Source of the DNA: a candidate division WOR-3 bacterium
GTDB lineage: Bacteria > Hydrothermota > Hydrothermia > LBFQ01
Assembly: GCA_027050205.1 (NCBI GenBank)
Contig: JALUCS010000132.1
Location: 1-64,000 of the forward strand
Direction of reading: 5' to 3'
DNA: 64,000 bases
Shown here: piece by piece, positions 1-64,000 of the stretch
How the letters are laid out: the number at the start of each line of letters is the position of its first letter
Position numbering within the stretch: the stretch's first letter is position 1
The notes under the pieces: model-generated
Told to the model about the DNA's origin: nothing
The model's input: only the letters and a program-made list of their open reading frames with translations
Databases searched by the model: none
Program-made: the position numbers and the translations under genes

Positions 1-40
1 ATTGGAGGTTTACGAGCCTCCACCTTCATTTTCCCGCCCT

Positions 41-46
41 TATAAT
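41..46 (+). promoter_or_regulatory. Candidate -10 box for CRISPR array transcription
   Basis: TATAAT 51 nt upstream of the first repeat; same -10 style as other promoters in the window. Confidence 0.45.
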
Positions 47-97
47 ACCCGGTAGACTCGCATGAGAATTGAGCCTGTGGCGAGGGATGGGAGACGG

Positions 98-531
98 GTT
101 TGCAGCCTACCTATAAGGGATTAAAACTCAACTATCCGTTTGCGGGCGGCCTGCCCATCCCAATGTTTGCAGCCTACCTATAAGGGATTAAAACAGGCAC
201 TATCCGAGGATGAGAATCTACAAAGGGCTGGTTTGCAGCCTACCTATAAGGGATTAAAACCCAATTTCGCTTAAATCAACTATCGGAGGGGAAGGAGTTT
301 GCAGCCTACCTATAAGGGATTAAAACAATCTATAGAGTCATCGGGATATAATCTGACTTTCAAGTTTGCAGCCTACCTATAAGGGATTAAAACTAGGGAC
401 GGAAATAGGGCGTGAAAGCCCACTCCACCAGTTTGGAGCCTACCTAATAAGGGATTGAAACGAATTGAAACAACACGGCCTATCTTGCCGCCAGAAGGCC
501 CGTTCGCAGCCTATCTGTGAGCGATTGAAAC
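98..531 (+). CRISPR. CRISPR array: 7 repeats (5 identical, 2 degenerate terminal) and 6 spacers of 36-40 bp
   Basis: 30-bp repeat GTTTGCAGCCTACCTATAAGGGATTAAAAC at 98, 165, 231, 297 and 364; degenerate copies at 431-461 and 502-531. The 3' ATT(A/G)AAAC end is typical of Cas6-processed type I-B/III repeats and gives + orientation. Confidence 0.97.
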
Positions 532-535
532 GAAC

Positions 536-1543
536 TTACCCCTTCCCGAACTTCCGAGCCGCCTCCCGCACCTTCTGATCCTCCTTGAGATTAACGACGA
601 GGACGGTATCCCCCTCAACTACGACGCCTATCCCCTCAACCCCCACGAGTACCACCCTCTTGTCCCCCGAAATTACCAAGTTCCCAGAGGAGTCCACCAC
701 ACCCGGCGGTGCGTCCCTGTACGCGTTCCCGCTCCCATCCTTGGGCAGAATGACGTACAGGCTGGAGTAGGAACCTACGTCTATCCAGTTGAAATCGGCC
801 TCAATTACCAATATCTCCCGCGTCTTCTCCATTACGGCGTAGTCTATGGACTCGGCCTTGACCGCCGGGAAGAAGTCTTCGGCCGGCCTGACGTGTCCAT
901 CCTCGTAGAGGAGGTCGTAGATGTAGGGGGCATGTGCCTTCGCTTCCCTCAAGAGGACATCGCTCCTCCATACGAACATACCGGAGTTCCAGTAGAACCT
1001 GCCGCTCTCCACGTACTCCTTGGCCGCCTCGTAGTTGGGCTTTTCGTGAAACTTTACGACGGTGTATAGGCCGGACTCTACCTCATCTCCCCGCTCTATG
1101 TAGCCGTAGCCCGTGTGGGGATGGGTGGGTTTTATTCCGAAGGTTACTATCTTGCCGTACTTCTCGGCGGATTCGTAGGCCCTAAGTAGGGTGGCCCTGA
1201 AGGTGTCCATCGGGGTGATGTGGTGGTCGGAGGGAAGGGCGGCCACAAGGACAGGTTCCCCGGCCTCCTCCTGAAGCAGGGCCGTAGCGTATATGAGGGC
1301 GGGAGCAGTGTTCTTAGGGATAGGCTCAACTAAGGTCCGTACAGGCAGGGAGGAGAGCCTACTCGCTATGGTGGAGTTCGTGAGTATTACCTTATCGGCC
1401 ACCTCCCCCACCCTATCTAAGGCGAGGTCCAGGAGGGTCTTTCCGTCCGACAGGGGTATGAGCTGCTTGGGTCTCTCCGGCTTGGATAGAGGCCAGAGCC
1501 TCTCCCCTTTACCTCCGGCCATTATCAGGGCATACCTCCGCAT
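536..1543 (-). CDS. manC: Mannose-1-phosphate guanylyltransferase
   Basis: IMAGGKGERLWPLS..PKQ, EP..KNTAPA, PSDHHI, TGYGYI, F.EKP, WNSGMF, SIDYAVMEK, W.DVGS motifs. Confidence 0.93.
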   Translation of the reverse strand: MRRYALIMAGGKGERLWPLSKPERPKQLIPLSDGKTLLDLALDRVGEVADKVILTNSTIASRLSSLPVRTLVEPIPKNTAPALIYATALLQEEAGEPVLVAALPSDHHITPMDTFRATLLRAYESAEKYGKIVTFGIKPTHPHTGYGYIERGDEVESGLYTVVKFHEKPNYEAAKEYVESGRFYWNSGMFVWRSDVLLREAKAHAPYIYDLLYEDGHVRPAEDFFPAVKAESIDYAVMEKTREILVIEADFNWIDVGSYSSLYVILPKDGSGNAYRDAPPGVVDSSGNLVISGDKRVVLVGVEGIGVVVEGDTVLVVNLKEDQKVREAARKFGKG

Positions 1544-1581
1544 TCTATGATTCTACGGGAGTCCCTCCGTACAATTTCCCC
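1544..1581. promoter_or_regulatory. Back-to-back divergent -10 boxes for manC and the Nudix gene
   Basis: TAGAAT on - strand (1550-1555) 6 nt before the manC ATG; TACAAT on + strand (1570-1575) 6 nt before TTG at 1582; no SD on either side. Confidence 0.7.
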
Positions 1582-2052
1582 TTGAGGCGGTACGTCATCG
1601 GCTACCCCGTAAGGGGAGACAGGGTCCTCCTGATACACAAGAAGCGGGGCCTCGGTAAAGGGCTGTACAACGGCATAGGCGGTAAGGTGGAGGAGGGGGA
1701 GACGCCGGAGGAGGCCATGCTCCGGGAGGCGAGGGAGGAGATAGGGATAGAGGTTAAGAGGTACGAGAGGGTGGCCAAACTGTACTTCTACGACCCCCAT
1801 GGCACGGCGATGGAAGCAGACGTCTTCCTGATCAGGGAATGGGAGGGGGAGCCGGTGGAGAGCGACGAGGCCCGGCCGGAGTGGTTCCCGATGGAGTGCC
1901 TGCCCTACGAGAAGATGTGGGAGGACGACCGGGTGTGGCTTTGGAGGGTCCTTAGGGGCGAGAAACTCACGGGGAAGTTCTGGTTCAACGACATCTACGG
2001 TAGGTACGAGCCTCCTCGCATGCTCCGGTGCGAGGTTAGGGAGGGCCTTTAG
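1582..2052 (+). CDS. Nudix hydrolase, 8-oxo-dGTP diphosphatase (MTH1/NUDT1-like)
   Basis: Nudix box GGKVEEGETPEEAMLREAREEIG; KKRG.G.G..NG and PY.KMWEDD motifs. Confidence 0.88.
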   Translation: MRRYVIGYPVRGDRVLLIHKKRGLGKGLYNGIGGKVEEGETPEEAMLREAREEIGIEVKRYERVAKLYFYDPHGTAMEADVFLIREWEGEPVESDEARPEWFPMECLPYEKMWEDDRVWLWRVLRGEKLTGKFWFNDIYGRYEPPRMLRCEVREGL

Positions 2053-2078
2053 CCCTTTTCTACGGTAGAATCCCCTCC

Positions 2079-3437
2079 ATGCTCAAAGACAGGCTGTACG
2101 AGATAGGCGAGTCGGTGCTACGGGTCTCCAACGCTGACAGCACCGTTGTCCTTGTACACGGCGAGAGGTCAAGGCTCGTCAGGTTCGCCAACTCCGTCAT
2201 CCACCAGAACACCGAGGTGAGGAACATAGAGGTGACCATACACGTCCGGTTCGGCAATAGGGCAGCGACCGTAAGCACGAACGCCATAAACGACCCCAAG
2301 GACATCGTTGGAATGGTCCGGAAGGCGGAGGAGATGGCCAGACTCTCCCCGGAGAACCCGGAGCTTCCGGAGGTGGCCCCGGAGGGGAAGATAGAAACCT
2401 CCGACGACCCCTTTGACGAACTCACGGCCGAGGCGGAGCCTTCCGAGCTGATAGCCATAGCCAAAAGGCTGATAGAGGAGACCCCCAAGCCTTTTGACGC
2501 CTTCGGTACGATATCCGGAGGGGCCTCCGAGACCGTCCTTATGACCTCCGAGGGGTTCGTGGGCTACAGGGGGGTGACGGCCGCCCATCTCAAGTACAAC
2601 CCCATCTATGACCTCACCTTCGGCTACCTCGTCCAGCAGTCCGCCCACACCTTCAGGGACCTTGACCCGGAGGCCGCCCTGAAGCGGGCATCGGAGAGGG
2701 CGCCCCTCGTCCTTGACCCCGTAGAGGCCCAACCCGGAAAGTGGACGGTTATCCTGGAGCCTCTCGCGGTCGCCGAACTCCTCGGCTTCCTGAACTGGAT
2801 AGGTCTGTCCGCCCGCTCCGTACAGGAGGGGAGGTCCCCCCTCGCCGGTAAGCTTGGGGAGAAGGTCTTCTCCGAGAACTTCACCCTCTACGAGGACCCC
2901 ATCAACCCGCGGGGGTACGTCCTACCCTTTGATATGGAGGGAAGACGCAGGGGCCTCATAACCGTCGTTGAGAACGGCGTCCTCAAGGACTTCGCGTACG
3001 ACACCGTCACCGCCCGCAAGGAGGGCAAGGAGACCAACGCCTGCGCCCTCCACTTCGCCCAGAGCTTCCCTATGTTCGCCAACCTCCACGTAGCCGAGGG
3101 GGACACGGAGTACGAGGAACTCATCGCATCCACCGAGAGGGGCCTTTTGGTGACCCGCTTCTGGTACTCCAACGTCGTAGACCCCCGCACCCTGACCATA
3201 ACGGGAATGACGAGGGATGGCCTATTCCTTATAGAGGACGGCAAAATCGTTAAGAGTATGAAGAACATGCGGTTCAACGTGAGCCTCCTTGACGTCTTCT
3301 CCAACGTCCTTGGCGTCTCACAGGAGAGCGTCCTACTCGGCGAGACTACCTGGTACGGCTCCTTCTCGGTCCACGGCGAAATCCTACCCACCCTGAAGGT
3401 GGAGGGCTTCAACTTCGCCTCGGCTACGAGGTTCTGA
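2079..3437 (+). CDS. TldD/PmbA family protein, non-catalytic TldE/PmbA-type subunit
   Basis: RFANS.IHQN, PGKWTVILEP.AV, PFD.EG, TG.TRDG.F.IE.GKI and NMRFN motifs; lacks HExxxH. Confidence 0.85.
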   Translation: MLKDRLYEIGESVLRVSNADSTVVLVHGERSRLVRFANSVIHQNTEVRNIEVTIHVRFGNRAATVSTNAINDPKDIVGMVRKAEEMARLSPENPELPEVAPEGKIETSDDPFDELTAEAEPSELIAIAKRLIEETPKPFDAFGTISGGASETVLMTSEGFVGYRGVTAAHLKYNPIYDLTFGYLVQQSAHTFRDLDPEAALKRASERAPLVLDPVEAQPGKWTVILEPLAVAELLGFLNWIGLSARSVQEGRSPLAGKLGEKVFSENFTLYEDPINPRGYVLPFDMEGRRRGLITVVENGVLKDFAYDTVTARKEGKETNACALHFAQSFPMFANLHVAEGDTEYEELIASTERGLLVTRFWYSNVVDPRTLTITGMTRDGLFLIEDGKIVKSMKNMRFNVSLLDVFSNVLGVSQESVLLGETTWYGSFSVHGEILPTLKVEGFNFASATRF

Positions 3438-4365
3438 AGAGGTCCCAACCCCTATAGACGAAGCCCGTCAGGACCTCCGTAAGGACGGCCCCCCGCCCCA
3501 TCTTCTCCTCGGCGTCCCTTAGGGAGAATATCCCTCCTACCCCTACGACAGGCAGGGAAGAGACGGCCCTCCACTCCTCTATCCTCCGGTTGGATATGGG
3601 AAAGAGGGGGCGACCGCTCAACCCTCCCCCTTCAACCTTTAGGGTGTTGGTTAGAATGACACCGTCCATATCGTTCCCTTCGCAGAGGCGGGCCACCTCC
3701 TCCAAGGCCTCCCCCTCTATCTCCGGGGCGAGTTTGAGGAGTACGGGCTTCCGCGGCCTCTTCCCTCTCCGCCACCGGTAGACCTCCCCAAGGAGACGGC
3801 TTAGACTCTCCCCTCGCTGGAGGTCCCTAAGGCCAACGGTGTTGGGGGAGCTTACGTTCACGACGAAGTAGTCCCCCAGGTCGTAGAGGCGATCCATAAC
3901 GGCGATATAGTCCTCGTACGCCCTGTCGTTGGGTGTGTCCCTGTTCTTGCCCGCGTTTATGCCGATAGGTACCACCCGCGGGTCCCTAAGGAGCCTCTCC
4001 CTCACCCTCTCCATCCCCTCGTTGTTGAAACCCATACGGTTGATTATGGCCTCCCTTTCGGGCAGACGGAAGAGGCGGGGTTTGGGGTTCCCGGCCTGGG
4101 GTCTGGGGGTTACGGTACCCACCTCAACGAAGCCGAATCCGAAGGCTGCCCAGAGGCTCCCTATCCGGGCGTTCTTGTCCAGGCCGGCGGCGAGGCCCAA
4201 CGGACCGGCGAACTCTATACCGAAGGCCCTTACCGGTTTCCCCTTCTTACCCTCCGCGAGGAGGCGGAGGACCCCCTTCAGGGCGGAGAGGCCGTAGATA
4301 GTCAGGTCGTGGGCCAACTCCGGGTCCAACCGGAAGAGGAGGGACCTGACGAGGGAGTACATCAT
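3424..4365 (-). CDS. pyrD: Quinone-dependent dihydroorotate dehydrogenase (class 2)
   Basis: GLAAGLDKN, EVGTVTPRPQ.GNPKPRLFRL, INRMGFNN.G, NVSSPNT.GLR, GGLSG motifs. Confidence 0.95.
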   Translation of the reverse strand: MMYSLVRSLLFRLDPELAHDLTIYGLSALKGVLRLLAEGKKGKPVRAFGIEFAGPLGLAAGLDKNARIGSLWAAFGFGFVEVGTVTPRPQAGNPKPRLFRLPEREAIINRMGFNNEGMERVRERLLRDPRVVPIGINAGKNRDTPNDRAYEDYIAVMDRLYDLGDYFVVNVSSPNTVGLRDLQRGESLSRLLGEVYRWRRGKRPRKPVLLKLAPEIEGEALEEVARLCEGNDMDGVILTNTLKVEGGGLSGRPLFPISNRRIEEWRAVSSLPVVGVGGIFSLRDAEEKMGRGAVLTEVLTGFVYRGWDLFRTS

Positions 4366-4847
4366 AGGCGGAGGATGGCCTTCACTCCGGGCGGGACCTC
4401 TCCCTCGTTATAGACCTCAACGGGTACCTCCCCCGAATACTCCCCTTCCTCCGGGACGTTCCAAGGGGGCTGGAGGACGGCCACCAGTAGGGCGGAGGCG
4501 TTCCTGCGGACGCTCTCCGGGGCGTTCAACACCTCACCGACGTGTACCTTTATGTTCCGGGGTATCCTCCGGGGATCTGGGTACTTCCTGCCAAGGGCCT
4601 CCCGGACGCTCCTCTCAAGGCTCTCCCCCACCGCCCCTATGTGCAGGAGGACGCCCCCGATAACGAGGGCGAAGACGTCCCCTTCCGCCCTATCCTTTAG
4701 GCTCTTGAGTCCTCCGACCCGCTTCCAGCGTATCCGTACCCTCCTCTTCTTCCTCAGGTGCAGACCGGCAAACACTGCCGTAGAGCCGACGACGACGGAG
4801 AGGAGGAAGATACCGAGGTAGGTTGAGAACTTGTCCCTATCCTTCAC
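4362..4847 (-). CDS. Hypothetical single-pass membrane protein with possible degenerate GIY-YIG-like domain
   Basis: Start moved to GTG 4847 (TAAAAT 7 nt upstream); N-terminal TM helix then basic stretch; VFAL...LLHIG...R...LQPPWN pattern; stop overlaps pyrD start. Confidence 0.6.
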   Translation of the reverse strand: MKDRDKFSTYLGIFLLSVVVGSTAVFAGLHLRKKRRVRIRWKRVGGLKSLKDRAEGDVFALVIGGVLLHIGAVGESLERSVREALGRKYPDPRRIPRNIKVHVGEVLNAPESVRRNASALLVAVLQPPWNVPEEGEYSGEVPVEVYNEGEVPPGVKAILRL

Positions 4848-5698
4848 GGCCCCTATTTTAAGCCGGGCGTACCCGAAAGATGGCCGGAAAACGCTCATCG
4901 GTATTGGCCATTTACCCGTAGGGGAAGGTGGGCTATGGGAGGGGTGGGGCAAAAATTACACCTTAATATGTGCAAATAAAAGTGTCGCACTTTTACATAA
5001 ATATCCTGAAAGGTGAGACAACAGAGCGGCTGGGGAAATTGAAGTTCGTCCTCAACATCCAATCGGGTATACCAAAATTGTCAAAATGGAAAATTATTGA
5101 AGACAAATTTAGATAATGACGGGGTGTTGTTCCAACGTACAGAATAACGGATCCGAACTTTCAGATAAAAATGGAGACAAAAATTTTAAAGTTCTTTGAT
5201 ATTATATCAATAAATTTACCCTCATCCACCGTCAAATCCCGCATCTGGACACCTTTGGAGATCTAAAACTCATTTTTTATCTAAAAAAATTTATGATTTA
5301 TATGATGGATTTGGTACAGAATTAATTATTAGAAATCCAGAGAGTTTTATACCAGAGAACTCTTAAAACTGTGCATAACTTTATATAAAATATGCAAGTT
5401 TTGGGATATTTCTATTGTTAAACCGATAAACTTACCTCAAAGTTTTTACAATCCCGATTCTAGGATCCGGTGAATAAGGGGACATTTATCGTCGTATCAG
5501 CATTCAAAAATTACCAATATACGGAAAAAATAATTTTAATACCCGTAAAAACCGAATTTTCCTTACGAAGGCAGAATCTCATCTCAATTGTGTCTTAGAA
5601 CCGATATATATGGCCATAATTTGAAAAAAGTTCGTTGCCCCACCCGTTCTCCCGATTTCCCCCATCCACCCGGTGGGGCGGGGGTAAAATTCTGCCTT

Positions 5699-5914
5699 AT
5701 GGCAAAGGTCTATAAGAAGATAGAGCTGGTAGGCACGAGCGAGAACTCCGTAGAGGAGGCCATAAAGGCGGCCGTTGAGAGGGCATCCAAGACCCTGAAG
5801 CACCTCTCGTGGTTTGAGGTTAAGGAGATACGCGGGGCCATAAAGGACGGGAAGGTCAGCGAGTTTCAGGTGGTGGTGCAGGTGGGCTTCAGGGTGGAAG
5901 ACGACGTAAGTTAA
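5699..5914 (+). CDS. Dodecin family flavin-binding protein
   Basis: MAKVYKKIELVGTS..S.EEAI..AVERASKTL..L.WFEV.EIRG.I..G.V.EFQV; start at ATG 5699 after TAAAAT. Confidence 0.93.
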   Translation: MAKVYKKIELVGTSENSVEEAIKAAVERASKTLKHLSWFEVKEIRGAIKDGKVSEFQVVVQVGFRVEDDVS

Positions 5915-5946
5915 AGGCGATAAATCCTTCACCCTTATAATTCGTT

Positions 5947-6519
5947 ATGCGGCTGACGAAGGAGGAGAAGAAGCTACTCTTAGACATCGCACACTCTGCC
6001 ATATCGCGGGCCTTCCGTGGCGACCTCTCCCCCCCTCCCCTTGGCGACCTTCCCCCCCGACTGTTGGAGGACGGGGCGAGCTTCGTCACCCTAACCAAGA
6101 ACGGTCAGCTTAGGGGGTGCATAGGGAGCGTAGAGGCCTACCGCCCCCTCGCCCTTGACGTGCATTACAACGCCCTCGCCGCCGCCTTCAGGGACCCCCG
6201 TTTCCCCCCTCTCCACCCGGACGAATGGCCCTACGTGGAGGTTGAAGTTAGCGTCCTCTCGGAGCCGAAGGTACTCCCCTACGAGGACCTCGCCGACCTC
6301 ATCCGTAGGCTCCGCCCCGATATGGGCCTAATATTGGAGCATCCGGAGGGTAGGGCCACCTTCCTACCCCAGGTCTGGGAGAAGATACCGGACCCGGTTG
6401 CCTTCCTTAGCGAACTGGCGCACAAGGCCGGCCTCCCCCCCTCCGTCTATAACGACCCCCGTACCGTCGTAAAGTACTACACGGTTGATAAGTTCACCTA
6501 CCGGGACCTGGAGGAGTAG
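5947..6519 (+). CDS. amrA: AmmeMemoRadiSam system protein A (AMMECR1 domain)
   Basis: GASFVTL..G.LRGCIG, AAF.DPRF.PL, EVSVLS, ATFLPQVW, L..KAG motifs. Confidence 0.9.
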   Translation: MRLTKEEKKLLLDIAHSAISRAFRGDLSPPPLGDLPPRLLEDGASFVTLTKNGQLRGCIGSVEAYRPLALDVHYNALAAAFRDPRFPPLHPDEWPYVEVEVSVLSEPKVLPYEDLADLIRRLRPDMGLILEHPEGRATFLPQVWEKIPDPVAFLSELAHKAGLPPSVYNDPRTVVKYYTVDKFTYRDLEE

Positions 6520-7214
6520 AAGCGGAGGACGTCCCTCCAGTCGGAGTGGAGGGTCCGGTAGGTGCGGGCGGAGGATAGGGAGGTCAAAAGTAGGGATAGG
6601 GCGTTTCGGCCTACGGCTCCGGGGTTCAGGAGGTTTTCCATAGCGAAGAGGTAGGCCTCGTAAGGTTCCACCTCCTCTATCACCGTCTCCCCCTCCGGTA
6701 CGTAGCGGCTTAGGAAGACCGTCCCTATCGGTACGGGGTTGGACACCTCACCGAAGCGGAGGCGATGCTCCACGGGGAGGGTGGGATAGACCAGACCGTC
6801 CCCTATGCCGAAGGCCACCATATCGTCCGAGAGGTACCGGTACCCTTCCCGAAGGAAACCCCGGACGAGGGTACTCTTCCCCCAGGCGTGGTGGCCGAGG
6901 AAGAGGATGGCCTCCCTCCCGTCGGATACCGACCCGGCGTGGAAGAGGGCGAAGTTCTCCGCCTTCGGGCCGTAGTAGTTCCTCAAGGCCCTGCCGAAGA
7001 AGGACGCCACCCTCCAAGGGTCCTCCGGCCGCAGGTGTATCACCCCGACGGTGGGTAGGAACTCGTTCCTGTGGGAGGGGAAGAGGCACATCCTCCTCTG
7101 GCACTTGCAAGGGTAGTGGGAGAGGATGCGGCGGAGGAGGGAGAGGTTGGGGGCCAGGTCCGGGGGTGTCCTTAGGAGGATGTGGGAGTCGTATATCCCT
7201 ACCTCAAGGTACAT
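6498..7214 (-). CDS. HPr-kinase-like P-loop protein
   Basis: FHAG.V....A.LF.G....GKSTL followed by YLSDD, the pattern of HprK-related kinases. Confidence 0.7.
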   Translation of the reverse strand: MYLEVGIYDSHILLRTPPDLAPNLSLLRRILSHYPCKCQRRMCLFPSHRNEFLPTVGVIHLRPEDPWRVASFFGRALRNYYGPKAENFALFHAGSVSDGREAILFLGHHAWGKSTLVRGFLREGYRYLSDDMVAFGIGDGLVYPTLPVEHRLRFGEVSNPVPIGTVFLSRYVPEGETVIEEVEPYEAYLFAMENLLNPGAVGRNALSLLLTSLSSARTYRTLHSDWRDVLRFYSSRSR

Positions 7215-8148
7215 CCTTCCCCCTCCTCCCTATGCGGTTGGTCAAGGTGCCGAACCCCACGAGTTCAAGGGTTATCTCGTCCCCCTCCTCAAGACGCTGG
7301 CCAAGCTCAACGCCGCAGGAGTCCGGCACCGTACCCGTCCCCATAACCTCGCCGGGATAGAGGGTCTCCTCAAGACCGGCGTAGGCCACCATATCCACGG
7401 GGGAATGTTGGGGGTTAGCCGTTGTGGAGCGGGAGACCATCTCGCCGTTTATGTATACCTTCACCTCAAGTTCCTCAAACCTCGGAAGTATCTCGGAGGC
7501 GAGGATGACAAAGTTAGACATCGCCGTGGCGAAGTTCTTGGCCTTCACGACCGGGCCAAAGGGGCTACCGTAGAACTCCCTCACCTGCATGTCCCTCGCC
7601 GTGAAGTCGTTTATGAGGACGAAGCCACCTATGGCCCGGCGAGCCTCCTCCGGGGAGGGGTTCCGCACCTTCCGCACCATAACCACGCCCAGCTCAAACT
7701 CGTAGTCAAGGTAGCGGGTGTAGGATGGGTAGGGTACCGTCTCCCCATCCCCGTAGAACTGGAGGTGGTTCCCTACGTAATAGACAGGCCTCTCGTAGAA
7801 CATCCTCGGAGGTTTCAGGAGCCTCCCCATTCCGGGTAGTTTCACGAGGCGGTAGAGGAGGGGTTTGAATGTGCGCAGCAGACCCAACTTAGCCTGTACG
7901 TAGTGCCTCTCCCAGAGCATAAAGTCTCGGAAGGATAAGGGTTTGAAAGGGGGAAGGGGCTTCCCCTCCTTAGGCCTACTCCCCTCAAGCCTCCCCTTTA
8001 CGTCCAGCTCTCCCCAGTCTCGCAGGAGGGCGAAGAGGTCCTCCCCGTACTCCGGGAGTCCCAGGTCGGCGACGGGTACCCAGCCCCCGTCCTTGAAGAG
8101 GGCTATGGAAACCCTACCTCCGAAATCTACCCTACCTACCTTCATCAA
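7204..8148 (-). CDS. Fumarylacetoacetate hydrolase family protein
   Basis: SFRDF...E.H, P.YY.GN, LDYEFELG, NDFTARD.Q, KAKNF, GTGT motifs. Confidence 0.9.
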   Translation of the reverse strand: MMKVGRVDFGGRVSIALFKDGGWVPVADLGLPEYGEDLFALLRDWGELDVKGRLEGSRPKEGKPLPPFKPLSFRDFMLWERHYVQAKLGLLRTFKPLLYRLVKLPGMGRLLKPPRMFYERPVYYVGNHLQFYGDGETVPYPSYTRYLDYEFELGVVMVRKVRNPSPEEARRAIGGFVLINDFTARDMQVREFYGSPFGPVVKAKNFATAMSNFVILASEILPRFEELEVKVYINGEMVSRSTTANPQHSPVDMVAYAGLEETLYPGEVMGTGTVPDSCGVELGQRLEEGDEITLELVGFGTLTNRIGRRGKDVP

Positions 8149-8956
8149 AGACCTCCTTCAAAAACTCCCTAAGGTGGCGGTTGAACTCCTCTGGGTTCTC
8201 AAGGGGGGAGCTGTGGCCGGCCCTCGGTATCACCACCAACCTACTCCCCTCTATCGCCCTGTGGAGTTGGAGGGCTTCCCCGTAGGGGCGGGAGCGGTCG
8301 TCCTCCCCTACGACTATCAGGGTAGGTATCCGTATCTTATGCAGTTCCCTCTCAAAGGATGGGCGGTTGAATATCGCCCATGCCGTACGTACGAGGGCTT
8401 CCCTCCTCCTCTTGTCCTTCGCCCACTCCTTCCACTTCCTCTCGTACTCCCCGACGAAGGGCTTATTCAGGGAATGCGGGGAGAACAGGGCCTTCTTTAT
8501 ACCGCCGGCGACGGAGCCGGGGCCGAAGAGCTGAAAGATTATGGCCATCAGGGACCAGACCAGTTTTTTCAGAGGTTTCTCCGCTGTGGCGCCGGTGTCG
8601 GCCAGGACCACCCCCCTAAGGAGTTCCGGATTGCGGGCGGCCAACCTCATACCGACGAACCCTCCCATAGAAACCCCCACCCACACGCAGGGGCGTTTCC
8701 CACATCCGAAGAACTTCATCAGGTCAACGGCATCCCGATATAGGCTCTCTATTTCGTACCCCCATTCGGTAGGCTCGCTCCTCCCCTGCCCCCTCCAGTC
8801 AAAGGCCACTACCCTGTAATCCTTGGCGAACTCCTCCATCTGATAGCGGAAGAGGCCGCTGTCCAACAGGAAGCCGTGGGCGAAGACGACGGTCCTATCC
8901 CCTTTCCCCGCCTCCTCGTAGTGGTAGCGGCAGCCCCTTACATCTACGAAGGGCAT
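8132..8956 (-). CDS. Alpha/beta fold hydrolase (enol-lactonase-like)
   Basis: HG, D.RGQG.S, nucleophile G.SMGG, GEDD, AGH; start moved to ATG 8956 (TATAAT 6 nt upstream). Confidence 0.88.
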   Translation of the reverse strand: MPFVDVRGCRYHYEEAGKGDRTVVFAHGFLLDSGLFRYQMEEFAKDYRVVAFDWRGQGRSEPTEWGYEIESLYRDAVDLMKFFGCGKRPCVWVGVSMGGFVGMRLAARNPELLRGVVLADTGATAEKPLKKLVWSLMAIIFQLFGPGSVAGGIKKALFSPHSLNKPFVGEYERKWKEWAKDKRRREALVRTAWAIFNRPSFERELHKIRIPTLIVVGEDDRSRPYGEALQLHRAIEGSRLVVIPRAGHSSPLENPEEFNRHLREFLKEVFDEGR

Positions 8957-9093
8957 AACGGTATTATAGACCTGACGGACCGAGGAGGGCGTCCGGATGA
9001 TTGTATTATAACTCCCCAAGGCTCGTCTCCTATCTCCTCGTTTTTTGCGCAAATAACGCAAGATCTGACGCACACCCTTATAATTCCGTCTCA

Positions 9094-11727
9094 ATGACCT
9101 GTATCCTTGCCAAAAGTACTGGGGTATCCCTCAAAAGGCACACCGAAGATGTGAAAGAAACCTTCATTTCCCTGAAGTCTCACTTCAAACGTACGGGCCG
9201 GAACCCACTTGAGGACTTTGAAGGTATTGAGGACGAGATCTTGAAGGCTATAGAGTATCACGACCTGGGTAAGGTACTCCCCTACTTCCAGATAAAGATC
9301 CTGAAGAATACGGGCTACGAGCCTTTTGACCTCACCCTGAACGTACCCCACTCCTTCGTCTCCCTCCTCTTTGTGCCGGGGGACGCCTCTGATGACGTTA
9401 GGGTAGCCGTTGCATATCACCACTGGAGGGAAAGGTTTGAGGAGATAATCGGTAAGGGTTTGAGCGCCCTGAACGAACTGGCAGAGAGACTGTTAGAAGA
9501 TGAAGATTTCAGGAACGCCCTCCTTGAAAACCTCAAAAACGAGATGGGGAAAGCCTACAGGTTGAACGAGGACATAACCCAATCGCTGGCCGGGGGTATG
9601 TCCGTCTCCGACCCCCGCATCGCACCGCCACCCTACGGCATCCTGTCCCAGATCTCCAACAGGGAGATAACGGATAGGAACAGGAGGGGCGTACTTATCC
9701 GCGGCCTACTCCAGAGGGCGGACCACTTCGCCTCTTGGGTTGAGGAGGAAGAGGAAGGGGTTTCCTTCTCCGATGTTGAGATACCGCCTAAGGACAGGAA
9801 TGAGGTACATAGGGCGATTAGGGAGAGGATAGGGGAGGGGGCGTGGCAGTTTGCAGAGTTGAAGGAAAGGGACGGGAACCTCATCCTCGTCGCCCCCACG
9901 GGCTATGGCAAAACGGAGTTCGCCTTCCTCTGGTCCGCCGGCTACAAGGCCATATACACCCTACCCTTGAGGGCTGCCGTGAATCAGATGTTCCAGAGGG
10001 CGGAGGACGTATTCGGGACAGGAAGAAGCGGCCTCCTCCACTCCGACGCCGACGTCTTCTACCTTGAGAGGGGCGAAGACTTCACATCCTACGCCCTCGC
10101 CCGCCAGCTAGCGCACCCGTTCCTGGTCTCAACGGGGGACCAGTTCTTCCCCTACGCCCTGAAACCGCCCACGTTTGAGAAGATATACGCCGTAATCTCC
10201 TACTCAAGGCTGACGGTTGATGAGGTGCAGGCCTACGACCCCAGAGCGGCGGCCATAATCGTCAAGTTCCTTGAGGACACCGTAAAGATGGGTGGCAACT
10301 TCCTCCTTATGACGGCTACCCTACCGGAGTTCGTAAGGGAGGAGGTTATAGACAGGGTCGGGGAGGGAAACGCCCCGATGATCAACATCTACGAGGATAA
10401 CGAGGAAGACTTCAGACGGATAAGGAAGCACAAGATAGAGCTTCGTTTCCTCGTGGCCGACGAGGACGATGGGGAGGGCAAGGGTAGAAGGAGGCGTAAA
10501 TCCGCCCCCGGATTTGACGGGGAAATTGAGGAGATCTTGAGGCACGCAAAGGAGGGTAAGAGGGTAATAGTGATAAGGAACACCGTCGCCTCCGCCCAGG
10601 AGACCTACGAAAGGTTGAAGGGCAAGGGGGTACCCGTCTATCTGCTCCACTCCAGATTCACCCTTGAGGACCGCAAGAGGAGGGAAGGGGAGGTGATGGA
10701 GGCCTTCGGGAACCCGAAGCCGAAGGACGAGAGCGAGGGCAAGATCCTCGTAGCCACGCAGGTGGTTGAGGCGTCCCTTGATATAGATGGGGACGTCCTG
10801 TTTACGGACCTCGCCCCGCTTGACGCCCTCGTCCAGAGGATGGGCAGGGTGATGCGGAGGTACTTTTACAGGGACGGCAAAGTGTGGGATAAGAGCAGTG
10901 GGGAGGAGATGGATATACCGGAGGAGGGTCTGGACCTGACCGCAGGGCCTAACGTCTTCGTATGGGTGTGGGTGAAAGAGAAGAAACTCGCCCACACATC
11001 GCCCTATCCGAAGGACCTGATGCTGTGGTCCCTCGCGTGGCTGTGGAGGTGGGGGGAGATAGAGATGCCTAAAGAGGGCATAACTCCGGACTTCGTACGG
11101 CGGAACTTCTACGAACCGGTGGGATACAAACCCAGAAAGGGCAACTACGATACGGACAACTTTGAGGGTAAGCTCTTAGGTACCTTGAAGCCAAAGAAAC
11201 GTAAGGACGACAAGGACGCCCTGTCCTTCCCCCTCTCCGAGTACGACAAGTACGCCATAGTCAAGGGCTTCTACGCCACCCTCAAGACTCTCGCCGGTGA
11301 TAGCAAGTACATCAGGACCTTCTACGACACCCTCGCAGTTTTGGACGCCGGATGGGTATCCGAGAGGAAGGCCGACGCCCAACGGGTGTTCAGGGAGATA
11401 TACGAGGTGAAGGCCGTACCGGAGAACCTCCTTGGCGCCTTCATAGACGCCGTTTTGGGGTTTGATTTCTCACAAAATTACACCCACTTTAAGCGGGACG
11501 TCCTGTCAAGGTACGTCGTAAGCGTTCCTATGTGGTGGGTTAGCATTGAAGACAGGGTCCTGAACTCCTTGAAGGAGGAGAGCCGTTTCTACGAACTTGA
11601 CAAGAAGGCGCGGGATAAACTCGGCCGTTGGCTGGCCGACGTCTTCGTAGTTGATGGCAACTACGTCCAAGAAAAGGGGTTAAAGCATCAAAAAAGGAGG
11701 TTAGAAGATGACGCTTTTATCATCTAA
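9094..11727 (+). CDS. cas3: CRISPR-associated HD nuclease/helicase Cas3
   Basis: HD domain (HT..V, YHDLGK, PHS, YHH, ADH.AS) plus SF2 motifs APTGYGKTE, DEVQ, MTAT, HSRF, ATQVVEASLDID, QRMGR; start moved to ATG 9094. Confidence 0.95.
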   Translation: MTCILAKSTGVSLKRHTEDVKETFISLKSHFKRTGRNPLEDFEGIEDEILKAIEYHDLGKVLPYFQIKILKNTGYEPFDLTLNVPHSFVSLLFVPGDASDDVRVAVAYHHWRERFEEIIGKGLSALNELAERLLEDEDFRNALLENLKNEMGKAYRLNEDITQSLAGGMSVSDPRIAPPPYGILSQISNREITDRNRRGVLIRGLLQRADHFASWVEEEEEGVSFSDVEIPPKDRNEVHRAIRERIGEGAWQFAELKERDGNLILVAPTGYGKTEFAFLWSAGYKAIYTLPLRAAVNQMFQRAEDVFGTGRSGLLHSDADVFYLERGEDFTSYALARQLAHPFLVSTGDQFFPYALKPPTFEKIYAVISYSRLTVDEVQAYDPRAAAIIVKFLEDTVKMGGNFLLMTATLPEFVREEVIDRVGEGNAPMINIYEDNEEDFRRIRKHKIELRFLVADEDDGEGKGRRRRKSAPGFDGEIEEILRHAKEGKRVIVIRNTVASAQETYERLKGKGVPVYLLHSRFTLEDRKRREGEVMEAFGNPKPKDESEGKILVATQVVEASLDIDGDVLFTDLAPLDALVQRMGRVMRRYFYRDGKVWDKSSGEEMDIPEEGLDLTAGPNVFVWVWVKEKKLAHTSPYPKDLMLWSLAWLWRWGEIEMPKEGITPDFVRRNFYEPVGYKPRKGNYDTDNFEGKLLGTLKPKKRKDDKDALSFPLSEYDKYAIVKGFYATLKTLAGDSKYIRTFYDTLAVLDAGWVSERKADAQRVFREIYEVKAVPENLLGAFIDAVLGFDFSQNYTHFKRDVLSRYVVSVPMWWVSIEDRVLNSLKEESRFYELDKKARDKLGRWLADVFVVDGNYVQEKGLKHQKRRLEDDAFII

Positions 11728-12797
11728 GCTGACGCTCTATCCTGCGAACTGGCTCTACAACGCCGGTGTTGTGGGGTTCTTGAGGGTGTTGGACGCCATG
11801 GGGGAGGACGTTGAGGGGATGTTGAGGGAGGATGGAGGGGTGGAGGTGGATAGGAACGTTTTTGATAAAATAGACGTCCAGAGCCTTTATTTCGGCGAAA
11901 ACAAGGTGGCCAGCATCGTAGGGAACAGCACCCTTTATAGGAACTACCTGCAGAAGAGATGGAAACCCGATTTTGAGGTGTTCGTGCGGAATCTAAAGCA
12001 CGTTCAGGAGAGGGGAAGGTGCGATATTTGCGGAAGGGGATTTTATATCCCGCAAGGAATATTGCAAAATTTAGAGAAATCTTCTCAAAATCTACAAAAG
12101 TTCATAAACGGCATAAGGAAGTTTGACGTGCGACTGAACAACATCCTTGCCCCGTCTTTGGGGGAATTTCCCAACGGCTTTTGGGATAACAAGAACAGCT
12201 CGGTAGTTTGCGATTTATGCGGATATTTGCTGATACATCACCATTTGGCACTGATTGATTTGCCCGGTAGATATGAGATTTTCATCAACGCCCCCTCGTT
12301 TAAGGTTATGTGGTACCTCAACAGGTACGCCCGCGAGATTTACGGGAGGGAGGAGGTTAAGAGAGTTCGGCATTTGTTCGGTATGTCCGTTATAAAAATA
12401 GCCCTGCGGTACAACCGTGAGTTGTCCCGTTGGACGGCGATGAACATAGAGGTGGTTATAAAGCACGGTAAGGAAGTGAGCTTCTTCTCCGTCCCATACA
12501 GGGTGGTTAAGCTCCTAACGGATAGGAAGGTAGCCTCCGTTTTGACGGAAATTAAGGAACTTTCCGTATTGGACAAAATTTTGGATCAAAAATTTGAGGA
12601 TTTGATAAATATAGGAGAAAAGATCTTGAGGTTGGGTTTTAAGGTGGTGAATGGGCAGAGGTTATCTAAAAACGAAAGGGAGTTTATCAACACCTTCATT
12701 AAACTTGATTCCAACAGGAGAGACCTTGTTGCCTTTGCACAGAAGATCTTCAAATTGCACGCCGCCATATCGGACGTTTTAAAAGAGGAGGTTGAAT

Positions 12798-12820
<23 letters not shown>
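11708..12820 (+). CDS. cas8b1: Type I-B large subunit Cas8b1/Cst1 (CXXC-CXXC), lacking the C-terminal helical domain
   Basis: LY.ANWLYNAG.VGF.R.L N-terminus, CDIC and CDLC, FPN.FW, IFINAPSF; position between cas3 and cas7. Confidence 0.85.
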
Positions 12821-15264
<2,444 letters not shown>

Positions 15265-15275
<11 letters not shown>

Positions 15276-16011
15276 GATCAGGTTCAAACCCACGGGAGGG
15301 CAACCGGAGAGCCTCCCGATTGATTACAGGGGGATCTTCATCTCCTTCGTAAAGTCGGCCCTCCTGCCCCGCTTCCCCCATATCTTTGAGAACCGCCTCG
15401 TGAAACCCTACACCTTCGCCGTCCTCTTCAACAGAGGGGTCAAGTTCAGCGGTAGGGAGATAACGGGGATAGGGCGGATGGACTTCCTCTTCTCCAGCGG
15501 CGACCCCGAAATCCTGACGGCTATGTTCAACTTCGCGATGGGCCTCAAACGGGGAATAGGATGGGATAAGATCCGCAAGGAGGAGATAAGGAGGTTCAGA
15601 CTGACAGAAGTCTCACCCGTATGGAGGGAGTACAGGGGGGAGGATACCTTCCGGATACTCTCGCCCGTGGTGGTGAACGACCCCGACAGGGACCCAAGGA
15701 ACCCCAGAGAGCATTACCTACTTCCGGGTGAGGAGGGATTCAGCCAAAGGCTACTTGAGACGACGAGGGAGAGGATGGAGAGGTTTCTGATGAAGGTCCC
15801 GAAGGGGGGGATGGAGGTTGAACCTGTGGGGAAGGTTAGGGAGGTTATGGTCAGGCACTACAGGGGATACGTCCGTGGGTTCATAGGGACGGTAAGGGTA
15901 AAGGCCTCCCCTGACGTCCTGAAGTTCATATACGACTACGGCCTCGGCGTAAGGACGGGACAGGGCTTCGGGATGTTGGAGGTTTGGGACACCTCCCCCT
16001 TCGTCGGTTGA
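15265..16011 (+). CDS. cas6: CRISPR endoribonuclease Cas6
   Basis: P.DYR..F.S..K, KPYTFAV, LSP.VV and the C-terminal G-rich loop GLG.RTGQGFGM. Confidence 0.93.
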
Positions 16012-16034
16012 GTACCCCCTTAGAATACTTGAGG

Positions 16035-17813
16035 ATGAAGAGGTATCTGCCCCTGTTCGTAGCAGTTTCCCTTTACCTCGTGGTCGCCCTGTACTACGCC
16101 TTCAAACTCTGGGGCTTGACAAACGGCCACAACCTCTACGTCATAGACGACGCCTATATCCATATGGCCATAGCCAAGAACTTCGCCCTTCATGGAGTTT
16201 ATGGAATCACCCGCTATTACTTCTCAAACGCCTCCTCTTCCCCTCTTTGGACCTTCCTCATATCGGGGGGCTTCAAACTTTTCGGCCTGCAGATCTGGAT
16301 CCCCTTCGTCCTCGCCCTCCTCTCCGGGATCGGGGCGCTGGCTGCGGTCTCCCACATCTACGACCGCGAAGGCGTGAGCGTTGGACAGGCCACCGCCTAC
16401 CTCCTCGCCCTCCTGTTCTTAACCTCCTTCTGGGGACTCACCTTCACCGGCCTTGAGCATCTCCTCCAGATCCTGACGATGGCCCTCGCCCTGTGGTCCG
16501 CCGCCCTCATCTTAACCGACAAAGGAAACCGTGGAGCCTTCTACACCCTCTACCTCTCCTCCGCCGTCGCCGCCGTAACAAGGCCGGAGTCGTGGGCCTT
16601 AATAGGGGGGATATTCCTCCTGTTCCTCGCATCCAAAAGGTGGAAGCTCGCCCTTTCCTACGTCCTTCTCTCCTTCCTCCCCGTCCTCCTCCTCGGCCTG
16701 TGGAGTAAGGCCAACGGGAACGGCTTCCTCCCCAACACCTACTACCTGAAGGGTACCAAGGGCAACGGCTTAATGGACCTCCTCTACTACTCCCCCAAGC
16801 TGACCCACCTCTCCGCCCAGGCCGCACTCGTCGCCGCAGTCGCTTACCTGACCTTCGCTCTGTGGGAGGACGAGACTCTACGGAACGTAATCGCCCTGGC
16901 CCTCGTTGGGTTCGGAACCGTCCTCCTCCTCGGTTTGGCGAAGAACCTGCCCATCTTCCTCAACGACGGTGTGTTCATAGACCGGTACTACCTCAAGGGA
17001 CTCCCCTCCCTCGTAATGGCCCTCTCCTTGGTTGCGGCCAAGTTCGGACTCCTCCTCGTCCTCCTCGGCCTCTACAACGGCACCCTAAAGTGGAGGAAGC
17101 CCCTCCTCATCTCCTTCCTGTTGGCTACCGTTCTCGTCGCCCACTTCCACAGGGGCGGATTCGGTTGGTTCTTCCGGTACGAGTCCTACCTGATAGCCCT
17201 GACCCTCCTCTTCTACCCCCTCCTCTCCTCCGTCCGTCCTCCGCAGGTAAGGCCAACGTACATTGCGGCTGGGGCCGCCATCCTCTCCATCCCCCTCCTC
17301 ATAAGGGGCCTTACTATCCTCAAGGACATTACCCCCGCCGTCAGGATAACCTACCTGAAGAACTACCACCTCGCCCTCTTCGTTAAGAAGAACTTCAACG
17401 GCAAGGGGATAGCCATGGACGACATCGGCTACGTATCCTTCCTCTCCGATGCCAAGGTGGTTGATTTCGTAGGTCTCGGAACTTACGAGGTGGCGAAGGC
17501 GATACAGGAGAAGAGGTTCAACACGGACTTTATGAGGTACCTCGTAAAGAAGTACGGTATAGAGGCGGCCATCCTTCGGCCGAGCTGGTACCTCAAGTAC
17601 GGAGGCCTTCCGGGGGAGTGGTTGGTGGTGGGTACGTGGAAGGTTGAGGACGTATACTATCCGGGGAGCAACTTCCTGACCTTCATGGCCGTTGATAGGG
17701 ATATGGCGGAGCCTCTGCGGAGGTACCTTGAGGAGTCCAAGGGGTACGTACCACCGGAGATAGACGTCAGGACCTACCCGCCCACACCTCTCGGCCAGAT
17801 CATGGGAAGGTAG
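16035..17813 (+). CDS. Polytopic membrane protein, GT-C-fold glycosyltransferase-like
   Basis: DDAYIH..IA.N...G, SSPLW, GLE, RPE, PNTYY.K, D.VGL motifs; many TM helices; start moved to ATG 16035 (TAGAAT 8 nt upstream). Confidence 0.7.
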   Translation: MKRYLPLFVAVSLYLVVALYYAFKLWGLTNGHNLYVIDDAYIHMAIAKNFALHGVYGITRYYFSNASSSPLWTFLISGGFKLFGLQIWIPFVLALLSGIGALAAVSHIYDREGVSVGQATAYLLALLFLTSFWGLTFTGLEHLLQILTMALALWSAALILTDKGNRGAFYTLYLSSAVAAVTRPESWALIGGIFLLFLASKRWKLALSYVLLSFLPVLLLGLWSKANGNGFLPNTYYLKGTKGNGLMDLLYYSPKLTHLSAQAALVAAVAYLTFALWEDETLRNVIALALVGFGTVLLLGLAKNLPIFLNDGVFIDRYYLKGLPSLVMALSLVAAKFGLLLVLLGLYNGTLKWRKPLLISFLLATVLVAHFHRGGFGWFFRYESYLIALTLLFYPLLSSVRPPQVRPTYIAAGAAILSIPLLIRGLTILKDITPAVRITYLKNYHLALFVKKNFNGKGIAMDDIGYVSFLSDAKVVDFVGLGTYEVAKAIQEKRFNTDFMRYLVKKYGIEAAILRPSWYLKYGGLPGEWLVVGTWKVEDVYYPGSNFLTFMAVDRDMAEPLRRYLEESKGYVPPEIDVRTYPPTPLGQIMGR

Positions 17814-17838
17814 GGCTTTCCACGGTAGAATCCCGTCT

Positions 17839-19281
17839 ATGGAGAAGTACCTCGCCATAGCCCTTGAGAACCTGAAGGGGGCGCAGTACGGTGAAGCCCG
17901 CTTCGTCAGGATAACCTCGCAGGACATCTCCGTAAGGAACGGTAGGGTTGAGAGCGTATCCGAGTCGGTTGAGGAGGGGATAGGGATTAGGGCGGTTGTA
18001 GGTGGGGCGATAGGTTTCGCCGCGACCAACGTCCTACAGTTGGACGAGGTGGTGAGGACGGCGAAGGTGGCCCTTGAGTACGCCAAGGCCTCCAGGGAGG
18101 CCCTGGGAAAGGACAGGCCCTTCCTCTCGGAACCCAAACACGAGGGGGAGTACAGGACCCCTCTCAAGACGGATCCCTTCACCGTCCCCCTTGACAGGAA
18201 GATAGACCTCCTTATGAGGGTGGATGAGGTCCTCGCCAAGGAGCCGAAGGTGATCTTGAGGACCGGGAGCCTCCACTTCAGGAAGGTTGAGAAGGTCTTT
18301 ATGAACAGCGAGGGGTCCTTCCTGAAGCAAACCATCTACCTGACCGGTGGAGGATACACGGCCTACGCCTTCGTGGATGGGGTCCTCGCCCACCGCTCCT
18401 ACCCCGCCCCCCACGGTGGGAACCACCTACAGGCCGGCTGGGAGGTCATAGAGGAGATGGACTTCCTGAAGTACGCCGACCAGATAAGGGAGGAGGCCGT
18501 CATGTTTGCCAAGGCCGATACCCTCAAGGAGGAGATGGAGACGACCCTCGTCCTCGGCACCCACCAGATGATCCTCCAGATACACGAGAGTGTGGGCCAC
18601 CCCCTTGAGTTAGACAGGGCGATAGGGTACGAGGCCAGCTACGCCGGTACCAGCTTCGCCCGGATAGAGAACCTCGGAAAGCTCCGGTACGGCTCCCCTC
18701 TGATGAACATCGTAGCAGATGCTACCCTTGAGAGGGGTCTCGGTACCTTCGGGTGGGACGACGAGGGGGTTGAGGCCCAGAGGGTAGACCTCATAAGGGA
18801 GGGGATATTGGTTGGATACCTCTCCTCAAGGGACAGCGCCTGGGCGATAGGCCTGAAGAGGAGCGGGGGGATGGCGAGGGCCAGCGGCTTCAACCGTATG
18901 CCCATGGTCCGTATGACCAACGTCTACCTCCTCCCCGGCGATGGAACCCTTGACGATATACTCTCCGAGATAAAGGACGGCATATACATGGACCTCAACA
19001 AGTCCTGGTCCATAGACCAGCGGCGCCTGAACTTCCAGTTCTCAACCGAGGTGGCCTACCGAATAAGGAACGGGAAGCTGGCCGAGCCTCTCCGCAACGT
19101 CATATACTACGGCATAACCCCGGAGTTCTGGGGGAGTATGTATGCCGTCGCGGGTGAGGGGGAGTGGAAGCTCTGGGGCCTACCCCACTGCGGTAAGGGG
19201 GAGCCTGGCCAGTCCATGGACACGGGCCACGGCGCTTCGCCGGCGGCCTTCAGGAACGTAAGGGTCGGGACGGCCGGTTAG
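17839..19281 (+). CDS. tldD: TldD family metalloprotease subunit
   Basis: HESVGHPLELDR metal motif, G.FGWDDEG, RMTN, CGKGEP.Q...GHG. Confidence 0.9.
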   Translation: MEKYLAIALENLKGAQYGEARFVRITSQDISVRNGRVESVSESVEEGIGIRAVVGGAIGFAATNVLQLDEVVRTAKVALEYAKASREALGKDRPFLSEPKHEGEYRTPLKTDPFTVPLDRKIDLLMRVDEVLAKEPKVILRTGSLHFRKVEKVFMNSEGSFLKQTIYLTGGGYTAYAFVDGVLAHRSYPAPHGGNHLQAGWEVIEEMDFLKYADQIREEAVMFAKADTLKEEMETTLVLGTHQMILQIHESVGHPLELDRAIGYEASYAGTSFARIENLGKLRYGSPLMNIVADATLERGLGTFGWDDEGVEAQRVDLIREGILVGYLSSRDSAWAIGLKRSGGMARASGFNRMPMVRMTNVYLLPGDGTLDDILSEIKDGIYMDLNKSWSIDQRRLNFQFSTEVAYRIRNGKLAEPLRNVIYYGITPEFWGSMYAVAGEGEWKLWGLPHCGKGEPGQSMDTGHGASPAAFRNVRVGTAG

Positions 19282-19285
19282 AGGC

Positions 19286-20617
19286 TCATCCTCGCCTTAG
19301 GGCGGGGGAGAAGGTTAGGAGCATCTCAAGGAGGAGGACGGTTAAAAAGGCGTAGAGGATGTAGGGCCAGAGAGGTTTTGGGGGAGGGGGTATATCTACG
19401 GCCGTACGGAGGTTGGCCACTATTACACCGATGGGGCGACCGTCCTTATAGACCTCGTAGACCCCGGCCGCCTTGGGGACGAAGGTCTCCGTACAGCACA
19501 GCCTCGTCCCTCCCCTTATCTCCACGGGTTCCGGGAACCTCAAGGTATCCCCCACAGCGGCGTAGAGTTTGAAGAAGGAGCGGGAGAGGAGGGGGACGAA
19601 CTTGAGGAAATCCGGAGTAAACGCCCATCCCGTCCGGGCAGGGTGGAAGCCGAAGAGGTACCTGTTGCCGTACTCAACCCCCACCACCTGCCCCTTCCCG
19701 TCCAAGAGGACGGGCTTACCGGAGAGGAAAACGCATCCGCTGTCCCTGAAAACGAACTCAACGACGGCCGGCCTCACCTCTAATCCCTCCGCCTTCAGTT
19801 TCCCGCAGTCGGTTAGGAAGTTCAGTGAGCCTTCCTCCTCCAAGATGGTATCCACGCCTACGCTGGCCTCCAGGTTCAGGGAGGATAGGACAGCCTCCCA
19901 TACCTCCCTCTCAAGGCCCGTCGCCACCACCCTACCCCTGCCAACGGTTTCGTGGGCGTAGTCGTAGAGGGTCCTACCCTCCAGCTCTATCCTAACCGGA
20001 CCGGATAGGGTGAGTGTGGCAGAGTACCCCCCTTTGCTTCCAGAATTTACATAAAAACTGTCCAATAGTACGATTTTCCCCAAATTTTCAACAATTATGT
20101 GAAACCATCTCCCTCTACCTGTGTTCATAATCGCGAGCCTCACACCCTCCTTGGATACGGAGAGGTCGGACACCTCCCAGTCGGATGAGGGGGACCAGAT
20201 CTCGTACTCCGTCGTGGGGACGTTCCTCCAGGCCCCCACCAGGGCTACCTTCCCCTTCGGGGAGGGGTTCGGTGTGAATCGGACGGTCGCGAACTTCCCC
20301 CACGTCTCCATTATCTGGCGAACGGTGGAGGGTGGAACGTCCTTTACCCATATCTCCGAGGGAGGTTTCCCCCTGTAGAGGAAGGGTCTGGCTGGGTAGA
20401 GTAGCACCAGGAAGACGAGGAGGGACCTAAGGAGGACGACGAGGATGTCCCTTATACGTAGGAGGATGGCCCCCGATACCCTACCCGCCGTCAGCATCCC
20501 CACCCAGGAGAAGGGTACCTTGGGGGCGAGCCGACTCGCTACGGTGTGGAGGACGACGGTAAATAGGAAACCACCGATGGCGGCGTACAACCACACGGGT
20601 TTGAGGGTCCAGAGCAA
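19286..20617 (-). CDS. Membrane protein with BatA-like N-terminal double-TM domain
   Basis: P..L.......V.LH......V.FS...L ... LLR.L.......ARPF pattern; C-terminal LWPY.L.....LLLEM TM helix. Confidence 0.6.
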   Translation of the reverse strand: MLWTLKPVWLYAAIGGFLFTVVLHTVASRLAPKVPFSWVGMLTAGRVSGAILLRIRDILVVLLRSLLVFLVLLYPARPFLYRGKPPSEIWVKDVPPSTVRQIMETWGKFATVRFTPNPSPKGKVALVGAWRNVPTTEYEIWSPSSDWEVSDLSVSKEGVRLAIMNTGRGRWFHIIVENLGKIVLLDSFYVNSGSKGGYSATLTLSGPVRIELEGRTLYDYAHETVGRGRVVATGLEREVWEAVLSSLNLEASVGVDTILEEEGSLNFLTDCGKLKAEGLEVRPAVVEFVFRDSGCVFLSGKPVLLDGKGQVVGVEYGNRYLFGFHPARTGWAFTPDFLKFVPLLSRSFFKLYAAVGDTLRFPEPVEIRGGTRLCCTETFVPKAAGVYEVYKDGRPIGVIVANLRTAVDIPPPPKPLWPYILYAFLTVLLLEMLLTFSPALRRG

Positions 20618-20636
20618 GGTTGTGATTGTACGGTCG

Positions 20637-21353
20637 CTAAACCTCGCTTACGCTTAGGACGTACTCCGCCGGGACGTACAACCTCTCCCCGTCCCTGTCT
20701 ATCTCAAGGACCATATCGGGATGGACGTCCACGAGTTTCCCCCTGACCTCACCGCCTCCGGCCACCCAGAGGGAGACGTACCGGCCGATCGTGGCCAACT
20801 TAGACCTCCACCTCCCGAAGACCTCCTCAAAAGGCGAGCCGTAGACCTTCATCACCCCTTCGGCTATCTCCCCAGCAAGGGCGTCCAGGTCGTAATCTTT
20901 GGCCGTAAGTACCTTCAACGTGGTCGCCAGGGGGAGGGGCGGCTCCGGTTGATTCACGTTCAGGCCTACGCCGACGACCAGATAATCCCCCCTCTCCTCA
21001 ACCAAGATACCGCAGAGTTTCTTCCCGGAGACGAAGACGTCGTTGGGGAAGTGTATCTCCGGGACGTACCCGGTGCCGGACAGGAGGCGGGAGGCCAACT
21101 CTTCTACAACGAGGGCCGTCCCTATCATAAGTTTGTAGTTGTCCTTGGGATGGTGCTTCAGGAACGCTCCGCTCATCCACAGCCCCCCCTCGTTGGAGAT
21201 CCACCTCCTCCCCATCCTTCCCCTCCCCGCCGTCTGTACGTCCGCCCTTACGAAGAGGGGGACCCCATAATCCTTGACGAGGCGGAGGACCTCGTCGTTC
21301 GTGGAGTCCGTCTCCCTTAGACGGATAACTTCTGCTTTCTCTTTTCCTTCCAT
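20637..21353 (-). CDS. birA: Biotin--[acetyl-CoA-carboxylase] ligase (no HTH domain)
   Basis: DSTN, QTAGRGR.GRRW.S, PNDV....KKLCGILVE, GVGLNVN. Confidence 0.92.
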   Translation of the reverse strand: MEGKEKAEVIRLRETDSTNDEVLRLVKDYGVPLFVRADVQTAGRGRMGRRWISNEGGLWMSGAFLKHHPKDNYKLMIGTALVVEELASRLLSGTGYVPEIHFPNDVFVSGKKLCGILVEERGDYLVVGVGLNVNQPEPPLPLATTLKVLTAKDYDLDALAGEIAEGVMKVYGSPFEEVFGRWRSKLATIGRYVSLWVAGGGEVRGKLVDVHPDMVLEIDRDGERLYVPAEYVLSVSEV

Positions 21354-21841
21354 TCCCGGAGCCTACGCATCCGCTCCCTCGGAGGTAGGTAGTCTATGTA
21401 TAGAACGCCGTTTATGTGGTCTATCTCGTGTTGCAGGACCCTCGCGTACAGGCCGGTGGCGGTTATCTCAACCGGCACGAGTTCCCCGTCCCTAAGCTCC
21501 AACGCCTTCACTACGGCGAGGTACGGCCTCTTGACGTCAAAGTACAGGCCGGGGAAGGAGAGGCAACCCTCCTCGTCTACGTCCTCCCCCTCGTAATACA
21601 CCACCTCCGGGTTCACGAGGACCTGGGCTTCCCCCTCCCTGCCCGTGAATTCGCCCTTGTAGACGGCTATGACCCTCAAGAGTGAGCCTACCTGGTTGGC
21701 GGACAGACCGAGTCCCTCGTAGGCCAGCATCGTATCCACGAGGTCCTCCGCGAGGTTCAAGACCTCACCGTTGAGATCCTCAACGGGTTTCGCCACCTTC
21801 CGCAGTACGGGATCGGGGTATATCCTAACCTTTCTTACCAT
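21317..21841 (-). CDS. def: Peptide deformylase
   Basis: G.GLSANQVG, EGCLS, QHEIDH.NG motifs. Confidence 0.97.
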   Translation of the reverse strand: MVRKVRIYPDPVLRKVAKPVEDLNGEVLNLAEDLVDTMLAYEGLGLSANQVGSLLRVIAVYKGEFTGREGEAQVLVNPEVVYYEGEDVDEEGCLSFPGLYFDVKRPYLAVVKALELRDGELVPVEITATGLYARVLQHEIDHINGVLYIDYLPPRERMRRLREWKEKRKQKLSV

Positions 21842-22148
21842 CCTTCTTTCCCTCCTCCGCGAGACCCCTTATCGCCCACTTCATAAAATTGACGCGCACA
21901 CCGGGGGAGATCTCAAGGACGACCACGTTGTCCTTCGCCTCTATAACGGAGCCGATTATCCCCGACTCCGTAAGGACCCTGTCGCCTTTCTTCAGACTCT
22001 CTATGAGCTGCTTCCGCCTCTTCTCCTCCCTCTGCTGGGGAAAGATTATGAAAAAGTAAAAGGCGGCTATCATTATGATGAAGGGGAGGGCGAGACTCAT
22101 CAGATCCCCCCACCCCGTCGCCTGCTGGCCTATCAAAACGTTGAGCAT
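21825..22148 (-). CDS. yajC: Preprotein translocase subunit YajC
   Basis: FYFF.I.PQ......LKKGD.V.T..GI.G.V. Confidence 0.93.
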   Translation of the reverse strand: MLNVLIGQQATGWGDLMSLALPFIIMIAAFYFFIIFPQQREEKRRKQLIESLKKGDRVLTESGIIGSVIEAKDNVVVLEISPGVRVNFMKWAIRGLAEEGKKDGKKG

Positions 22149-22188
22149 AGGCCTTTAATTCTACCCCCGTTAGGTGTGCTTCGTCCCG

Positions 22189-22767
22189 TTAGGCCCCAAG
22201 GAACAGGGCCTTTAGCCCCTCCACTATCATCTTCACGGCGTAGGCGGAGAGGATTATCATAAAGACCTTGGAGATGGCCGTCGACCCTCCCCTGCCGAGG
22301 AGGCGGAGGAGTAGGTTCGCGTTCAGGAGGGCCAGGGAGGTTATGAGGATGTTGGCCGCCATAGCGAGGATGGTGTTCAGGTGGCCTACCGTCCCTATCA
22401 GGCTTAGGGCGGTGGTGAGGACGGCTGGACCTACGATTAGGGGTATGCCGATGGGTACCAGACCGAGGTCCTCCGTGTGCCTCTTGAAGCCCTCACCGGA
22501 GAGGAGGTCCCGAACGGAGAGGACGAGGAGGAGGATTCCCCCACCGACCCTGAAGTGGTCCGGGGTGATGCTGAAGAGCCTGAAGACGTAGTCTCCAAGG
22601 AGGATGAAACCCTCCGAAACGACGAGAGCGAAGATGGCCGACTGGAGTACGATCCTCCGCTGGGCCTTCTCGCTTAGGTCTCCGGCCAAGGCTATGAAGG
22701 TGGGAATTATGCCGAGTACGTCCACGGCGATGAATATGGACACGAAGGCCCGTAGGAAACCCTCCAT
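22189..22767 (-). CDS. MarC family membrane protein
   Basis: F...D..G.IP.F, FRVGGGILL, VP..IPL.VGP motifs. Confidence 0.92.
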   Translation of the reverse strand: MEGFLRAFVSIFIAVDVLGIIPTFIALAGDLSEKAQRRIVLQSAIFALVVSEGFILLGDYVFRLFSITPDHFRVGGGILLLVLSVRDLLSGEGFKRHTEDLGLVPIGIPLIVGPAVLTTALSLIGTVGHLNTILAMAANILITSLALLNANLLLRLLGRGGSTAISKVFMIILSAYAVKMIVEGLKALFLGA

Positions 22768-22827
22768 AGGAAGCCGCCGATTCTACGGGTGCCTACCCTC
22801 CCGGCTCCAGATTTAAAATAGGGGGTT

Positions 22828-23373
22828 ATGGCGCACTCCCTCGTGGGTTTAACCTTCAGACCGTCGGACCCGGACTCCTCTCCGGTCTATGCCCGCCTTG
22901 AGAAGAAGAGGGGAAGGATACACTTCTTGGAGGTCGGCGTCCTCCCCGAATGGGAGGCCATATCCTCCGTAGGGGACGTCAAACGGGTGGCCCTGAACTT
23001 CCTCTACGTACCCGACGGGTTCTACAGGCCCCCGAAGTTCCGTCTGGAGATGTACGTGGATACGACCACCTCCGTAATCAAAGGGATGGAGAGGTTGGGT
23101 TTGGAGGTCGTTCCCGTATATACGTACGGCTTCTACACCAGGGACGGGGCCGTACCCTCCAAGAGTACCCTCGCCGGTCTAAGGGAGAGGTTCTCCCGGA
23201 TAAACGACTACGTCACCGGCCTAAGGCACTTCCGTCTATTGGACTACGACTGGAGGGTCCAACCTTCGGACGTACTGGACGCTATGGCCACAGCCTTGGT
23301 CCTCCACTTCCTGGACGTGGGTAGGGGGTACTTCGTTGAGGTGGGGGGTCTAAAGGTCTTCGTACCGAGGTAG
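22828..23373 (+). CDS. Hypothetical protein, possibly degenerate DUF429-like RNase H fold
   Basis: Host codon usage; TAAAAT upstream; D.LDA...A motif near the C-terminus. Confidence 0.55.
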   Translation: MAHSLVGLTFRPSDPDSSPVYARLEKKRGRIHFLEVGVLPEWEAISSVGDVKRVALNFLYVPDGFYRPPKFRLEMYVDTTTSVIKGMERLGLEVVPVYTYGFYTRDGAVPSKSTLAGLRERFSRINDYVTGLRHFRLLDYDWRVQPSDVLDAMATALVLHFLDVGRGYFVEVGGLKVFVPR

Positions 23374-23375
23374 GG

Positions 23376-23843
23376 ATGGAGATACGGGAGGAGAGCGACA
23401 GGAGGGGGGCGGAGGTAATTGAGGAGCTGTCCGCAAGGGTGTTTGACAGGTACCTCCGGTGGGACAGGTACTCCGTCCTCCTATACGTGAAGGTTGGGGG
23501 GAAGATCTTCGTCGCCCGTGAGGGGGGTACCGCCCTCGGCGGGGCCTTCCTCCGTAGGATGGGGGACGGTCTTTGGGAGTTGACCCTGATAGGGGTCTTC
23601 CCGGAGTACAGAGGTAGGGGGGTAGGTAAGGCCCTGATGGAGAGGATCCTGGAGGAAGTTCCGGGGGAGATATACCTGCACGTGGAGGCCGAGAATGCTC
23701 CAGCCATAAACCTCTACCTCTCCTTCGGCTTTGAGAAGGTGCGAAAGATAAGCCGGTTCTACTCCACGGGTGAGGACGCCTACCTGATGGTGTTGAAACG
23801 GACACCGAGGCGTCCGGCGAAGGCCTCCGAGGCCTCTGGGTGA
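23376..23843 (+). CDS. GNAT N-acetyltransferase (RimI-like)
   Basis: V.PEYRGRGVGK.L, LHV...N..AI.LY..FGF, FY..GEDAY.M. Confidence 0.9.
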   Translation: MEIREESDRRGAEVIEELSARVFDRYLRWDRYSVLLYVKVGGKIFVAREGGTALGGAFLRRMGDGLWELTLIGVFPEYRGRGVGKALMERILEEVPGEIYLHVEAENAPAINLYLSFGFEKVRKISRFYSTGEDAYLMVLKRTPRRPAKASEASG

Positions 23844-25156
23844 TCCTTCCGGTAATGCACCCCCCTGCTCTCCTCCCTCCACAGGGCGGCCTCAAGGATG
23901 GCCCTGGCGAGGTTCCCCAGTCCCCCTATACCCTCCAGCCTCTCAATTCCCTCGCGGAGGCTCCTTTCTTCCCTCTCAACACCGGCCACCTCCTCAAGTG
24001 TGTCCCTTACGAGATCCAGATTCTCATCACCCTCCACGTAGTCTATTACCCTCTCGTCCATAAAGCCGAAGGTCGGCCACTCGGAGACGTCGTTCTCTAT
24101 ATCTATGGCCACCCTGTACCCGAAGACCAGAGCCTCAAGGAGGGAGTTGGAGGCGAGGCGGTTGGCGCCGTGCGCCCCGGTGGCGGAACATTCCCCCACC
24201 GCCCAAAGCCCCCGGAGGTTGGTCCTACCCCATACGTCCGTCCTTACTCCACCGATACTGTAGTGGGCGGCCGGTGAGACCGGTATCCTCTCCCCGTACC
24301 TCTCGTACAGCCTCCTAGCAACGGGGAACCTCTCCATCGGGACCTTGCTTAGGTCCAGATAAACCGGGCCGTACCTCCTCCGGTGGTTGTGTATGGCCCT
24401 CGCCACTACGTCCCTCGGAAGGAGGGGATTGATTATGTCCCTACCCTCCTCGTCTACCAACCTCGCTCCAGCTCCCCGTAGGGCCTCCGTCAGGAGGACG
24501 GGGGGATCCGTCAGGCTAACCGTGGGATGGAACTGGACGAACTCCAGGTCCGTCAAATAGGCCCCCGCCCTCGCCGCCATCAGGATACCGTACCCGACGC
24601 TTCCGGATGGGTTGCTCGTCCTCCTCCAGAGGGCGGCGTACCCTCCGGTGGCCAATACTACGGCGTCCGCCTCAACCTCCCTCCCGTCCTCCAGTCTGAC
24701 ACCTACAACCCTACCTCCCTCGGTGAGGAGTTCCCTAACGTAAGCCTCCACCCTCTCAACCCTCCCCTCCACCTTCTCCTCAAGGAACTCCATCAGGCGG
24801 CGGCCCGTCTCGTCCCCCGTATTCCACACCCTCGGAAAGGAGTGGCCCCCCTCCAGGTGGGGTCTCGGATTGAAGCGGAAACCCATCTGGATCAACTTGT
24901 TTACCACCATCGGGCCGTAGTGGACCAGGACCATCGCCGCCCTCTTGTCGTTGAAGTGCGCCCCCGCCTTAAGGGTGTCCTCGTAATGCACTAGGGGGCT
25001 GTCATGAGGGTCCAGGGCGGCGGCTATACCCCCTTGCGCCCAGAAGGTGTTGGCACGGGAGGGGTCCCTGGGGGCAACGAGGATAACTTCAACCTTGCGG
25101 AAGCTCAAGGACGTCCATAAGCCGGCTATACCTCCGCCTACTACGACTACCCTCAA
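23780..25156 (-). CDS. nadB: L-aspartate oxidase
   Basis: GGGIAGL, WAQGGIAA, EGGHS..R, EFVQFHPT, TEALRG.G, PAAHY..GG, HGANRLASNSLLE, ESRGVH. Confidence 0.93.
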   Translation of the reverse strand: MRVVVVGGGIAGLWTSLSFRKVEVILVAPRDPSRANTFWAQGGIAAALDPHDSPLVHYEDTLKAGAHFNDKRAAMVLVHYGPMVVNKLIQMGFRFNPRPHLEGGHSFPRVWNTGDETGRRLMEFLEEKVEGRVERVEAYVRELLTEGGRVVGVRLEDGREVEADAVVLATGGYAALWRRTSNPSGSVGYGILMAARAGAYLTDLEFVQFHPTVSLTDPPVLLTEALRGAGARLVDEEGRDIINPLLPRDVVARAIHNHRRRYGPVYLDLSKVPMERFPVARRLYERYGERIPVSPAAHYSIGGVRTDVWGRTNLRGLWAVGECSATGAHGANRLASNSLLEALVFGYRVAIDIENDVSEWPTFGFMDERVIDYVEGDENLDLVRDTLEEVAGVEREERSLREGIERLEGIGGLGNLARAILEAALWREESRGVHYRKDHPEASEAFAGRLGVRFNTIR

Positions 25157-25165
25157 GGGAGTATT

Positions 25166-25660
25166 CTACTTCAGGACGACCTTTGAAATGGCTCGGTGGT
25201 CCATCACCCTCCTAACGTAGCCCGTGTCTTCCCGCCGGTCCTCAAAGCCGAGGGTGGGGAGTCCCCTCGCCCAGAGTTCCCTCAAGGGAACCATAACGAA
25301 GGACCTCAAATGCATCCGGGGGTGGGGGACCGTCAAGACGGGGGAGGTCAAGGTGAGGCCTTCGTACAGGAGGAGGTCGGCGTCAAAGGGGCGGGGGGAG
25401 TATCCGGAGGTACCTTCCACCCTGCCGAGGATACGTTCAACGTACTTCAGGTACTGGAAGAGGGAAAAGGGGTTGCCATCGCAACGGACCAAGAGGACGG
25501 CGTTGAGAAAGGGACGGGAGGAGAAACCCCAGGCCTCCGTCAGGTAGATGGAGGAGAGGGCCACCACCGGACACCTCAAGCCTATCAGCCTCATCCCCCT
25601 AAGCAGGTTTAAGGTCCTGTCCCCCTCGTTCCCACCTATCCCGACGTATGCCAACCTCAT
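25166..25660 (-). CDS. folK: 2-amino-4-hydroxy-6-hydroxymethyldihydropteridine pyrophosphokinase
   Basis: AY.G.G.N.G, SSIY.T, FLNAV, E..LGR, PR..D.DLL, L.VPHPRM..R.FV..PL. Confidence 0.93.
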   Translation of the reverse strand: MRLAYVGIGGNEGDRTLNLLRGMRLIGLRCPVVALSSIYLTEAWGFSSRPFLNAVLLVRCDGNPFSLFQYLKYVERILGRVEGTSGYSPRPFDADLLLYEGLTLTSPVLTVPHPRMHLRSFVMVPLRELWARGLPTLGFEDRREDTGYVRRVMDHRAISKVVLK

Positions 25661-25704
25661 ACACCCAACATTCTACGGGCAAGGGGCGTAGAATACCCTC
25701 TTCC

Positions 25705-26439
25705 GTGTTTGCGCTGCCCATAATAGGACTGGTCGCCGGTTTCGTAGGCTCCCTCCTCGGTCTCGGTGGGGGGGTGGTGGTGGTCCCGTCCCTCATCCTC
25801 ATCGGTTTCCCCGTGAAGTCGGCGGTTATGCTGAGCATATTCGTCACCATCGCCACGTGGTCTATGGCCTCCGAGAAGTACCTGAAGTCGGCGTTGGTGG
25901 ACTTTCGGGTGGCCTTCGTCCTCGGCCTCGGAACCTCCTTGGGCGCCCTCTTCGGCTCCCGCATCCTCACCTTCGTACCCGACAGGCTCATCCTCGTCCT
26001 GTTCCTGGTGATGCTCGGCTTTATAGGGGTGTCCAACTTGATGGCGAAGGACGTAGGGCGTACGGACTTCCGGCTATCGCCCTTGAGGCTCGTAGGGGCC
26101 TTCTCCTTTATGCTCTTAGCCGGTGTAATGTCGGCCATACTCGGTATAGGTGCCGGGGTCTTCAAGGTTTTCGCTATGGACAGGATACTCCGTATGCCCT
26201 ACCGTATGGCTACGGCCACCAGTATGTTCCTCATCGGTATAACGGCCTCCACCTCCGCCCTCTACTACGGGAGTATGCCGGACTTCTCCCCCCGTACGGT
26301 GGCCTTCGTGGCCATAGGCACCTTAACGGGCGCCTTCATCGGCTCCCGGCTTATGCTCCGACTTCCCGTAAGGATCCTGCGGGTGGCCTTCACCCTCGTC
26401 GTAGTCCTCCTCGCCCTCTCCCTCCTCTTGAGGGTATGA
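25705..26439 (+). CDS. Sulfite exporter TauE/SafE family permease
   Basis: G.L.GLGGG...VP.L and second-repeat LGIG.G...V..M, A.ATS.F; start moved to GTG 25705 (TAGAAT upstream). Confidence 0.85.
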   Translation: MFALPIIGLVAGFVGSLLGLGGGVVVVPSLILIGFPVKSAVMLSIFVTIATWSMASEKYLKSALVDFRVAFVLGLGTSLGALFGSRILTFVPDRLILVLFLVMLGFIGVSNLMAKDVGRTDFRLSPLRLVGAFSFMLLAGVMSAILGIGAGVFKVFAMDRILRMPYRMATATSMFLIGITASTSALYYGSMPDFSPRTVAFVAIGTLTGAFIGSRLMLRLPVRILRVAFTLVVVLLALSLLLRV

Positions 26440-26500
26440 CCGCCTCCCACCCTCTGCTTCTCCAGTATAATGCCACCCTGCCTTTGAAAAGGAGGAGAAA

Positions 26501-27871
26501 ATGATAGGTCTGCTCGTAGCATCCGGCTTTAGGCTTTCCTTCGGAACGCAGAGCTTCGCCATAGGTGGAGTGAACTACACCCTCGTGGGGGACTACAGCG
26601 CCATATACTGGAACCCCTCCCGCCTCTCGGATCAGCGCAACTCCTTCGGGCTGGACCTCCTGACGATAGCCCCGATGGCGAAGTACAGGATGAACACCAA
26701 CCTTCTGGGGTACGATGGCGGGTACCCCCGTATAAAGGACAACACGGCCTACAGCGAATCCCCACCCTTCCTGATCCCGTCCCTCGGTTTCGTTATGTAT
26801 GGGGAGAGCTTCACGTGGGGGTTCGCTGCCTTCGCCCCCTTCGGTATGGGGACCCGCTGGGACCTGTACGACCCTCCGATAAACTACTACAACTCTTACG
26901 ATAGCACCTGGGAGGCCCCCTCCTATCCGAAGTACGATTGGGAGTCCGACTTCAAGTCCCTGGCCCTGTGGTTCGGCTTCGGTAAGGAGTTGGGTCCCTT
27001 CCGGGTCGGTCTCTCCGCCGGCCCCGTCCTGATGTCCATCCTCGTCAGGAAGGTGACCCTCCTGGACCCCGCCTCCATAGACCCGGAGGCGGCGAGCGCC
27101 CCCATAGAGTACCGCCTCTGGCCCATAGACACCAAACTGAAGGCCTACGGCCTATCCTTCGGTGGGGCCTTCGGCCTTACCTCCTACATCGGGGAGACCT
27201 TCACCTTCGCCCTAACCGGCCACTACTACATCCCCACCCACCTGTACGGCCAGGCCAAGCTCCAACTCTTCACCCCCCGGAACGACTACATAGTGGAGAA
27301 CGCCCCGGACCTCGCGATGCTCTTCAGCGGGTACATCTTTCAGGGGAGCGGTGAGGGGAGTACGAGCCTACCCCTCCCTCCGGACGTTGGCCTCGGTTTC
27401 GCCTTCCGTCCCGTCAAGATGTTCACCGTATCCGTCGGGATGAACTACGTGTTCTGGAACGTCCTTGACGAGATAGTGATGGACTTTGACGACCTGACCC
27501 TCCTGTACCAGCAGATAAAGAGCGACACCCTCCAGTTTCACTGGCACAACGTGATAGAGGTGGGCGTGGGTACGAAGCTTGACGTAACGGACTGGCTGTC
27601 CCTCCGCTTTGGCTTCGCCTACGACCAGTCCCCCGTACCCGACAGCACCTTCACCCCCCTGATCCCGGACGTGGGCAACCGCATAGGGGTCTCCGGAGGC
27701 TTGAGCTGGAGCGTAGGGGACTTCTGGACCTACCACCTCTCCTACACCTACACCCAGACCCCGGAGAGGGAGATCTCCAACGAGGGCTACAGGTACGACG
27801 CCACCTACATGCCCGGAACCTACAGGTTCAAGGGCCACCTCGTAAGCGTCGGCTTGACCTACAGGTGGTAG
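26501..27871 (+). CDS. FadL/OmpP1-type outer-membrane beta-barrel transporter
   Basis: SGF start, A.GG......D.SA.YWNP, APFG, LR.G.AYD.SP, P..PD..R, aromatic C-terminus; SD AGGAGG. Confidence 0.88.
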   Translation: MIGLLVASGFRLSFGTQSFAIGGVNYTLVGDYSAIYWNPSRLSDQRNSFGLDLLTIAPMAKYRMNTNLLGYDGGYPRIKDNTAYSESPPFLIPSLGFVMYGESFTWGFAAFAPFGMGTRWDLYDPPINYYNSYDSTWEAPSYPKYDWESDFKSLALWFGFGKELGPFRVGLSAGPVLMSILVRKVTLLDPASIDPEAASAPIEYRLWPIDTKLKAYGLSFGGAFGLTSYIGETFTFALTGHYYIPTHLYGQAKLQLFTPRNDYIVENAPDLAMLFSGYIFQGSGEGSTSLPLPPDVGLGFAFRPVKMFTVSVGMNYVFWNVLDEIVMDFDDLTLLYQQIKSDTLQFHWHNVIEVGVGTKLDVTDWLSLRFGFAYDQSPVPDSTFTPLIPDVGNRIGVSGGLSWSVGDFWTYHLSYTYTQTPEREISNEGYRYDATYMPGTYRFKGHLVSVGLTYRW

Positions 27872-27889
27872 CAGCCGTAAAATGGGGGC

Positions 27890-29425
27890 GTGCATCTACT
27901 CCTCGCCCTGACGGGGGTTAGGTACCTCTACGCCCCCTTTGACGACCTCAACGGATGGGGGGGCAACGGTTGGAGGGTGGATAGCTCTCTCCCCTATCCC
28001 CCTCCGGGAGACGGAACCTTCGCCGTAAGTGAGGGGGACGGCGGCGTGTCTGATACCCTCATCTCTCCGGCCATCGCCCTTTGGCCATCCCCCGACACCC
28101 TGTGGCTCACCTACTCCTACTCCTTCGCCGCCACCTACACCGGCGATACGGGCAAGGTCTTGGTGAGGTTCCGTTCGGGCAGTTGGGGGGGATGGACGGT
28201 CCTAAGGAGCCTCTCCTCCACCTCCCGTGGCACAGATACGGTCCCCCTCCCCGTTGGTGGGGATAGCCTCCAGGTGGCCTTCACGTACTCGGCTCCGGGA
28301 CCTTCCCTCTACTTCGCCGTAGATGAGGTGTCGGTGGAGGGTGTGGTACGGCTGGGGGTGGATTGGGAGGCTGCCTCCATTCTGACCCCTCCCTACACCT
28401 TCGTGGATAGTGCCGTAATCGTGGGGTACAGGGTCAGGAACAACGGAGAGGCGACGGATACGGCTACGGTTTTCTACGGTGTAGTGGACGGCCCCTCCCA
28501 CAGCACCCCCGTGGTCCTCCCACCCGGAGGGGATACCGTACTGCGGCTACCGGTCTCCTCGTCCGTTCCCGGCTACATCCCCCTGTTCCTGATAGTCTCT
28601 GCCCCGTCCGATACCTTCAACTCTAACGACACCCTCACCCTCCATCTAAGGACCTATCCCAACCCGGAGTACCAACTCCTCGCCAGGTATGCCCCCCCAC
28701 CCCTGATAGACGGCTACGTCCTGTCGGGAACGACCTACCTACCCCCTTGGGACTCCGCTCCGAGGGTACCTGCAGGGGCGTGGTTGGACGGCTCACCTAT
28801 CGGCTCCTGCGTCCTCCTCGCCGCCTCCGATGGCACCTACCTGTACCTCGCCCTGGTCACGTCGGCCGACACCTACTTGGACCCCCTTGACGCCGTACTT
28901 ATGGCCATAGACGACAACGGGGACGGTACCTGGGCCTCGGACTCCTCCGAGGGGTGGAACCTCCTGCGGCCTCCGGCTTGGTACGTTTCCCCCTCACCGG
29001 GGGTGGTACCCTTCTCTTTGAGGGAGGATTTGGGTAGCCGCTTCGCCTTCCACTACGACCCATCCCAGGCCTACAAGGTACAGGTGGAGTGGGCTGTGCG
29101 CTTGGGCGGGGAACCGGACCCGGCCTCCATTCCGGATGACAGGGACACCCTCCGCGCGGCCGTACTGTTTGAGGACGGCGAGGACGGTAAGGTGGTGTGC
29201 CGGTGGCCCCAGACCTCGGATCCCTCCTCTCCCCTCACCTTCGGCTCCATAGTCTTGGAGAGGGGGACGGGCATAGACGAAGTCAGACGTAGGCCCGTAG
29301 GAACGGGGAGATTGAGGGTCTACTCCGTCTCCGGCAGGTACCTGGGAGGAAAGACGGAGGGACTTCCTCCCGGCGTGTATTTCCTGTACGACGGTGTTAG
29401 GGTGCGTAAGTTGGTGGTGCGATGA
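27890..29425 (+). CDS. Secreted beta-rich protein with Ig/CARDB-like and DOMON-like regions and a T9SS-CTD-like tail
   Basis: V.N.G.....V Ig-like stretch; P.IDG....W and LYLA; tail GIDE...VYSVSGR...LPPGVYF...RKLVVR. Confidence 0.65.
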   Translation: MHLLLALTGVRYLYAPFDDLNGWGGNGWRVDSSLPYPPPGDGTFAVSEGDGGVSDTLISPAIALWPSPDTLWLTYSYSFAATYTGDTGKVLVRFRSGSWGGWTVLRSLSSTSRGTDTVPLPVGGDSLQVAFTYSAPGPSLYFAVDEVSVEGVVRLGVDWEAASILTPPYTFVDSAVIVGYRVRNNGEATDTATVFYGVVDGPSHSTPVVLPPGGDTVLRLPVSSSVPGYIPLFLIVSAPSDTFNSNDTLTLHLRTYPNPEYQLLARYAPPPLIDGYVLSGTTYLPPWDSAPRVPAGAWLDGSPIGSCVLLAASDGTYLYLALVTSADTYLDPLDAVLMAIDDNGDGTWASDSSEGWNLLRPPAWYVSPSPGVVPFSLREDLGSRFAFHYDPSQAYKVQVEWAVRLGGEPDPASIPDDRDTLRAAVLFEDGEDGKVVCRWPQTSDPSSPLTFGSIVLERGTGIDEVRRRPVGTGRLRVYSVSGRYLGGKTEGLPPGVYFLYDGVRVRKLVVR

Positions 29426-29427
29426 GT

Positions 29428-31191
29428 TCAGAGGAGGTCCTCCCTCTTTACCTCAACGAGAAAGTTCCGGACCTTCACCTTAACCCTGTCCCCCTCCACC
29501 TTAACCACCTTCCCCTTAACGCCGAGCGACTTTACGAAGTACTCCTCCCCCTCCCTCACCTCCCTCTTAGGTGTCACCTCCTCAAGGATGTCGTAGGCCC
29601 GCCTGACGTCCCTCCTCTCCGACAGGGCCGCCCTTATCTCCCTCAAGGCCCTCCTGACCTCCTCCCTCTCCCTGTCCAACTTCCGGAGTTTCCTCTCGTA
29701 CTCCTCCTTCAACCTGACGATGTAGGACGGTACCTCCTTCAGCAGCTCTTCGGCGTAGGACACGATCTCCGGGGGTAGGAAGGCCCTCGCCGTACGCAGC
29801 CCTCCGCTCTCCCCCACCTTTCCGGGGACGAGTTTGTAGTTCTCTACCGTCGCTACGGTGAAGAACTCGGAGGTTTTGGCGAGGAGCTTGAGGGTGGAGA
29901 AGTGGGTACTCATCAGGATGTGGACCCCCCTGTCGCTGAAGAACTTGGCGACGCTGTAGGCCAGAACGGAGGCCTCGTCGGGGTCTGTGGAGGCGAACAC
30001 CTCGTCAAAGAGGACGACGTCCCCCCCCTCGGCGTTGGCCACTATCTCCTTCAGGTGCTGAAGTTCGCTCGTGAAGTTGGATAGGCCCGCCCTGACGTCC
30101 CCCTCCGCCTCAAACCCCAACATATACACCGAGGCCCCATCCGGGACCTCCACCTCGTCGGCGGGGACGGGGATGCCCATAGAGGCCATAAGGACGGCGA
30201 AGGCCACCGTGCGAAGGGCGACGGTCTTACCCCCGGCGTTCGGGCCGGTTATGAGGAGGGCGAACCTGTCCATCTCCAGATCCAGCGGTACCACCTTCCC
30301 CCTCTTCACCCTGTAGAGGACCGGCTCCCTCGCCCCTAAGAGGCGGAGCCTCCTGCCGAACTTGGGGATGGTGGCCTTGAAATCTACGGCGAAGCGGGCG
30401 CGGGCGAAGAGGCTGTCTAACCTTCCGACGCTCTCGTAAAGTCTCCTTATCAGGTCTATGCTCCGTATGGCCCTTGAAGAGAGGGCCTTGATGACGCGGG
30501 CCTCGTACTCCCTTATCTGGTCCTCCACCTGCACTAAGGCGTTCTGGACGGGTACGACCTCGTAAGGCTCAACGAATATGGTCTCCGTCGTGGCGGAGTA
30601 GCCGTGGACTATGCCGTCAATCTTGTAGTTGGATATGACGGCGAGGGAGAGCCTACCCCCCTTTATGACCGGTTGCCTCTCCCGGAGTTTTTCCTGGTGC
30701 CTCCTTATCAGGTCGGCGTACAGGGCCAGGAGCCTCTCACGGAGCTCGTTCCGTTTCCTTATCAGGTCGGCGAGGGTGGAGTGCCTGTCCGTCCTCACCT
30801 CCCCCGATGGCGATAGGTTCTCCTTGATGTCCCTGGAGAGGCGGAGGAGGTGGGTGGGTACGTTGATGTGGCGGGCGAGCCTGTTGGAGTGTATCCTCTC
30901 CCTCAACTCCAAGACCTTATCCACGAACCGGGCTATCAGGACGAGCTTCTCACCGTTTAGGGTGCCGTACCTCTCAAGGTAGGAGAAGACCTCGGAGACG
31001 TCCGGGATCTGGGGGAAGGAGAGGGACATCCCCCTCTCGTACTCCGAGAGTATGAGGGCAACGTCCGATAGGTCCGCCTTGGCACGGGAGTAGTCGGGCT
31101 TGAGGGAATAGACCGCTCTCTCCCCTACGGCCGTGGAGGAGTATCCGGCTACGAGGTCCAGTATCTCCTTCCGTACCTTCTCCCGCGCCAT
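29428..31191 (-). CDS. mutS2: MutS2-family ATPase, short form lacking the Smr domain
   Basis: GIVHG.S.T..T.FVEP, ITGPNAGGKT, LS.F, LFDE...TDP.E, STH; ends in a KOW-like domain. Confidence 0.85.
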   Translation of the reverse strand: MAREKVRKEILDLVAGYSSTAVGERAVYSLKPDYSRAKADLSDVALILSEYERGMSLSFPQIPDVSEVFSYLERYGTLNGEKLVLIARFVDKVLELRERIHSNRLARHINVPTHLLRLSRDIKENLSPSGEVRTDRHSTLADLIRKRNELRERLLALYADLIRRHQEKLRERQPVIKGGRLSLAVISNYKIDGIVHGYSATTETIFVEPYEVVPVQNALVQVEDQIREYEARVIKALSSRAIRSIDLIRRLYESVGRLDSLFARARFAVDFKATIPKFGRRLRLLGAREPVLYRVKRGKVVPLDLEMDRFALLITGPNAGGKTVALRTVAFAVLMASMGIPVPADEVEVPDGASVYMLGFEAEGDVRAGLSNFTSELQHLKEIVANAEGGDVVLFDEVFASTDPDEASVLAYSVAKFFSDRGVHILMSTHFSTLKLLAKTSEFFTVATVENYKLVPGKVGESGGLRTARAFLPPEIVSYAEELLKEVPSYIVRLKEEYERKLRKLDREREEVRRALREIRAALSERRDVRRAYDILEEVTPKREVREGEEYFVKSLGVKGKVVKVEGDRVKVKVRNFLVEVKREDLL

Positions 31192-31192
31192 C

Positions 31193-31591
31193 CTAACGCC
31201 CTTCGGGGGGGCTGACGAAGACCTTTACGTCCTTTACGACGACGTCCCCCGCCCTCTTGAAGTGCAGGATGAGGGTAAAGGTCTTCCCCTCCGATAGGGT
31301 CTCCTTCAGTCCTATCAGCATAACGTGGTACCCGCCGGGTTTGAACTCCACCTTTCCCTTAGGCGGTACGACTACGAAGGGTACGTGCCTCATCCCCAAC
31401 TTGCCGTTCCCGGCGTCGTAGGTCTCGTGGAGCTCCACCCTCCGGGCGATGTCCTCCTTGACCGACGCACCGTAGAGGGTGTCTGGCCTGTTGGAGTCGT
31501 TCTCTATTACGAAGTAGGCGGCGGAGTTCCCCCCCTTCATTCCGGGCCTCGCCCAGGCGTTGGAAACCGTCAGTCCCAAGAGCAGGAGCAT
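31193..31591 (-). CDS. Copper chaperone PCu(A)C
   Basis: AWAR, SAAYF.I.N, VELHET, M, F.PGGYHVML.GL. Confidence 0.92.
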   Translation of the reverse strand: MLLLLGLTVSNAWARPGMKGGNSAAYFVIENDSNRPDTLYGASVKEDIARRVELHETYDAGNGKLGMRHVPFVVVPPKGKVEFKPGGYHVMLIGLKETLSEGKTFTLILHFKRAGDVVVKDVKVFVSPPEGR

Positions 31592-31602
31592 GCTCCGGTA
31601 TT

Positions 31603-32922
31603 CTAAGGCCGTCCGAAGGGTTTGACCTCCCTGCTTACGAACTCCTCCATCTCCCTCAAGGCCCTCTCAACGATGTAGCGGCGCCTCCTGTCCCGCCTCA
31701 TCTTGGGGACGTCCGGGATTATGCCGAAGTTGGCGTTCATAGGCTGGAAGTACTTGGGGTTGGCCGTGGTTATGTAGTGGAAGAGGGCACCCATCATAGT
31801 GTGCTTAGGGAGGACTAGAGGCTCAAGGCCGAGGGCGAGGCGGGCGGCGTTCAGGCCGGCGAGGTGGCCACCGGCGATGGCGGGGACGTACCCCTCCGTT
31901 CCGGTTATCTGTCCGGCGAAGAGGATCCTCGGCTCCTTCTTGAGCTGTAGGGTTGGAAGCAGGAGCAGCGGAGATTTGATGAAGGTGTTCCTGTGGACGG
32001 CCCCGTACCTCAAGAACTCCGCCCTCTCAAGCCCCGGTATCATACGGAAGACCCTCTTCTGCTCCCCCCACTTGAGCTGGGTCTGGAAGCCCACTAGGTT
32101 CCAAGCCTTCCCCTCCCTGTCCTCCCTCCGGAGCTGGACGACGGCGTAGGGCAGTTTCCCCGTCCTCGGATCCTCAAGGCCCACCGGGCGCAGGGGGCCG
32201 TAAAGGAGGGTCTCCGGACCCCGCCGGGCCATCTCCTCTATGGGCAGGCAGGCCTCAAAGTACTTGGCGTCCTTCTCAAAGTCCTTGGGCGGGTGTATCT
32301 CGGCGTTTATCAGGGCCTCCCAGAACCGCATGTACTCCTCCTTGGTCATAGGGGCGTTGAGGTAGGCCTCGTCCTCGTGGCCGAAGCGGTCCTTGAAGTA
32401 CAGCTTGCTGTAGTCAAGGGTGTCGCCGTCCACTATGGGGGATTGGGCATCGTAGAAGTGCAGGTACTCCTCCCCCAGAAGTTGGCCAATGGCCTCGGAG
32501 AGGGGGTCGCTGGTCAGGGGGCCGGAGGCTATTACCACTATACCGTCCGGTATCTCCTTCACCTCCTCCCTGATGAAACGGATGTTGGGGTGGCCCTCTA
32601 TGGCCTCCTCCACCCTCTTTGAGAAGCAGTTGCGGTCCAGGGCGAGGGCCTTACCTCCGGGCAGGGCGCACTCCTCGGCAAACTTCAGGAGCGGGGAGTT
32701 GAGGAGCCTAAGCTCCTCCTTCAGGAGGCCGGGGGCGGAGTAGGGGTCCTTGGACTTGAAGGTGTTGGAACACACCAACTCGGCGGGTCTGCCCGTTGAG
32801 TGGGCTGGGGTCATCTTCTTCGGCCTCATCTCGTAGAGGTCCACCTGCACGCCCATATCTGCGGCCACGAGGGCGGCCTCGCTCCCGGCCAAACCGGCCC
32901 CTACGACGGTTATCCTCGGCAT
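31603..32922 (-). CDS. trmFO: tRNA (uracil-5-)-methyltransferase TrmFO
   Basis: GAGLAGSEAA, YEMRP...TPAH, ELVCSN, FEACLPIE, VGFQT.LKW.EQ.R, G..HRN, FQPMN.NFG. Confidence 0.97.
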   Translation of the reverse strand: MPRITVVGAGLAGSEAALVAADMGVQVDLYEMRPKKMTPAHSTGRPAELVCSNTFKSKDPYSAPGLLKEELRLLNSPLLKFAEECALPGGKALALDRNCFSKRVEEAIEGHPNIRFIREEVKEIPDGIVVIASGPLTSDPLSEAIGQLLGEEYLHFYDAQSPIVDGDTLDYSKLYFKDRFGHEDEAYLNAPMTKEEYMRFWEALINAEIHPPKDFEKDAKYFEACLPIEEMARRGPETLLYGPLRPVGLEDPRTGKLPYAVVQLRREDREGKAWNLVGFQTQLKWGEQKRVFRMIPGLERAEFLRYGAVHRNTFIKSPLLLLPTLQLKKEPRILFAGQITGTEGYVPAIAGGHLAGLNAARLALGLEPLVLPKHTMMGALFHYITTANPKYFQPMNANFGIIPDVPKMRRDRRRRYIVERALREMEEFVSREVKPFGRP

Positions 32923-32959
32923 TCGCCTTCCAATTCTAAGGCGGGATTCTGCTCTGCCC

Positions 32960-35227
32960 CTACCTCACCACCTTTACCCGCTCCAACTTGCCTCCTACCC
33001 TCACCTTTAGGATATACACACCGCGGGGCAGCCCCTTCAGAGACACATCGTACTCCCCGGCCGGCACGTATCCCAGTACCTCCTCATACGCCTTCCGGCC
33101 CGACGCCGAATACGCCTCTAAGGCCACGTACCCGCTCCTCGCGACCCTTATCCTGACCCCCTCCTCCGTAGGGACGACCGCGGAGACGGTCTCCGTTGGC
33201 CTCTCCTCCACCCCGGTGGCGTTATCAAAGACGGCTACGAAGATATCCACCCCACCGTAGGGGCTTCCGGAGTACCCCTCCCAGGGGAAGTCGGAGACGG
33301 CGTTAGTATCGGCGAAGCCGTAGGCGACGAGGCGACCGTCCGGCAAAAGATCTATATCCGCCACCTCCTGATGCCCCGGCCAGGCGTAATAAGAGGACGC
33401 CCTTATCCGGTCCAGATTCGGATAGAACTTTATCACAAAGCCGTCCTGATCCCCTCCCCAGTCCCTATCGTAGGCCGAAGGGGAGACGGGGAAGTCCTGT
33501 ATATAGCACAGGCCACCGCCTATATAGACGAAGCCGCTCCCATCAACTAAGACCTTAGCGGGCGTCTCGTTGAAGCCGCTGTAGTAGCAGTTCGCCCACT
33601 GGGCGCTGTCCCCACCGAAGAAGGTTGAGGCTTGGATCGCAGAGAGGTCCGGAGAAAGCTTTGCGACGAAGGCGTCTATGCCCCCGTTGAGGGTGTTGTC
33701 GTACCCACCGACTATGGGGAAGTCGGAGGAGTAGGTCGTGAAGGCCACGTAGAGGCTCCCGTCAGGCCCCGAAGCCATAGATACGGGGGCGTTCCAGGTG
33801 TAGCCGTCCGTACGGCTCCCGCCGAGGTACGTACTCGCCAGTATGGTAGAGAGGTCGGAGGAGAACTTCATTACGTATATGTCCGTAAAGCCCCCCGCAA
33901 AGGGCCTTCCACCTATAACGGGGAGGGTATCCACTGTTGTTGTGAAGGCGACGAAGACGTTCCCCGAAGGATCAATCGTCATACCAAAGAACTTCATACC
34001 GTTGGCATCGTCGTTCCTGTAAGTTCCGAAGTAGGTTGAGGCTATCAGACTGCTCAGGTCGTTGCTGAAGATGGCTACGAAACCGTTCGCACTGTCGGGT
34101 GATGGAGGGGTGGATATCGCTCCGCCGACGATATCAAGGAGGGTATCCGACTCGGTTATTCCCATCAGAACTATATTCCCGGATGGGGTTATCGCGAGTT
34201 TGAAAGGCTCCTCGTCCCCTCCGTAGGGGTTGGAGGTACTCCTCCCACCGAAGTAGGTGCCTGCGAGGAGGGTACTTAGGTCCGGACTCAACTTGAGTAT
34301 TACGACGTCCACGCCCACGCCATCACTCTGGACAGAGGTGTCCCTGTACCCGCCCGGAGGGACGGCGAAGTCGTTGTCCGAGAAGGCCACGAAGACGTTT
34401 CCGGAGCTATCAACTGCTATCAGAGGGTAGTAGCAGAAGAATATATTGCAGTCCATCTCCTCGCTTCCGGGGTCCCCTATGTATGTGGCGGAGAGGATCT
34501 GGAGGCTTGAGTTGAGGCGGAGGACGAAGATGTCCCCCCACAGGGTGTCCCCCTGGGTATCGTACCCGGAGGCCGAGCCGAAGTCAAAGTCTCCGCTGTA
34601 GGTGTATCCGACTACGTATATGCTTCCATCCGGCCCTACGGCGAGGGAGTTGTTTCCCATACCCTCATCACGACTCCCACCGAACAGGCGGGCGTAAGGT
34701 ACGGAGCCGAGGTCGGGGTCTATGACCAGAGGTCGGGAGGGATCGTATCCCCTTACATCAAACCGGAGGGTGTTCCCATCCACGACGGGTCGGACCTCAA
34801 CCTCGTCCGTACCCTGATAGGCCCTTATGCCGGAGATGAGGAGACTACCGACCCCTATCCCCTCCTTGGAGACGCTTATGGGTCTGTTGAAGGTTATCTC
34901 AACGTCTTCGGGATTCCCACCGGGACGCACCACGACCTGAAACTCAACCTTACCCCCCTCGGTGGGCGTGAATACGAGGTCAACGTTCTCCCACACGTTG
35001 GCGTACCTGACCTGCCTGTAGGCGGGGAAGACCTCGGAGCCTCCGGAGGTGTGCCTGCTGACGTATCCGCCCGTTGGGAGGAGGCCCTGCGGCTCACCGT
35101 TGGGAAGGAGGAGGACGACGTCCGCCACCCTGACGTACCCCCTGCGGAACTCCAAGCCCTCCGGGAAACTCCGGAGGACGCCACCCACATCGTAGAGGAC
35201 GGGAGTAAGAGCGAACAGCATCAGCAT
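32960..35227 (-). CDS. Secreted SBBP-repeat beta-propeller protein with T9SS-CTD-like tail
   Basis: YD.SRPLVIDP linker; repeated TY.GG....D...G..YV...T.S.DFP / D.FV.K units; tail GVEE...YSASGR...LPRGVYIL...KVVR. Confidence 0.85.
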   Translation of the reverse strand: MLMLFALTPVLYDVGGVLRSFPEGLEFRRGYVRVADVVLLLPNGEPQGLLPTGGYVSRHTSGGSEVFPAYRQVRYANVWENVDLVFTPTEGGKVEFQVVVRPGGNPEDVEITFNRPISVSKEGIGVGSLLISGIRAYQGTDEVEVRPVVDGNTLRFDVRGYDPSRPLVIDPDLGSVPYARLFGGSRDEGMGNNSLAVGPDGSIYVVGYTYSGDFDFGSASGYDTQGDTLWGDIFVLRLNSSLQILSATYIGDPGSEEMDCNIFFCYYPLIAVDSSGNVFVAFSDNDFAVPPGGYRDTSVQSDGVGVDVVILKLSPDLSTLLAGTYFGGRSTSNPYGGDEEPFKLAITPSGNIVLMGITESDTLLDIVGGAISTPPSPDSANGFVAIFSNDLSSLIASTYFGTYRNDDANGMKFFGMTIDPSGNVFVAFTTTVDTLPVIGGRPFAGGFTDIYVMKFSSDLSTILASTYLGGSRTDGYTWNAPVSMASGPDGSLYVAFTTYSSDFPIVGGYDNTLNGGIDAFVAKLSPDLSAIQASTFFGGDSAQWANCYYSGFNETPAKVLVDGSGFVYIGGGLCYIQDFPVSPSAYDRDWGGDQDGFVIKFYPNLDRIRASSYYAWPGHQEVADIDLLPDGRLVAYGFADTNAVSDFPWEGYSGSPYGGVDIFVAVFDNATGVEERPTETVSAVVPTEEGVRIRVARSGYVALEAYSASGRKAYEEVLGYVPAGEYDVSLKGLPRGVYILKVRVGGKLERVKVVR

Positions 35228-35717
35228 AGGAGAGGATTTTAGGTCAGTTTCTGTAGCCGATAAACGTCCTTTGCAGGGGAGCCTGCAAAACTTGACTGCG
35301 AGTATGGATTCCTACCAAACGCTTAGTATTCGGCTGGCGGTCCCTTTCAACGAGGTCGTTGGCCAAGGTGAGCCGCATAGGATGACTTTCAAAATCTGTA
35401 ATGCATATTTTAAGAATCTTAAAGCAAAACTTTTAGTTTATTGAAGTGCAAGTTTAAGTTTTTGAAAGTGCGTTGTTCGGCATCAAGCGGTGGGCAAAGT
35501 ATCCTTCTGGGCATTCAACGTAGAGCGACACAGACTCCGGAGGAGCCATCGGGGTAAGGTTCCCCGTATCGCCGGTCAAAATCACAAACCCGGAGCGTCC
35601 TACATTTTCAGGCGAAAGCACATCTCAAACGTCGGCGTAATGCCGAAATTTTGATGAAAATACGAATAGCCATAAGACCCCGTCCCCGAAACCTCCTCCG
35701 CCTTATAATAACCCATT

Positions 35718-36083
35718 ATGCTGATACTTTTCCTAACGTTCCAAAATCCCGACACCACCTACCGCGACCCTGCCCGCGTGTGCCTCCAAGCCTACGAAGA
35801 TGCAAATAGAACGGTGGATAAGAACAGGTGGCTGGGCGCAGGCGCCCTCGCCCCCCTCATCGGCTCCCCCCTCGGAGGGGTTGTAGCCGTCGCCCTATCC
35901 TACTTTATCACCCCATCCATCCCCCTCTACGCCTTGGAGAAACTCCCCTCCGACTACACCCCCATCTACTCCGCCTGCTACAACACCCGCGCCCGTATCC
36001 TCCAGGTTAAATATACCACCCTCGGTTGCGCCCTCGGCTCCATCCTCCCCCCTCTCCTGTACCTACCCTTTATCCGCTACTGA
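35718..36083 (+). CDS. Hypothetical membrane protein
   Basis: TATAAT 8 nt before ATG; two hydrophobic segments; host codon usage. Confidence 0.7.
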   Translation: MLILFLTFQNPDTTYRDPARVCLQAYEDANRTVDKNRWLGAGALAPLIGSPLGGVVAVALSYFITPSIPLYALEKLPSDYTPIYSACYNTRARILQVKYTTLGCALGSILPPLLYLPFIRY

Positions 36084-36084
36084 A

Positions 36085-36420
36085 TCACTTCTCGCACACG
36101 TAGACCTCGGCCGTCTTGGAGGTGAGGGTGGTGGGGATAAACATATTGGCCAGCATCCCGATGATGACGTCCAGGACGGTGTACTTCACCTCTACCCTGA
36201 CCCTCCTGCCCTTCGGGATTATCTCGTCGGTGGAGGTGTTGCCCAAAGGCACCAGACCGTAGAGGACGTAGAAGTACCTCTTCTCGTTCACCTTGGTGCA
36301 TATAGCAGTGCTGGGAGCGAGACGGGCATCTCCGCTCACCCTGACGGTGGCGCAAGAGGAGGAGAGTATGGCTCCCCCTATTATCCCAGCGAGCAGAATA
36401 CTGCTCAGTCTCTTCCTCAT
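36085..36420 (-). CDS. Bor/Iss-like small lipoprotein (paralog 1)
   Basis: Lipobox-like LSSSC; K..FY.LYGLVPL...ST...D..I motif; SD GGAGG. Confidence 0.75.
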   Translation of the reverse strand: MRKRLSSILLAGIIGGAILSSSCATVRVSGDARLAPSTAICTKVNEKRYFYVLYGLVPLGNTSTDEIIPKGRRVRVEVKYTVLDVIIGMLANMFIPTTLTSKTAEVYVCEK

Positions 36421-36558
36421 CTCTTACCTCCTGTTGGATTGGAATTCTATACCGGTCAAAAGTATAAACGGCTACAAATTCGTGCAATAACTTCGTTGCA
36501 TAGGAATGTGCAACACAACGGGAGGAGATTTACTAATCGTCCTTAAAATATCTACGTT

Positions 36559-36963
36559 ATGTGGAGAAAGGCTCTTTTAGTTGCGAGCGTCCTGTTGCTA
36601 TCCGGATGCGCTACGATGGTATTTGAGGCTCCGAGGGGAAAGGAGCTGTACCTGACGTCGTCCCAAGAGGCGACGAACCGCATATACGAGAGCAAGGTGT
36701 GGTACCTGATAGGGGGCCTGATACCCATAACCGCCAACTCCACCGCCCAGATGCAGCCGGGGATGTTCAGCATGGAGAAGGCCCCGGCTACCTCCATCCT
36801 CGCCGCCTGCCCGGACGGGGGGAAGGTGTACTTCAAGTCCGAGATAGGCGTTATAGACTGGCTGATCACCGTAGTGGCTTCCTCCGTCTTAGGCACCTTC
36901 ACGTGCGGTTGCGGTAGCGTCCTGATCCCCACCATCTATAGCGTAAAGGCATACTGTAAGTAG
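36559..36963 (+). CDS. Bor/Iss-like small lipoprotein (paralog 2)
   Basis: Lipobox LSGC; KVWYL.GGLIP.T.NSTA...D.LI motif; terminal CK. Confidence 0.75.
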   Translation: MWRKALLVASVLLLSGCATMVFEAPRGKELYLTSSQEATNRIYESKVWYLIGGLIPITANSTAQMQPGMFSMEKAPATSILAACPDGGKVYFKSEIGVIDWLITVVASSVLGTFTCGCGSVLIPTIYSVKAYCK

Positions 36964-36973
36964 GAGGTGAGAT

Positions 36974-37291
36974 ATGCGTAAGGTCCTGTTTGCCGGTCTC
37001 CTCGCTCTGCTCTTAGGTGGGTGCGCCACCGTGGTGGTGGATACTCCTCCCGGTAAGGAGGTGAAGCTCGCTCAGGAGGGTACGATGCTGCCCACGGTCG
37101 CCAAGAAGAAGGTCTGGTACGCCCTGTGGGGCCTCATCCCCCTCACCAACAACTCCACGGCCGATATGGTCGCCAGCTGCAATCAGGAGGTCAGGGTGAA
37201 GAGGTACATAGGCGTGGATGACGTCATCATAGGTATCTTCACATCCATAGTCACGATCCGCCCGATTACCGTAGAGGTCCAGTGTAAGTGA
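36974..37291 (+). CDS. Bor/Iss-like small lipoprotein (paralog 3)
   Basis: Lipobox LGGC; KVWYALWGLIPLT.NSTA...D.II motif; SD AGGAGG; terminal CK. Confidence 0.78.
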   Translation: MRKVLFAGLLALLLGGCATVVVDTPPGKEVKLAQEGTMLPTVAKKKVWYALWGLIPLTNNSTADMVASCNQEVRVKRYIGVDDVIIGIFTSIVTIRPITVEVQCK

Positions 37292-37334
37292 TGCGATGGG
37301 GAGGGGGTACCTTTCGGCCTTTTAATACCTACCC

Positions 37335-39059
37335 GTGCGGAGGTACCTCCTCCTCTTCCTATTTTATGCCGTTTTCAGCCTACTGTACGCTGTAGTTGAG
37401 GGTCTCTCCCTCTCCATTCTCCCTGTAATCTTAAGGGTCCTCCTTGGTAGTACGTCAGGAACTTCTCTAATACCGGCCCTCAAGGCCGTCTCTCCCCTTC
37501 AAGGTTGGCTCAAATCTTACGTCCTCCTTGACGACAAGTACGAGGCTCTAAGGAACCTCTCCCTCTTCGTCGCCTCCATCTTCATTAGCAAGATGATAGT
37601 AAATTCGGCCAAGAAGCTCTCCATCCTCGCCCTGATGGAGATGGTGGCCAAGGACCTAAGGGATAGAGCCTTTGCCGCCGTAATGAGGGCGGACGTCTCC
37701 TCCTTGAGGAGGGTCAGGGTGGGGGACCTCGTCTCCCGCCTCACGGGTGAGGTCAATTACATCAAGCTGGCCGTAAGGGACGGCATCGGCAACCTGTTGG
37801 GGGAGGGGTTCAACCTCCTCGTCTTCGCCGGTCTGGCCCTGACCTCCGCCCCCGTCTTGAGCGTCTTCGCCTGGGGCATCCTCCTATCGGCCTCCCTCCT
37901 CGGATGGGCGGTCTCCCGCATCGTAAAGAGGAGGTCGGCCAAAGCCCTCGCCTCCCTGGGGGACTTCTCCGCCTACCTCTCCAAGAGTTTTGAGGGGATA
38001 AAGGTCATAAAGTCCTTAAACGCCGTCGGGGAGGTCCTCAACCGCTTCGCCGAGTACTCAAGGAGGCTCTACCTCCAGTTCGTAAAGTTGGAGTTCTCGG
38101 CCGCCCTCGCCCCCATCCTCTCGGAGACCCTCGTGGGCTTGAGCGCCGCCCTGATCCTCTTCCTCGCCGGATACTTCATATTCAAGGCCAAGGTGGTGGA
38201 GCCGGACGCCTTCATCGTCTTCCTCGCGGCCTCCCTCTCTATGATCCGCCCCCTCAAGCTCATCTTCCAGAGCATAGCCTATATAAACACGGCGAGGTCC
38301 TCCTACGAGAGGTTGAGGGAACTTCTGAACCTACCGGAGGAGAGGTGGGGGAGTCTGGACCCAAGCGACTGGAGGACGTTGGAGCTTCGGAACGTAAAGG
38401 TCAGGTACGACGGGAACCTCGTCCTTGACGTCCCCCACCTGAAGGTTGGGCGGGGGGAGAGGATCGCCGTAATAGGACGATCGGGGGCCGGGAAGAGTAC
38501 CCTCCTTGACGTCCTCGCCGGTTTCGTAAGGCCCGACGAGGGGGAGGTCCTATTGGACGGAAGGAGTCTCTACGAGTACGACCTCTTCAAATGGCGGGAG
38601 GTGGTGGGATACGTACCGCAGGAGGTCTATATCTTTGACGGCACCCTTAAGGAGAACGTCGGGGAGGGGGCGGAGGGGCTTATGGGTAGGCTGAACCTCT
38701 CCCACCTCCTCCGGAGGTTGGACGAGCCGGTCGTAAATCTGAAGGACGCCCTGTCGGGGGGTGAGAGGCAGAGGATAGGGATAGTGCGGGTGCTAAGGCG
38801 GAAGCCCTCCCTCCTACTGATGGACGAACCGACGAGCGCCCTTGACTCGGAGAGCGAAGCCGCCTTGAGGAGACTCCTTGAGGAGATGGAGGGTATAACC
38901 CTGATAGTGGTAGCCCACAAGAGGAGTACCGCCCTATGGGGCAGGAGGGTGTTGGTTATGGAAGGGGGGAGGATCGTATGCGACGGCAACCACGAGGAGT
39001 TGAAACGCACCTGCCCCCGCTACACCGACCTCATGGAGAGGGAAGAATTAACGGGATGA
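37335..39059 (+). CDS. ABC transporter ATP-binding/permease fusion (MsbA-like)
   Basis: N-terminal TM domain; GRSGAGKST, LSGGERQR, LLMDEPTSALD, VAH. Confidence 0.9.
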   Translation: MRRYLLLFLFYAVFSLLYAVVEGLSLSILPVILRVLLGSTSGTSLIPALKAVSPLQGWLKSYVLLDDKYEALRNLSLFVASIFISKMIVNSAKKLSILALMEMVAKDLRDRAFAAVMRADVSSLRRVRVGDLVSRLTGEVNYIKLAVRDGIGNLLGEGFNLLVFAGLALTSAPVLSVFAWGILLSASLLGWAVSRIVKRRSAKALASLGDFSAYLSKSFEGIKVIKSLNAVGEVLNRFAEYSRRLYLQFVKLEFSAALAPILSETLVGLSAALILFLAGYFIFKAKVVEPDAFIVFLAASLSMIRPLKLIFQSIAYINTARSSYERLRELLNLPEERWGSLDPSDWRTLELRNVKVRYDGNLVLDVPHLKVGRGERIAVIGRSGAGKSTLLDVLAGFVRPDEGEVLLDGRSLYEYDLFKWREVVGYVPQEVYIFDGTLKENVGEGAEGLMGRLNLSHLLRRLDEPVVNLKDALSGGERQRIGIVRVLRRKPSLLLMDEPTSALDSESEAALRRLLEEMEGITLIVVAHKRSTALWGRRVLVMEGGRIVCDGNHEELKRTCPRYTDLMEREELTG

Positions 39060-39626
39060 GGCCTTTGCCATCTCAAGGAGGAAACGGTGGAACAGGTCGT
39101 CCCCCGAAAGCTCCGGGTGGAAGGTTAGGGCGAGGACGTTCCCCTGGAGGACACCCACCGGCTCACCGTCGCCGAGGGTGGCGACCACCTCCACACCCTC
39201 TCCCACCTCTACGATCCTAGGCGCCCTTATGAAGACCCCGGTTATCTCCCTCTCCTCTCCGCCGAGCTTCACCCTAACCGGGGCCTCAAAGCTGTCCTTC
39301 TGCCTGCCGTAGGCGTTCCTACGCACCTTGATATTGACCTTGCCCAGCGTCAAGCCGGGGTCGTCGTCTATCACCTCGCTGGCGAGGACTATCAGACCGG
39401 CGCACGTGCCGAGGATGGGCCTGTCCCACCCGCGGAGGGCCTCAACGAAGCCGTACTTCTTCAGGATGCGGGCGAAGTGGGTACTCTCCCCACCGGGGAA
39501 CACCAGGGCATCCACGAGAGTGAGGTCCTCCGGGAGCTTGACGTAGAGGGGTTCGGCCCCTAAGCCCTTAAGGATGGCGGCATGCTCTTCGTAATCACCC
39601 TGAAATCCGAGAACTCCGACCTTCAT
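39048..39626 (-). CDS. pdxT: Pyridoxal 5'-phosphate synthase glutaminase subunit
   Basis: GVL..QG...EH, PGGEST, GTCAGLI, RNAYGRQ.DSF, FIRAP, FHPEL. Confidence 0.96.
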   Translation of the reverse strand: MKVGVLGFQGDYEEHAAILKGLGAEPLYVKLPEDLTLVDALVFPGGESTHFARILKKYGFVEALRGWDRPILGTCAGLIVLASEVIDDDPGLTLGKVNIKVRRNAYGRQKDSFEAPVRVKLGGEEREITGVFIRAPRIVEVGEGVEVVATLGDGEPVGVLQGNVLALTFHPELSGDDLFHRFLLEMAKASSR

Positions 39627-39637
39627 AAAGGGAGAAA

Positions 39638-39711
39638 AGCCCGCGGGCGGACTTGAACCGCCGACCTCGTCCTTACCAAGGACGCGCTCTGACCGCCTGA
39701 GCTACGCGGGC
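39638..39711 (-). tRNA. tRNA-Thr(GGT)
   Basis: Cloverleaf GCCCGCG...CGCGGGC-T; anticodon arm CGTCC-TTGGTAA-GGACG; T-loop TTCAAGT; no encoded CCA. Confidence 0.95.
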
Positions 39712-39716
39712 GTAAG

Positions 39717-39791
39717 TCGGGGCGCCGGGATTTGAACCCGGGACCTCTTCCACCCCAAGGAAGCGCGCTAACCAGGCTGCGCTACGCCCCG
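39717..39791 (-). tRNA. tRNA-Pro(GGG)
   Basis: CGGGGCGTAGCGCAGCCTGG...; anticodon arm CTTCC-TTGGGGT-GGAAG; T-loop TTCAAAT; no encoded CCA. Confidence 0.95.
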
Positions 39792-39804
39792 ACGGAGGTG
39801 GATA

Positions 39805-40668
39805 TTATAACGGTGAATGGGATGCGGATGGGAGCCTAACGGGTACCACCAACACCGTCTGGGAGACAGCGGCGAAGAAACCCTCCGCACCGTTGAGGTT
39901 CCCCTGATCCATCACCCCCCACCTGTACCTGTCCTCGTTCAAGGCCCAGACCTTGACGGCGTAGTTCCCGCTCCCCCACGCGAAGGCGGGCGCCTCGTAG
40001 AAGGCGAAGGGTGGAAAGGCCCTTAGGCTGTCGGGTACCCCCGGAACGAGGCTGGAGTCGGGTAGGGAGAGGAAGAGGTAGCGGGGGGGACGGAAGAGGG
40101 TGATGCTGTCCCGCTTGTCGTAGTTGTAGATGAAGGCGTAGTAGAAGGCGGCCCCTTCAACGGCCATCCATACGGCGAGGGTGAGCGTATCCTCCGGGAG
40201 CCTGACCGTATCCCCCGGCCCGATGATGGAGAAGGAGGAGTCGGAGGGGTTGAACCTGACCAGCATAACGGGGAAGGTGTCGGGCGTGGTGGTCGTACCC
40301 TCGGCCGTGTCCCCCTCGTAGGAGACGGTTATGCGGTAGGTAGTGAGGGGCCTGGGGGAGAAGTGGGCTACGTGGAGCCAGACGCTGTCCTCCTTGAGCG
40401 TGGTATCCCCGAAGTTCAGGACCCTGATGGTCGTAAATACGGGGGAGAAGGTGTAGGTGCTGTCTCCGTCCGAAACCACGACCTTGGCATCCTTTAAGCC
40501 TCTACCCCTCGGCTCCTCCGGACTGCGGGGCCTATCCACGAAGACGTACTGGACGGTATCGCCAACGACGAGCATAGCGCTGACGTAGAGGGGGGGAACG
40601 GAGGGGGGCGGGGTAGCCTCCTCGCACCCCACCCCCAGTAGTACCGTCAAGGATAAGAGTCGCCTCAC
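39805..40668 (-). CDS. Lipoprotein, DUF4249-like
   Basis: MRR...LGVGC lipoprotein signal; LYV.A.L..G, A.V.V.DG, Y.I.V...G....G.TT.P and N..G..G.F patterns. Confidence 0.6.
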   Translation of the reverse strand: MRRLLSLTVLLGVGCEEATPPPSVPPLYVSAMLVVGDTVQYVFVDRPRSPEEPRGRGLKDAKVVVSDGDSTYTFSPVFTTIRVLNFGDTTLKEDSVWLHVAHFSPRPLTTYRITVSYEGDTAEGTTTTPDTFPVMLVRFNPSDSSFSIIGPGDTVRLPEDTLTLAVWMAVEGAAFYYAFIYNYDKRDSITLFRPPRYLFLSLPDSSLVPGVPDSLRAFPPFAFYEAPAFAWGSGNYAVKVWALNEDRYRWGVMDQGNLNGAEGFFAAVSQTVLVVPVRLPSASHSPL

Positions 40669-42482
40669 CTCTTGACTACCTTGAAGACCCTTCCGTCAAG
40701 CTTGATGAAGTAGACCCCCTTCGGGTAGGAGGTCAGGACGACCCTGTCCACCCTGCCGTGGAAGAGACGACGGCCCGTCTTATCGTAGACGGAGACCTCC
40801 CTCGGCGAGCCGAGGTCTATGACACCGTTGCGGTTGACGAAGAGGGCGCCCCTCTGGCCCCTCTCGTTGGCACCCGTGTACTGGAGGCTGGCCCCGACGA
40901 TGTAGAAGGCGAAGTCCGTAGCGTAGTTGTCCCTGTAAAGGCCCCAGGTACTGCCGTTGGTGGACTCAAAGGTCTGGAGGGAGAAGGGGTGGGTGGTATC
41001 CACGATGACGGAGGGACCGAGGCTGTCCGTCTGGAGGAAGGCCAGGAGGACGGGGCCGTTTACCGTTGCCCCCACGGGGAGGGGTATGATATAGGCCGTG
41101 TCGGGGTTGACGGTGACGTTCCACACGGCCAGGGTGTCCCCCACCTCTCCGAGGCTGCTGCCCTCGGTGGCGAGGAAGACGGGTGCGGTTATGGAGGAGC
41201 ATCCGGGTTCGGTGGAGGCGCACCCCGCCATCATAACTACGGCCGTGTCTATCCTGTAGGGGTAGTATCCGAAGTCAAACCGCACCATCCAGCCTCCCCC
41301 GGCGCTAAGCCAACGGGTGGAGAGGGGAGCGGCCATAACGGCGGTCAGGTCTATCCAACCTACGGTATCCTCGGCGGTCCAGTCTATGAGCCGTATCTCT
41401 ATCTTGGAGGTATCGTCGGCGTGGTAGAGGTCGGCATCGTTGCTGACGCGGAGGAAGGCGGTGTAGTAGTCCTTGGGGAAGGTGGAGAAGTCTATGTTGG
41501 AGAAGGAGACGGAGGCGTAGGATGAGGGGGGTATCTCCGGGACAGTGACGGTGTCGCTGTAGAGGATCAGGCCGTTGTACTTGCGGCGGATGGTCAGGAT
41601 GGCCTGGGTGTTGTACAGGGTGTCCGTCCCAGCGTTCACGACGTTAGCGACCGGAGTGAAGTTGGTTTCCCTGTCGCGAGCGATCACGACGCCGGAGTTC
41701 TCAAGGCCGGAGACCCTGTCGGGGAAGATGGCCCCACCCCTGGCGTCGGAGACGTGGAAGCTGGAGGAGTCGGGACGGTATATCCGTATGGCGAAGCTGT
41801 CCCTCGGCTCCCTTGAGGAGGGGGTGCCGTCCTCAAATATGCCCATACCGGGGTTGCCGAGTTCGGACTCCAGACCTATGGATATGGCGGGGCTACCTAT
41901 ACCGTAGTCGTAGCCGCCGGACTGGGGGCCGTAGTTGATGGTGATGGTACCGTCGGCCGTCAGGATGATCTGGAAGGTGTGGGAACCGTTGCAACCGCTC
42001 GCGTTGTTCCACCACGTAGCGACGTTCTCAAAGGTCACTACGAGGGAGTCCGTGCCGTTGCTCCAGTAGTATATGTCGCCCCCCGTACATTCGGGGTTGA
42101 GGTCCGCCCCAAGGCCCACGATGAGGTCGTTGGGTTGGGCGGGGTTGGGTACGCTGTTGCCATGGGGTACCCAGAAGTTGCCGCCATTGAACCCTATTGC
42201 CCCGTTGGAATGGATGTAGAACTGGCTAACCGTGTACCAGTAGAAGGGGAAGTCAAAGCCGATGTCAAAGGGTCCCCTTATGTCGTCGTCGGAGAGGGTT
42301 AGATGGACGGTGGAGGGGTCGGAGGACTTGTCCACCCAGACGTAGTCGGGTGCCAGCGACGAGGTGTCGTCGGACGTAACGGCAACGTAGCCGTACGGGT
42401 CCGTTATCACGTCCAGAGGCCTTATCTCGTAGGCCGTCTGGCTCCTTACACTGAAGTACGGAATTGCTGCGATCAGAAACAT
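40665..42482 (-). CDS. Secreted protein with nidogen-like/Ig-like regions and T9SS-CTD-like tail
   Basis: DPYGY, W.D, DD...GPF.IGF.FPFY, SNG.I.F, DL.P, TFQ.IL..DG.I...Y; tail VYDKTGR...PKGVYF...KVVKR. Confidence 0.75.
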   Translation of the reverse strand: MFLIAAIPYFSVRSQTAYEIRPLDVITDPYGYVAVTSDDTSSLAPDYVWVDKSSDPSTVHLTLSDDDIRGPFDIGFDFPFYWYTVSQFYIHSNGAIGFNGGNFWVPHGNSVPNPAQPNDLIVGLGADLNPECTGGDIYYWSNGTDSLVVTFENVATWWNNASGCNGSHTFQIILTADGTITINYGPQSGGYDYGIGSPAISIGLESELGNPGMGIFEDGTPSSREPRDSFAIRIYRPDSSSFHVSDARGGAIFPDRVSGLENSGVVIARDRETNFTPVANVVNAGTDTLYNTQAILTIRRKYNGLILYSDTVTVPEIPPSSYASVSFSNIDFSTFPKDYYTAFLRVSNDADLYHADDTSKIEIRLIDWTAEDTVGWIDLTAVMAAPLSTRWLSAGGGWMVRFDFGYYPYRIDTAVVMMAGCASTEPGCSSITAPVFLATEGSSLGEVGDTLAVWNVTVNPDTAYIIPLPVGATVNGPVLLAFLQTDSLGPSVIVDTTHPFSLQTFESTNGSTWGLYRDNYATDFAFYIVGASLQYTGANERGQRGALFVNRNGVIDLGSPREVSVYDKTGRRLFHGRVDRVVLTSYPKGVYFIKLDGRVFKVVKR

Positions 42483-42531
42483 ACTCCCCCTATTCTAACG
42501 GGGATATGGGGGACGTTGGGATGGGTTTGGA

Positions 42532-43641
42532 CTACGATGCGGCAAGGACCCCCCTGAAGACGTAGCCGAGGGCGAAGGCGTTCGCCACGAGGGCCGACCC
42601 CCCGTAGGACACGAAGGGTAAGGGGAGACCGGTAGGGGGTAGGAGGCCCAGATTAACGGCTATGTGGACGAGGGAGAAGGTTGAGAAGGTCACGATGAAC
42701 CCCACCATAACGAAACGCCTGAAGGGGTCCCCGTTCCTCTGGGCGGCCCAAAGCCCTATCCACGTTATGCCGAATATTGAGAGGAGTATCCAGAGGGCGC
42801 CTCCGGGGATGCCGAGGAGTCCGTACTCCTCAAAGAGGTTGGAGAAGGCGTAGTCCTTGTCGGCGGAGGGGAGGTATCCCAACTTCTGGAGGCCCATACC
42901 CGGCCCTTTACCGAGGAACCCACCCCGCAGTATGGAAACCTTCGCCTGCACCACTTGGGCGGCCTTGTAGGAGGCTCCCCCCTTTCCAAGGAATATCCTC
43001 ACCCTCTCCCGGACGTGTCCGAAGAGGTTGTATGCCAAAAACCCCAAAAATACGGCAAAGATGGCGGAGGCCACCATCTGTGGCACCGTTGCCCCCAAGA
43101 GGAATAGGGTTATTACGACGGAGAGGAGCAAGACGACGGCGGTTGAGAAGTTGGGCTGAAAGAGGATGAGGAAACTAACGAGGGCTGCTATCCCCAGAGC
43201 TTTCCAGAACGTGCGCACTATACGGGTTCCCCGCTCCGGGGCGGAGATGTGGGCGAGGAACATTATCAGGGTGTACTTGACGAACTCGGAGGGCTGAACC
43301 GTAAAGGGGCCTAAGGCCAGCCATCGGGTCGCTCCCCCAAAGGCCTTACCGGCGACGTAGGTCATAGCAAGGAGACCGAGGGAGGCGTAGAAGACCCACT
43401 TCACCCACTCACCGTCCTTGAACCTATAGACCCACATACCGAAGAGGAAGGCGAAAACGCCAAGGAGGAGGCGGAGGACGTTTTTGGCCGCAAAATCGAC
43501 GGCCGACGTACCGTAGACCACCGACTTGTACATAAAGACGCTCCACTGTAGTAGGAGGCCGGAGACCACCAACCATACGATGGCGAGGACGTATAGGACG
43601 ACTCGGTTCCTGAAGTCGCCCTTACTTCGCCTGCGACTCAT
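42532..43641 (-). CDS. ftsW: SEDS family peptidoglycan polymerase FtsW/RodA
   Basis: GATRWL.LG..T.QPSEF.K, QP.F.TA, GG..GKG.G.G.QK..YLP.A..DY, P.TG.PLPF.SYGGS. Confidence 0.88.
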   Translation of the reverse strand: MSRRRSKGDFRNRVVLYVLAIVWLVVSGLLLQWSVFMYKSVVYGTSAVDFAAKNVLRLLLGVFAFLFGMWVYRFKDGEWVKWVFYASLGLLAMTYVAGKAFGGATRWLALGPFTVQPSEFVKYTLIMFLAHISAPERGTRIVRTFWKALGIAALVSFLILFQPNFSTAVVLLLSVVITLFLLGATVPQMVASAIFAVFLGFLAYNLFGHVRERVRIFLGKGGASYKAAQVVQAKVSILRGGFLGKGPGMGLQKLGYLPSADKDYAFSNLFEEYGLLGIPGGALWILLSIFGITWIGLWAAQRNGDPFRRFVMVGFIVTFSTFSLVHIAVNLGLLPPTGLPLPFVSYGGSALVANAFALGYVFRGVLAAS

Positions 43642-45358
43642 CCTTGGGCAACCTCTTTACGAAGGTCTGGACCTCGTTTCCGTAGATGTTCAGACGGGAT
43701 ACCCTCTCTCCGTACCTCTCCTGAAGCTCCTCCCTCTCCTCCCTGGATAGAGGTTGCCTGCTAACTACGGACGTAACGAGGTATCGGGAGACGGTGGTTG
43801 AGTAGGTGGCCTTGTTCGGTTGCTGCTTGCGGTTCTTCTTTTCGCTCTCCTCAAGGAAGGCCTCAACGGAGGAGAAGATGTGGGATATTATCCGGGCTAT
43901 GACCTCCGTAGGCTCCATTATCCGTAGCTCGTCCTTGAGGGAGTAGAATATGCTGCCGATGAACTTGCGGGGGACGTTCTCGGCGAGGATCTCGTAGAGG
44001 GTCGTCAATTTGCGGTAGTTTATCTTACGGAGGCTCTCGTCAAAGTCCCTGACCTTGCCGAAGAGGGATATGAAGACCCCCTTGACCTTGTCGTGGACGT
44101 GTCTCATAGGTACGTTAGGCTGGAGCTTCAGGACGTACAGCCCTATCTTCCGGTCCTCCCCCTTCAGGAACTTCACGATGACTTCCTGTACCGTGAACCT
44201 ATGCTCCTTGAAGACCTCCTCCAACCGGTCCTCGGCCTCGTCCTCCGTCTCACCGAGGAGGGGACCTACGGCCGACGTTCGGTATATGTTTTTGTTCATC
44301 CGCATGGTTAGAAGCTGGGGGATGCCGCTCTCCTTGTACTCCCTTATCAGCCGGTCGCTAACCATCCTCCCGAAAATTTCCTCACCGGGAGCTATCTCGT
44401 CCTCCCCTTCATGGGTGTCGGTGAGGTTCTGAAGTTCCGCCCTTAGGCTCATAATACGGTGTTGATACGTTCCGTCTATCTCCACCCTAACTACGGCTAT
44501 GCCGTCCGGTAGAATGAACTCCTTGCGGTACCTCTCCACTATCCCCTGGCCCCTGAAGATGTGGAGGACGTCGCTCAACTTTACGAGTCCGGACCTCCCC
44601 ACCACGGTAAAGCCTATCATCGTCTGGTCTCTCTTATGCTCCGGTCCGACCTTGAATATGTGGTAGCCCACGAAGACGTTGTCGGGTTTCTCCCGCGCCT
44701 TTTCAGCCAGTTCTACCTGCATCTTCACTATCTCGGCGAGGGTCCTGGGGGACCTCTCCTCCAGGTAGGCTACGGTCCGGGAGCGGATGAACTTTATGAG
44801 CTCTCCGTCCTCCCCCACTATCTTGGCCTTCATTCGCTCGGACATCTTCCCCTCCTCCATCATCCTGTCTATCTCCTTCAGGACCCTATCGTACACCCGC
44901 AGTTTGCGGCCCTCGGCACCGAGGAGGGTCCGGATGTCCAAACCTCCCTTGGCGACGGTGCGGAGGAGGGAGACCATCTCCTCCCTGTCCCTCTTGAGCC
45001 GCTCCCGATCCATCTCCCCCATCTCGGCTATCTTCATTATTACGACGGAGTAGGGGGTGTCCTCTATCTGGATACCGAACAGCATAGAGAGGTTGTAGCC
45101 CTTGTCGTGGATTACGGCGAGGGAGGCGTCGGACAGACCTGGCCAGTCCATCGCGGCCACGAGAAAATACACCTCTCCGTCCAGCTCTGTTACCCTCACC
45201 TGCGGTACCCTCCTCTCCTCCAGGTCAAGGAGCATATCTACGACGTCCTCCTTTAGGGGGGAGGGTACCTCCAGACGGAGGGACCTCCTTACCTTGTCCT
45301 CTATCTCCCCCTTGAGGCTTAAGGTACGCTGAAGCTCCGTAGATCCTTCTGAAGCCAT
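43622..45358 (-). CDS. Hypothetical protein with ACT-like domain(s)
   Basis: Host codon usage; D.PGL......I...G.N ACT-like motif; no catalytic motif recognised. Confidence 0.65.
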   Translation of the reverse strand: MASEGSTELQRTLSLKGEIEDKVRRSLRLEVPSPLKEDVVDMLLDLEERRVPQVRVTELDGEVYFLVAAMDWPGLSDASLAVIHDKGYNLSMLFGIQIEDTPYSVVIMKIAEMGEMDRERLKRDREEMVSLLRTVAKGGLDIRTLLGAEGRKLRVYDRVLKEIDRMMEEGKMSERMKAKIVGEDGELIKFIRSRTVAYLEERSPRTLAEIVKMQVELAEKAREKPDNVFVGYHIFKVGPEHKRDQTMIGFTVVGRSGLVKLSDVLHIFRGQGIVERYRKEFILPDGIAVVRVEIDGTYQHRIMSLRAELQNLTDTHEGEDEIAPGEEIFGRMVSDRLIREYKESGIPQLLTMRMNKNIYRTSAVGPLLGETEDEAEDRLEEVFKEHRFTVQEVIVKFLKGEDRKIGLYVLKLQPNVPMRHVHDKVKGVFISLFGKVRDFDESLRKINYRKLTTLYEILAENVPRKFIGSIFYSLKDELRIMEPTEVIARIISHIFSSVEAFLEESEKKNRKQQPNKATYSTTVSRYLVTSVVSRQPLSREEREELQERYGERVSRLNIYGNEVQTFVKRLPKDESQAK

Positions 45359-46146
45359 TTCGTTCCGCTCGTATCCCTAAGGTTTCGCTCTATACGCTTC
45401 ACGACACCCACGTAGGGGGTCCACCAGAAGTAGGAGTTGAGGTTTATCCATAGGCCCATGTTGAGGACGTGGAGGGTCGTCCTGTACTGCACCTTTTGGG
45501 CGCAGAAGTCCTGGGTCCCCACGGTGTAGGTGGTGGTGTCCCTTACGATGGCCGTTATGCGGTACTCTATGGTGTCGGGAGTGCCACCGTCCCCTCCTAT
45601 GTAGTCGGCAGGGGGTAGAGTGTCCCAGTCCGTGGAGATGCTGTCCCCTTCCCTAAGGGGATACCAGGCAAAGGGCGACTCGGCCACTACGGTTATGGGG
45701 GTACCTCCCCCGATGGATGTGGTCTTTACGACCCTCATATAGAGGGTGTCGCCCCGGAGGAAGACGAAGGCCGTATCTTCCGCCCCGTCGTACGGGCCGC
45801 CGGAGTAGGAGGTCACCCAGGTGCTGTCGTTTATCATAGAGACGGTCTCGTCCCAAACGTTGCCCGTTGGGTTGAGGACACTGTCGGACGTGGAGTCTAA
45901 GGAGGTTCCCTCAAAGACCTGGTAGGACCACGAGGAACCGACGACCAGAGGAAAGTACCCGGCGCTCCCCGTGTCGGGACAGGAGACTCCCCCGACGTAG
46001 GAGGAATCAGAAGGGGAAGGTGTCCTGGAGGAGTCGGGGCAGAACTCGGAGTTAGGGTAATCCTCGCAGAAGTTCTTATCGCAACTCCCCGCTACGATAC
46101 CCCCAACGCCTACGACTACAAAAGTTAAAAGGAGACCTTTCCGCAT
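45319..46146 (-). CDS. Hypothetical lipoprotein
   Basis: Start moved to ATG 46146 (TATAAT upstream); MRK...AGSC lipobox; YFPL.VG..W.Y and WW.P.VG.VK motifs. Confidence 0.75.
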   Translation of the reverse strand: MRKGLLLTFVVVGVGGIVAGSCDKNFCEDYPNSEFCPDSSRTPSPSDSSYVGGVSCPDTGSAGYFPLVVGSSWSYQVFEGTSLDSTSDSVLNPTGNVWDETVSMINDSTWVTSYSGGPYDGAEDTAFVFLRGDTLYMRVVKTTSIGGGTPITVVAESPFAWYPLREGDSISTDWDTLPPADYIGGDGGTPDTIEYRITAIVRDTTTYTVGTQDFCAQKVQYRTTLHVLNMGLWINLNSYFWWTPYVGVVKRIERNLRDTSGTKWLQKDLRSFSVP

Positions 46147-46198
46147 TTCGGTCTGTATTATACTGGTGTAATGCGTCCGGGCGATAGGGGTTAAAAAG

Positions 46199-46271
46199 TG
46201 GGGCCGGCAGGACTCGAACCTGCAACCCACGGATTATGAGTCCGCTGCTCTGCCTGTTGAGCTACGGCCCC
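46199..46271 (-). tRNA. tRNA with CAT anticodon, most likely tRNA-Ile2 (lysidine)
   Basis: GGGGCCGTAGCTCAA...AGAGCAGCGGA-CTCATAA-TCCGT...GTTCGAGTCC; fully paired 1-72 (not initiator); loop resembles Ile2. Confidence 0.88.
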
Positions 46272-46975
46272 TAAGGGTATGTATTATAAGGCCGTTCAAT
46301 CTCCTATAGGGGCGGGGGACGGAGTCCTACCAACGTCTCTCCCCCTTAGAGGCGAAATTCCCAACCGTGGCTATGCGTCGGGGAAGGGATTACGGAGGCG
46401 TAATATCGTAAGGTATCTGGCGACATAACCGAGCCGTTGAAGTAGTACGGGGGTCTCGCATCCCGATCTTATCTAAAACGATGGAACTACACCCTCTACG
46501 GTTTCAAAAATTTATACGAAAATTTGCAAAAATTTTAGTTTCTTAAAGATTAATTAGTTCGAGAAAGAATCGCGTTTTATCTCAAAATTACGCTTATAGA
46601 GGAATACAATGAAATATTGTGTAATTTACATATTTAAGGACTAAAAGTAAAATTTTAAGAAATCAGAACTTATTCTTTTAATAAGCAAAAAATTGAACTT
46701 TAAGCTCACCGCACCCTCCATTAACGAATTTTGAACGACGTTAAGTGATACGACCTACCCTTCGGGAAATTTAGCATAAACGTCCATCCAGATTCACCGT
46801 AGGTACCTTCCAAAAACCGGAATTGAACTTCAAAGATTTAGTACCGGTGATGTAGGGAGTTTCACCCCGATGGCCCCTCTGATGTTGTCGCTCCATACGC
46901 TGAATACCCTTGCCCCCATTCGGTAATAAGCACTTTCCCGCTCCCTTTACGAGGGAATGACGCCGACGACCGAGA

Positions 46976-48769
46976 TTACTTCCCCTCCTTCCCCTCGGCG
47001 CTCATAAGAACGAGGAAGGCCTCCTGCGGTACCTCTATCTTCCCTATCTGCTTCAGCCTCTTCTTCCCCCTCTTCTGCTTCTCAAGGAGCTTGCGCTTAC
47101 GGGTTATGTCTCCGCCGTAGCACTTGGCCGTGACGTCCTTCCGTATGGGCGGGATCCTCTCCTTGGCTATCACCTTCCGGCCGATGGCAGCCTGTATGTT
47201 CACCTCAAAGAGTTGGCGGGGTATCACCTTCCGAAGCCTCTGCACCAACTCTCTCCCCACCCTGTAGGCCTTGTCCCTCGGTACAACGACGGCGAAGGCG
47301 TCCACCTTCTCACCGTTGATGAGTATGTCTAACCTGACGAGGTCCGACTCCCTCCACCCGGCCATCTCGTAGTCCATGGAGGCGTACCCCCGGCTGACCG
47401 ACTTCAGGTGGTCAAAGAAGTCGTAGAGTATCTCGGAGAGGGGTATCTCGTACTCAAGGACGGCCACCTTGTGGCCTATGTAGTGGAAGCCCACCTGCTT
47501 CCCCCTCCGGCTTATCGCCAACTGCATTACGGGGCCGACGTACTCGTCGGGGGTCAGTATCTGGAGCTTCACGTAAGGCTCGTAGGCCTTCTCGTAGGTG
47601 TCGGGGAAGTCCGTGGGTGAGGTTATTATCCTCTCGGTGCCGTCCTTCAGGAGGACCTTGTACTCAACTGTGGGCTGGGTTATTATCACCTCTATGCCGT
47701 ACTCCCTCCTCAACCTCTCCTTGAAGATCTCAAGGTGTAGCAGGCCCAGAAAGCCGCACTTGAAACCGGAGCCGAGGGCGGGGGAGTACTGGGGTTGCAC
47801 GTGTATGGCGGCGTCGTTCAGGCGAAGTTTCTCTATGGCCTTCGTCAGGTCGGGGTAGTCGCCGGGGTCTACAGGGAAGATGCTGGCCCACACCATAGGC
47901 TTCGGCTCCCTGTATCCGGGTACGGGTATCACCTTGCTGCCCTTAAGGCGGATGGTGTCTCCCACGCGGGCGCTCCTTATGTCCCGTATGTTGGCCATTA
48001 TGTAGCCCACCTCACCGGCCGATAACTTCTCGGCGGGGACGAAGCGTCTGGGCGGGTATATGTGGCCCACCTCCACCACCTCGTACTCCTCACCGGAGGA
48101 GGCGAACTCTATCCGATCTCCCTTCCTGACCTCTCCGCCAAAGATACGGACGAAGGGGACGGCCCCCCTGTGGTCGTTCCAGACGGCGTCAAACACGAGG
48201 GCCACCAACTCCTTCCCCATCTCCCTCGGTTGGGGGATGTCCCTGACTATCCTGCGGAGGAGTTCGTCTATCCCCGTCCCCAACTTGGCGGATATGAGGA
48301 CGGGTTCAACGTCGCCAAGGAGGTCCATTATCTCCTCGTAGGTGGCGTCTATATCGGCATTTGGCAGGTCAATCTTGTTTATTACCGGTATTATCTCAAG
48401 GTCCTGTTCCAGAGCGAGGTAGAGGTTGGAGACCGTCTGGGCCTCCACCCCCTGTGTAGCGTCCACCAAGAGCAAGGCCCCCTCAACCGCGGCGAGGCTG
48501 CGGGAGACCTCGTAGGTGAAGTCCACGTGGCCAGGTGTGTCTATTATGTGGAAGACGTAATCCTCCCCGTCCACCTTCATCGGGAGCCTCACGGGGTGCA
48601 TCTTTATGGTTATCCCCTTCTCCCTTTCAAGGTCCATGCTGTCAAGGAGCTGCTCCTCCATCTTGGAGGCCCGGAGGATGCCGGAACGCTCTATCAGACG
48701 GTCGGCGAGGGTGGATTTCCCGTGGTCTATATGCGCTATTATGGTGAAGTTCCGTATTCGGGATAGCAC
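46976..48769 (-). CDS. lepA: Translation elongation factor 4
   Basis: IRNF.IIAHIDHGKSTLADRL, DTPGHVDF.YEVSRSL, GFLGLLH, KCYGGDITRKRKLLEKQK.GK. Confidence 0.98.
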   Translation of the reverse strand: MLSRIRNFTIIAHIDHGKSTLADRLIERSGILRASKMEEQLLDSMDLEREKGITIKMHPVRLPMKVDGEDYVFHIIDTPGHVDFTYEVSRSLAAVEGALLLVDATQGVEAQTVSNLYLALEQDLEIIPVINKIDLPNADIDATYEEIMDLLGDVEPVLISAKLGTGIDELLRRIVRDIPQPREMGKELVALVFDAVWNDHRGAVPFVRIFGGEVRKGDRIEFASSGEEYEVVEVGHIYPPRRFVPAEKLSAGEVGYIMANIRDIRSARVGDTIRLKGSKVIPVPGYREPKPMVWASIFPVDPGDYPDLTKAIEKLRLNDAAIHVQPQYSPALGSGFKCGFLGLLHLEIFKERLRREYGIEVIITQPTVEYKVLLKDGTERIITSPTDFPDTYEKAYEPYVKLQILTPDEYVGPVMQLAISRRGKQVGFHYIGHKVAVLEYEIPLSEILYDFFDHLKSVSRGYASMDYEMAGWRESDLVRLDILINGEKVDAFAVVVPRDKAYRVGRELVQRLRKVIPRQLFEVNIQAAIGRKVIAKERIPPIRKDVTAKCYGGDITRKRKLLEKQKRGKKRLKQIGKIEVPQEAFLVLMSAEGKEGK

Positions 48770-48821
48770 GAAACAATTCTAATCCCGTACGGTCATGGGC
48801 CGTCCGTCGTATAATCTTCCC

Positions 48822-49511
48822 TTGGAGTTAGTGGTAGATGCCGGGAACTTCTCCGTAAAGATCGGTCTCTTCAAGGGAAACAGGCTCGTCCTACGCATAG
48901 CCTCATCCTACGCTCTACTACCCTCCGCCGCCCGGAGCCTTCCGGAGTACGACAGGGGTCTCGTCGTATCCGTCGCCTACGAGCTTGATGGCTACCTACT
49001 GCGACTGTTTCCGAAGACCCGCCCCCTCGTCCCCTCCCGTCTCCCCATCCCCACCCGCTACTCCCCAAGTACCCTCGGCCCCGACAGGCTCGCTGCCGCC
49101 TACCCCTTCATCCGCAGGAGGGAGAACGCCATCGTGGTGGTGTGCGGTTCGGCCATAACCGTAAACGTCGTAAAAGATGGTGTCTTTCTCGGTGGCCCCA
49201 TCTTACCATCCTTCCATAGGCTCCGCTCCGCCTACCTCTCACTCTCTATGATGGCCCGGAGGCTCCACCCCGACAGCCGAAGGGCGATAGAGGAAGGGGT
49301 TAGGTACGCCGTTCTGGGGGGCGTGAGGGAGGTGATCAGGGACGTAGAGAGGAGGTTCGGGATAAGGAGGAAGTACCTGACGGGAGGGTGCGTCCACGAG
49401 CTCAAGGTGGGGGGGAAGGTCCTGCCCGACCTCGTCCTCTTCGGGGGGCGTATGCTCCTTGAGGAGTTCTGGGATCTTGGGTTATCCTCTCCTCCCTCTC
49501 ACCCTTTATAG
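48822..49511 (+). CDS. coaX: Type III pantothenate kinase
   Basis: VD.GN...K, SV, LG.DR, G.A.T, GG.I.P, LTGG, LVL.G; start moved to TTG 48822 (TATAAT 6 nt upstream). Confidence 0.82.
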   Translation: MELVVDAGNFSVKIGLFKGNRLVLRIASSYALLPSAARSLPEYDRGLVVSVAYELDGYLLRLFPKTRPLVPSRLPIPTRYSPSTLGPDRLAAAYPFIRRRENAIVVVCGSAITVNVVKDGVFLGGPILPSFHRLRSAYLSLSMMARRLHPDSRRAIEEGVRYAVLGGVREVIRDVERRFGIRRKYLTGGCVHELKVGGKVLPDLVLFGGRMLLEEFWDLGLSSPPSHPL

Positions 49512-49569
49512 GACAGTAAACAAAACAAACAAAAAAATGGGATTAGTGGCTAAATTCTTAAAGAGGAGG

Positions 49570-52500
49570 TTATAAGTTTTCCATTTCATCTTTATCTATA
49601 CTTTCAAAATTTTTTAACAAAGAGGTTATTTGTATATCAACAGGTCCATATTCTTTTCTGTCAGTTCCCTCTGATATAAAAAACAGATACTCTTTATCGG
49701 TATTTATAATATGCTTAGGATAAACAAGTACATCAGAATGGTAATTTATTTCCACATCTTTGGATATATCTTCAAATATATCGGAAATTTTACTTTTACC
49801 TTTTGGTGATATATTCATACTTTTTATTACATATTCTATAATGTCAAATAACCCCAATTTATCCCTATCTTCAATATTTGGTTTTAAAATTATAAGATAA
49901 TCTCTGGCCCTACTAACCGCAACGTTGCGTAATCTATTATCATAGAAATGAGACCTTAAACCAGGTTTTTCCCTGGGCGGATTCAATACAAATATTATTA
50001 TATCCCGTTCATCCCCTTGGAATCTATGAACGGTTGAAACAGTAGTTTTACTTAGATCTAAAGCTTTAGCCAGAGCATACATAATATTAACTTGCATCCT
50101 ATATGGAGAAATTATACCGATTCTCTTATCGGGATACTTTCTTTCAATGTTTCTAGCCAGCTCAACAGCAAATATTGCTGAAGGTATATGATAAGGAGAA
50201 GATCCGGGACCCTTATGAATCTTGTTTATAATATCAGAATTTATGTCAAATTCTATGATTGTTATAGGATTAATATAAAGTAATACATTTCGTAATTTTA
50301 CCTCCAGCGATTTTGGCATTTCATCCTCTCTACCGTGTCTAAGAAGACCACCGTACATATATTTACTATAAATTTCACCTATATGCTTTATGCTTCTATA
50401 CTGAGTTTTTAGGATATTTATATCAAATCTATGATCAATGATATTAGGATTTTCATGCCTAATGTAGTATATTAAAAAGTTTTTATTACATTTTGCAACA
50501 TTCTTGTGTGGTTTATTTTTTATCTCCTTTAATTTATCCATATTAAGAGCAAGAATTGTATAAATATTCTCCGTTGAATACCCTTTAGCTTTTGGTACAT
50601 CAAAAGTAGGAGTTTTTCCTACAGGCGTAAGCTGATTAGGATCCCCAGCAATTAGGAACTTGATCCTTTTATTTTTCACACTAGCGGATAAAAGCACAAA
50701 AGTAATAAATGGAAGAGGAATCATTGAAGCCTCATCTACAACGATCATATCCCAATCGTACTCTTTTATGTCCCTACTGCCTATGCTATCATATATATAT
50801 CTGTGTATAGTCATAGAAACCGCATAGGGGGGGGTTGGTAAAGGTTTGCCCTTAATTAGTATCTTATCTTCAGGTATAGAACTTTCAAGAGAATGTGGAA
50901 ATCTATAAATCCGTACATTCTTCTTAAGATCTATTGTTCTATTGACAACAACATCCGCAGATTTATTTGTAGGTGTTAAAATTAAGATGCTTTTATGGGT
51001 ACCTTTCTCTAACTCCTCCGATATCTTACACGCTATGTAAGTAGTTTTTCCCGTTGCTGGAGGACCCCATACAAAATCTATGTCCATTCCTTCCAAAAGT
51101 TCACTAACTTTTTTGTTCTTTAAGGGTATCAAAGCGCTTAATGAATTAACTATTATAGTATTAAAATGTGATGTTATAGTATATTCCAATCTTATCCAAA
51201 CTCTTAACTTAATAGGTTTTTTGGGAATAATGGTGTTATTTTCTATCTTTACTGATATACCATTTATTTCTCCTATATTTGAAGGAACGATGCTATTTTT
51301 AATTTTGATTTTTCCTTTGTGAAGAACAAGATTATATTTCTGTCCTTTCACTATGAGTTTATCTCTTAATTCTCCATCTTTCCATCCTTCCGATTTTAGC
51401 AGAAGTTTTAATCCGTACTCTGCATCGTATCCTATATTTTCTATACCGGACGCATGGGAGTACAGGGGTTTATTTGCTTCTATAAAAACGTCCAAACTCT
51501 TTACATCCCAGAACTCCACACTCGCTTTGGGAGGAATAGGAATTGATATTCTCTCTTCTGACTCATAAAATATTTCAGATTGAACTAACTTCTTTTTATA
51601 TGGTTGAACATAAGTCTCAACATATTCCCATAGCATCATGTAAATAAGCCACTCAACAGTTAAATCTTTACTATTCTTATCCAAACTTAGATCTTTTACT
51701 TTCTCTTTTATAAACTTAACGACTTTATATTTATTATCAGTTAATATTTTAATTTTACCTTCTTTTAGTATTTTCAAAATTATATTATCTGTTAAAATAT
51801 TATTTTCTATTGCAAATTTAAACCAATTTTGTTCATTTTCAAGCTTCACTTTATCTAAGTTTAAATCCTTATCTTTAATAGCTGCTTCTATATCTTTAAA
51901 GCATACAATTTTCCTATCCTTATTTCTAATAATACACTTATTAAGCGGTATATTGTACTCTTCTACTCCTCCTATGCGCCTTAGAGCTATATTATTTTTA
52001 AATATATGAATAATATCTCCCAATTTCTTGTCATGTGCATATTTCTTCAAAATTTCAGCTTTCCAGCTATTATCAAGTTCAGCTTCAACAGGGGAGAATT
52101 CATTACCGTATTTGTTTAATAAATATTCCCAAATATTTTTCCCTATTTTTCCTTCAAAAATACTGATATTTTCATATAAATTTAATTCCTTGTCATCTTT
52201 GTTTATTTTTACTTCTTTACTTATACAATTGCTTATCTCCTTATTTATTCCCAGCTCCTTGTCGGATAGTTTAAGTTTTATACTCCCGTTATACACATAC
52301 ACCCTTTCTTTCTCTGTTAATATATTATGGGGTATGTTAGGAGCATCGGGAGCGGCTGGTTTTATAACCTCACTAAGCGATCTTATCATATATTTTCCCC
52401 GTAAATTTTCTAATTTTTCTTCAAATATAATATCATCTTCTCCGGCAAATATTAGATCAATTTTACTGCCTTTACCCAATTTATTAAACAGTTCGTTTAA

Positions 52501-52764
52501 CAAACATAGCTCATTTAATGAATATTTGCTTAAATCTTCAAAGGTAAAGAATATGCTTTTTCTTTTAATATTTTTAAATCTAAGGACTATACCATCATCT
52601 TGTAAATTTTGAACCACAGGGAAAATTACTGTGTCTTTCTCTATCTCCTTGTAAGCCTCTTTTAATAAATTAACAATTGTTTTAGATGTTTCCCCTCTTT
52701 TATAAATAAAACTTTTATTATCTAACCATCTTATTGTTCTATCCCATACATTATCCCTATTCAT
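49570..52764 (-). CDS. UPF1/DNA2-like superfamily 1 helicase with a long uncharacterised N-terminus
   Basis: GPPATGKTT, PTNKSAD, VVDEASM, GDPNQL.P, QYRS, IISPY..Q, TVH.FQG.ERD, NVAVSRA. Confidence 0.9.
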   Translation of the reverse strand: MNRDNVWDRTIRWLDNKSFIYKRGETSKTIVNLLKEAYKEIEKDTVIFPVVQNLQDDGIVLRFKNIKRKSIFFTFEDLSKYSLNELCLLNELFNKLGKGSKIDLIFAGEDDIIFEEKLENLRGKYMIRSLSEVIKPAAPDAPNIPHNILTEKERVYVYNGSIKLKLSDKELGINKEISNCISKEVKINKDDKELNLYENISIFEGKIGKNIWEYLLNKYGNEFSPVEAELDNSWKAEILKKYAHDKKLGDIIHIFKNNIALRRIGGVEEYNIPLNKCIIRNKDRKIVCFKDIEAAIKDKDLNLDKVKLENEQNWFKFAIENNILTDNIILKILKEGKIKILTDNKYKVVKFIKEKVKDLSLDKNSKDLTVEWLIYMMLWEYVETYVQPYKKKLVQSEIFYESEERISIPIPPKASVEFWDVKSLDVFIEANKPLYSHASGIENIGYDAEYGLKLLLKSEGWKDGELRDKLIVKGQKYNLVLHKGKIKIKNSIVPSNIGEINGISVKIENNTIIPKKPIKLRVWIRLEYTITSHFNTIIVNSLSALIPLKNKKVSELLEGMDIDFVWGPPATGKTTYIACKISEELEKGTHKSILILTPTNKSADVVVNRTIDLKKNVRIYRFPHSLESSIPEDKILIKGKPLPTPPYAVSMTIHRYIYDSIGSRDIKEYDWDMIVVDEASMIPLPFITFVLLSASVKNKRIKFLIAGDPNQLTPVGKTPTFDVPKAKGYSTENIYTILALNMDKLKEIKNKPHKNVAKCNKNFLIYYIRHENPNIIDHRFDINILKTQYRSIKHIGEIYSKYMYGGLLRHGREDEMPKSLEVKLRNVLLYINPITIIEFDINSDIINKIHKGPGSSPYHIPSAIFAVELARNIERKYPDKRIGIISPYRMQVNIMYALAKALDLSKTTVSTVHRFQGDERDIIIFVLNPPREKPGLRSHFYDNRLRNVAVSRARDYLIILKPNIEDRDKLGLFDIIEYVIKSMNISPKGKSKISDIFEDISKDVEINYHSDVLVYPKHIINTDKEYLFFISEGTDRKEYGPVDIQITSLLKNFESIDKDEMENL

Positions 52765-55700
52765 TCTGCCCCCCTCCTTTTCTGTTATCGTATACTATTT
52801 TCCTTAATTTAATAGCCCCGCTTCCATCATTATAAGGAGTTAATATGCCAAATCCTTCCAGAAATTCCTCAAATTCCTCTGTGTCATCCGAAACCCTTAA
52901 CCACTGGGGAATTTTCTCGCTTTCTAACGCAAGATAGTCGGGATATATATATTTACTGTAATCCTCTGCACAGACTGAACACTTACTACTATGAACTTCT
53001 TCCAATCCCTCCAATTTCTTAAGTTCCTTAAATTTCCAAGCATCACTTCCCCATTTTCTAAATACAAATTCTATAAATTCTTTTTTACACCCATCATCAT
53101 TTTTGACAGGTGTATGATATATCTTATATTTATCCTTATATGGTTCTGCCAATATAAAATCGTAAAATTCATCACTATTCTTTTTGACGTACTCCACAAC
53201 CTTATCCCACTTTTCACCATTCCCCCACTCTGATTTCTTTATAACGTAATCAAGATATGTGCATTCAGAGAATTTTGTATCTTCTAAAGCATAAATTTGC
53301 GCGATACCTCTGTTTCCCACTATTAGTGCCTTAATTTTATTCCTCTTATATTTATTATCGTTATATTTGTGATATAGCCACAGAAGTGCCAGCAATGTGT
53401 CGGTTGTTTTTTGGAATCTTTTGTCTTCAACTAATATTTCATATACTCTTTCCAAATCATTCAAAATTTCCTCGGAAAATATACGCTCCATTATTTCTTT
53501 GCTTCTGCTCTCGTTTCCGAAGATCTTCATAGAAAGCCCTCTGCTTATCTCTCCTGCTTCCTTGGTTTTATCTTTGAACACCTTTGACCAATCTATACTC
53601 TCTGGATAGTCCAAACGCACCTCGTAAGGTTTCCATTCAGATATATCCTCTCCGTTGATCCTAATACTCAAACGAAAATCAGAATAATATTTATTCTCAA
53701 AATATACTTTCAGTATTTCCTTTTCAAAAAACCCTATTTGCAAATCACCATTTATATAATTTATGTTAAGCTGCTTAATTTTCTTAAAGATTTTACCAAA
53801 TTCATCCCCATATCCAGTCGGCATGGAATGATTTACTATAAAAACCCCATACTCTTTTAACTTATTAATGGTTTCCGGAGAGAATCCTTCATAAAATACT
53901 ATAATATTGTTATTCACCTTATTTTTTAATTTATAATGCTTAATGCTATTATCCTCAATTAGAGGCTCAAATACCCATTTATTAAAGAAGTTTTGATCTT
54001 TTATATCTTTTATGAATTCAAGGAAAGTCTTGAGATCATCAAGAGTTAGTCTTGCATTTTCCTCGGGAAAGAATGCACTTTCGGGTAGGGAAGATGGAAG
54101 ACGTGAATCTAATTTTAAAATTTTATTGCCGGGATATTTCTTAATAAATTTCAAAACATCTTCATGAACAACTGTTTTGATTAATTTTCCTATTACCCTT
54201 ATTCTGTCCTCTGTTAGATTGCCATTATAGAAGATTCGGTCCTTGTCTACATATTTCTCATTATGAGTATAAACCTCGTTTATCTCATTAAGCATAACTT
54301 CCTTTACTTTCTTCAACTCCTCTGAAGATAACCCAGACTTCATAGCCTCCCATTCATCTTTATTGATAACAAATTTTTTAAGCCAGCCATATTCATCAAG
54401 GTTTATACCGGATGGTAAGAGGTCGTAAGGTAGGAGTTCAGATAGAGGACGAAGTTCATTATTGGAATTTTTAAATACCTTTAATAATTTTAGGTCTTCC
54501 TTTCTGATTTTATAACTATACCACCAGTTCTCGTCACCCACAAATTTGTTCAATATATTATCCAATATTTCTACCTTCTTATGTGTAGAAAGACTATTGC
54601 TATATTTGTTGACAATATCCACAATATTAGCATCTTTACCTTTTTCAATTTCAATTTTAAATTTAAAATTTCTTTTATGTTTGTGAAGCTTGTCAAAAAT
54701 TACCGTTAAAACTTCTACATAATCAGCTAATTTTAAGTTGTTTATATTCATTGATTTAATATACTCGTACTCTTCCTTATTATACACAATAATAATTTCT
54801 CTTTCCTTTGCTTCTTTTATAGTGTAAAAAGTTTCACTATATTTAACAATTTTCAGTTCCTCTATCCATTCAACACCTATATCTAAATTAGCAACATGCT
54901 TAACAATATCTAAATATTGATCGGAGTTTCTTATTATCCATTCATTAAACTTAGTTACATTTTTCCTAATAATATCGTTTAAACCCTTACTTTCTATAAT
55001 TTTTTCCTTCCTCTCGGCGAATAGGAGCCAATCAGGATTATCTAGCAAACCTCCTTCATAGTCTTTAGGGAACCAATGGTTACCTGGAAAGAAATCTTCC
55101 AGATAAAGATTTTTTAATTCCAGATTATTTTTCTTGAAAACATTTTTATAACTTACTATTTGTATTTTACCTTCTTTATCTTTGACCGGTATATTATTCT
55201 TTAAAAAATCCCAAAGCTCCTCCTTAAAATATTCCCAAATCTCTTTTTTCTCATCTGTCTCCATCTTGGGCTTTGATATTATGATGGAATGAAATACTTT
55301 ATGGTATTGTTCAACATTCATCCTTTTTCTTTCCTCCAAATATTCTTTTATTTTTCGTAAGGCTTTTTTAACTTCTTCTCTATTAGCAAGTTTGGTTCTG
55401 TGAGCCTGAACATCGAATCTTCTGGAATTTATCAAGAAATTGAACCCATATCTCTCATCATCTATAGGAAGAGGATTATAAATATTAGGATAATCAGTAA
55501 ATTTATTCCTTTTCCTTGATATACGTACAATAAATTCAGAATTCGGAATATGTATAATATTAGATCTGTCTTTGGTTTTCTTATATTCTCCCTTTTTCTT
55601 ACCATTTTCCCCCCATAATATTTCCTCTAAATTGGTTAAAAACTCCAACAAACCACTTAACGTTTCTAAACGACTTTTAACAGCATTGTAATTTTCTGTA

Positions 55701-56638
55701 CGAAAAGGGACTATAAATAATGATCCTGTATCCCATTGCATAATTTCTTCTTTGAACCATAAAGGTATATTTTCTATAATTTTAATATCCTCTTCTGTAA
55801 AACACTCTTTTTTCCCAAATTCCGGATGGAGGCTTATTTTCTCCTTAAATCCCGCCGGAAATGTAGTGATTAAAAACTTAAATAATACAGGATATTCCCA
55901 GCTATCCTCTCTACTTACCCCTTCATTTGCCCAGTTTAACTTTAGAAACTCATTTACTTCGTTTCTGTTTCCCCATGAGAAAATAATAGGACCATAGAGT
56001 CTTTCTATTAAACCTTCCCAATCTTCAGATGTTTTCATAACAAGTCTATGTATCAGTTTAAATCCAATTCCATATTTCCCTATATATTCCTCACTGTCAT
56101 GCTTAGAGCTTTCAGAAATCATAAGAATGGAGTAAATATCCTTTGGAGTGAATTTATACCCATTATTTGCAAATATAAACCATTTATCATCTTTTTTGAT
56201 ATCGTCAACATAAAATATCATTTTCCTTGCCTTACTATCTTCCGCATTTTGTATGAATTCATATATGGCTTGCTTGTCCTCCGCCATTTTAATTAATTTG
56301 TTTAAATGTTGCTTTAAATCTTCCTTTGCCTCTTTAAAATCACTGCTAGCTGTTCTTTCATATATAGTTTTGTAATAGGAAACTTTACCCTCTTCTTCTT
56401 GACCCATTAGCAAATTATAATCAATCTTTTCAAATCTTATATCACTCTTTTCACGAATTTTCTTTATATCATAATTTTTTAAGCTTTTCTTTACTATCTC
56501 TTCACCCAGCAAATGAATATCCGCTCCTTCAAAAATTGTTCCTTTATAATTAATTTTACCCCCTTTAACACCCCGATCACCCAATTTCTTCCTATCAACA
56601 ACCCGCTCCCTTATAAACCTGGTACTCACAACCTTCAT
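52757..56638 (-). CDS. Large protein with sacsin/NOV-like GHKL ATPase N-terminal domain
   Basis: YEFIQNAEDS, NNG..F...D..SI.....S.K, IGKYGIGFK, F.INS..F....R motifs. Confidence 0.82.
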   Translation of the reverse strand: MKVVSTRFIRERVVDRKKLGDRGVKGGKINYKGTIFEGADIHLLGEEIVKKSLKNYDIKKIREKSDIRFEKIDYNLLMGQEEEGKVSYYKTIYERTASSDFKEAKEDLKQHLNKLIKMAEDKQAIYEFIQNAEDSKARKMIFYVDDIKKDDKWFIFANNGYKFTPKDIYSILMISESSKHDSEEYIGKYGIGFKLIHRLVMKTSEDWEGLIERLYGPIIFSWGNRNEVNEFLKLNWANEGVSREDSWEYPVLFKFLITTFPAGFKEKISLHPEFGKKECFTEEDIKIIENIPLWFKEEIMQWDTGSLFIVPFRTENYNAVKSRLETLSGLLEFLTNLEEILWGENGKKKGEYKKTKDRSNIIHIPNSEFIVRISRKRNKFTDYPNIYNPLPIDDERYGFNFLINSRRFDVQAHRTKLANREEVKKALRKIKEYLEERKRMNVEQYHKVFHSIIISKPKMETDEKKEIWEYFKEELWDFLKNNIPVKDKEGKIQIVSYKNVFKKNNLELKNLYLEDFFPGNHWFPKDYEGGLLDNPDWLLFAERKEKIIESKGLNDIIRKNVTKFNEWIIRNSDQYLDIVKHVANLDIGVEWIEELKIVKYSETFYTIKEAKEREIIIVYNKEEYEYIKSMNINNLKLADYVEVLTVIFDKLHKHKRNFKFKIEIEKGKDANIVDIVNKYSNSLSTHKKVEILDNILNKFVGDENWWYSYKIRKEDLKLLKVFKNSNNELRPLSELLPYDLLPSGINLDEYGWLKKFVINKDEWEAMKSGLSSEELKKVKEVMLNEINEVYTHNEKYVDKDRIFYNGNLTEDRIRVIGKLIKTVVHEDVLKFIKKYPGNKILKLDSRLPSSLPESAFFPEENARLTLDDLKTFLEFIKDIKDQNFFNKWVFEPLIEDNSIKHYKLKNKVNNNIIVFYEGFSPETINKLKEYGVFIVNHSMPTGYGDEFGKIFKKIKQLNINYINGDLQIGFFEKEILKVYFENKYYSDFRLSIRINGEDISEWKPYEVRLDYPESIDWSKVFKDKTKEAGEISRGLSMKIFGNESRSKEIMERIFSEEILNDLERVYEILVEDKRFQKTTDTLLALLWLYHKYNDNKYKRNKIKALIVGNRGIAQIYALEDTKFSECTYLDYVIKKSEWGNGEKWDKVVEYVKKNSDEFYDFILAEPYKDKYKIYHTPVKNDDGCKKEFIEFVFRKWGSDAWKFKELKKLEGLEEVHSSKCSVCAEDYSKYIYPDYLALESEKIPQWLRVSDDTEEFEEFLEGFGILTPYNDGSGAIKLRKIVYDNRKGGGQNE

Positions 56639-56707
56639 AAGACGAGAGAGGATTATATAGCAGTAAACCTATCCGTAGTGGAACCTCGCCTATATACCCC
56701 TCAGCCC

Positions 56708-58345
56708 TCACATCTCTCCCTCTATCTCATCAAGAAGCTTGAGGCGGTCTATCGTATCCCTCTCCTCCACCTTCGGGGCCAGTTGCCACGCGTAGTAAAG
56801 GGGTAAGGCCTTCAGTCCGAACCACCTCTTTATGAGCATGGCCGCTATCGGGGCGGCGGCGGAGCTGCCGTGTCCGGCGTTCTCAACCACGACCGCCACG
56901 GCGAAGGTGGGGTCATCGTAGGGGGCGAATGCGATGAATAGGGAGTGGTCATCCCCGTGGGGGTTCTGGGCAGTACCGGTCTTGCCCCCGTACCTGAAGC
57001 CGGGGATACGGGAGAGGGCGGCCGTACCCTCCTCCACCACCCCCAACATCCCCTCCTTAACCTTCTCGTAGGCCCAATCCGGGGCATCAACCTTAAGCGT
57101 CTCCGGGCGGTCAAGGGGGGAGAACCTCGGAAGTACCACCCACCCACCGTTCCCTATCAGGCCAGCCTCCACAGCTAAAAAGGCCGGTGTGACCAGTATC
57201 TCCCCCTGACCGATGGCGTAGTTGAGGACCGAACCGTAGTACTTGACCTTTTTGGGGAAGCGGGAGGGTACCTCCTCCGGCAGGGGGGTGAGCTTTCGGC
57301 CAAAGAGACCGGTTTCCCATACGGCCCTTATGAAACGTTTGGGGCCGAAGCGGGAGCCAACGTTGTAGAAGAAGACGTTACAGGACCAGGTTATGGCCTT
57401 CTTAAGCCTCGTGTAGCCGTGGACGGACCAACAGCGGAACTTCCTCCTCCCGAGATACACGTACCCGCGGCACCCAACACCGAAGGTGGTGTCTATGACC
57501 CCGTACTTCAGGGCGAGGAGGGCGACCAAGGGTTTGAAGGTGGAGCCGGGAGGGTAGAGGCCGGCTACGGCACGGTTGAGTAGGGGGGAGTCCTCCGGGG
57601 AGGCGATGGTATCGTAAGGCCCCGGTTTGGAATACACCAGATAGACCTCCCCCGTCTTCGGGTTGAAGGCGAAGGCAGCTCCCCTGCGGTACGGAGCCAT
57701 CAGGGAGTCTACGAGGTGGTAGAGGTCAAGGTCAAGGTAGGTGTGCAGGTCCCTGGGGTTGTGGTATATCAGGACCTTAGGCTCGTCTATGAGGTTGCCG
57801 TAGGCATCCACCTTGAGGAGGACGTGTCCCAACTCCCCCTTGAGGTAGTCGTTGTAAAGCTTCTCAAGGCCAAAGAGACCCTCACCGTCGCTCGTGGTCC
57901 TTCCGACGGTGTGAAAGCACTCCTTGCATACGAGGCTGTGCCTCACGGTGGGGACGACCTCTATGCTCCTGAAGAAGGGCCTGTGCTTCATAACCTCGTA
58001 GATCTCGTCTTGGGTCAGACCCTTTATCTCGCTGAAGCCGAGGTACCGGTACCTCTTCACCTTAAAGTCGTGGCCTAAGAGTATCCGGAGACCCCGTAGA
58101 TCCGCCTCCTCCACCTCCCTACGGAGGTTGAACTGGATCACCTTCCACCTGACCCTCGGTAGGGACAGCGGCCTCCCCTTCCTGTCCAGAACGGCCCCCC
58201 GCACTATCCCTAAGGGTATCTTGCGGGTGTAGTTGGCAACGTCCTTACCCTTGAGCGATGGGTCCGAGACCCCCTTAAAGTAGGCACCCCCTATCAAGAT
58301 GGGGATCACCAAGGATAGGGCGAGAGGGAGGAGGAGTCTCTTCAA
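56708..58345 (-). CDS. mrdA: Class B penicillin-binding protein (PBP2-like transpeptidase)
   Basis: RG...DR.G, G..GLEK.Y...L.G..G, NRA..G.YPPGSTFK, SCN, IGQG, KTGTAQ. Confidence 0.85.
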   Translation of the reverse strand: MKRLLLPLALSLVIPILIGGAYFKGVSDPSLKGKDVANYTRKIPLGIVRGAVLDRKGRPLSLPRVRWKVIQFNLRREVEEADLRGLRILLGHDFKVKRYRYLGFSEIKGLTQDEIYEVMKHRPFFRSIEVVPTVRHSLVCKECFHTVGRTTSDGEGLFGLEKLYNDYLKGELGHVLLKVDAYGNLIDEPKVLIYHNPRDLHTYLDLDLYHLVDSLMAPYRRGAAFAFNPKTGEVYLVYSKPGPYDTIASPEDSPLLNRAVAGLYPPGSTFKPLVALLALKYGVIDTTFGVGCRGYVYLGRRKFRCWSVHGYTRLKKAITWSCNVFFYNVGSRFGPKRFIRAVWETGLFGRKLTPLPEEVPSRFPKKVKYYGSVLNYAIGQGEILVTPAFLAVEAGLIGNGGWVVLPRFSPLDRPETLKVDAPDWAYEKVKEGMLGVVEEGTAALSRIPGFRYGGKTGTAQNPHGDDHSLFIAFAPYDDPTFAVAVVVENAGHGSSAAAPIAAMLIKRWFGLKALPLYYAWQLAPKVEERDTIDRLKLLDEIEGEM

Positions 58346-58421
58346 CTCTCACAATTCTAAAGACGACCAGGTGGCCGACGGACGGTCTTCCGGGGTAAAA
58401 TACGTGGAGAGACGGCCTACG

Positions 58422-59738
58422 ATGAGATACAGTATCGTAATGTTTATAACCGACCTCGTTGCCGTAATGCTCTCCTCGGCTGCAGCCTTCCTTTTGAAGT
58501 TCCGGGGGAGGTACGTCCAGGAGTTCCCCAACCGGTGGAGGGAGTTCCTCGTCATCTTCGTCATACTCATAGCCGCCTTCTCCTTCAAGAGGCTTTACTC
58601 ACAGAGGAGGCTCTTCTACGAGGAGACGAGAGAGATAGTTGAGGCCCTCCTCCTGACCCTCATCCTCGTCTTCGGCTTCTTCGCAATGACCCGAACCGAC
58701 CCGGACTACTCCCGCCTCTTCATAGGCTTGAGCATAGCCTTCGCCTTCGTCCTCGTCCCCTCCTTCCGTTGGCTCTCCAAGAGACTCTTCAATGGCTACC
58801 TGAAGGAGGACCTGATAATAGTTGAGGGGCCGGAGTGCGAGAAGGTCAGGAACTTCTTTGAGAAGGAGTGGTACCTCGCCTACAGACCGGTCGCCACCGT
58901 CAAACTGGAGGACCTGAAGGATTGGATAGGCAAGGTTGAGAACGTCGTCCTCACCCGCATCCCCTTCCTCCACGAGTTCTACGACGAGCTGGCCCACCTG
59001 TCCATACACTTCAAGAGGGTCTTCTACGTACCGGAGATCTCCGGCATACCCCTCGCCAACCAGATACTCCACTTTTCCATAACCCAGAACCTGCCCATCT
59101 TTGAGACCTTCTCACAGCGGAGGTCCCTCCTGTGGGGTACGATAAAACGCACCTTTGACATAACCTTCTCCCTCCTCGTCCTTATCCTCCTCTCTCCCTT
59201 GCTCCTGATCATCGCCATCCTCATAAAGTTGGACTCGGAGGGGCCGGTGATATTCCGTCAGGTGCGGGTAGGGAAGGACGGGAAGCCCTTCGTATCCTAC
59301 AAGTTCCGTACGATGTACGTAGATGCCGAGGAGAGGCTGAAGGAGATCCTTGAGAACGACCCCGAAGCCCGGAAGGAGTGGGAGACCTACTGGAAGCTCA
59401 AGAACGACCCCAGGGTGACGCGGGTGGGGAGGTGGCTCCGGAAGACCTCCCTTGACGAGCTTCCCCAGTTCTTCAACGTCCTCAAAGGGGATATGAGCGT
59501 CGTAGGTCCCCGCCCCTACATACCCTCCGAGCTGAAGCACATACAGGAGTACGCCAAGATAATCCTCAGCGTTCGCCCTGGTATAACCGGCCTATGGCAG
59601 GTCAGCGGCAGGAACGAGGTGGGGTACAGGGTAAGGATGCTCCTTGACACCCTTTACGTGGTAAACTGGTCCTTCTGGCTGGATATGGTCATAATTTTTA
59701 AAACTGTTCTGGTGGTCCTGAAGGGGAAGGGGTATTGA
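58422..59738 (+). CDS. Undecaprenyl-phosphate sugar phosphotransferase (WbaP/WcaJ-like)
   Basis: N-terminal TM helices; [44 protein letters not shown]. Confidence 0.92.
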
Positions 59739-59746
59739 GGGCGAGT

Positions 59747-59767
59747 ATCTGCAAACCGTTCGCAGAT
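59747..59767. promoter_or_regulatory. Palindromic operator-like site upstream of the SQR operon
   Basis: ATCTGCAAAC-C-GTTCGCAGAT: 10-bp arms with 1 mismatch. Confidence 0.4.
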
Positions 59768-59831
59768 GGAAAATCATTTCCCAAAAAATCTGAAACCGTC
59801 CTCCCTATCCCCCATATAGAATTCCGGTACC

Positions 59832-61001
59832 ATGAAAGGAAAACCCAAGATCCTGATACTTGGAGGTGGAAGCGGGGGTCTGGTATCCGCCAACAAGCTG
59901 GCCAAGATCTTCAAGTACGGTGAGGGGGCAGACATAACCCTCATAGATAAGAACCCCTACCACGAGTTCATGCCCAGCTACCCGTGGGTGGGGTTGAGCT
60001 TCAAGGAGCCGGACGACATACGCCGTCCCCTCAAACTCCTTGAGAAGAAGGGTATCAAGTTCGTAAACGACGAGATAACCCAGATACTTCCCTCCAAAAA
60101 GAAGGTCAAAACCAAGAAGGGCGAGTACGACTACGACTTCCTCATCGTATCCCTCGGTGCCGTCCTTGACCCCGACGCCCTCCCCGGCTACGAGGACGCC
60201 CACCATACGTGGTCCCTGGAAGGGGCCTTGCGCTTCCGTGAGGCCATAAGGAACTTCAAGGGCGGCAACATAGTGATAGGGGTCTCCGGCATGTACTACC
60301 GCTGCCCTCCCGCCCCGTACGAGGTGGCCGGACAGTTAGACTTCACCCTTAGGGCGAGGGGCCTGCGCGACAAGACCAACATAACCGTCTTCAACGTCAC
60401 CCCCGGTCCCCTCTCCAACATGGGGCCCGCCATAATGGGTGTCATACAGGAGATCCTGGACAACAAGGGCGTGAAGTTTGAGGGCAACTTTGAGATAACC
60501 CGCGTGGATAAGGACTCCAAGAAGGTGGTCGCCAAGGACGGTAGGGAGATACCCTACGACCTCCTTCTCCTGGTGCCTCCCCACAAGGTCAATCCCGTCG
60601 TTGCCAACAGCGAGCTGGCAGGGCCGCAGGGACTCCCCATAGTGGACCCGGAGACCTTCCGCTCCAAGAAGTTCCCCGAGGTGTTCATCATAGGGGACGT
60701 GGTCAACTCCGCCCTCAACCTGCCTCCGGCCGGTGTGGTGGCCCACTTCCAGGCCGAGTTCATAGCCAACGAGATAGCAGCGGATGTGAAGGGCGCCTAC
60801 ATCGGGGACTCCTTCAGCCCCGTGGCGATGTGTATCATGGACTTCGGGGACGACGCCGTCCTGCCTATGTGCGAGTTCTCCCACTTCTACAAGGACGTCT
60901 CCGGACCGCCGAGCTGCGGAGTCCTCGGCCGCGGCAAGGAGATAAGGCTGGTGAAGATGGCCTTTGAGGCGATGTGGTTCGGTTTCTATCTTACCAAGTA
61001 A
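59832..61001 (+). CDS. Sulfide:quinone oxidoreductase-family FAD-dependent oxidoreductase
   Basis: GGGSGG, YD.LIV.LG, CPPAPYE, PPH, IGD and C-terminal C..D.G motifs. Confidence 0.85.
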   Translation: MKGKPKILILGGGSGGLVSANKLAKIFKYGEGADITLIDKNPYHEFMPSYPWVGLSFKEPDDIRRPLKLLEKKGIKFVNDEITQILPSKKKVKTKKGEYDYDFLIVSLGAVLDPDALPGYEDAHHTWSLEGALRFREAIRNFKGGNIVIGVSGMYYRCPPAPYEVAGQLDFTLRARGLRDKTNITVFNVTPGPLSNMGPAIMGVIQEILDNKGVKFEGNFEITRVDKDSKKVVAKDGREIPYDLLLLVPPHKVNPVVANSELAGPQGLPIVDPETFRSKKFPEVFIIGDVVNSALNLPPAGVVAHFQAEFIANEIAADVKGAYIGDSFSPVAMCIMDFGDDAVLPMCEFSHFYKDVSGPPSCGVLGRGKEIRLVKMAFEAMWFGFYLTK

Positions 61002-61012
61002 GGAGGTGAAAG

Positions 61013-61504
61013 ATGGCAACTATGAGCAAAGACGAAAGGGTGCAGGAGAGCATAGAGAAACTTCTGGAGCTCCTCCAGAAGGCGAACGAGGCGGGCCTGA
61101 TTGACTTCGCAGAGGATATGGTGGAGCTGGTGCCGGATTCCCTCTCCTATATGACGGACCCCCGTGTCCTAACGATAGGCTCCAACATCTCCTTCATCCT
61201 CCACGTTCTGGAGATGCTCAACCCCACGATCCTCTCCGTGATGTTTAACAACTTCGCCAAGGCTCTCAACGAGGAGATGACCCCGGAGACCTTCCAGAAC
61301 CCGCCCAAGGTCGGCCTGATGGGCCTTATGAAGATGCTCGGGGATCCGGACGTACAGAGGGCGCTCGGCTTCATCTTCCTCTTCCTGAAGGCCTTCGGAA
61401 AGTCAATAAGCTACACCTCCGAGGACTTCTCCAAGATGATGCCCCAGATGGAGAACCAGCTCAAGATGATCCGCGAGAAGCGGAAGAAGCTGGGCATCTC
61501 GTAA
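61013..61504 (+). CDS. DUF1641 domain protein
   Basis: VGL.GL.K.L.DPDVQR.LGF...FLK.FG; typical SQR partner; SD AGGAGG. Confidence 0.85.
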   Translation: MATMSKDERVQESIEKLLELLQKANEAGLIDFAEDMVELVPDSLSYMTDPRVLTIGSNISFILHVLEMLNPTILSVMFNNFAKALNEEMTPETFQNPPKVGLMGLMKMLGDPDVQRALGFIFLFLKAFGKSISYTSEDFSKMMPQMENQLKMIREKRKKLGIS

Positions 61505-61510
61505 TCTCAC

Positions 61511-61538
61511 AAGGGAGGGGGCTTAGGCCCCCTCCCTT
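61511..61538. terminator. Hairpin between convergent genes (probable bidirectional terminator)
   Basis: Perfect 12-bp stem AAGGGAGGGGGC-TTAG-GCCCCCTCCCTT. Confidence 0.75.
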
Positions 61539-62098
61539 CACCTTATTACCCCCTCAACCTTTACCTTAAGGCCCTTGAGGATACAGGATTCTACCTCCCC
61601 ATTGCCAGCGGCGACGGTGTGCAATACGTACTTGCCGTCCTTCAGACACCATACCTCTATCACCTTCCCGCGTGGCAGGACTATCCAGTACTCCCTTACG
61701 CCGTACTTCTCGTAGAGCTTAAACTTTTCGTACCTGTCCTTTACGTAGCTGCCCGGTGAAACGATCTCAACAGCCAAGTCCGGAGGGCCGAAGATACGGT
61801 CTTTGACTATTCCAAGCCTCTCTTTGGAGACGAAGAGGATATCCGGCTGTATTACCGTTGACTCGGAAAGGACAACATCTACGGGCGATATGAGGACCTC
61901 TCCTAATTTAGCCTTTTCTACAAAGTCGTATATAATCTTATAAAGCTTCCCAAGTATCCTCTGATGCTCCGTCGTAGGTGAGGGCATCTCTTCCAACCTC
62001 CCGTTTATGACTTCGTACCGTTTGTCGTCTTCAAGGCGGAGGTAGTCCTCGTAGATCCAGACCTTCCCCTCCGGCCTATCAATCTCCCCCATCTTCAA
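61538..62098 (-). CDS. Uma2 (DUF820) family PD-(D/E)xK endonuclease
   Basis: YE.ING, PSP...HQ, QPD, PDL.VEIVSP, K...Y.KYGV.EYWIV.P. Confidence 0.93.
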   Translation of the reverse strand: MKMGEIDRPEGKVWIYEDYLRLEDDKRYEVINGRLEEMPSPTTEHQRILGKLYKIIYDFVEKAKLGEVLISPVDVVLSESTVIQPDILFVSKERLGIVKDRIFGPPDLAVEIVSPGSYVKDRYEKFKLYEKYGVREYWIVLPRGKVIEVWCLKDGKYVLHTVAAGNGEVESCILKGLKVKVEGVIR

Positions 62099-63118
62099 CC
62101 TCCTTCAGTAGGTCCTTGAGCCGGAACTTCACCCCCTCCAGAAGGTCCACCTCTTCATCTTCACCGAAGACCTTGAGACTCCCTTCGGCGACCACAACCA
62201 CCTCCCTGTCCTCTGGAAACACCCAAATCTGCCTCTTCACCCCCCACCTCCTGTAGTCCTCCATCTTCTCAAGTATGTAGGGTAGGCTGTCGGAGGGTGA
62301 GACTATCTCAACTATCAGGTCTGGCGGTACCTCTATGGCCCCTCCCTTCAGTTTCCACCTATCTTTGGATATCGCCACCACGTCCGCCCCTCGTAGAGTC
62401 AGGGGAGAACGGGAGAGGAGCAACGCCACCTCACCACTAAGGACGATGTAAGGTCCTTTAGATTTGAGTAGCAATCCGGTTATAAGGGCTTCCATAAAAC
62501 CGTGTGTATCCCCCGTAGGCATCTTTCTGACCTCCTTGCCTCTTATAACTTCCGAGACCTCCTCCGGTATCCTACCGCTTAGATAGTCCTCGTAGGTCCA
62601 AACTTTCTCCCTCTCCAGTACGGCTCCCCTCATTTCAAAACCTCCTCAACCTTTACCTTGAGGCCATTCAGGACGCAGGACTCAACCTCCCCTTCCTCAA
62701 CGGCGAGGCTGTGCAGGACGTACTTGCCGCCCTTCAAACACCATACCTCTATCACCTTTTCGCGCGGCAGGACTATCCAGTACTCCCTTACGCCGTACTT
62801 CTCGTAGAGCCTAAACTTTTCATACCTGTCCTTTACGTAGCTGCCCGGTGAAACGATCTCCACAGCCAAGTCCGGAGGGCCGAAGATACGGTCTTTGACT
62901 ATTCCAAGCCTCTCTTTGGAGACGAAGAGGATATCCGGCTGTATTACCGTTGACTCGGAAAGGACAACATCCACGGGCGATATGAGGACCTCTCCTAATT
63001 TAGCCTTTTCTACAAAGTCGTCCATAATCTTATAAAACTTCCCAAGTATCCTCTGATGCTCCGTCGTAGGTGAGGGCATCTCTTCCAACCTCCCGTTTAT
63101 GACTTCGTACCGTTTGTC
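61628..63118. repeat. Direct repeat of about 400 bp (about 61628-62026 and 62720-63118)
   Basis: Long identical blocks such as GGACTATCCAGTACTCCCTTACGCCGTACTTCTCGTAGAGC in both copies, with scattered substitutions. Confidence 0.9.
62079..62633 (-). CDS. Uma2 (DUF820) family endonuclease, divergent
   Basis: P....H, R.ADV, PDL.VEIVSPSD, K..DY...GV...WV.P. Confidence 0.88.
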   Translation of the reverse strand: MRGAVLEREKVWTYEDYLSGRIPEEVSEVIRGKEVRKMPTGDTHGFMEALITGLLLKSKGPYIVLSGEVALLLSRSPLTLRGADVVAISKDRWKLKGGAIEVPPDLIVEIVSPSDSLPYILEKMEDYRRWGVKRQIWVFPEDREVVVVAEGSLKVFGEDEEVDLLEGVKFRLKDLLKEVEDGGD

Positions 63119-63196
63119 ATCTGTGAGCTTTAAATAGTCCTCGTATGTCCAAACCTTCACCTTCGCCCTCTCAAGGGTAAATTTACTCATCTTCAA
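62630..63196 (-). CDS. Uma2 (DUF820) family endonuclease, near-identical to 61538-62098
   Basis: Same motifs; core almost identical at DNA level with a 1092-bp offset. Confidence 0.93.
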   Translation of the reverse strand: MKMSKFTLERAKVKVWTYEDYLKLTDDKRYEVINGRLEEMPSPTTEHQRILGKFYKIMDDFVEKAKLGEVLISPVDVVLSESTVIQPDILFVSKERLGIVKDRIFGPPDLAVEIVSPGSYVKDRYEKFRLYEKYGVREYWIVLPREKVIEVWCLKGGKYVLHSLAVEEGEVESCVLNGLKVKVEEVLK

Positions 63197-63280
63197 CCCC
63201 CTTTAACCGCATCGGTGTTATTCTAAGGTTGAAGACACCTATTAGGTCGCCGGTCGCACCCCCTTAAAATCCTTCCCCGA

Positions 63281-64000
63281 ATGAGGCACCTTTTAGATAT
63301 TGAGACGGCGGATAGGGGTTTCCTTGACAGGGTACTGGAGAGTGCAGAGGTGTTCCTTAAGGTACTGGAGCAACCCTCCCGAAAGCTCCCCACCCTCCGG
63401 GGTAAGACCGTCCTCTTCATGTTTATGGAACCTTCTACCCGTACCCAGGCCTCCTTTGAGATGGCGGCCAAGAGGCTTTCGGCTGACACCCTCAACTTCT
63501 CCCCGGCCAAGTCCTCAATGAAAAAGGGGGAGACCTTCCTTGACACCTTATACAACCTCCAGGCGATGGAGGTGGACGGCATAGTGATAAGGCACTCCGC
63601 CCCAGGGGCCGCCCACTTCGTCGCCCGCCATACCAGGGCCAGCGTAATAAACGCCGGCGATGGCTCCCACGAGCATCCCACCCAGGCCCTCCTTGACGCC
63701 TTCACCGTAAAGAGGAGGCTCGGAACCCTGAGCGGCCTCAAGGTCCTGATAGTGGGGGACATCCTCCACTCGCGGGTGGCCCGCTCCAACCTGTTCCTGT
63801 GGCGGATGTACGGTAGCGAGGTCCTGTTCTCCGGTCCCCCGACCCTTTTACCAGGGGAGTTTGAGGAACTCGGTGCGAAGGTCGTAGAGTTAGACGATGC
63901 CCTCCCGGAGGCGGATGTCGTTATGGTCCTGAGGCTCCAGAGGGAGAGGATGGAAGGCTCTTTCGTACCCTCCGTCAGGGAGTACAGGCGTTTCTGGGGG
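63281..64000 (+). CDS. pyrB: Aspartate carbamoyltransferase catalytic subunit (runs off the window end; absent from the ORF track)
   Basis: ATG 63281 gives MRHLLDI...F.EPSTRT..SFE.AAKRL, SS..KGE, RH, NAGDG.HEHPTQALLD, GDI.HSRVARSN, LRLQ.ER. Confidence 0.95.
   Translation, partial: MRHLLDIETADRGFLDRVLESAEVFLKVLEQPSRKLPTLRGKTVLFMFMEPSTRTQASFEMAAKRLSADTLNFSPAKSSMKKGETFLDTLYNLQAMEVDGIVIRHSAPGAAHFVARHTRASVINAGDGSHEHPTQALLDAFTVKRRLGTLSGLKVLIVGDILHSRVARSNLFLWRMYGSEVLFSGPPTLLPGEFEELGAKVVELDDALPEADVVMVLRLQRERMEGSFVPSVREYRRFWG

Follow-up and report, generated by a model that had tools for sequence, protein, structure and literature searches.

Very short hydrophobic N-termini as probable minimal Sec signals on exported proteins of a candidate division WOR-3 bacterium

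Introduction

What is the least that a signal peptide has to do? This old question is raised by a DNA stretch of 64,000 nucleotides (hereafter the window; contig JALUCS010000132.1 of assembly GCA_027050205.1, positions 1-64,000, forward strand) from a candidate division WOR-3 bacterium (Hydrothermota; Hydrothermia; LBFQ01), in which proteins of exported families begin with what we call a stub, that is, Met followed by about 5-7 hydrophobic residues that carry no charge, the last usually Ser, Ala, Gly or Thr, for a total of 6-9 residues. Classical Sec/SPase I signals are made of n-, h- and c-regions (PMC9360617). Stubs are like them in being N-terminal and hydrophobic, in occurring on Sec-dependent families, in having a small residue at -1 and in being swappable with them at the same mature start, but unlike them in having no basic n-region, so few hydrophobic residues within so short a total, and mostly Leu or Phe at -3. 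A preliminary description of the window had listed six such N-termini and proposed that export in this lineage relies on a minimal hydrophobic signal at the N-terminus. A search of the literature (main texts, with most subscription papers outside its scope) found no prior description of such signals, or of SRP loss in WOR-3; the word "signal" does not occur in the main text of two WOR-3 papers.

Results

Stub starts in the window

All six N-termini listed earlier are present (Table 1). At the FadL gene, both the strong SD sequence and the in-frame TAA at 26468-26470, said to preclude a longer leader, are confirmed, and at each of the other five, for which a -10 box had been claimed, a TANNNT lies 6-9 nt ahead of the start. 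Between start and upstream in-frame stop there are 10 (FadL), 3 (27890), 25 (PCuAC), 28 (35227), 2 (35718) and 4 (42482) open codons, and these six stretches contain no ATG, GTG or TTG, no hydrophobic run and no Lys or Arg. Non-standard codons occur as one ATA 26 codons upstream of 35227 and one ATT a single codon upstream of 35718; inspection of the upstream frames yielded no plausible non-standard start for any of the six. A generic scan for sigma-70 sites gave 5 where 4.1 were expected and, as it requires a -35 box, is uninformative. The C-terminal domains of the 27890 and 42482 products are matched solely by a profile built from this genome in the present analysis, the match of the 35227 product to TIGR04183 lies below cut-off, the 35718 product has no Pfam or NCBIfam match, and alignments of FadL with solved structures begin only at residue 19 and do not reach the presumed mature start at (A/S)GF. 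Neighbouring lipoprotein-like genes do encode the normal signals ascribed to lipoproteins, bearing Arg or Lys and extending 14-22 residues ahead of the Cys. A further stub, on YajC, lies beyond the range covered earlier (26501-42482).

Table 1. Stub-bearing genes and genes used for comparison in the window
Feature	Position	Strand	Gene	Basis
FadL-family outer-membrane transporter stub, 7 residues	26501..26521	+	26501-27871	PF03349 (E 3e-27); AGGAGG 5 nt upstream; stop 10 codons upstream
T9SS-type cargo stub, about 7 residues, GTG start	27890..27910	+	27890-29425	C-terminal domain profile; TAAAAT 6 nt upstream; stop 3 codons upstream
Periplasmic copper chaperone PCu(A)C stub, 6 residues	31574..31591	-	31193-31591	PF04314; structure alignment, model, homologues
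SBBP-repeat T9SS-type cargo stub, about 7 residues	35207..35227	-	32960-35227	TAAAAT 8 nt upstream
Stub-like N-terminus of a 121-residue protein without family, with a later hydrophobic segment; candidate exported protein	35718..35738	+	35718-36083	TATAAT 8 nt upstream; stop 2 codons upstream
T9SS-type cargo stub, about 7 residues	42462..42482	-	40665-42482	TAGAAT 9 nt upstream; stop 4 codons upstream
YajC stub, 7 residues, then Gln-Gln, before an N-out helix	22128..22148	-	21825-22148	TIGR00739; TAGAAT 9 nt upstream; stop 2 codons upstream
Peptide deformylase (def), motifs intact; bears on formyl-Met retention	21317..21841	-		TIGR00079 over cut-off; sequence
Three small lipoprotein-like genes, ordinary Arg/Lys-bearing signals; internal control	36085..37291		36085-36420 (-), 36559-36963 (+), 36974-37291 (+)	Weak Bor/LIC_13076-like matches
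DUF4249 lipoprotein-like gene, ordinary 14-residue signal; internal control	39805..40668	-		Family match and start check

In PCuAC the length of the stub is fixed by structure. Solved structures align with the protein from residue 7 and strand 1 of the predicted model comprises residues 7-14, so that in the model the fold begins at residue 7 and leaves a stub of 6 residues. An identical 6-residue stub is found in four of the five closest homologues; 94 more distant ones have at least 21 residues ahead of a motif found at offset 11 here.

Stubs across the genome

Tabulation of the N-termini of exported families in this genome and its relatives, as had been proposed, shows stubs concentrated in envelope and secreted families, a restriction that holds genome-wide. 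The idea that a normal signal is replaced by a minimal hydrophobic N-terminus is thus borne out on many more proteins than were first listed: stubs stand in for ordinary signal peptides of about 20 residues on most T9SS cargo and on core envelope proteins. Of 121 T9SS-type cargo genes, 97 are stub-type and 19 canonical (internal ATG control, 36/729), and no Lys or Arg precedes the hydrophobic run in 97/121. Starts picked by DNA alone are stub-type in 75/121 cargo genes versus 192/1722 other genes (odds ratio 13, p 1.6e-36), with an in-frame stop at most 10 codons upstream in 40 of the 75; starts picked by protein pattern alone have a -10 box or SD at 55/64, versus 60/661 internal ATGs. Carriers include BamA and both other Omp85 genes, SurA, Skp, LptD, two TolC-like proteins, SprA, an LptA/LptD-N protein, a DsbA-like protein, a TonB-type receptor, an M23 peptidase, the PorV family, a c-type cytochrome (CxxCH) and YajC. 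Stubs are also found ahead of N-out helices, in YajC, PntB and two antiporter-like proteins; compared with solved PntB chains, PntB has about 16 extra residues, including the stub, ahead of its first helix. The hydrophobicity of stubs is down to background by position 7-8, Lys and Arg are scarce directly behind them (18/375 residues), and leader length forms a continuum of 6-14 residues across families.

Stubs do not conform to established signal types. They contain no Arg and no twin-arginine motif, and the genome has one Tat-like protein; the basic leader, cut at Gly, that in prepilins precedes a long hydrophobic helix kept on the mature protein is missing, and the hydrophobic run is short; and a signal anchor or N-out transmembrane helix requires about 18-20 hydrophobic residues, far more than a stub offers. 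A lipobox-like Cys occurs in just three stub-type proteins genome-wide, and the 90 lipoprotein-like signals span 12-33 residues. Measured against Sec/SPase I signals, the positively charged n-region is missing and the h-region cannot span the membrane (6 residues in PCuAC); the substrates, however, belong to Sec-exported families, and the genome encodes SecY, SecD, SecG, YidC, YajC and one LepB.

Possible signs of cleavage

Gln is found at positions 7-10 in 56/267 stub-class proteins versus 22/476 controls (p 1e-11), 46 times after Ser, Ala, Gly or Thr. Residue -1 of the Gln-marked sites is small in 46/57; residue -3, by contrast, is not small but Leu or Phe in 40/57, and canonical signals of the same genome likewise have Leu at -3. 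The -1 residue is mostly Ser in stubs and Ala or Gly in canonical signals, and 9 of the 15 canonical cargo signals shown also end ahead of Gln. A Gln behind the cut of Bacteroidetes SPase I substrates, the Q-rule, is described in the available part of PMC5837995. Here Gln is similarly enriched behind the predicted cut of both signal classes, and T9SS cargo, the PorV family and SprA are further points in common with Bacteroidetes; the Q-rule signals described there are tripartite, however, and in the present genome Gln marks about a fifth of stub-class proteins and neither a PF05096 search nor an M28 motif scan found a glutaminyl cyclase, although the same text allows that cyclisation of an N-terminal Gln may be spontaneous. 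As 211/267 stub-class proteins, a class that contains cytoplasmic false positives, have no Gln at positions 7-10, most cleavage sites are guesses.

Where a stub protein has a canonical paralogue, the two align at an offset of 9-17 residues in 12/14 cases, the CxxCH cytochrome included, and are out of register in 2/14. Paralogues exchange stub and normal signal in register, often ahead of the same Gln, and among paralogues and orthologues the two interchange at one mature start. YajC starts, depending on the WOR-3 family, with a stub, with a complete canonical signal or with neither, the Gln being the same; its stub is kept in 4/7 homologues, the other three being called from the next Met. In another phylum, 17/20 yajC genes encode a similar leader ahead of the N-out helix, often with Ala-Pro-Pro after Phe or Met. 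This arrangement looks uncleavable, and such leaders can therefore probably function without cleavage. For the stubs described here, the paralogue register and the Gln counts are indirect support for a predicted cleavage by LepB following export through SecYEG.

Sec machinery and SRP

The preliminary description had suggested altered recognition by SecA, SecY or signal peptidase, which is so far unsupported, since LepB is ordinary, the pore ring of SecY is intact and the differences found in SecY and SecA follow the class. No match to secA was found in this assembly; given SecA-domain matches in 264/272 phylum genomes (full-length in 30 sampled) and in three of six congeners at E below 1e-100, true absence was set aside in favour of an assembly gap. 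A single S26 peptidase is found in the genome and in 22 of 25 relatives, with no second or odd signal peptidase in that search, and no conserved neighbour of lepB was seen. In the pore ring and plug of SecY, I86, I191, I278, I408 and F67 are conserved, and no prl-like ring was found. The I187A change occurs in the host's order, yet A, T or M also stands at this position in families with canonical BamA. S405R, the sole class-specific SecY change (13/13 class genomes versus 0/17 readable others), is no more than a lead. It adjoins the prl sites L407 and I408 in TM10, and in E. coli, translocons with prl suppressor mutations or a deleted plug let through proteins whose signals are defective or absent, as stated in the available portion of PMC11494458, a likeness to minimal-signal export; but the ring residues are intact here, and S405R is missing from families outside the class that also bear short BamA leaders. 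The stub trait is not paralleled by any change in LepB, SecY or SecA. Both fmt and an intact def are present.

Ffh and FtsY are lacking in this genome and in all 50 further genomes surveyed from its class, each at least 88% complete, and SRP loss is seen in at least two WOR-3 groups. SRP RNA was not found in a weak search that also left 2/14 controls without a match. In SRP-less genomes outside the class, the single SRP54-like match is FlhF in 3/3 tested. Leptospira, Dehalococcoides and SAR86 likewise lack SRP, although for these the part of PMC4758666 available to us reports no shortened signals and does not name WOR-3.

Discussion

We consider that the stubs are probably minimal Sec signals on the exported proteins of this bacterium, predicted to be cut by its ordinary LepB. 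Because SRP is absent, targeting would be by SecA. A bilayer is about 30 Å thick, and six or seven residues measure about 10 Å as a helix and under 25 Å when extended; a stub is thus too short for the bilayer, and no classical N-in hairpin can form. Probably it enters head-first, like N-out tails, and then lodges at the periplasmic face, where Leu-x-Ser/Ala would be offered to LepB, so that the stub would behave as an isolated c-region. That lipoproteins retain long signals may reflect the need of Lgt and LspA for a helix that spans the membrane. The stubs probably originated as short uncharged leaders that aided N-out membrane proteins and spread to most cargo in this order. The mitochondrially encoded Cox2 and Atp6 of yeast have short leaders, and Imp1 and Atp23 remove these on the trans side. 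The likeness would extend to an SRP-free system, head-first export and far-side removal; the difference is that a few organelle membrane subunits and Oxa1 are concerned there, and a large share of a bacterial secretome and SecA/SecY here. Head-on insertion of N-out proteins with retained formyl-Met, as described in the available parts of PMC5454389 and PMC9099147, also has an uncharged N-terminus crossing first, but there SRP is the guide, and the segments concerned are complete transmembrane helices, three times as long as a stub. The genetics of E. coli, in which the h-region is essential (PMC9360617), counts against a minimal signal.

More tentatively, and with some doubt on our part, the stubs may form an export signal class of their own, in which a hydrophobic hexapeptide with a formyl-Met cap would pass head-first via SecY, never span the membrane and be removed in the periplasm, having come from N-out leaders to serve the larger part of the secretome in a single order that has no SRP. 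If so, the n-region, the membrane-spanning h-region and SRP would all be dispensable for building a diderm envelope. Among the stub-bearing proteins of this class, which has no SRP, are the essential BamA, LptD and SurA. The genome provides natural matched pairs, paralogues with normal and with six-to-seven-residue signals, so the roles of the n- and h-regions, of formyl-Met and of signal orientation can be tested by simple fusions. One WOR-3 member, strain sy37, has been cultured (PMC12285271).

Alternatively, stubs might drive or accompany Sec export and never be cleaved, the formyl-Met-capped tail being a weak anchor or simply tolerated. The shortness that precludes a hairpin favours retention, as do the absence of the Gln mark from most stubs, the Phe/Met-Ala-Pro-Pro ends of YajC leaders in the other phylum and the tendency of E. 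coli N-out proteins toward formyl-Met retention noted in the available text of PMC5454389. Protection from deformylase is SRP-dependent in E. coli, however, and SRP is absent here and def intact; moreover, outer-membrane barrels and T9SS cargo have to leave the inner membrane, and a Gln behind a small residue, at a position matching canonical paralogues, is best explained as a new N-terminus. General retention therefore seems rather unlikely, and for soluble proteins the uncleaved formyl-Met signal proposed earlier has a lower probability than cleavage.

Another possibility is that the stub is read by a dedicated factor for targeting, or a peptidase, that has so far escaped recognition and acts in parallel to a canonical Sec/LepB route for Arg/Lys-bearing signals. 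Such a factor would fit the two sharply distinct signal classes in one genome and their different -1 residues, and in a class without SRP membrane proteins must have some other route; yet the continuity of leader lengths, the single S26 peptidase in this genome and most relatives and the want of a conserved lepB neighbour make it improbable.

That stubs are a direct consequence of SRP loss is suggested by their frequency, which is highest in the host's class, where Ffh and FtsY are missing throughout; elsewhere in the phylum they are a minority (about 11/89 cargo genes). However, short K/R-free BamA leaders occur in 17/26 readable SRP-bearing genomes and in 0/7 readable SRP-less genomes outside the class (7/7 canonical), so that SRP loss fails to explain the stubs, and K/R-free cargo starts number 7/45 in SRP-less samples and 6/44 in SRP-bearing ones (4 once two mis-picks are removed). 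SRP loss as sole cause is thus largely refuted, and we give it very little weight. An order-level sample of 95 kb held no informative exported orthologues.

Although the starts are predicted from sequence, an annotation artefact (real starts upstream, or cytoplasmic proteins) can practically be dismissed, given the close upstream stops, the start signals, the conservation between species of stubs but not of upstream frames, and the fact that cytoplasmic BamA, LptD or SprA could not work. Such N-termini are likely missed by signal predictors and by gene callers, as in the three YajC records that start at a downstream Met, and the secretomes of WOR-3 are therefore probably under-counted.

Extent of short leaders in the genome

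N-termini tabulated across the genome place stubs (Met and about 5–7 uncharged hydrophobic residues replacing an ordinary, here canonical, signal peptide) genome-wide, including on outer-membrane and periplasmic families. The window takes up the opening 64 kb of contig C132 in an assembly of 2.05 Mb (93.5% complete). Those BamA homologues that bear a name are labelled candidate division WOR-3, and the class to which the genome belongs (the class, below) is probably Hydrothermia. The gene set (1852 genes) was called with a self-trained model, so that genome-wide counts depend on de novo gene calls. A profile made from the C-terminal domains in the window matched 121 genes, which we regard as T9SS-type cargo because PorV-family genes and SprA are present. 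With starts picked blind to amino acids, 75/121 cargo genes have stub-type starts as against 192/1722 other genes; at starts picked from the protein, blind to DNA, a -10 box or SD is found in 55/64 cases, compared with 60/661 internal ATGs. The combined rule yields 97 stub and 19 canonical cargo genes, with 3 in neither group and 2 cut by contig ends, and is passed by 36/729 internal ATGs; since it tests many candidate starts per gene, the blind counts are safer. Outside the cargo, 213 further genes are stub-like, some of them cytoplasmic false positives. We checked 20 of the 213. Among them are the genes of all three Omp85 proteins, SurA, Skp, LptD and two TolC-like proteins, together with those of an LptA/LptD-N protein, DsbA-like and TlpA-like proteins, an M23 peptidase and a TonB-type receptor; five lack a Pfam match. 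Lipoprotein-like signals, described at the outset as of normal length in the window, measure 12–33 residues genome-wide (90 counted).

The short T9SS-type C-terminal domain occurs on about 6.5% of the genes, ends in hydrophobic residues and Arg, and in the cases tested mostly scores under the TIGR04183 cut-off. This WOR-3 genome has both SprA and PorV-family genes. Three stub-type proteins with a lipobox-like Cys are possible lipoproteins with very short signals (Table).

Length and probable cleavage of the stub

Four solved structures align with PCuAC starting at residue 7, and in its AlphaFold model (mean pLDDT 93) the first strand spans residues 7–14; the leader is therefore six residues long, a length common to 4/5 of the closest homologues. 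Stub hydrophobicity is back at background by position 7–8. Moreover, 12/14 stub proteins, a CxxCH cytochrome included, align with canonical paralogues at an offset of 9–17 residues, which argues that stub and long signal share one mature start; two sets are off register. Gln occurs at positions 7–10 in 56/267 stub-class proteins versus 22/476 controls, preceded in 46 of the former by Ser, Ala, Gly or Thr, and directly follows the signal in 9/15 canonical cargo signals shown. In Bacteroidetes, Gln is the mark of SPase I products, and its cyclisation can be spontaneous (PMC5837995); no glutaminyl cyclase was found here. We infer that the stub does the job of a signal peptide and is cut off, and cleavage keeps that status because most stubs lack the Gln mark. 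The leading alternative, which we consider unlikely, is a tail that stays uncleaved.

We favor, with some confidence, a minimal Sec signal that LepB removes. Six or seven residues are too few to span the bilayer, which excludes the textbook N-in hairpin on geometry; most simply, the stub would instead enter head-first. Such entry is known for N-out helices (PMC9099147), and a retained formyl-Met would help it; retention here is conjectural, since in E. coli formyl-Met protection depends on SRP (PMC5454389), which is absent here. The stub functions like a Sec/SPase I signal, but such signals are defined by an n-region, a membrane-spanning h-region and a small residue at -3 (PMC9360617), and the stub lacks all three; it is thus a variant rather than a plain member.

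Export machinery

A motif scan found SecY, SecD, SecG, LspA and Lgt; YidC, YajC, def and exactly one LepB are also present, as is an fmt-like gene matching below the cut-off. No secA was found in this assembly, while 264/272 phylum genomes have a SecA match. The preliminary description invoked altered recognition by SecA, SecY or signal peptidase, or else an uncleaved signal. Altered recognition has so far found no support: LepB is ordinary (single-copy in 22/25 relatives), the SecY pore ring is intact, and the changes seen in SecY and SecA track the class, not the stubs. SecY S405R (E. coli numbering) occurs in 13/13 class genomes sampled and 0/17 readable others, next to prl sites L407 and I408 (PMC11494458), and 10/12 class genomes but 2/18 others have a SecA with no zinc-binding tail; both are leads only. 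That a dedicated factor, not yet recognised, reads the stub instead seems to us improbable.

The two class families keeping the SecA zinc-binding motif are those with longer BamA leaders. In TM5, SecY of the class, like that of several further families, carries Leu-Asp/Glu at 196–197, and own-family SecY has lost basic residues from the cytoplasmic loop around R256.

Distribution, SRP loss and likely origin

Neither Ffh nor FtsY was found in this genome (all 33 candidates scored). Elsewhere (14 candidates per genome, threshold 1e-25) they occur in 0/50 other class genomes versus 144/206 of all genomes searched. The whole class and a second WOR-3 group (families f37–f43, f16 and f24) lack SRP and keep SecA; in three SRP-less genomes outside the class the lone SRP54-like match is FlhF. 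There were at least two separate SRP losses within one phylum; loss is on record in Leptospira, Dehalococcoides and SAR86 (PMC4758666).

The start of BamA was judged by eye at 59 loci. Leaders in the class are of at most 14 residues at 20/20 readable loci (7–8 in the own order; two loci in the wrong frame). Among 26 readable loci of SRP-bearing families, 17 have K/R-free leaders of 6–12 residues, eight are canonical and one is ambiguous (three unreadable), while BamA is canonical at 7/7 readable SRP-less loci outside the class (one unreadable). In a SecA tree (30 genomes, FastTree, weak deep support) the families with short BamA leaders occupy two separate positions, and the two groups without SRP do not lie together. 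K/R-free cargo starts number 13/89 in 200-kb samples of ten relatives (11 without two mis-picks), about equally in SRP-less (7/45) and SRP-bearing (6/44) samples. We thus reject SRP loss as the cause of the stubs, very improbable given these counts and the short BamA leaders of SRP-bearing families alongside canonical ones in SRP-less families outside the class. Rather, the BamA and cargo-start distributions indicate a phylum-wide minority trait, later dominant in this lineage (proteome-wide for this genome; for its order on BamA, PCuAC and YajC).

Stubs also precede N-out helices, in YajC in the window, in PntB (N-terminus about 16 residues longer than solved chains) and in two antiporter-like proteins identified by eye. 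A motif recovered 19/29 YajC loci, from WOR-3 families and Ignavibacteria-like genomes. Depending on the WOR-3 family, YajC opens with a stub or a complete canonical signal, or has no leader. Ignavibacteria-like genomes have a short uncharged YajC leader while BamA is canonical in 10/10; among YajC genes from 20 of 33 genomes in the phylum of one of them, 17 have a 7–12-residue K/R-free leader, often followed by Ala-Pro-Pro, a junction that looks uncleavable. In Ignavibacteria and relatives (L277–L302), PCuAC leaders are of 12–14 residues, often ending Phe/Leu-Gln, again with canonical BamA. These intermediates make leader length a continuum with this genome at the extreme, and the stub likely originated from leaders of N-out membrane proteins.

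Our literature search, covering the main text of mostly open-access papers, found no description of such signals, and the WOR-3 papers it covered do not mention signals. New here are the separation by test of the stub trait from SRP loss, its phylum-wide minority frequency, the six-residue limit from structure and the tie to N-out leaders.

Gene starts and other features of the window

The six N-termini first noticed are real: an in-frame stop lies 2–28 codons upstream of each, with no standard start codon or hydrophobic run intervening, which makes an artefact scarcely credible. Pfam bears out FadL and PCuAC among the proteins listed as exported; that at 35718 has no family and is only a candidate. 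AGGAGG lies 5 nt before the FadL start, and a TANNNT box 6–9 nt before the other five. Among 623 genes with a first ATG near an upstream stop, 259 such boxes cluster at this spacing, which suggests nearly leaderless transcripts genome-wide. Further features are listed in the Table.

Coordinates of features in the window and in the source genome (G000; C, contig; L, locus)
Feature	Location	Strand	Remarks
SecY	G000:C95:12982-14322 (L015)		compared with SecY loci L081-L110
Stub-type protein, lipobox-like Cys	G000:C83:39133-39912	-	positions 9-13
Stub-type protein, lipobox-like Cys	G000:C95:3502-4839	-	positions 9-13
Stub-type protein, lipobox-like Cys	G000:C104:2599-3090	+	positions 9-13
Several multicopy stub-bearing protein families	G000 contigs C126, C109, C101, C114, C82, C65, C91		near-identical, 120-270 residues, no known family; scattered, often paired
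TANNNT boxes (examples)	window 27878-27883, 35704-35709		very common genome-wide; peaks 6 and 8-9 nt before start codons
CRISPR-associated genes	window 11700-17800		by eye; Cas3-, Cas7-, Cas5-, Cas6-like starts
Region without called genes	window 49500-56700		about 7 kb
Three neighbouring paralogues	window 61538-63196		about 185 residues each; Uma2-type endonuclease-fold look by eye

Follow-up and report, generated by a model that had tools for sequence, protein, structure and literature searches.

Two very large genes lie side by side on the minus strand of the window, by which we mean the whole stretch of 64,000 nucleotides that was analysed. The earlier note on this DNA had described them as AT-rich and translationally coupled, and this description holds. 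The open reading frames of 1293 and 1064 aa share eight nucleotides, ATGAATAG, an AGGAGG lies 8 nt upstream of the gene 2 ATG, and the GC content of the two-gene block is 31.0% compared with 57.0% genome-wide. On either side of the block lie coaX, which encodes a type III pantothenate kinase, and a gene resembling PBP2/MrdA, as had been stated; the clean insertion between the two that had also been proposed was not demonstrable, however, as in five out of five congeners tested coaX and PBP2 lie on separate contigs with other neighbours. Members of this genus have their genes in scrambled order, and hence no empty site was found. The short direct repeat at the edges of the block may have arisen by chance.

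Table 1. Positions of the two genes and of their assigned parts within the window.
Feature	Position	Strand	Assignment and basis
Gene 1	52757..56638	minus	1293 aa ORF, N-terminal part of a Tiamat-like protein
GHKL ATPase and probable transducer region	55139..56341	minus	Gene 1 ~aa 100-500; motif positions, invariant columns in 34 homologues
Tiamat middle region, putative sensor	52790..55138	minus	Gene 1 aa 500-1283; TmtA profile match; ends at a conserved motif
Fission point	52757..52778	minus	AGGAGG (52778-52773) and 8-nt stop/start overlap; genes in different frames
Gene 2	49570..52764	minus	1064 aa ORF, tail of the Tiamat core and Upf1-like SF1B helicase
Tiamat core continuation, predicted docking site on gene 1	52120..52764	minus	Gene 2 aa 1-215; hhalign, HMM, complex prediction
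Likely stalk helices and beta-barrel (1B) domain of helicase	51115..51747	minus	Gene 2 ~aa 340-550; model, weak colinear match to fused homologues
SF1 helicase core	49879..51087	minus	Gene 2 aa 560-962; Pfam AAA_11/12/19, Foldseek
Family-specific C-terminal extension	49624..49872	minus	Gene 2 aa 965-1047; 69-row alignment
AT-rich block	49500..56690		Edges hold an 8-bp direct repeat (49514 and 56661)

Gene 1 is a GHKL ATPase of the Tiamat family, comprising the ATPase and the core without the nuclease. The PADLOC profile of TmtA, the Tiamat protein (PDLC03970), matches aa 51-1287 over profile positions 4-1224 of 1552 (E 6.7e-80, 268 bits), in a comparison made by profile searches and not by the PADLOC system rules. 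The match spans 96% of the gene, and overturns the earlier view that the pair matches no named system. Relatives in which the ATPase is fused to a helicase score 360-660 bits with the same profile. All three intact copies of gene 1 that we found end at profile positions 1221-1224, ahead of the nuclease region. Pfam matches SACS (8e-14) and HATPase_c_3, and NF047352 is matched above its cut-off. The GHKL motifs are all intact, at E127/N131/D134, N158-G160, G187-K194 and G305, together with R414. By its place in the sequence E127 is likely to be the equivalent of Tiamat E44, and the E44A substitution abolishes Tiamat defence, as cited in the available text of bioRxiv 10.64898/2026.09.30.754977 (hereafter the Tiamat preprint). 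The same text describes a transducer arginine in Tiamat; R414 is invariant among 34 homologues, and we infer from sequence that it plays this part.

The best matches of gene 1 are mostly Tiamats lacking a helicase. Its database relatives (n = 38) are mostly 1400-1750 aa long, and several carry a NOV_C/DUF3883 nuclease, one a DarT and one a helicase. The motif at which gene 1 ends is present in 116 of 147 proteins examined, and 110 of these 116 continue for at least 275 residues beyond it. A stop within 10 residues of the motif is found in four only, i.e. gene 1, its counterparts in the genomes G003 and G007, and a protein nearly identical to the G007 one.

Gene 2 supplies the remainder of this protein: it begins where gene 1 ends, and carries a complete Upf1-like helicase. 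With hhalign, gene 2 aa 8-85 align with the region following the motif in 61 single-chain homologues (probability 84%, P 7e-6); in an earlier profile-profile run the N-terminus reached 35.9, and none of 14 controls exceeded 25.6. When a profile of the first 205 residues was searched against 2299 sequences the top matches were L034, L039, L028 and L060 (E 1.8e-4 to 8e-3), all of them located directly after the gene 1 end motif. The reciprocal single-profile HMM search for the N-terminus was not significant (E 0.48). Further along the chain the similarity is weak; global profile alignment failed across aa 90-550, and a profile of aa 305-560 gave weak colinear matches and no significant match to the fused homologues. 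Residues 215-305 weakly resemble an internal repeat of a beta module, and are absent from two relatives.

The structure model of gene 2 (mean pLDDT 77) places a helix, an all-beta domain and a second helix ahead of the RecA folds, and a Foldseek search with it returns Dna2, IGHMBP2, Upf1 and Sen1 at E ~1e-20. Given this order of elements and these matches, the stalk and 1B barrel most likely correspond to aa 340-550; an atlas comparison of about the same region offers PF21138 at 0.83, as a lead only. The SF1 motifs are all intact (Walker A at 567-574, DEASM at 677, QYRS at 788, motif V at 911 and motif VI at 947). The earlier reading of intact GHKL motifs in gene 1 and a complete UPF1/DNA2-like helicase in gene 2 is thus borne out by the motif positions, but the ~900 aa of gene 1 and ~550 aa of gene 2 that had seemed unrecognisable can be assigned as Tiamat core and helicase accessory domains. 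In the C-terminal extension, which has no atlas match at 0.9 or above, H1009, Y1026, D1043 and column 1013 are nearly invariant across fused and split forms in the 69-row alignment.

Elsewhere the two parts are normally joined in a single chain. Among 80 metagenome loci retrieved solely with helicase motifs, 61 have the GHKL domain in the helicase ORF; in nine the contig start truncates the locus, and 10 are of other kinds. A separate set of 80 genome loci, retrieved with ATPase motifs, contains 21 ATPase-helicase fusions, of which 20 are 2232-2319 aa in size compared with 2357 aa for the pair. On a 2290-position profile of the fusions gene 1 lies at 54-1373 and the gene 2 helicase at 1812-2268, in order. 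In 23 proteins of 2223-2310 aa there are 904-975 residues after the gene 1 end motif; the shortest full relatives of gene 2, which stand alone, have 912 and 917 aa. In a helicase tree of 44 rows six split-type sequences form one clade (99) that is sister to the fused L092 (98) and lies within the fused group (100), separate from the PIN-type helicases that neighbour nuclease-less Tiamats. In the ATPase tree the branches are long, and gene 1 is not grouped with the large fused clade. As this tree lacks resolution for gene 1, it is the helicase tree, together with the colinearity, that speaks for fission of a fused ancestor. The pair is a fission product, and not two components recruited independently. 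Since the two genes are halves of a protein that is single elsewhere, this is a split variant of a catalogued family and not a new system, and we regard it as very likely that the pair is one split Tiamat-like ATPase-helicase protein of the Type III-B architecture.

A complex predicted between gene 1 aa 987-1293 and gene 2 aa 1-225 scores 0.60, and the best control 0.00. The pLDDT of the partner is 40-44, and the runs share at least 50% of contacts. The band in which this score falls held 18 of 157 solved pairs, plus both of the two passing mismatches among 215, and is graded by the tool as weak support; at that strength, the model suggests that the N-terminus of gene 2 may dock on gene 1. Whatever the complex score, binding between the halves of a split gene is likely a priori.

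How does the pair relate to the systems that have been described? The B. cereus Tiamat has ATPase and ssDNase activity according to the available text of the Tiamat preprint, and the same three-part anatomy is given in that of bioRxiv 10.64898/2026.09.30.755639. Gene 1 resembles Tiamat in its nearly end-to-end match to TmtA and in keeping the equivalent of the catalytic Glu. The pair differs in having two genes and a helicase effector, and is not a strict Tiamat because it has no C-terminal PD-(D/E)xK (DUF3883/NOV_C) nuclease, a part of the system as described there; PF13020 (DUF3883/NOV_C) is matched by neither protein at E values up to 1, and is found in relatives. In the Tiamat preprint, so far as its text is available, Type III-B comprises Tiamat-like proteins with a Upf1-like helicase in place of the nuclease, and in the sections covered it is classified without a reported test. 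The pair has the same parts in the same order, the GHKL ATPase and Tiamat core being followed by a Upf1-like SF1 helicase that replaces the PD-(D/E)xK nuclease. As described there Type III-B is one protein, and here there are two coupled genes divided inside the core, with a stop codon and change of frame in three genomes. Judged from sequence, the pair appears to have the features of Type III-B save the single chain, an assignment made by architecture and not by comparison with the sequence sets of that preprint. In its main text the word 'split' occurs 0 times, and 'fission' only in the title of a reference.

Two further systems were considered and rejected. Type II-B, a nuclease-less Tiamat-like protein beside a Upf1-PIN gene in the available text of the Tiamat preprint, shares with the pair its two genes, its nuclease-less ATPase and its adjoining Upf1-like helicase. 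However, PIN is absent from gene 2, which includes part of the Tiamat core and does not group with the clade of neighbour helicases, of which that beside L026 has PIN_4. Mokosh types I and II also have a Upf1-like helicase, and gene 2 matches MkoA at 2.7e-31 in the helicase part only. The PLD nuclease and (in type I) Ser/Thr kinase that belong to Mokosh as defined in the available text of 10.1101/2022.05.11.491447 are not matched as families by either protein, and the partner is instead a GHKL ATPase.

The split pair occurs in three genomes, the present one (G000), G003 and G007, at three different sites. The three pairs are only 23-40% identical, yet they have the same split point and their own ribosome-binding sites (AGGAGG with a 4-nt overlap in G003, and with a 1-nt gap in G007), neither ORF is broken, every catalytic motif is kept, and GC is low in all three. 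In G008 the start of gene 1 lies at the contig end. G009 (90% complete) has a helicase lacking its first ~300 residues and no TmtA match, so the helicase can persist alone. Across the phylum, a helicase of the gene 2 type was found in four of 272 genomes, and these four belong to a single family. NCBI labels on close homologues read 'candidate division WOR-3', and for G003 'Thermotogota'. The pair is horizontally acquired and conserved. Of the two-component defence module originally proposed, the GHKL and SF1 helicase pair, its lack of a recognisable nuclease and a most likely defensive role have stood, and the absence of a named match has fallen.

In G000, G003 and G007 the genes directly beside the pair have housekeeping and not defence functions. 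This would fit a nucleic-acid motor outside defence, working in RNA surveillance, at R-loops or in repair and carried as accessory DNA, as would the Upf1/Sen1/IGHMBP2-like fold and the group of Tiamat-like proteins located in non-defence contexts, ~14% of the total in the available text of the Tiamat preprint. Yet its presence is very patchy, and the fused relatives are located among restriction, CBASS-like, Gabija-like and Abi genes; of 90 genes neighbouring them 34 match PADLOC at 1e-20 or better, 20 of these being PDC-S68. Moreover, the subfamily exchanges a NOV_C nuclease, DarT or a helicase at the same effector position. We therefore regard such a motor as very unlikely, and by analogy with its relatives an anti-phage role for the pair is quite probable.

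PDC-S68 is found in 29 of 82 fused loci, or 27 of the 57 that have at least 3 kb upstream, a rough fraction because the loci are redundant and the flanks short, and in only one other locus fetched. It is a RecD-like helicase with a PD-(D/E)xK-like pattern at its C-terminus by motif reading (Pfam gives no nuclease match), a candidate helicase-nuclease and a likely partner of the fused form. The source of the PDC candidates is 10.1101/2024.01.29.577857, the main text of which, as available, does not give the S68 name. No full-length match to PDC-S68 was found in the five genomes with split-type genes, G000, G003, G007, G008 and G009, which are 89-94% complete. The pair might then be an incomplete or decaying remnant of a working system consisting of the fused ATPase-helicase and PDC-S68, the effector gene having been lost here, and the retention of just a shortened helicase in G009 points the same way. 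Decay is hard to reconcile with ORFs, motifs and ribosome-binding sites kept in three such divergent genomes, and 53 of the 82 fused loci themselves lack PDC-S68 in the fetched DNA, where flanks are often short. We consider the remnant distinctly unlikely. As the split form lacks the usual helicase-nuclease neighbour, it offers a clean case for the question of whether a GHKL clamp and a helicase could protect without their own nuclease.

Could a nuclease have been overlooked? None was found in either protein by Pfam, NCBIfam or PADLOC, nor any methylase, in agreement with what had been read from the letters. A cryptic nuclease or toxin domain could lie in the C-terminal extension of gene 2, in its aa 200-340 or in the middle of gene 1, making the pair self-sufficient. 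The nearly invariant His, Tyr and Asp of the extension would suit this, and divergent nucleases detected solely by HHpred are reported in the available text of bioRxiv 10.64898/2026.09.30.754977. But on the profile gene 1 stops at position 1224, short of the nuclease region, and gene 2 aa 1-215 are homologous to a stretch lying ahead of the nuclease in true Tiamats. HNH-, HKD- and PD-(D/E)xK-like patterns occur in gene 1, but the three split copies do not share them as sets, and the HKD pattern is absent from gene 2. A hidden effector of this kind is, in our estimate, marginally less probable even than a remnant.

We favour as rather likely a split Type III-B pair that re-forms a complex and acts against phage through its helicase on invading nucleic acid. 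The particular mechanism, a clamp coupled to a helicase, is put forward more tentatively, by analogy. Gene 1 would dimerise into an ATP-gated clamp, as in the model for B. cereus Tiamat, and its variable middle would trap a protein of the phage or nucleic acid. The N-terminal core fragment would keep gene 2 in place; gene 2 would then be loaded or switched on, and its helicase would travel 5'-to-3' along single-stranded DNA or RNA to unwind and strip the intermediates of phage replication or transcription. A nuclease in trans would do the cutting, PDC-S68 for the many fused relatives that have it alongside and a host nuclease for the split pair. The clamp behaviour, sensing and polarity are inferred from GHL ATPases, SF1B helicases and the model in the available text of the preprint. 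A bolder and unlikely version is a nuclease-free immunity with two motors, in which an Hsp90-type clamp holds the separate Upf1-like helicase and releases or loads it once phage is sensed, and unwinding, protein stripping or ATP drain suffices to halt infection. The split would then be a natural boundary for exchange of effectors (nuclease, helicase or DarT).

Sequencing runs from the environment add to the picture of the locus. In the best-matching run, from a hydrothermal vent metagenome that may be where this DNA comes from, the contig at 49050-57674 covers both genes at a depth of ~100, and flanking contigs have ~240-280. This drop over the block hints that only a fraction of the population carries it. 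Two other studies have runs with fragments of both genes that are 90-97% alike; one contig bridges the junction of gene 1 and gene 2, and no indel is seen there among the rows listed for it.

The helicase-bearing Tiamat-like class is widespread, and in its thermophile-associated split form two proteins of ~1100-1300 aa replace one of 2300 aa. PDC-S68 as a likely partner of the fused form, and DarT as a further interchangeable effector, may outweigh the split itself; neither this partnership nor the exchange with DarT was found in the main text of the Tiamat preprint, as available. A separate fission, at another point, is seen in two cyanobacterial relatives that bear DarT.

The nuclease at the C-terminus of Tiamat-like proteins can give way to a different domain. 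In five of the fetched loci (L039, L041, L044, L054 and L075) and in protein P0033, its place is taken by a DarT ADP-ribosyltransferase domain, and at L039, L041 and L044 a macro-domain (DarG-like) gene lies downstream. In two cyanobacteria the DarT-bearing protein is encoded as two overlapping ORFs, with a split point unlike that of the window pair. The terms DarT, ADP-ribosyl and macro have no match in the main text of the Tiamat preprint (bioRxiv 10.64898/2026.09.30.754977).

The fused ATPase-Upf1 genes also have a recurrent neighbor. PDC-S68, a PADLOC candidate of the single-gene kind, is a RecD-like helicase with a nuclease-like C-terminus; it adjoins such genes in 29 of 82 loci, with two Tiamat subfamilies represented, and together the two genes probably constitute a two-gene system. 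A fused ATPase-helicase is encoded in five of the seven viral-collection loci (L202-L206), in stop-to-stop frames of 1589-1755 aa, and these genes are possibly mobile-element cargo.

In the helicase tree the fused protein nearest gene 2 is that of L092. It carries an additional S1 RNA-binding domain at its C-terminus, and this hints at RNA as the substrate. The related genome G009 encodes a 679-aa stand-alone helicase of the gene-2 family without a Tiamat-core fragment, and a search of that genome with the TmtA profile gave no match.

Gene order is almost completely scrambled among genomes of the window organism's genus (L188-L197). In the congener G004 an OLD/GajA-like ATPase-TOPRIM gene immediately follows the PBP2 gene. 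Within the window, Type I-B CRISPR-Cas genes lie ~34 kb from the pair, and a second, short AT-rich dip is found upstream of the 3′ end of lepA. Three small genes also lie there in tandem: PADLOC PDC-S03 matches the first and the third, and the first has a Pfam Uma2 match as well.

Coordinates of the features discussed
Feature	Location	Genome
Tiamat-like with DarT	L044:7860-14521
Tiamat-like with DarT	L054:513-7174
Tiamat-like with DarT	L075:2251-8622
Tiamat-like with DarT	P0033
Tiamat-like with DarT	L039:7800-14248
Tiamat-like with DarT	L041:7836-15735
PDC-S68 + fused ATPase-Upf1, example	L056:4174-14765
PDC-S68 + fused ATPase-Upf1, example	L115:852-9773
PDC-S68 + fused ATPase-Upf1, example	L164:871-9413
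Fused protein with S1 domain	L092:7851-13574
Stand-alone helicase	L099:3134-4035 and L100:3-1157	G009
OLD/GajA-like ATPase-TOPRIM	L193:3205-4635	G004
cas3, cas8b, cas7, cas5, cas6	9001-16011	window
AT-rich dip	46000-46900	window
Tandem small genes	61538-63196	window
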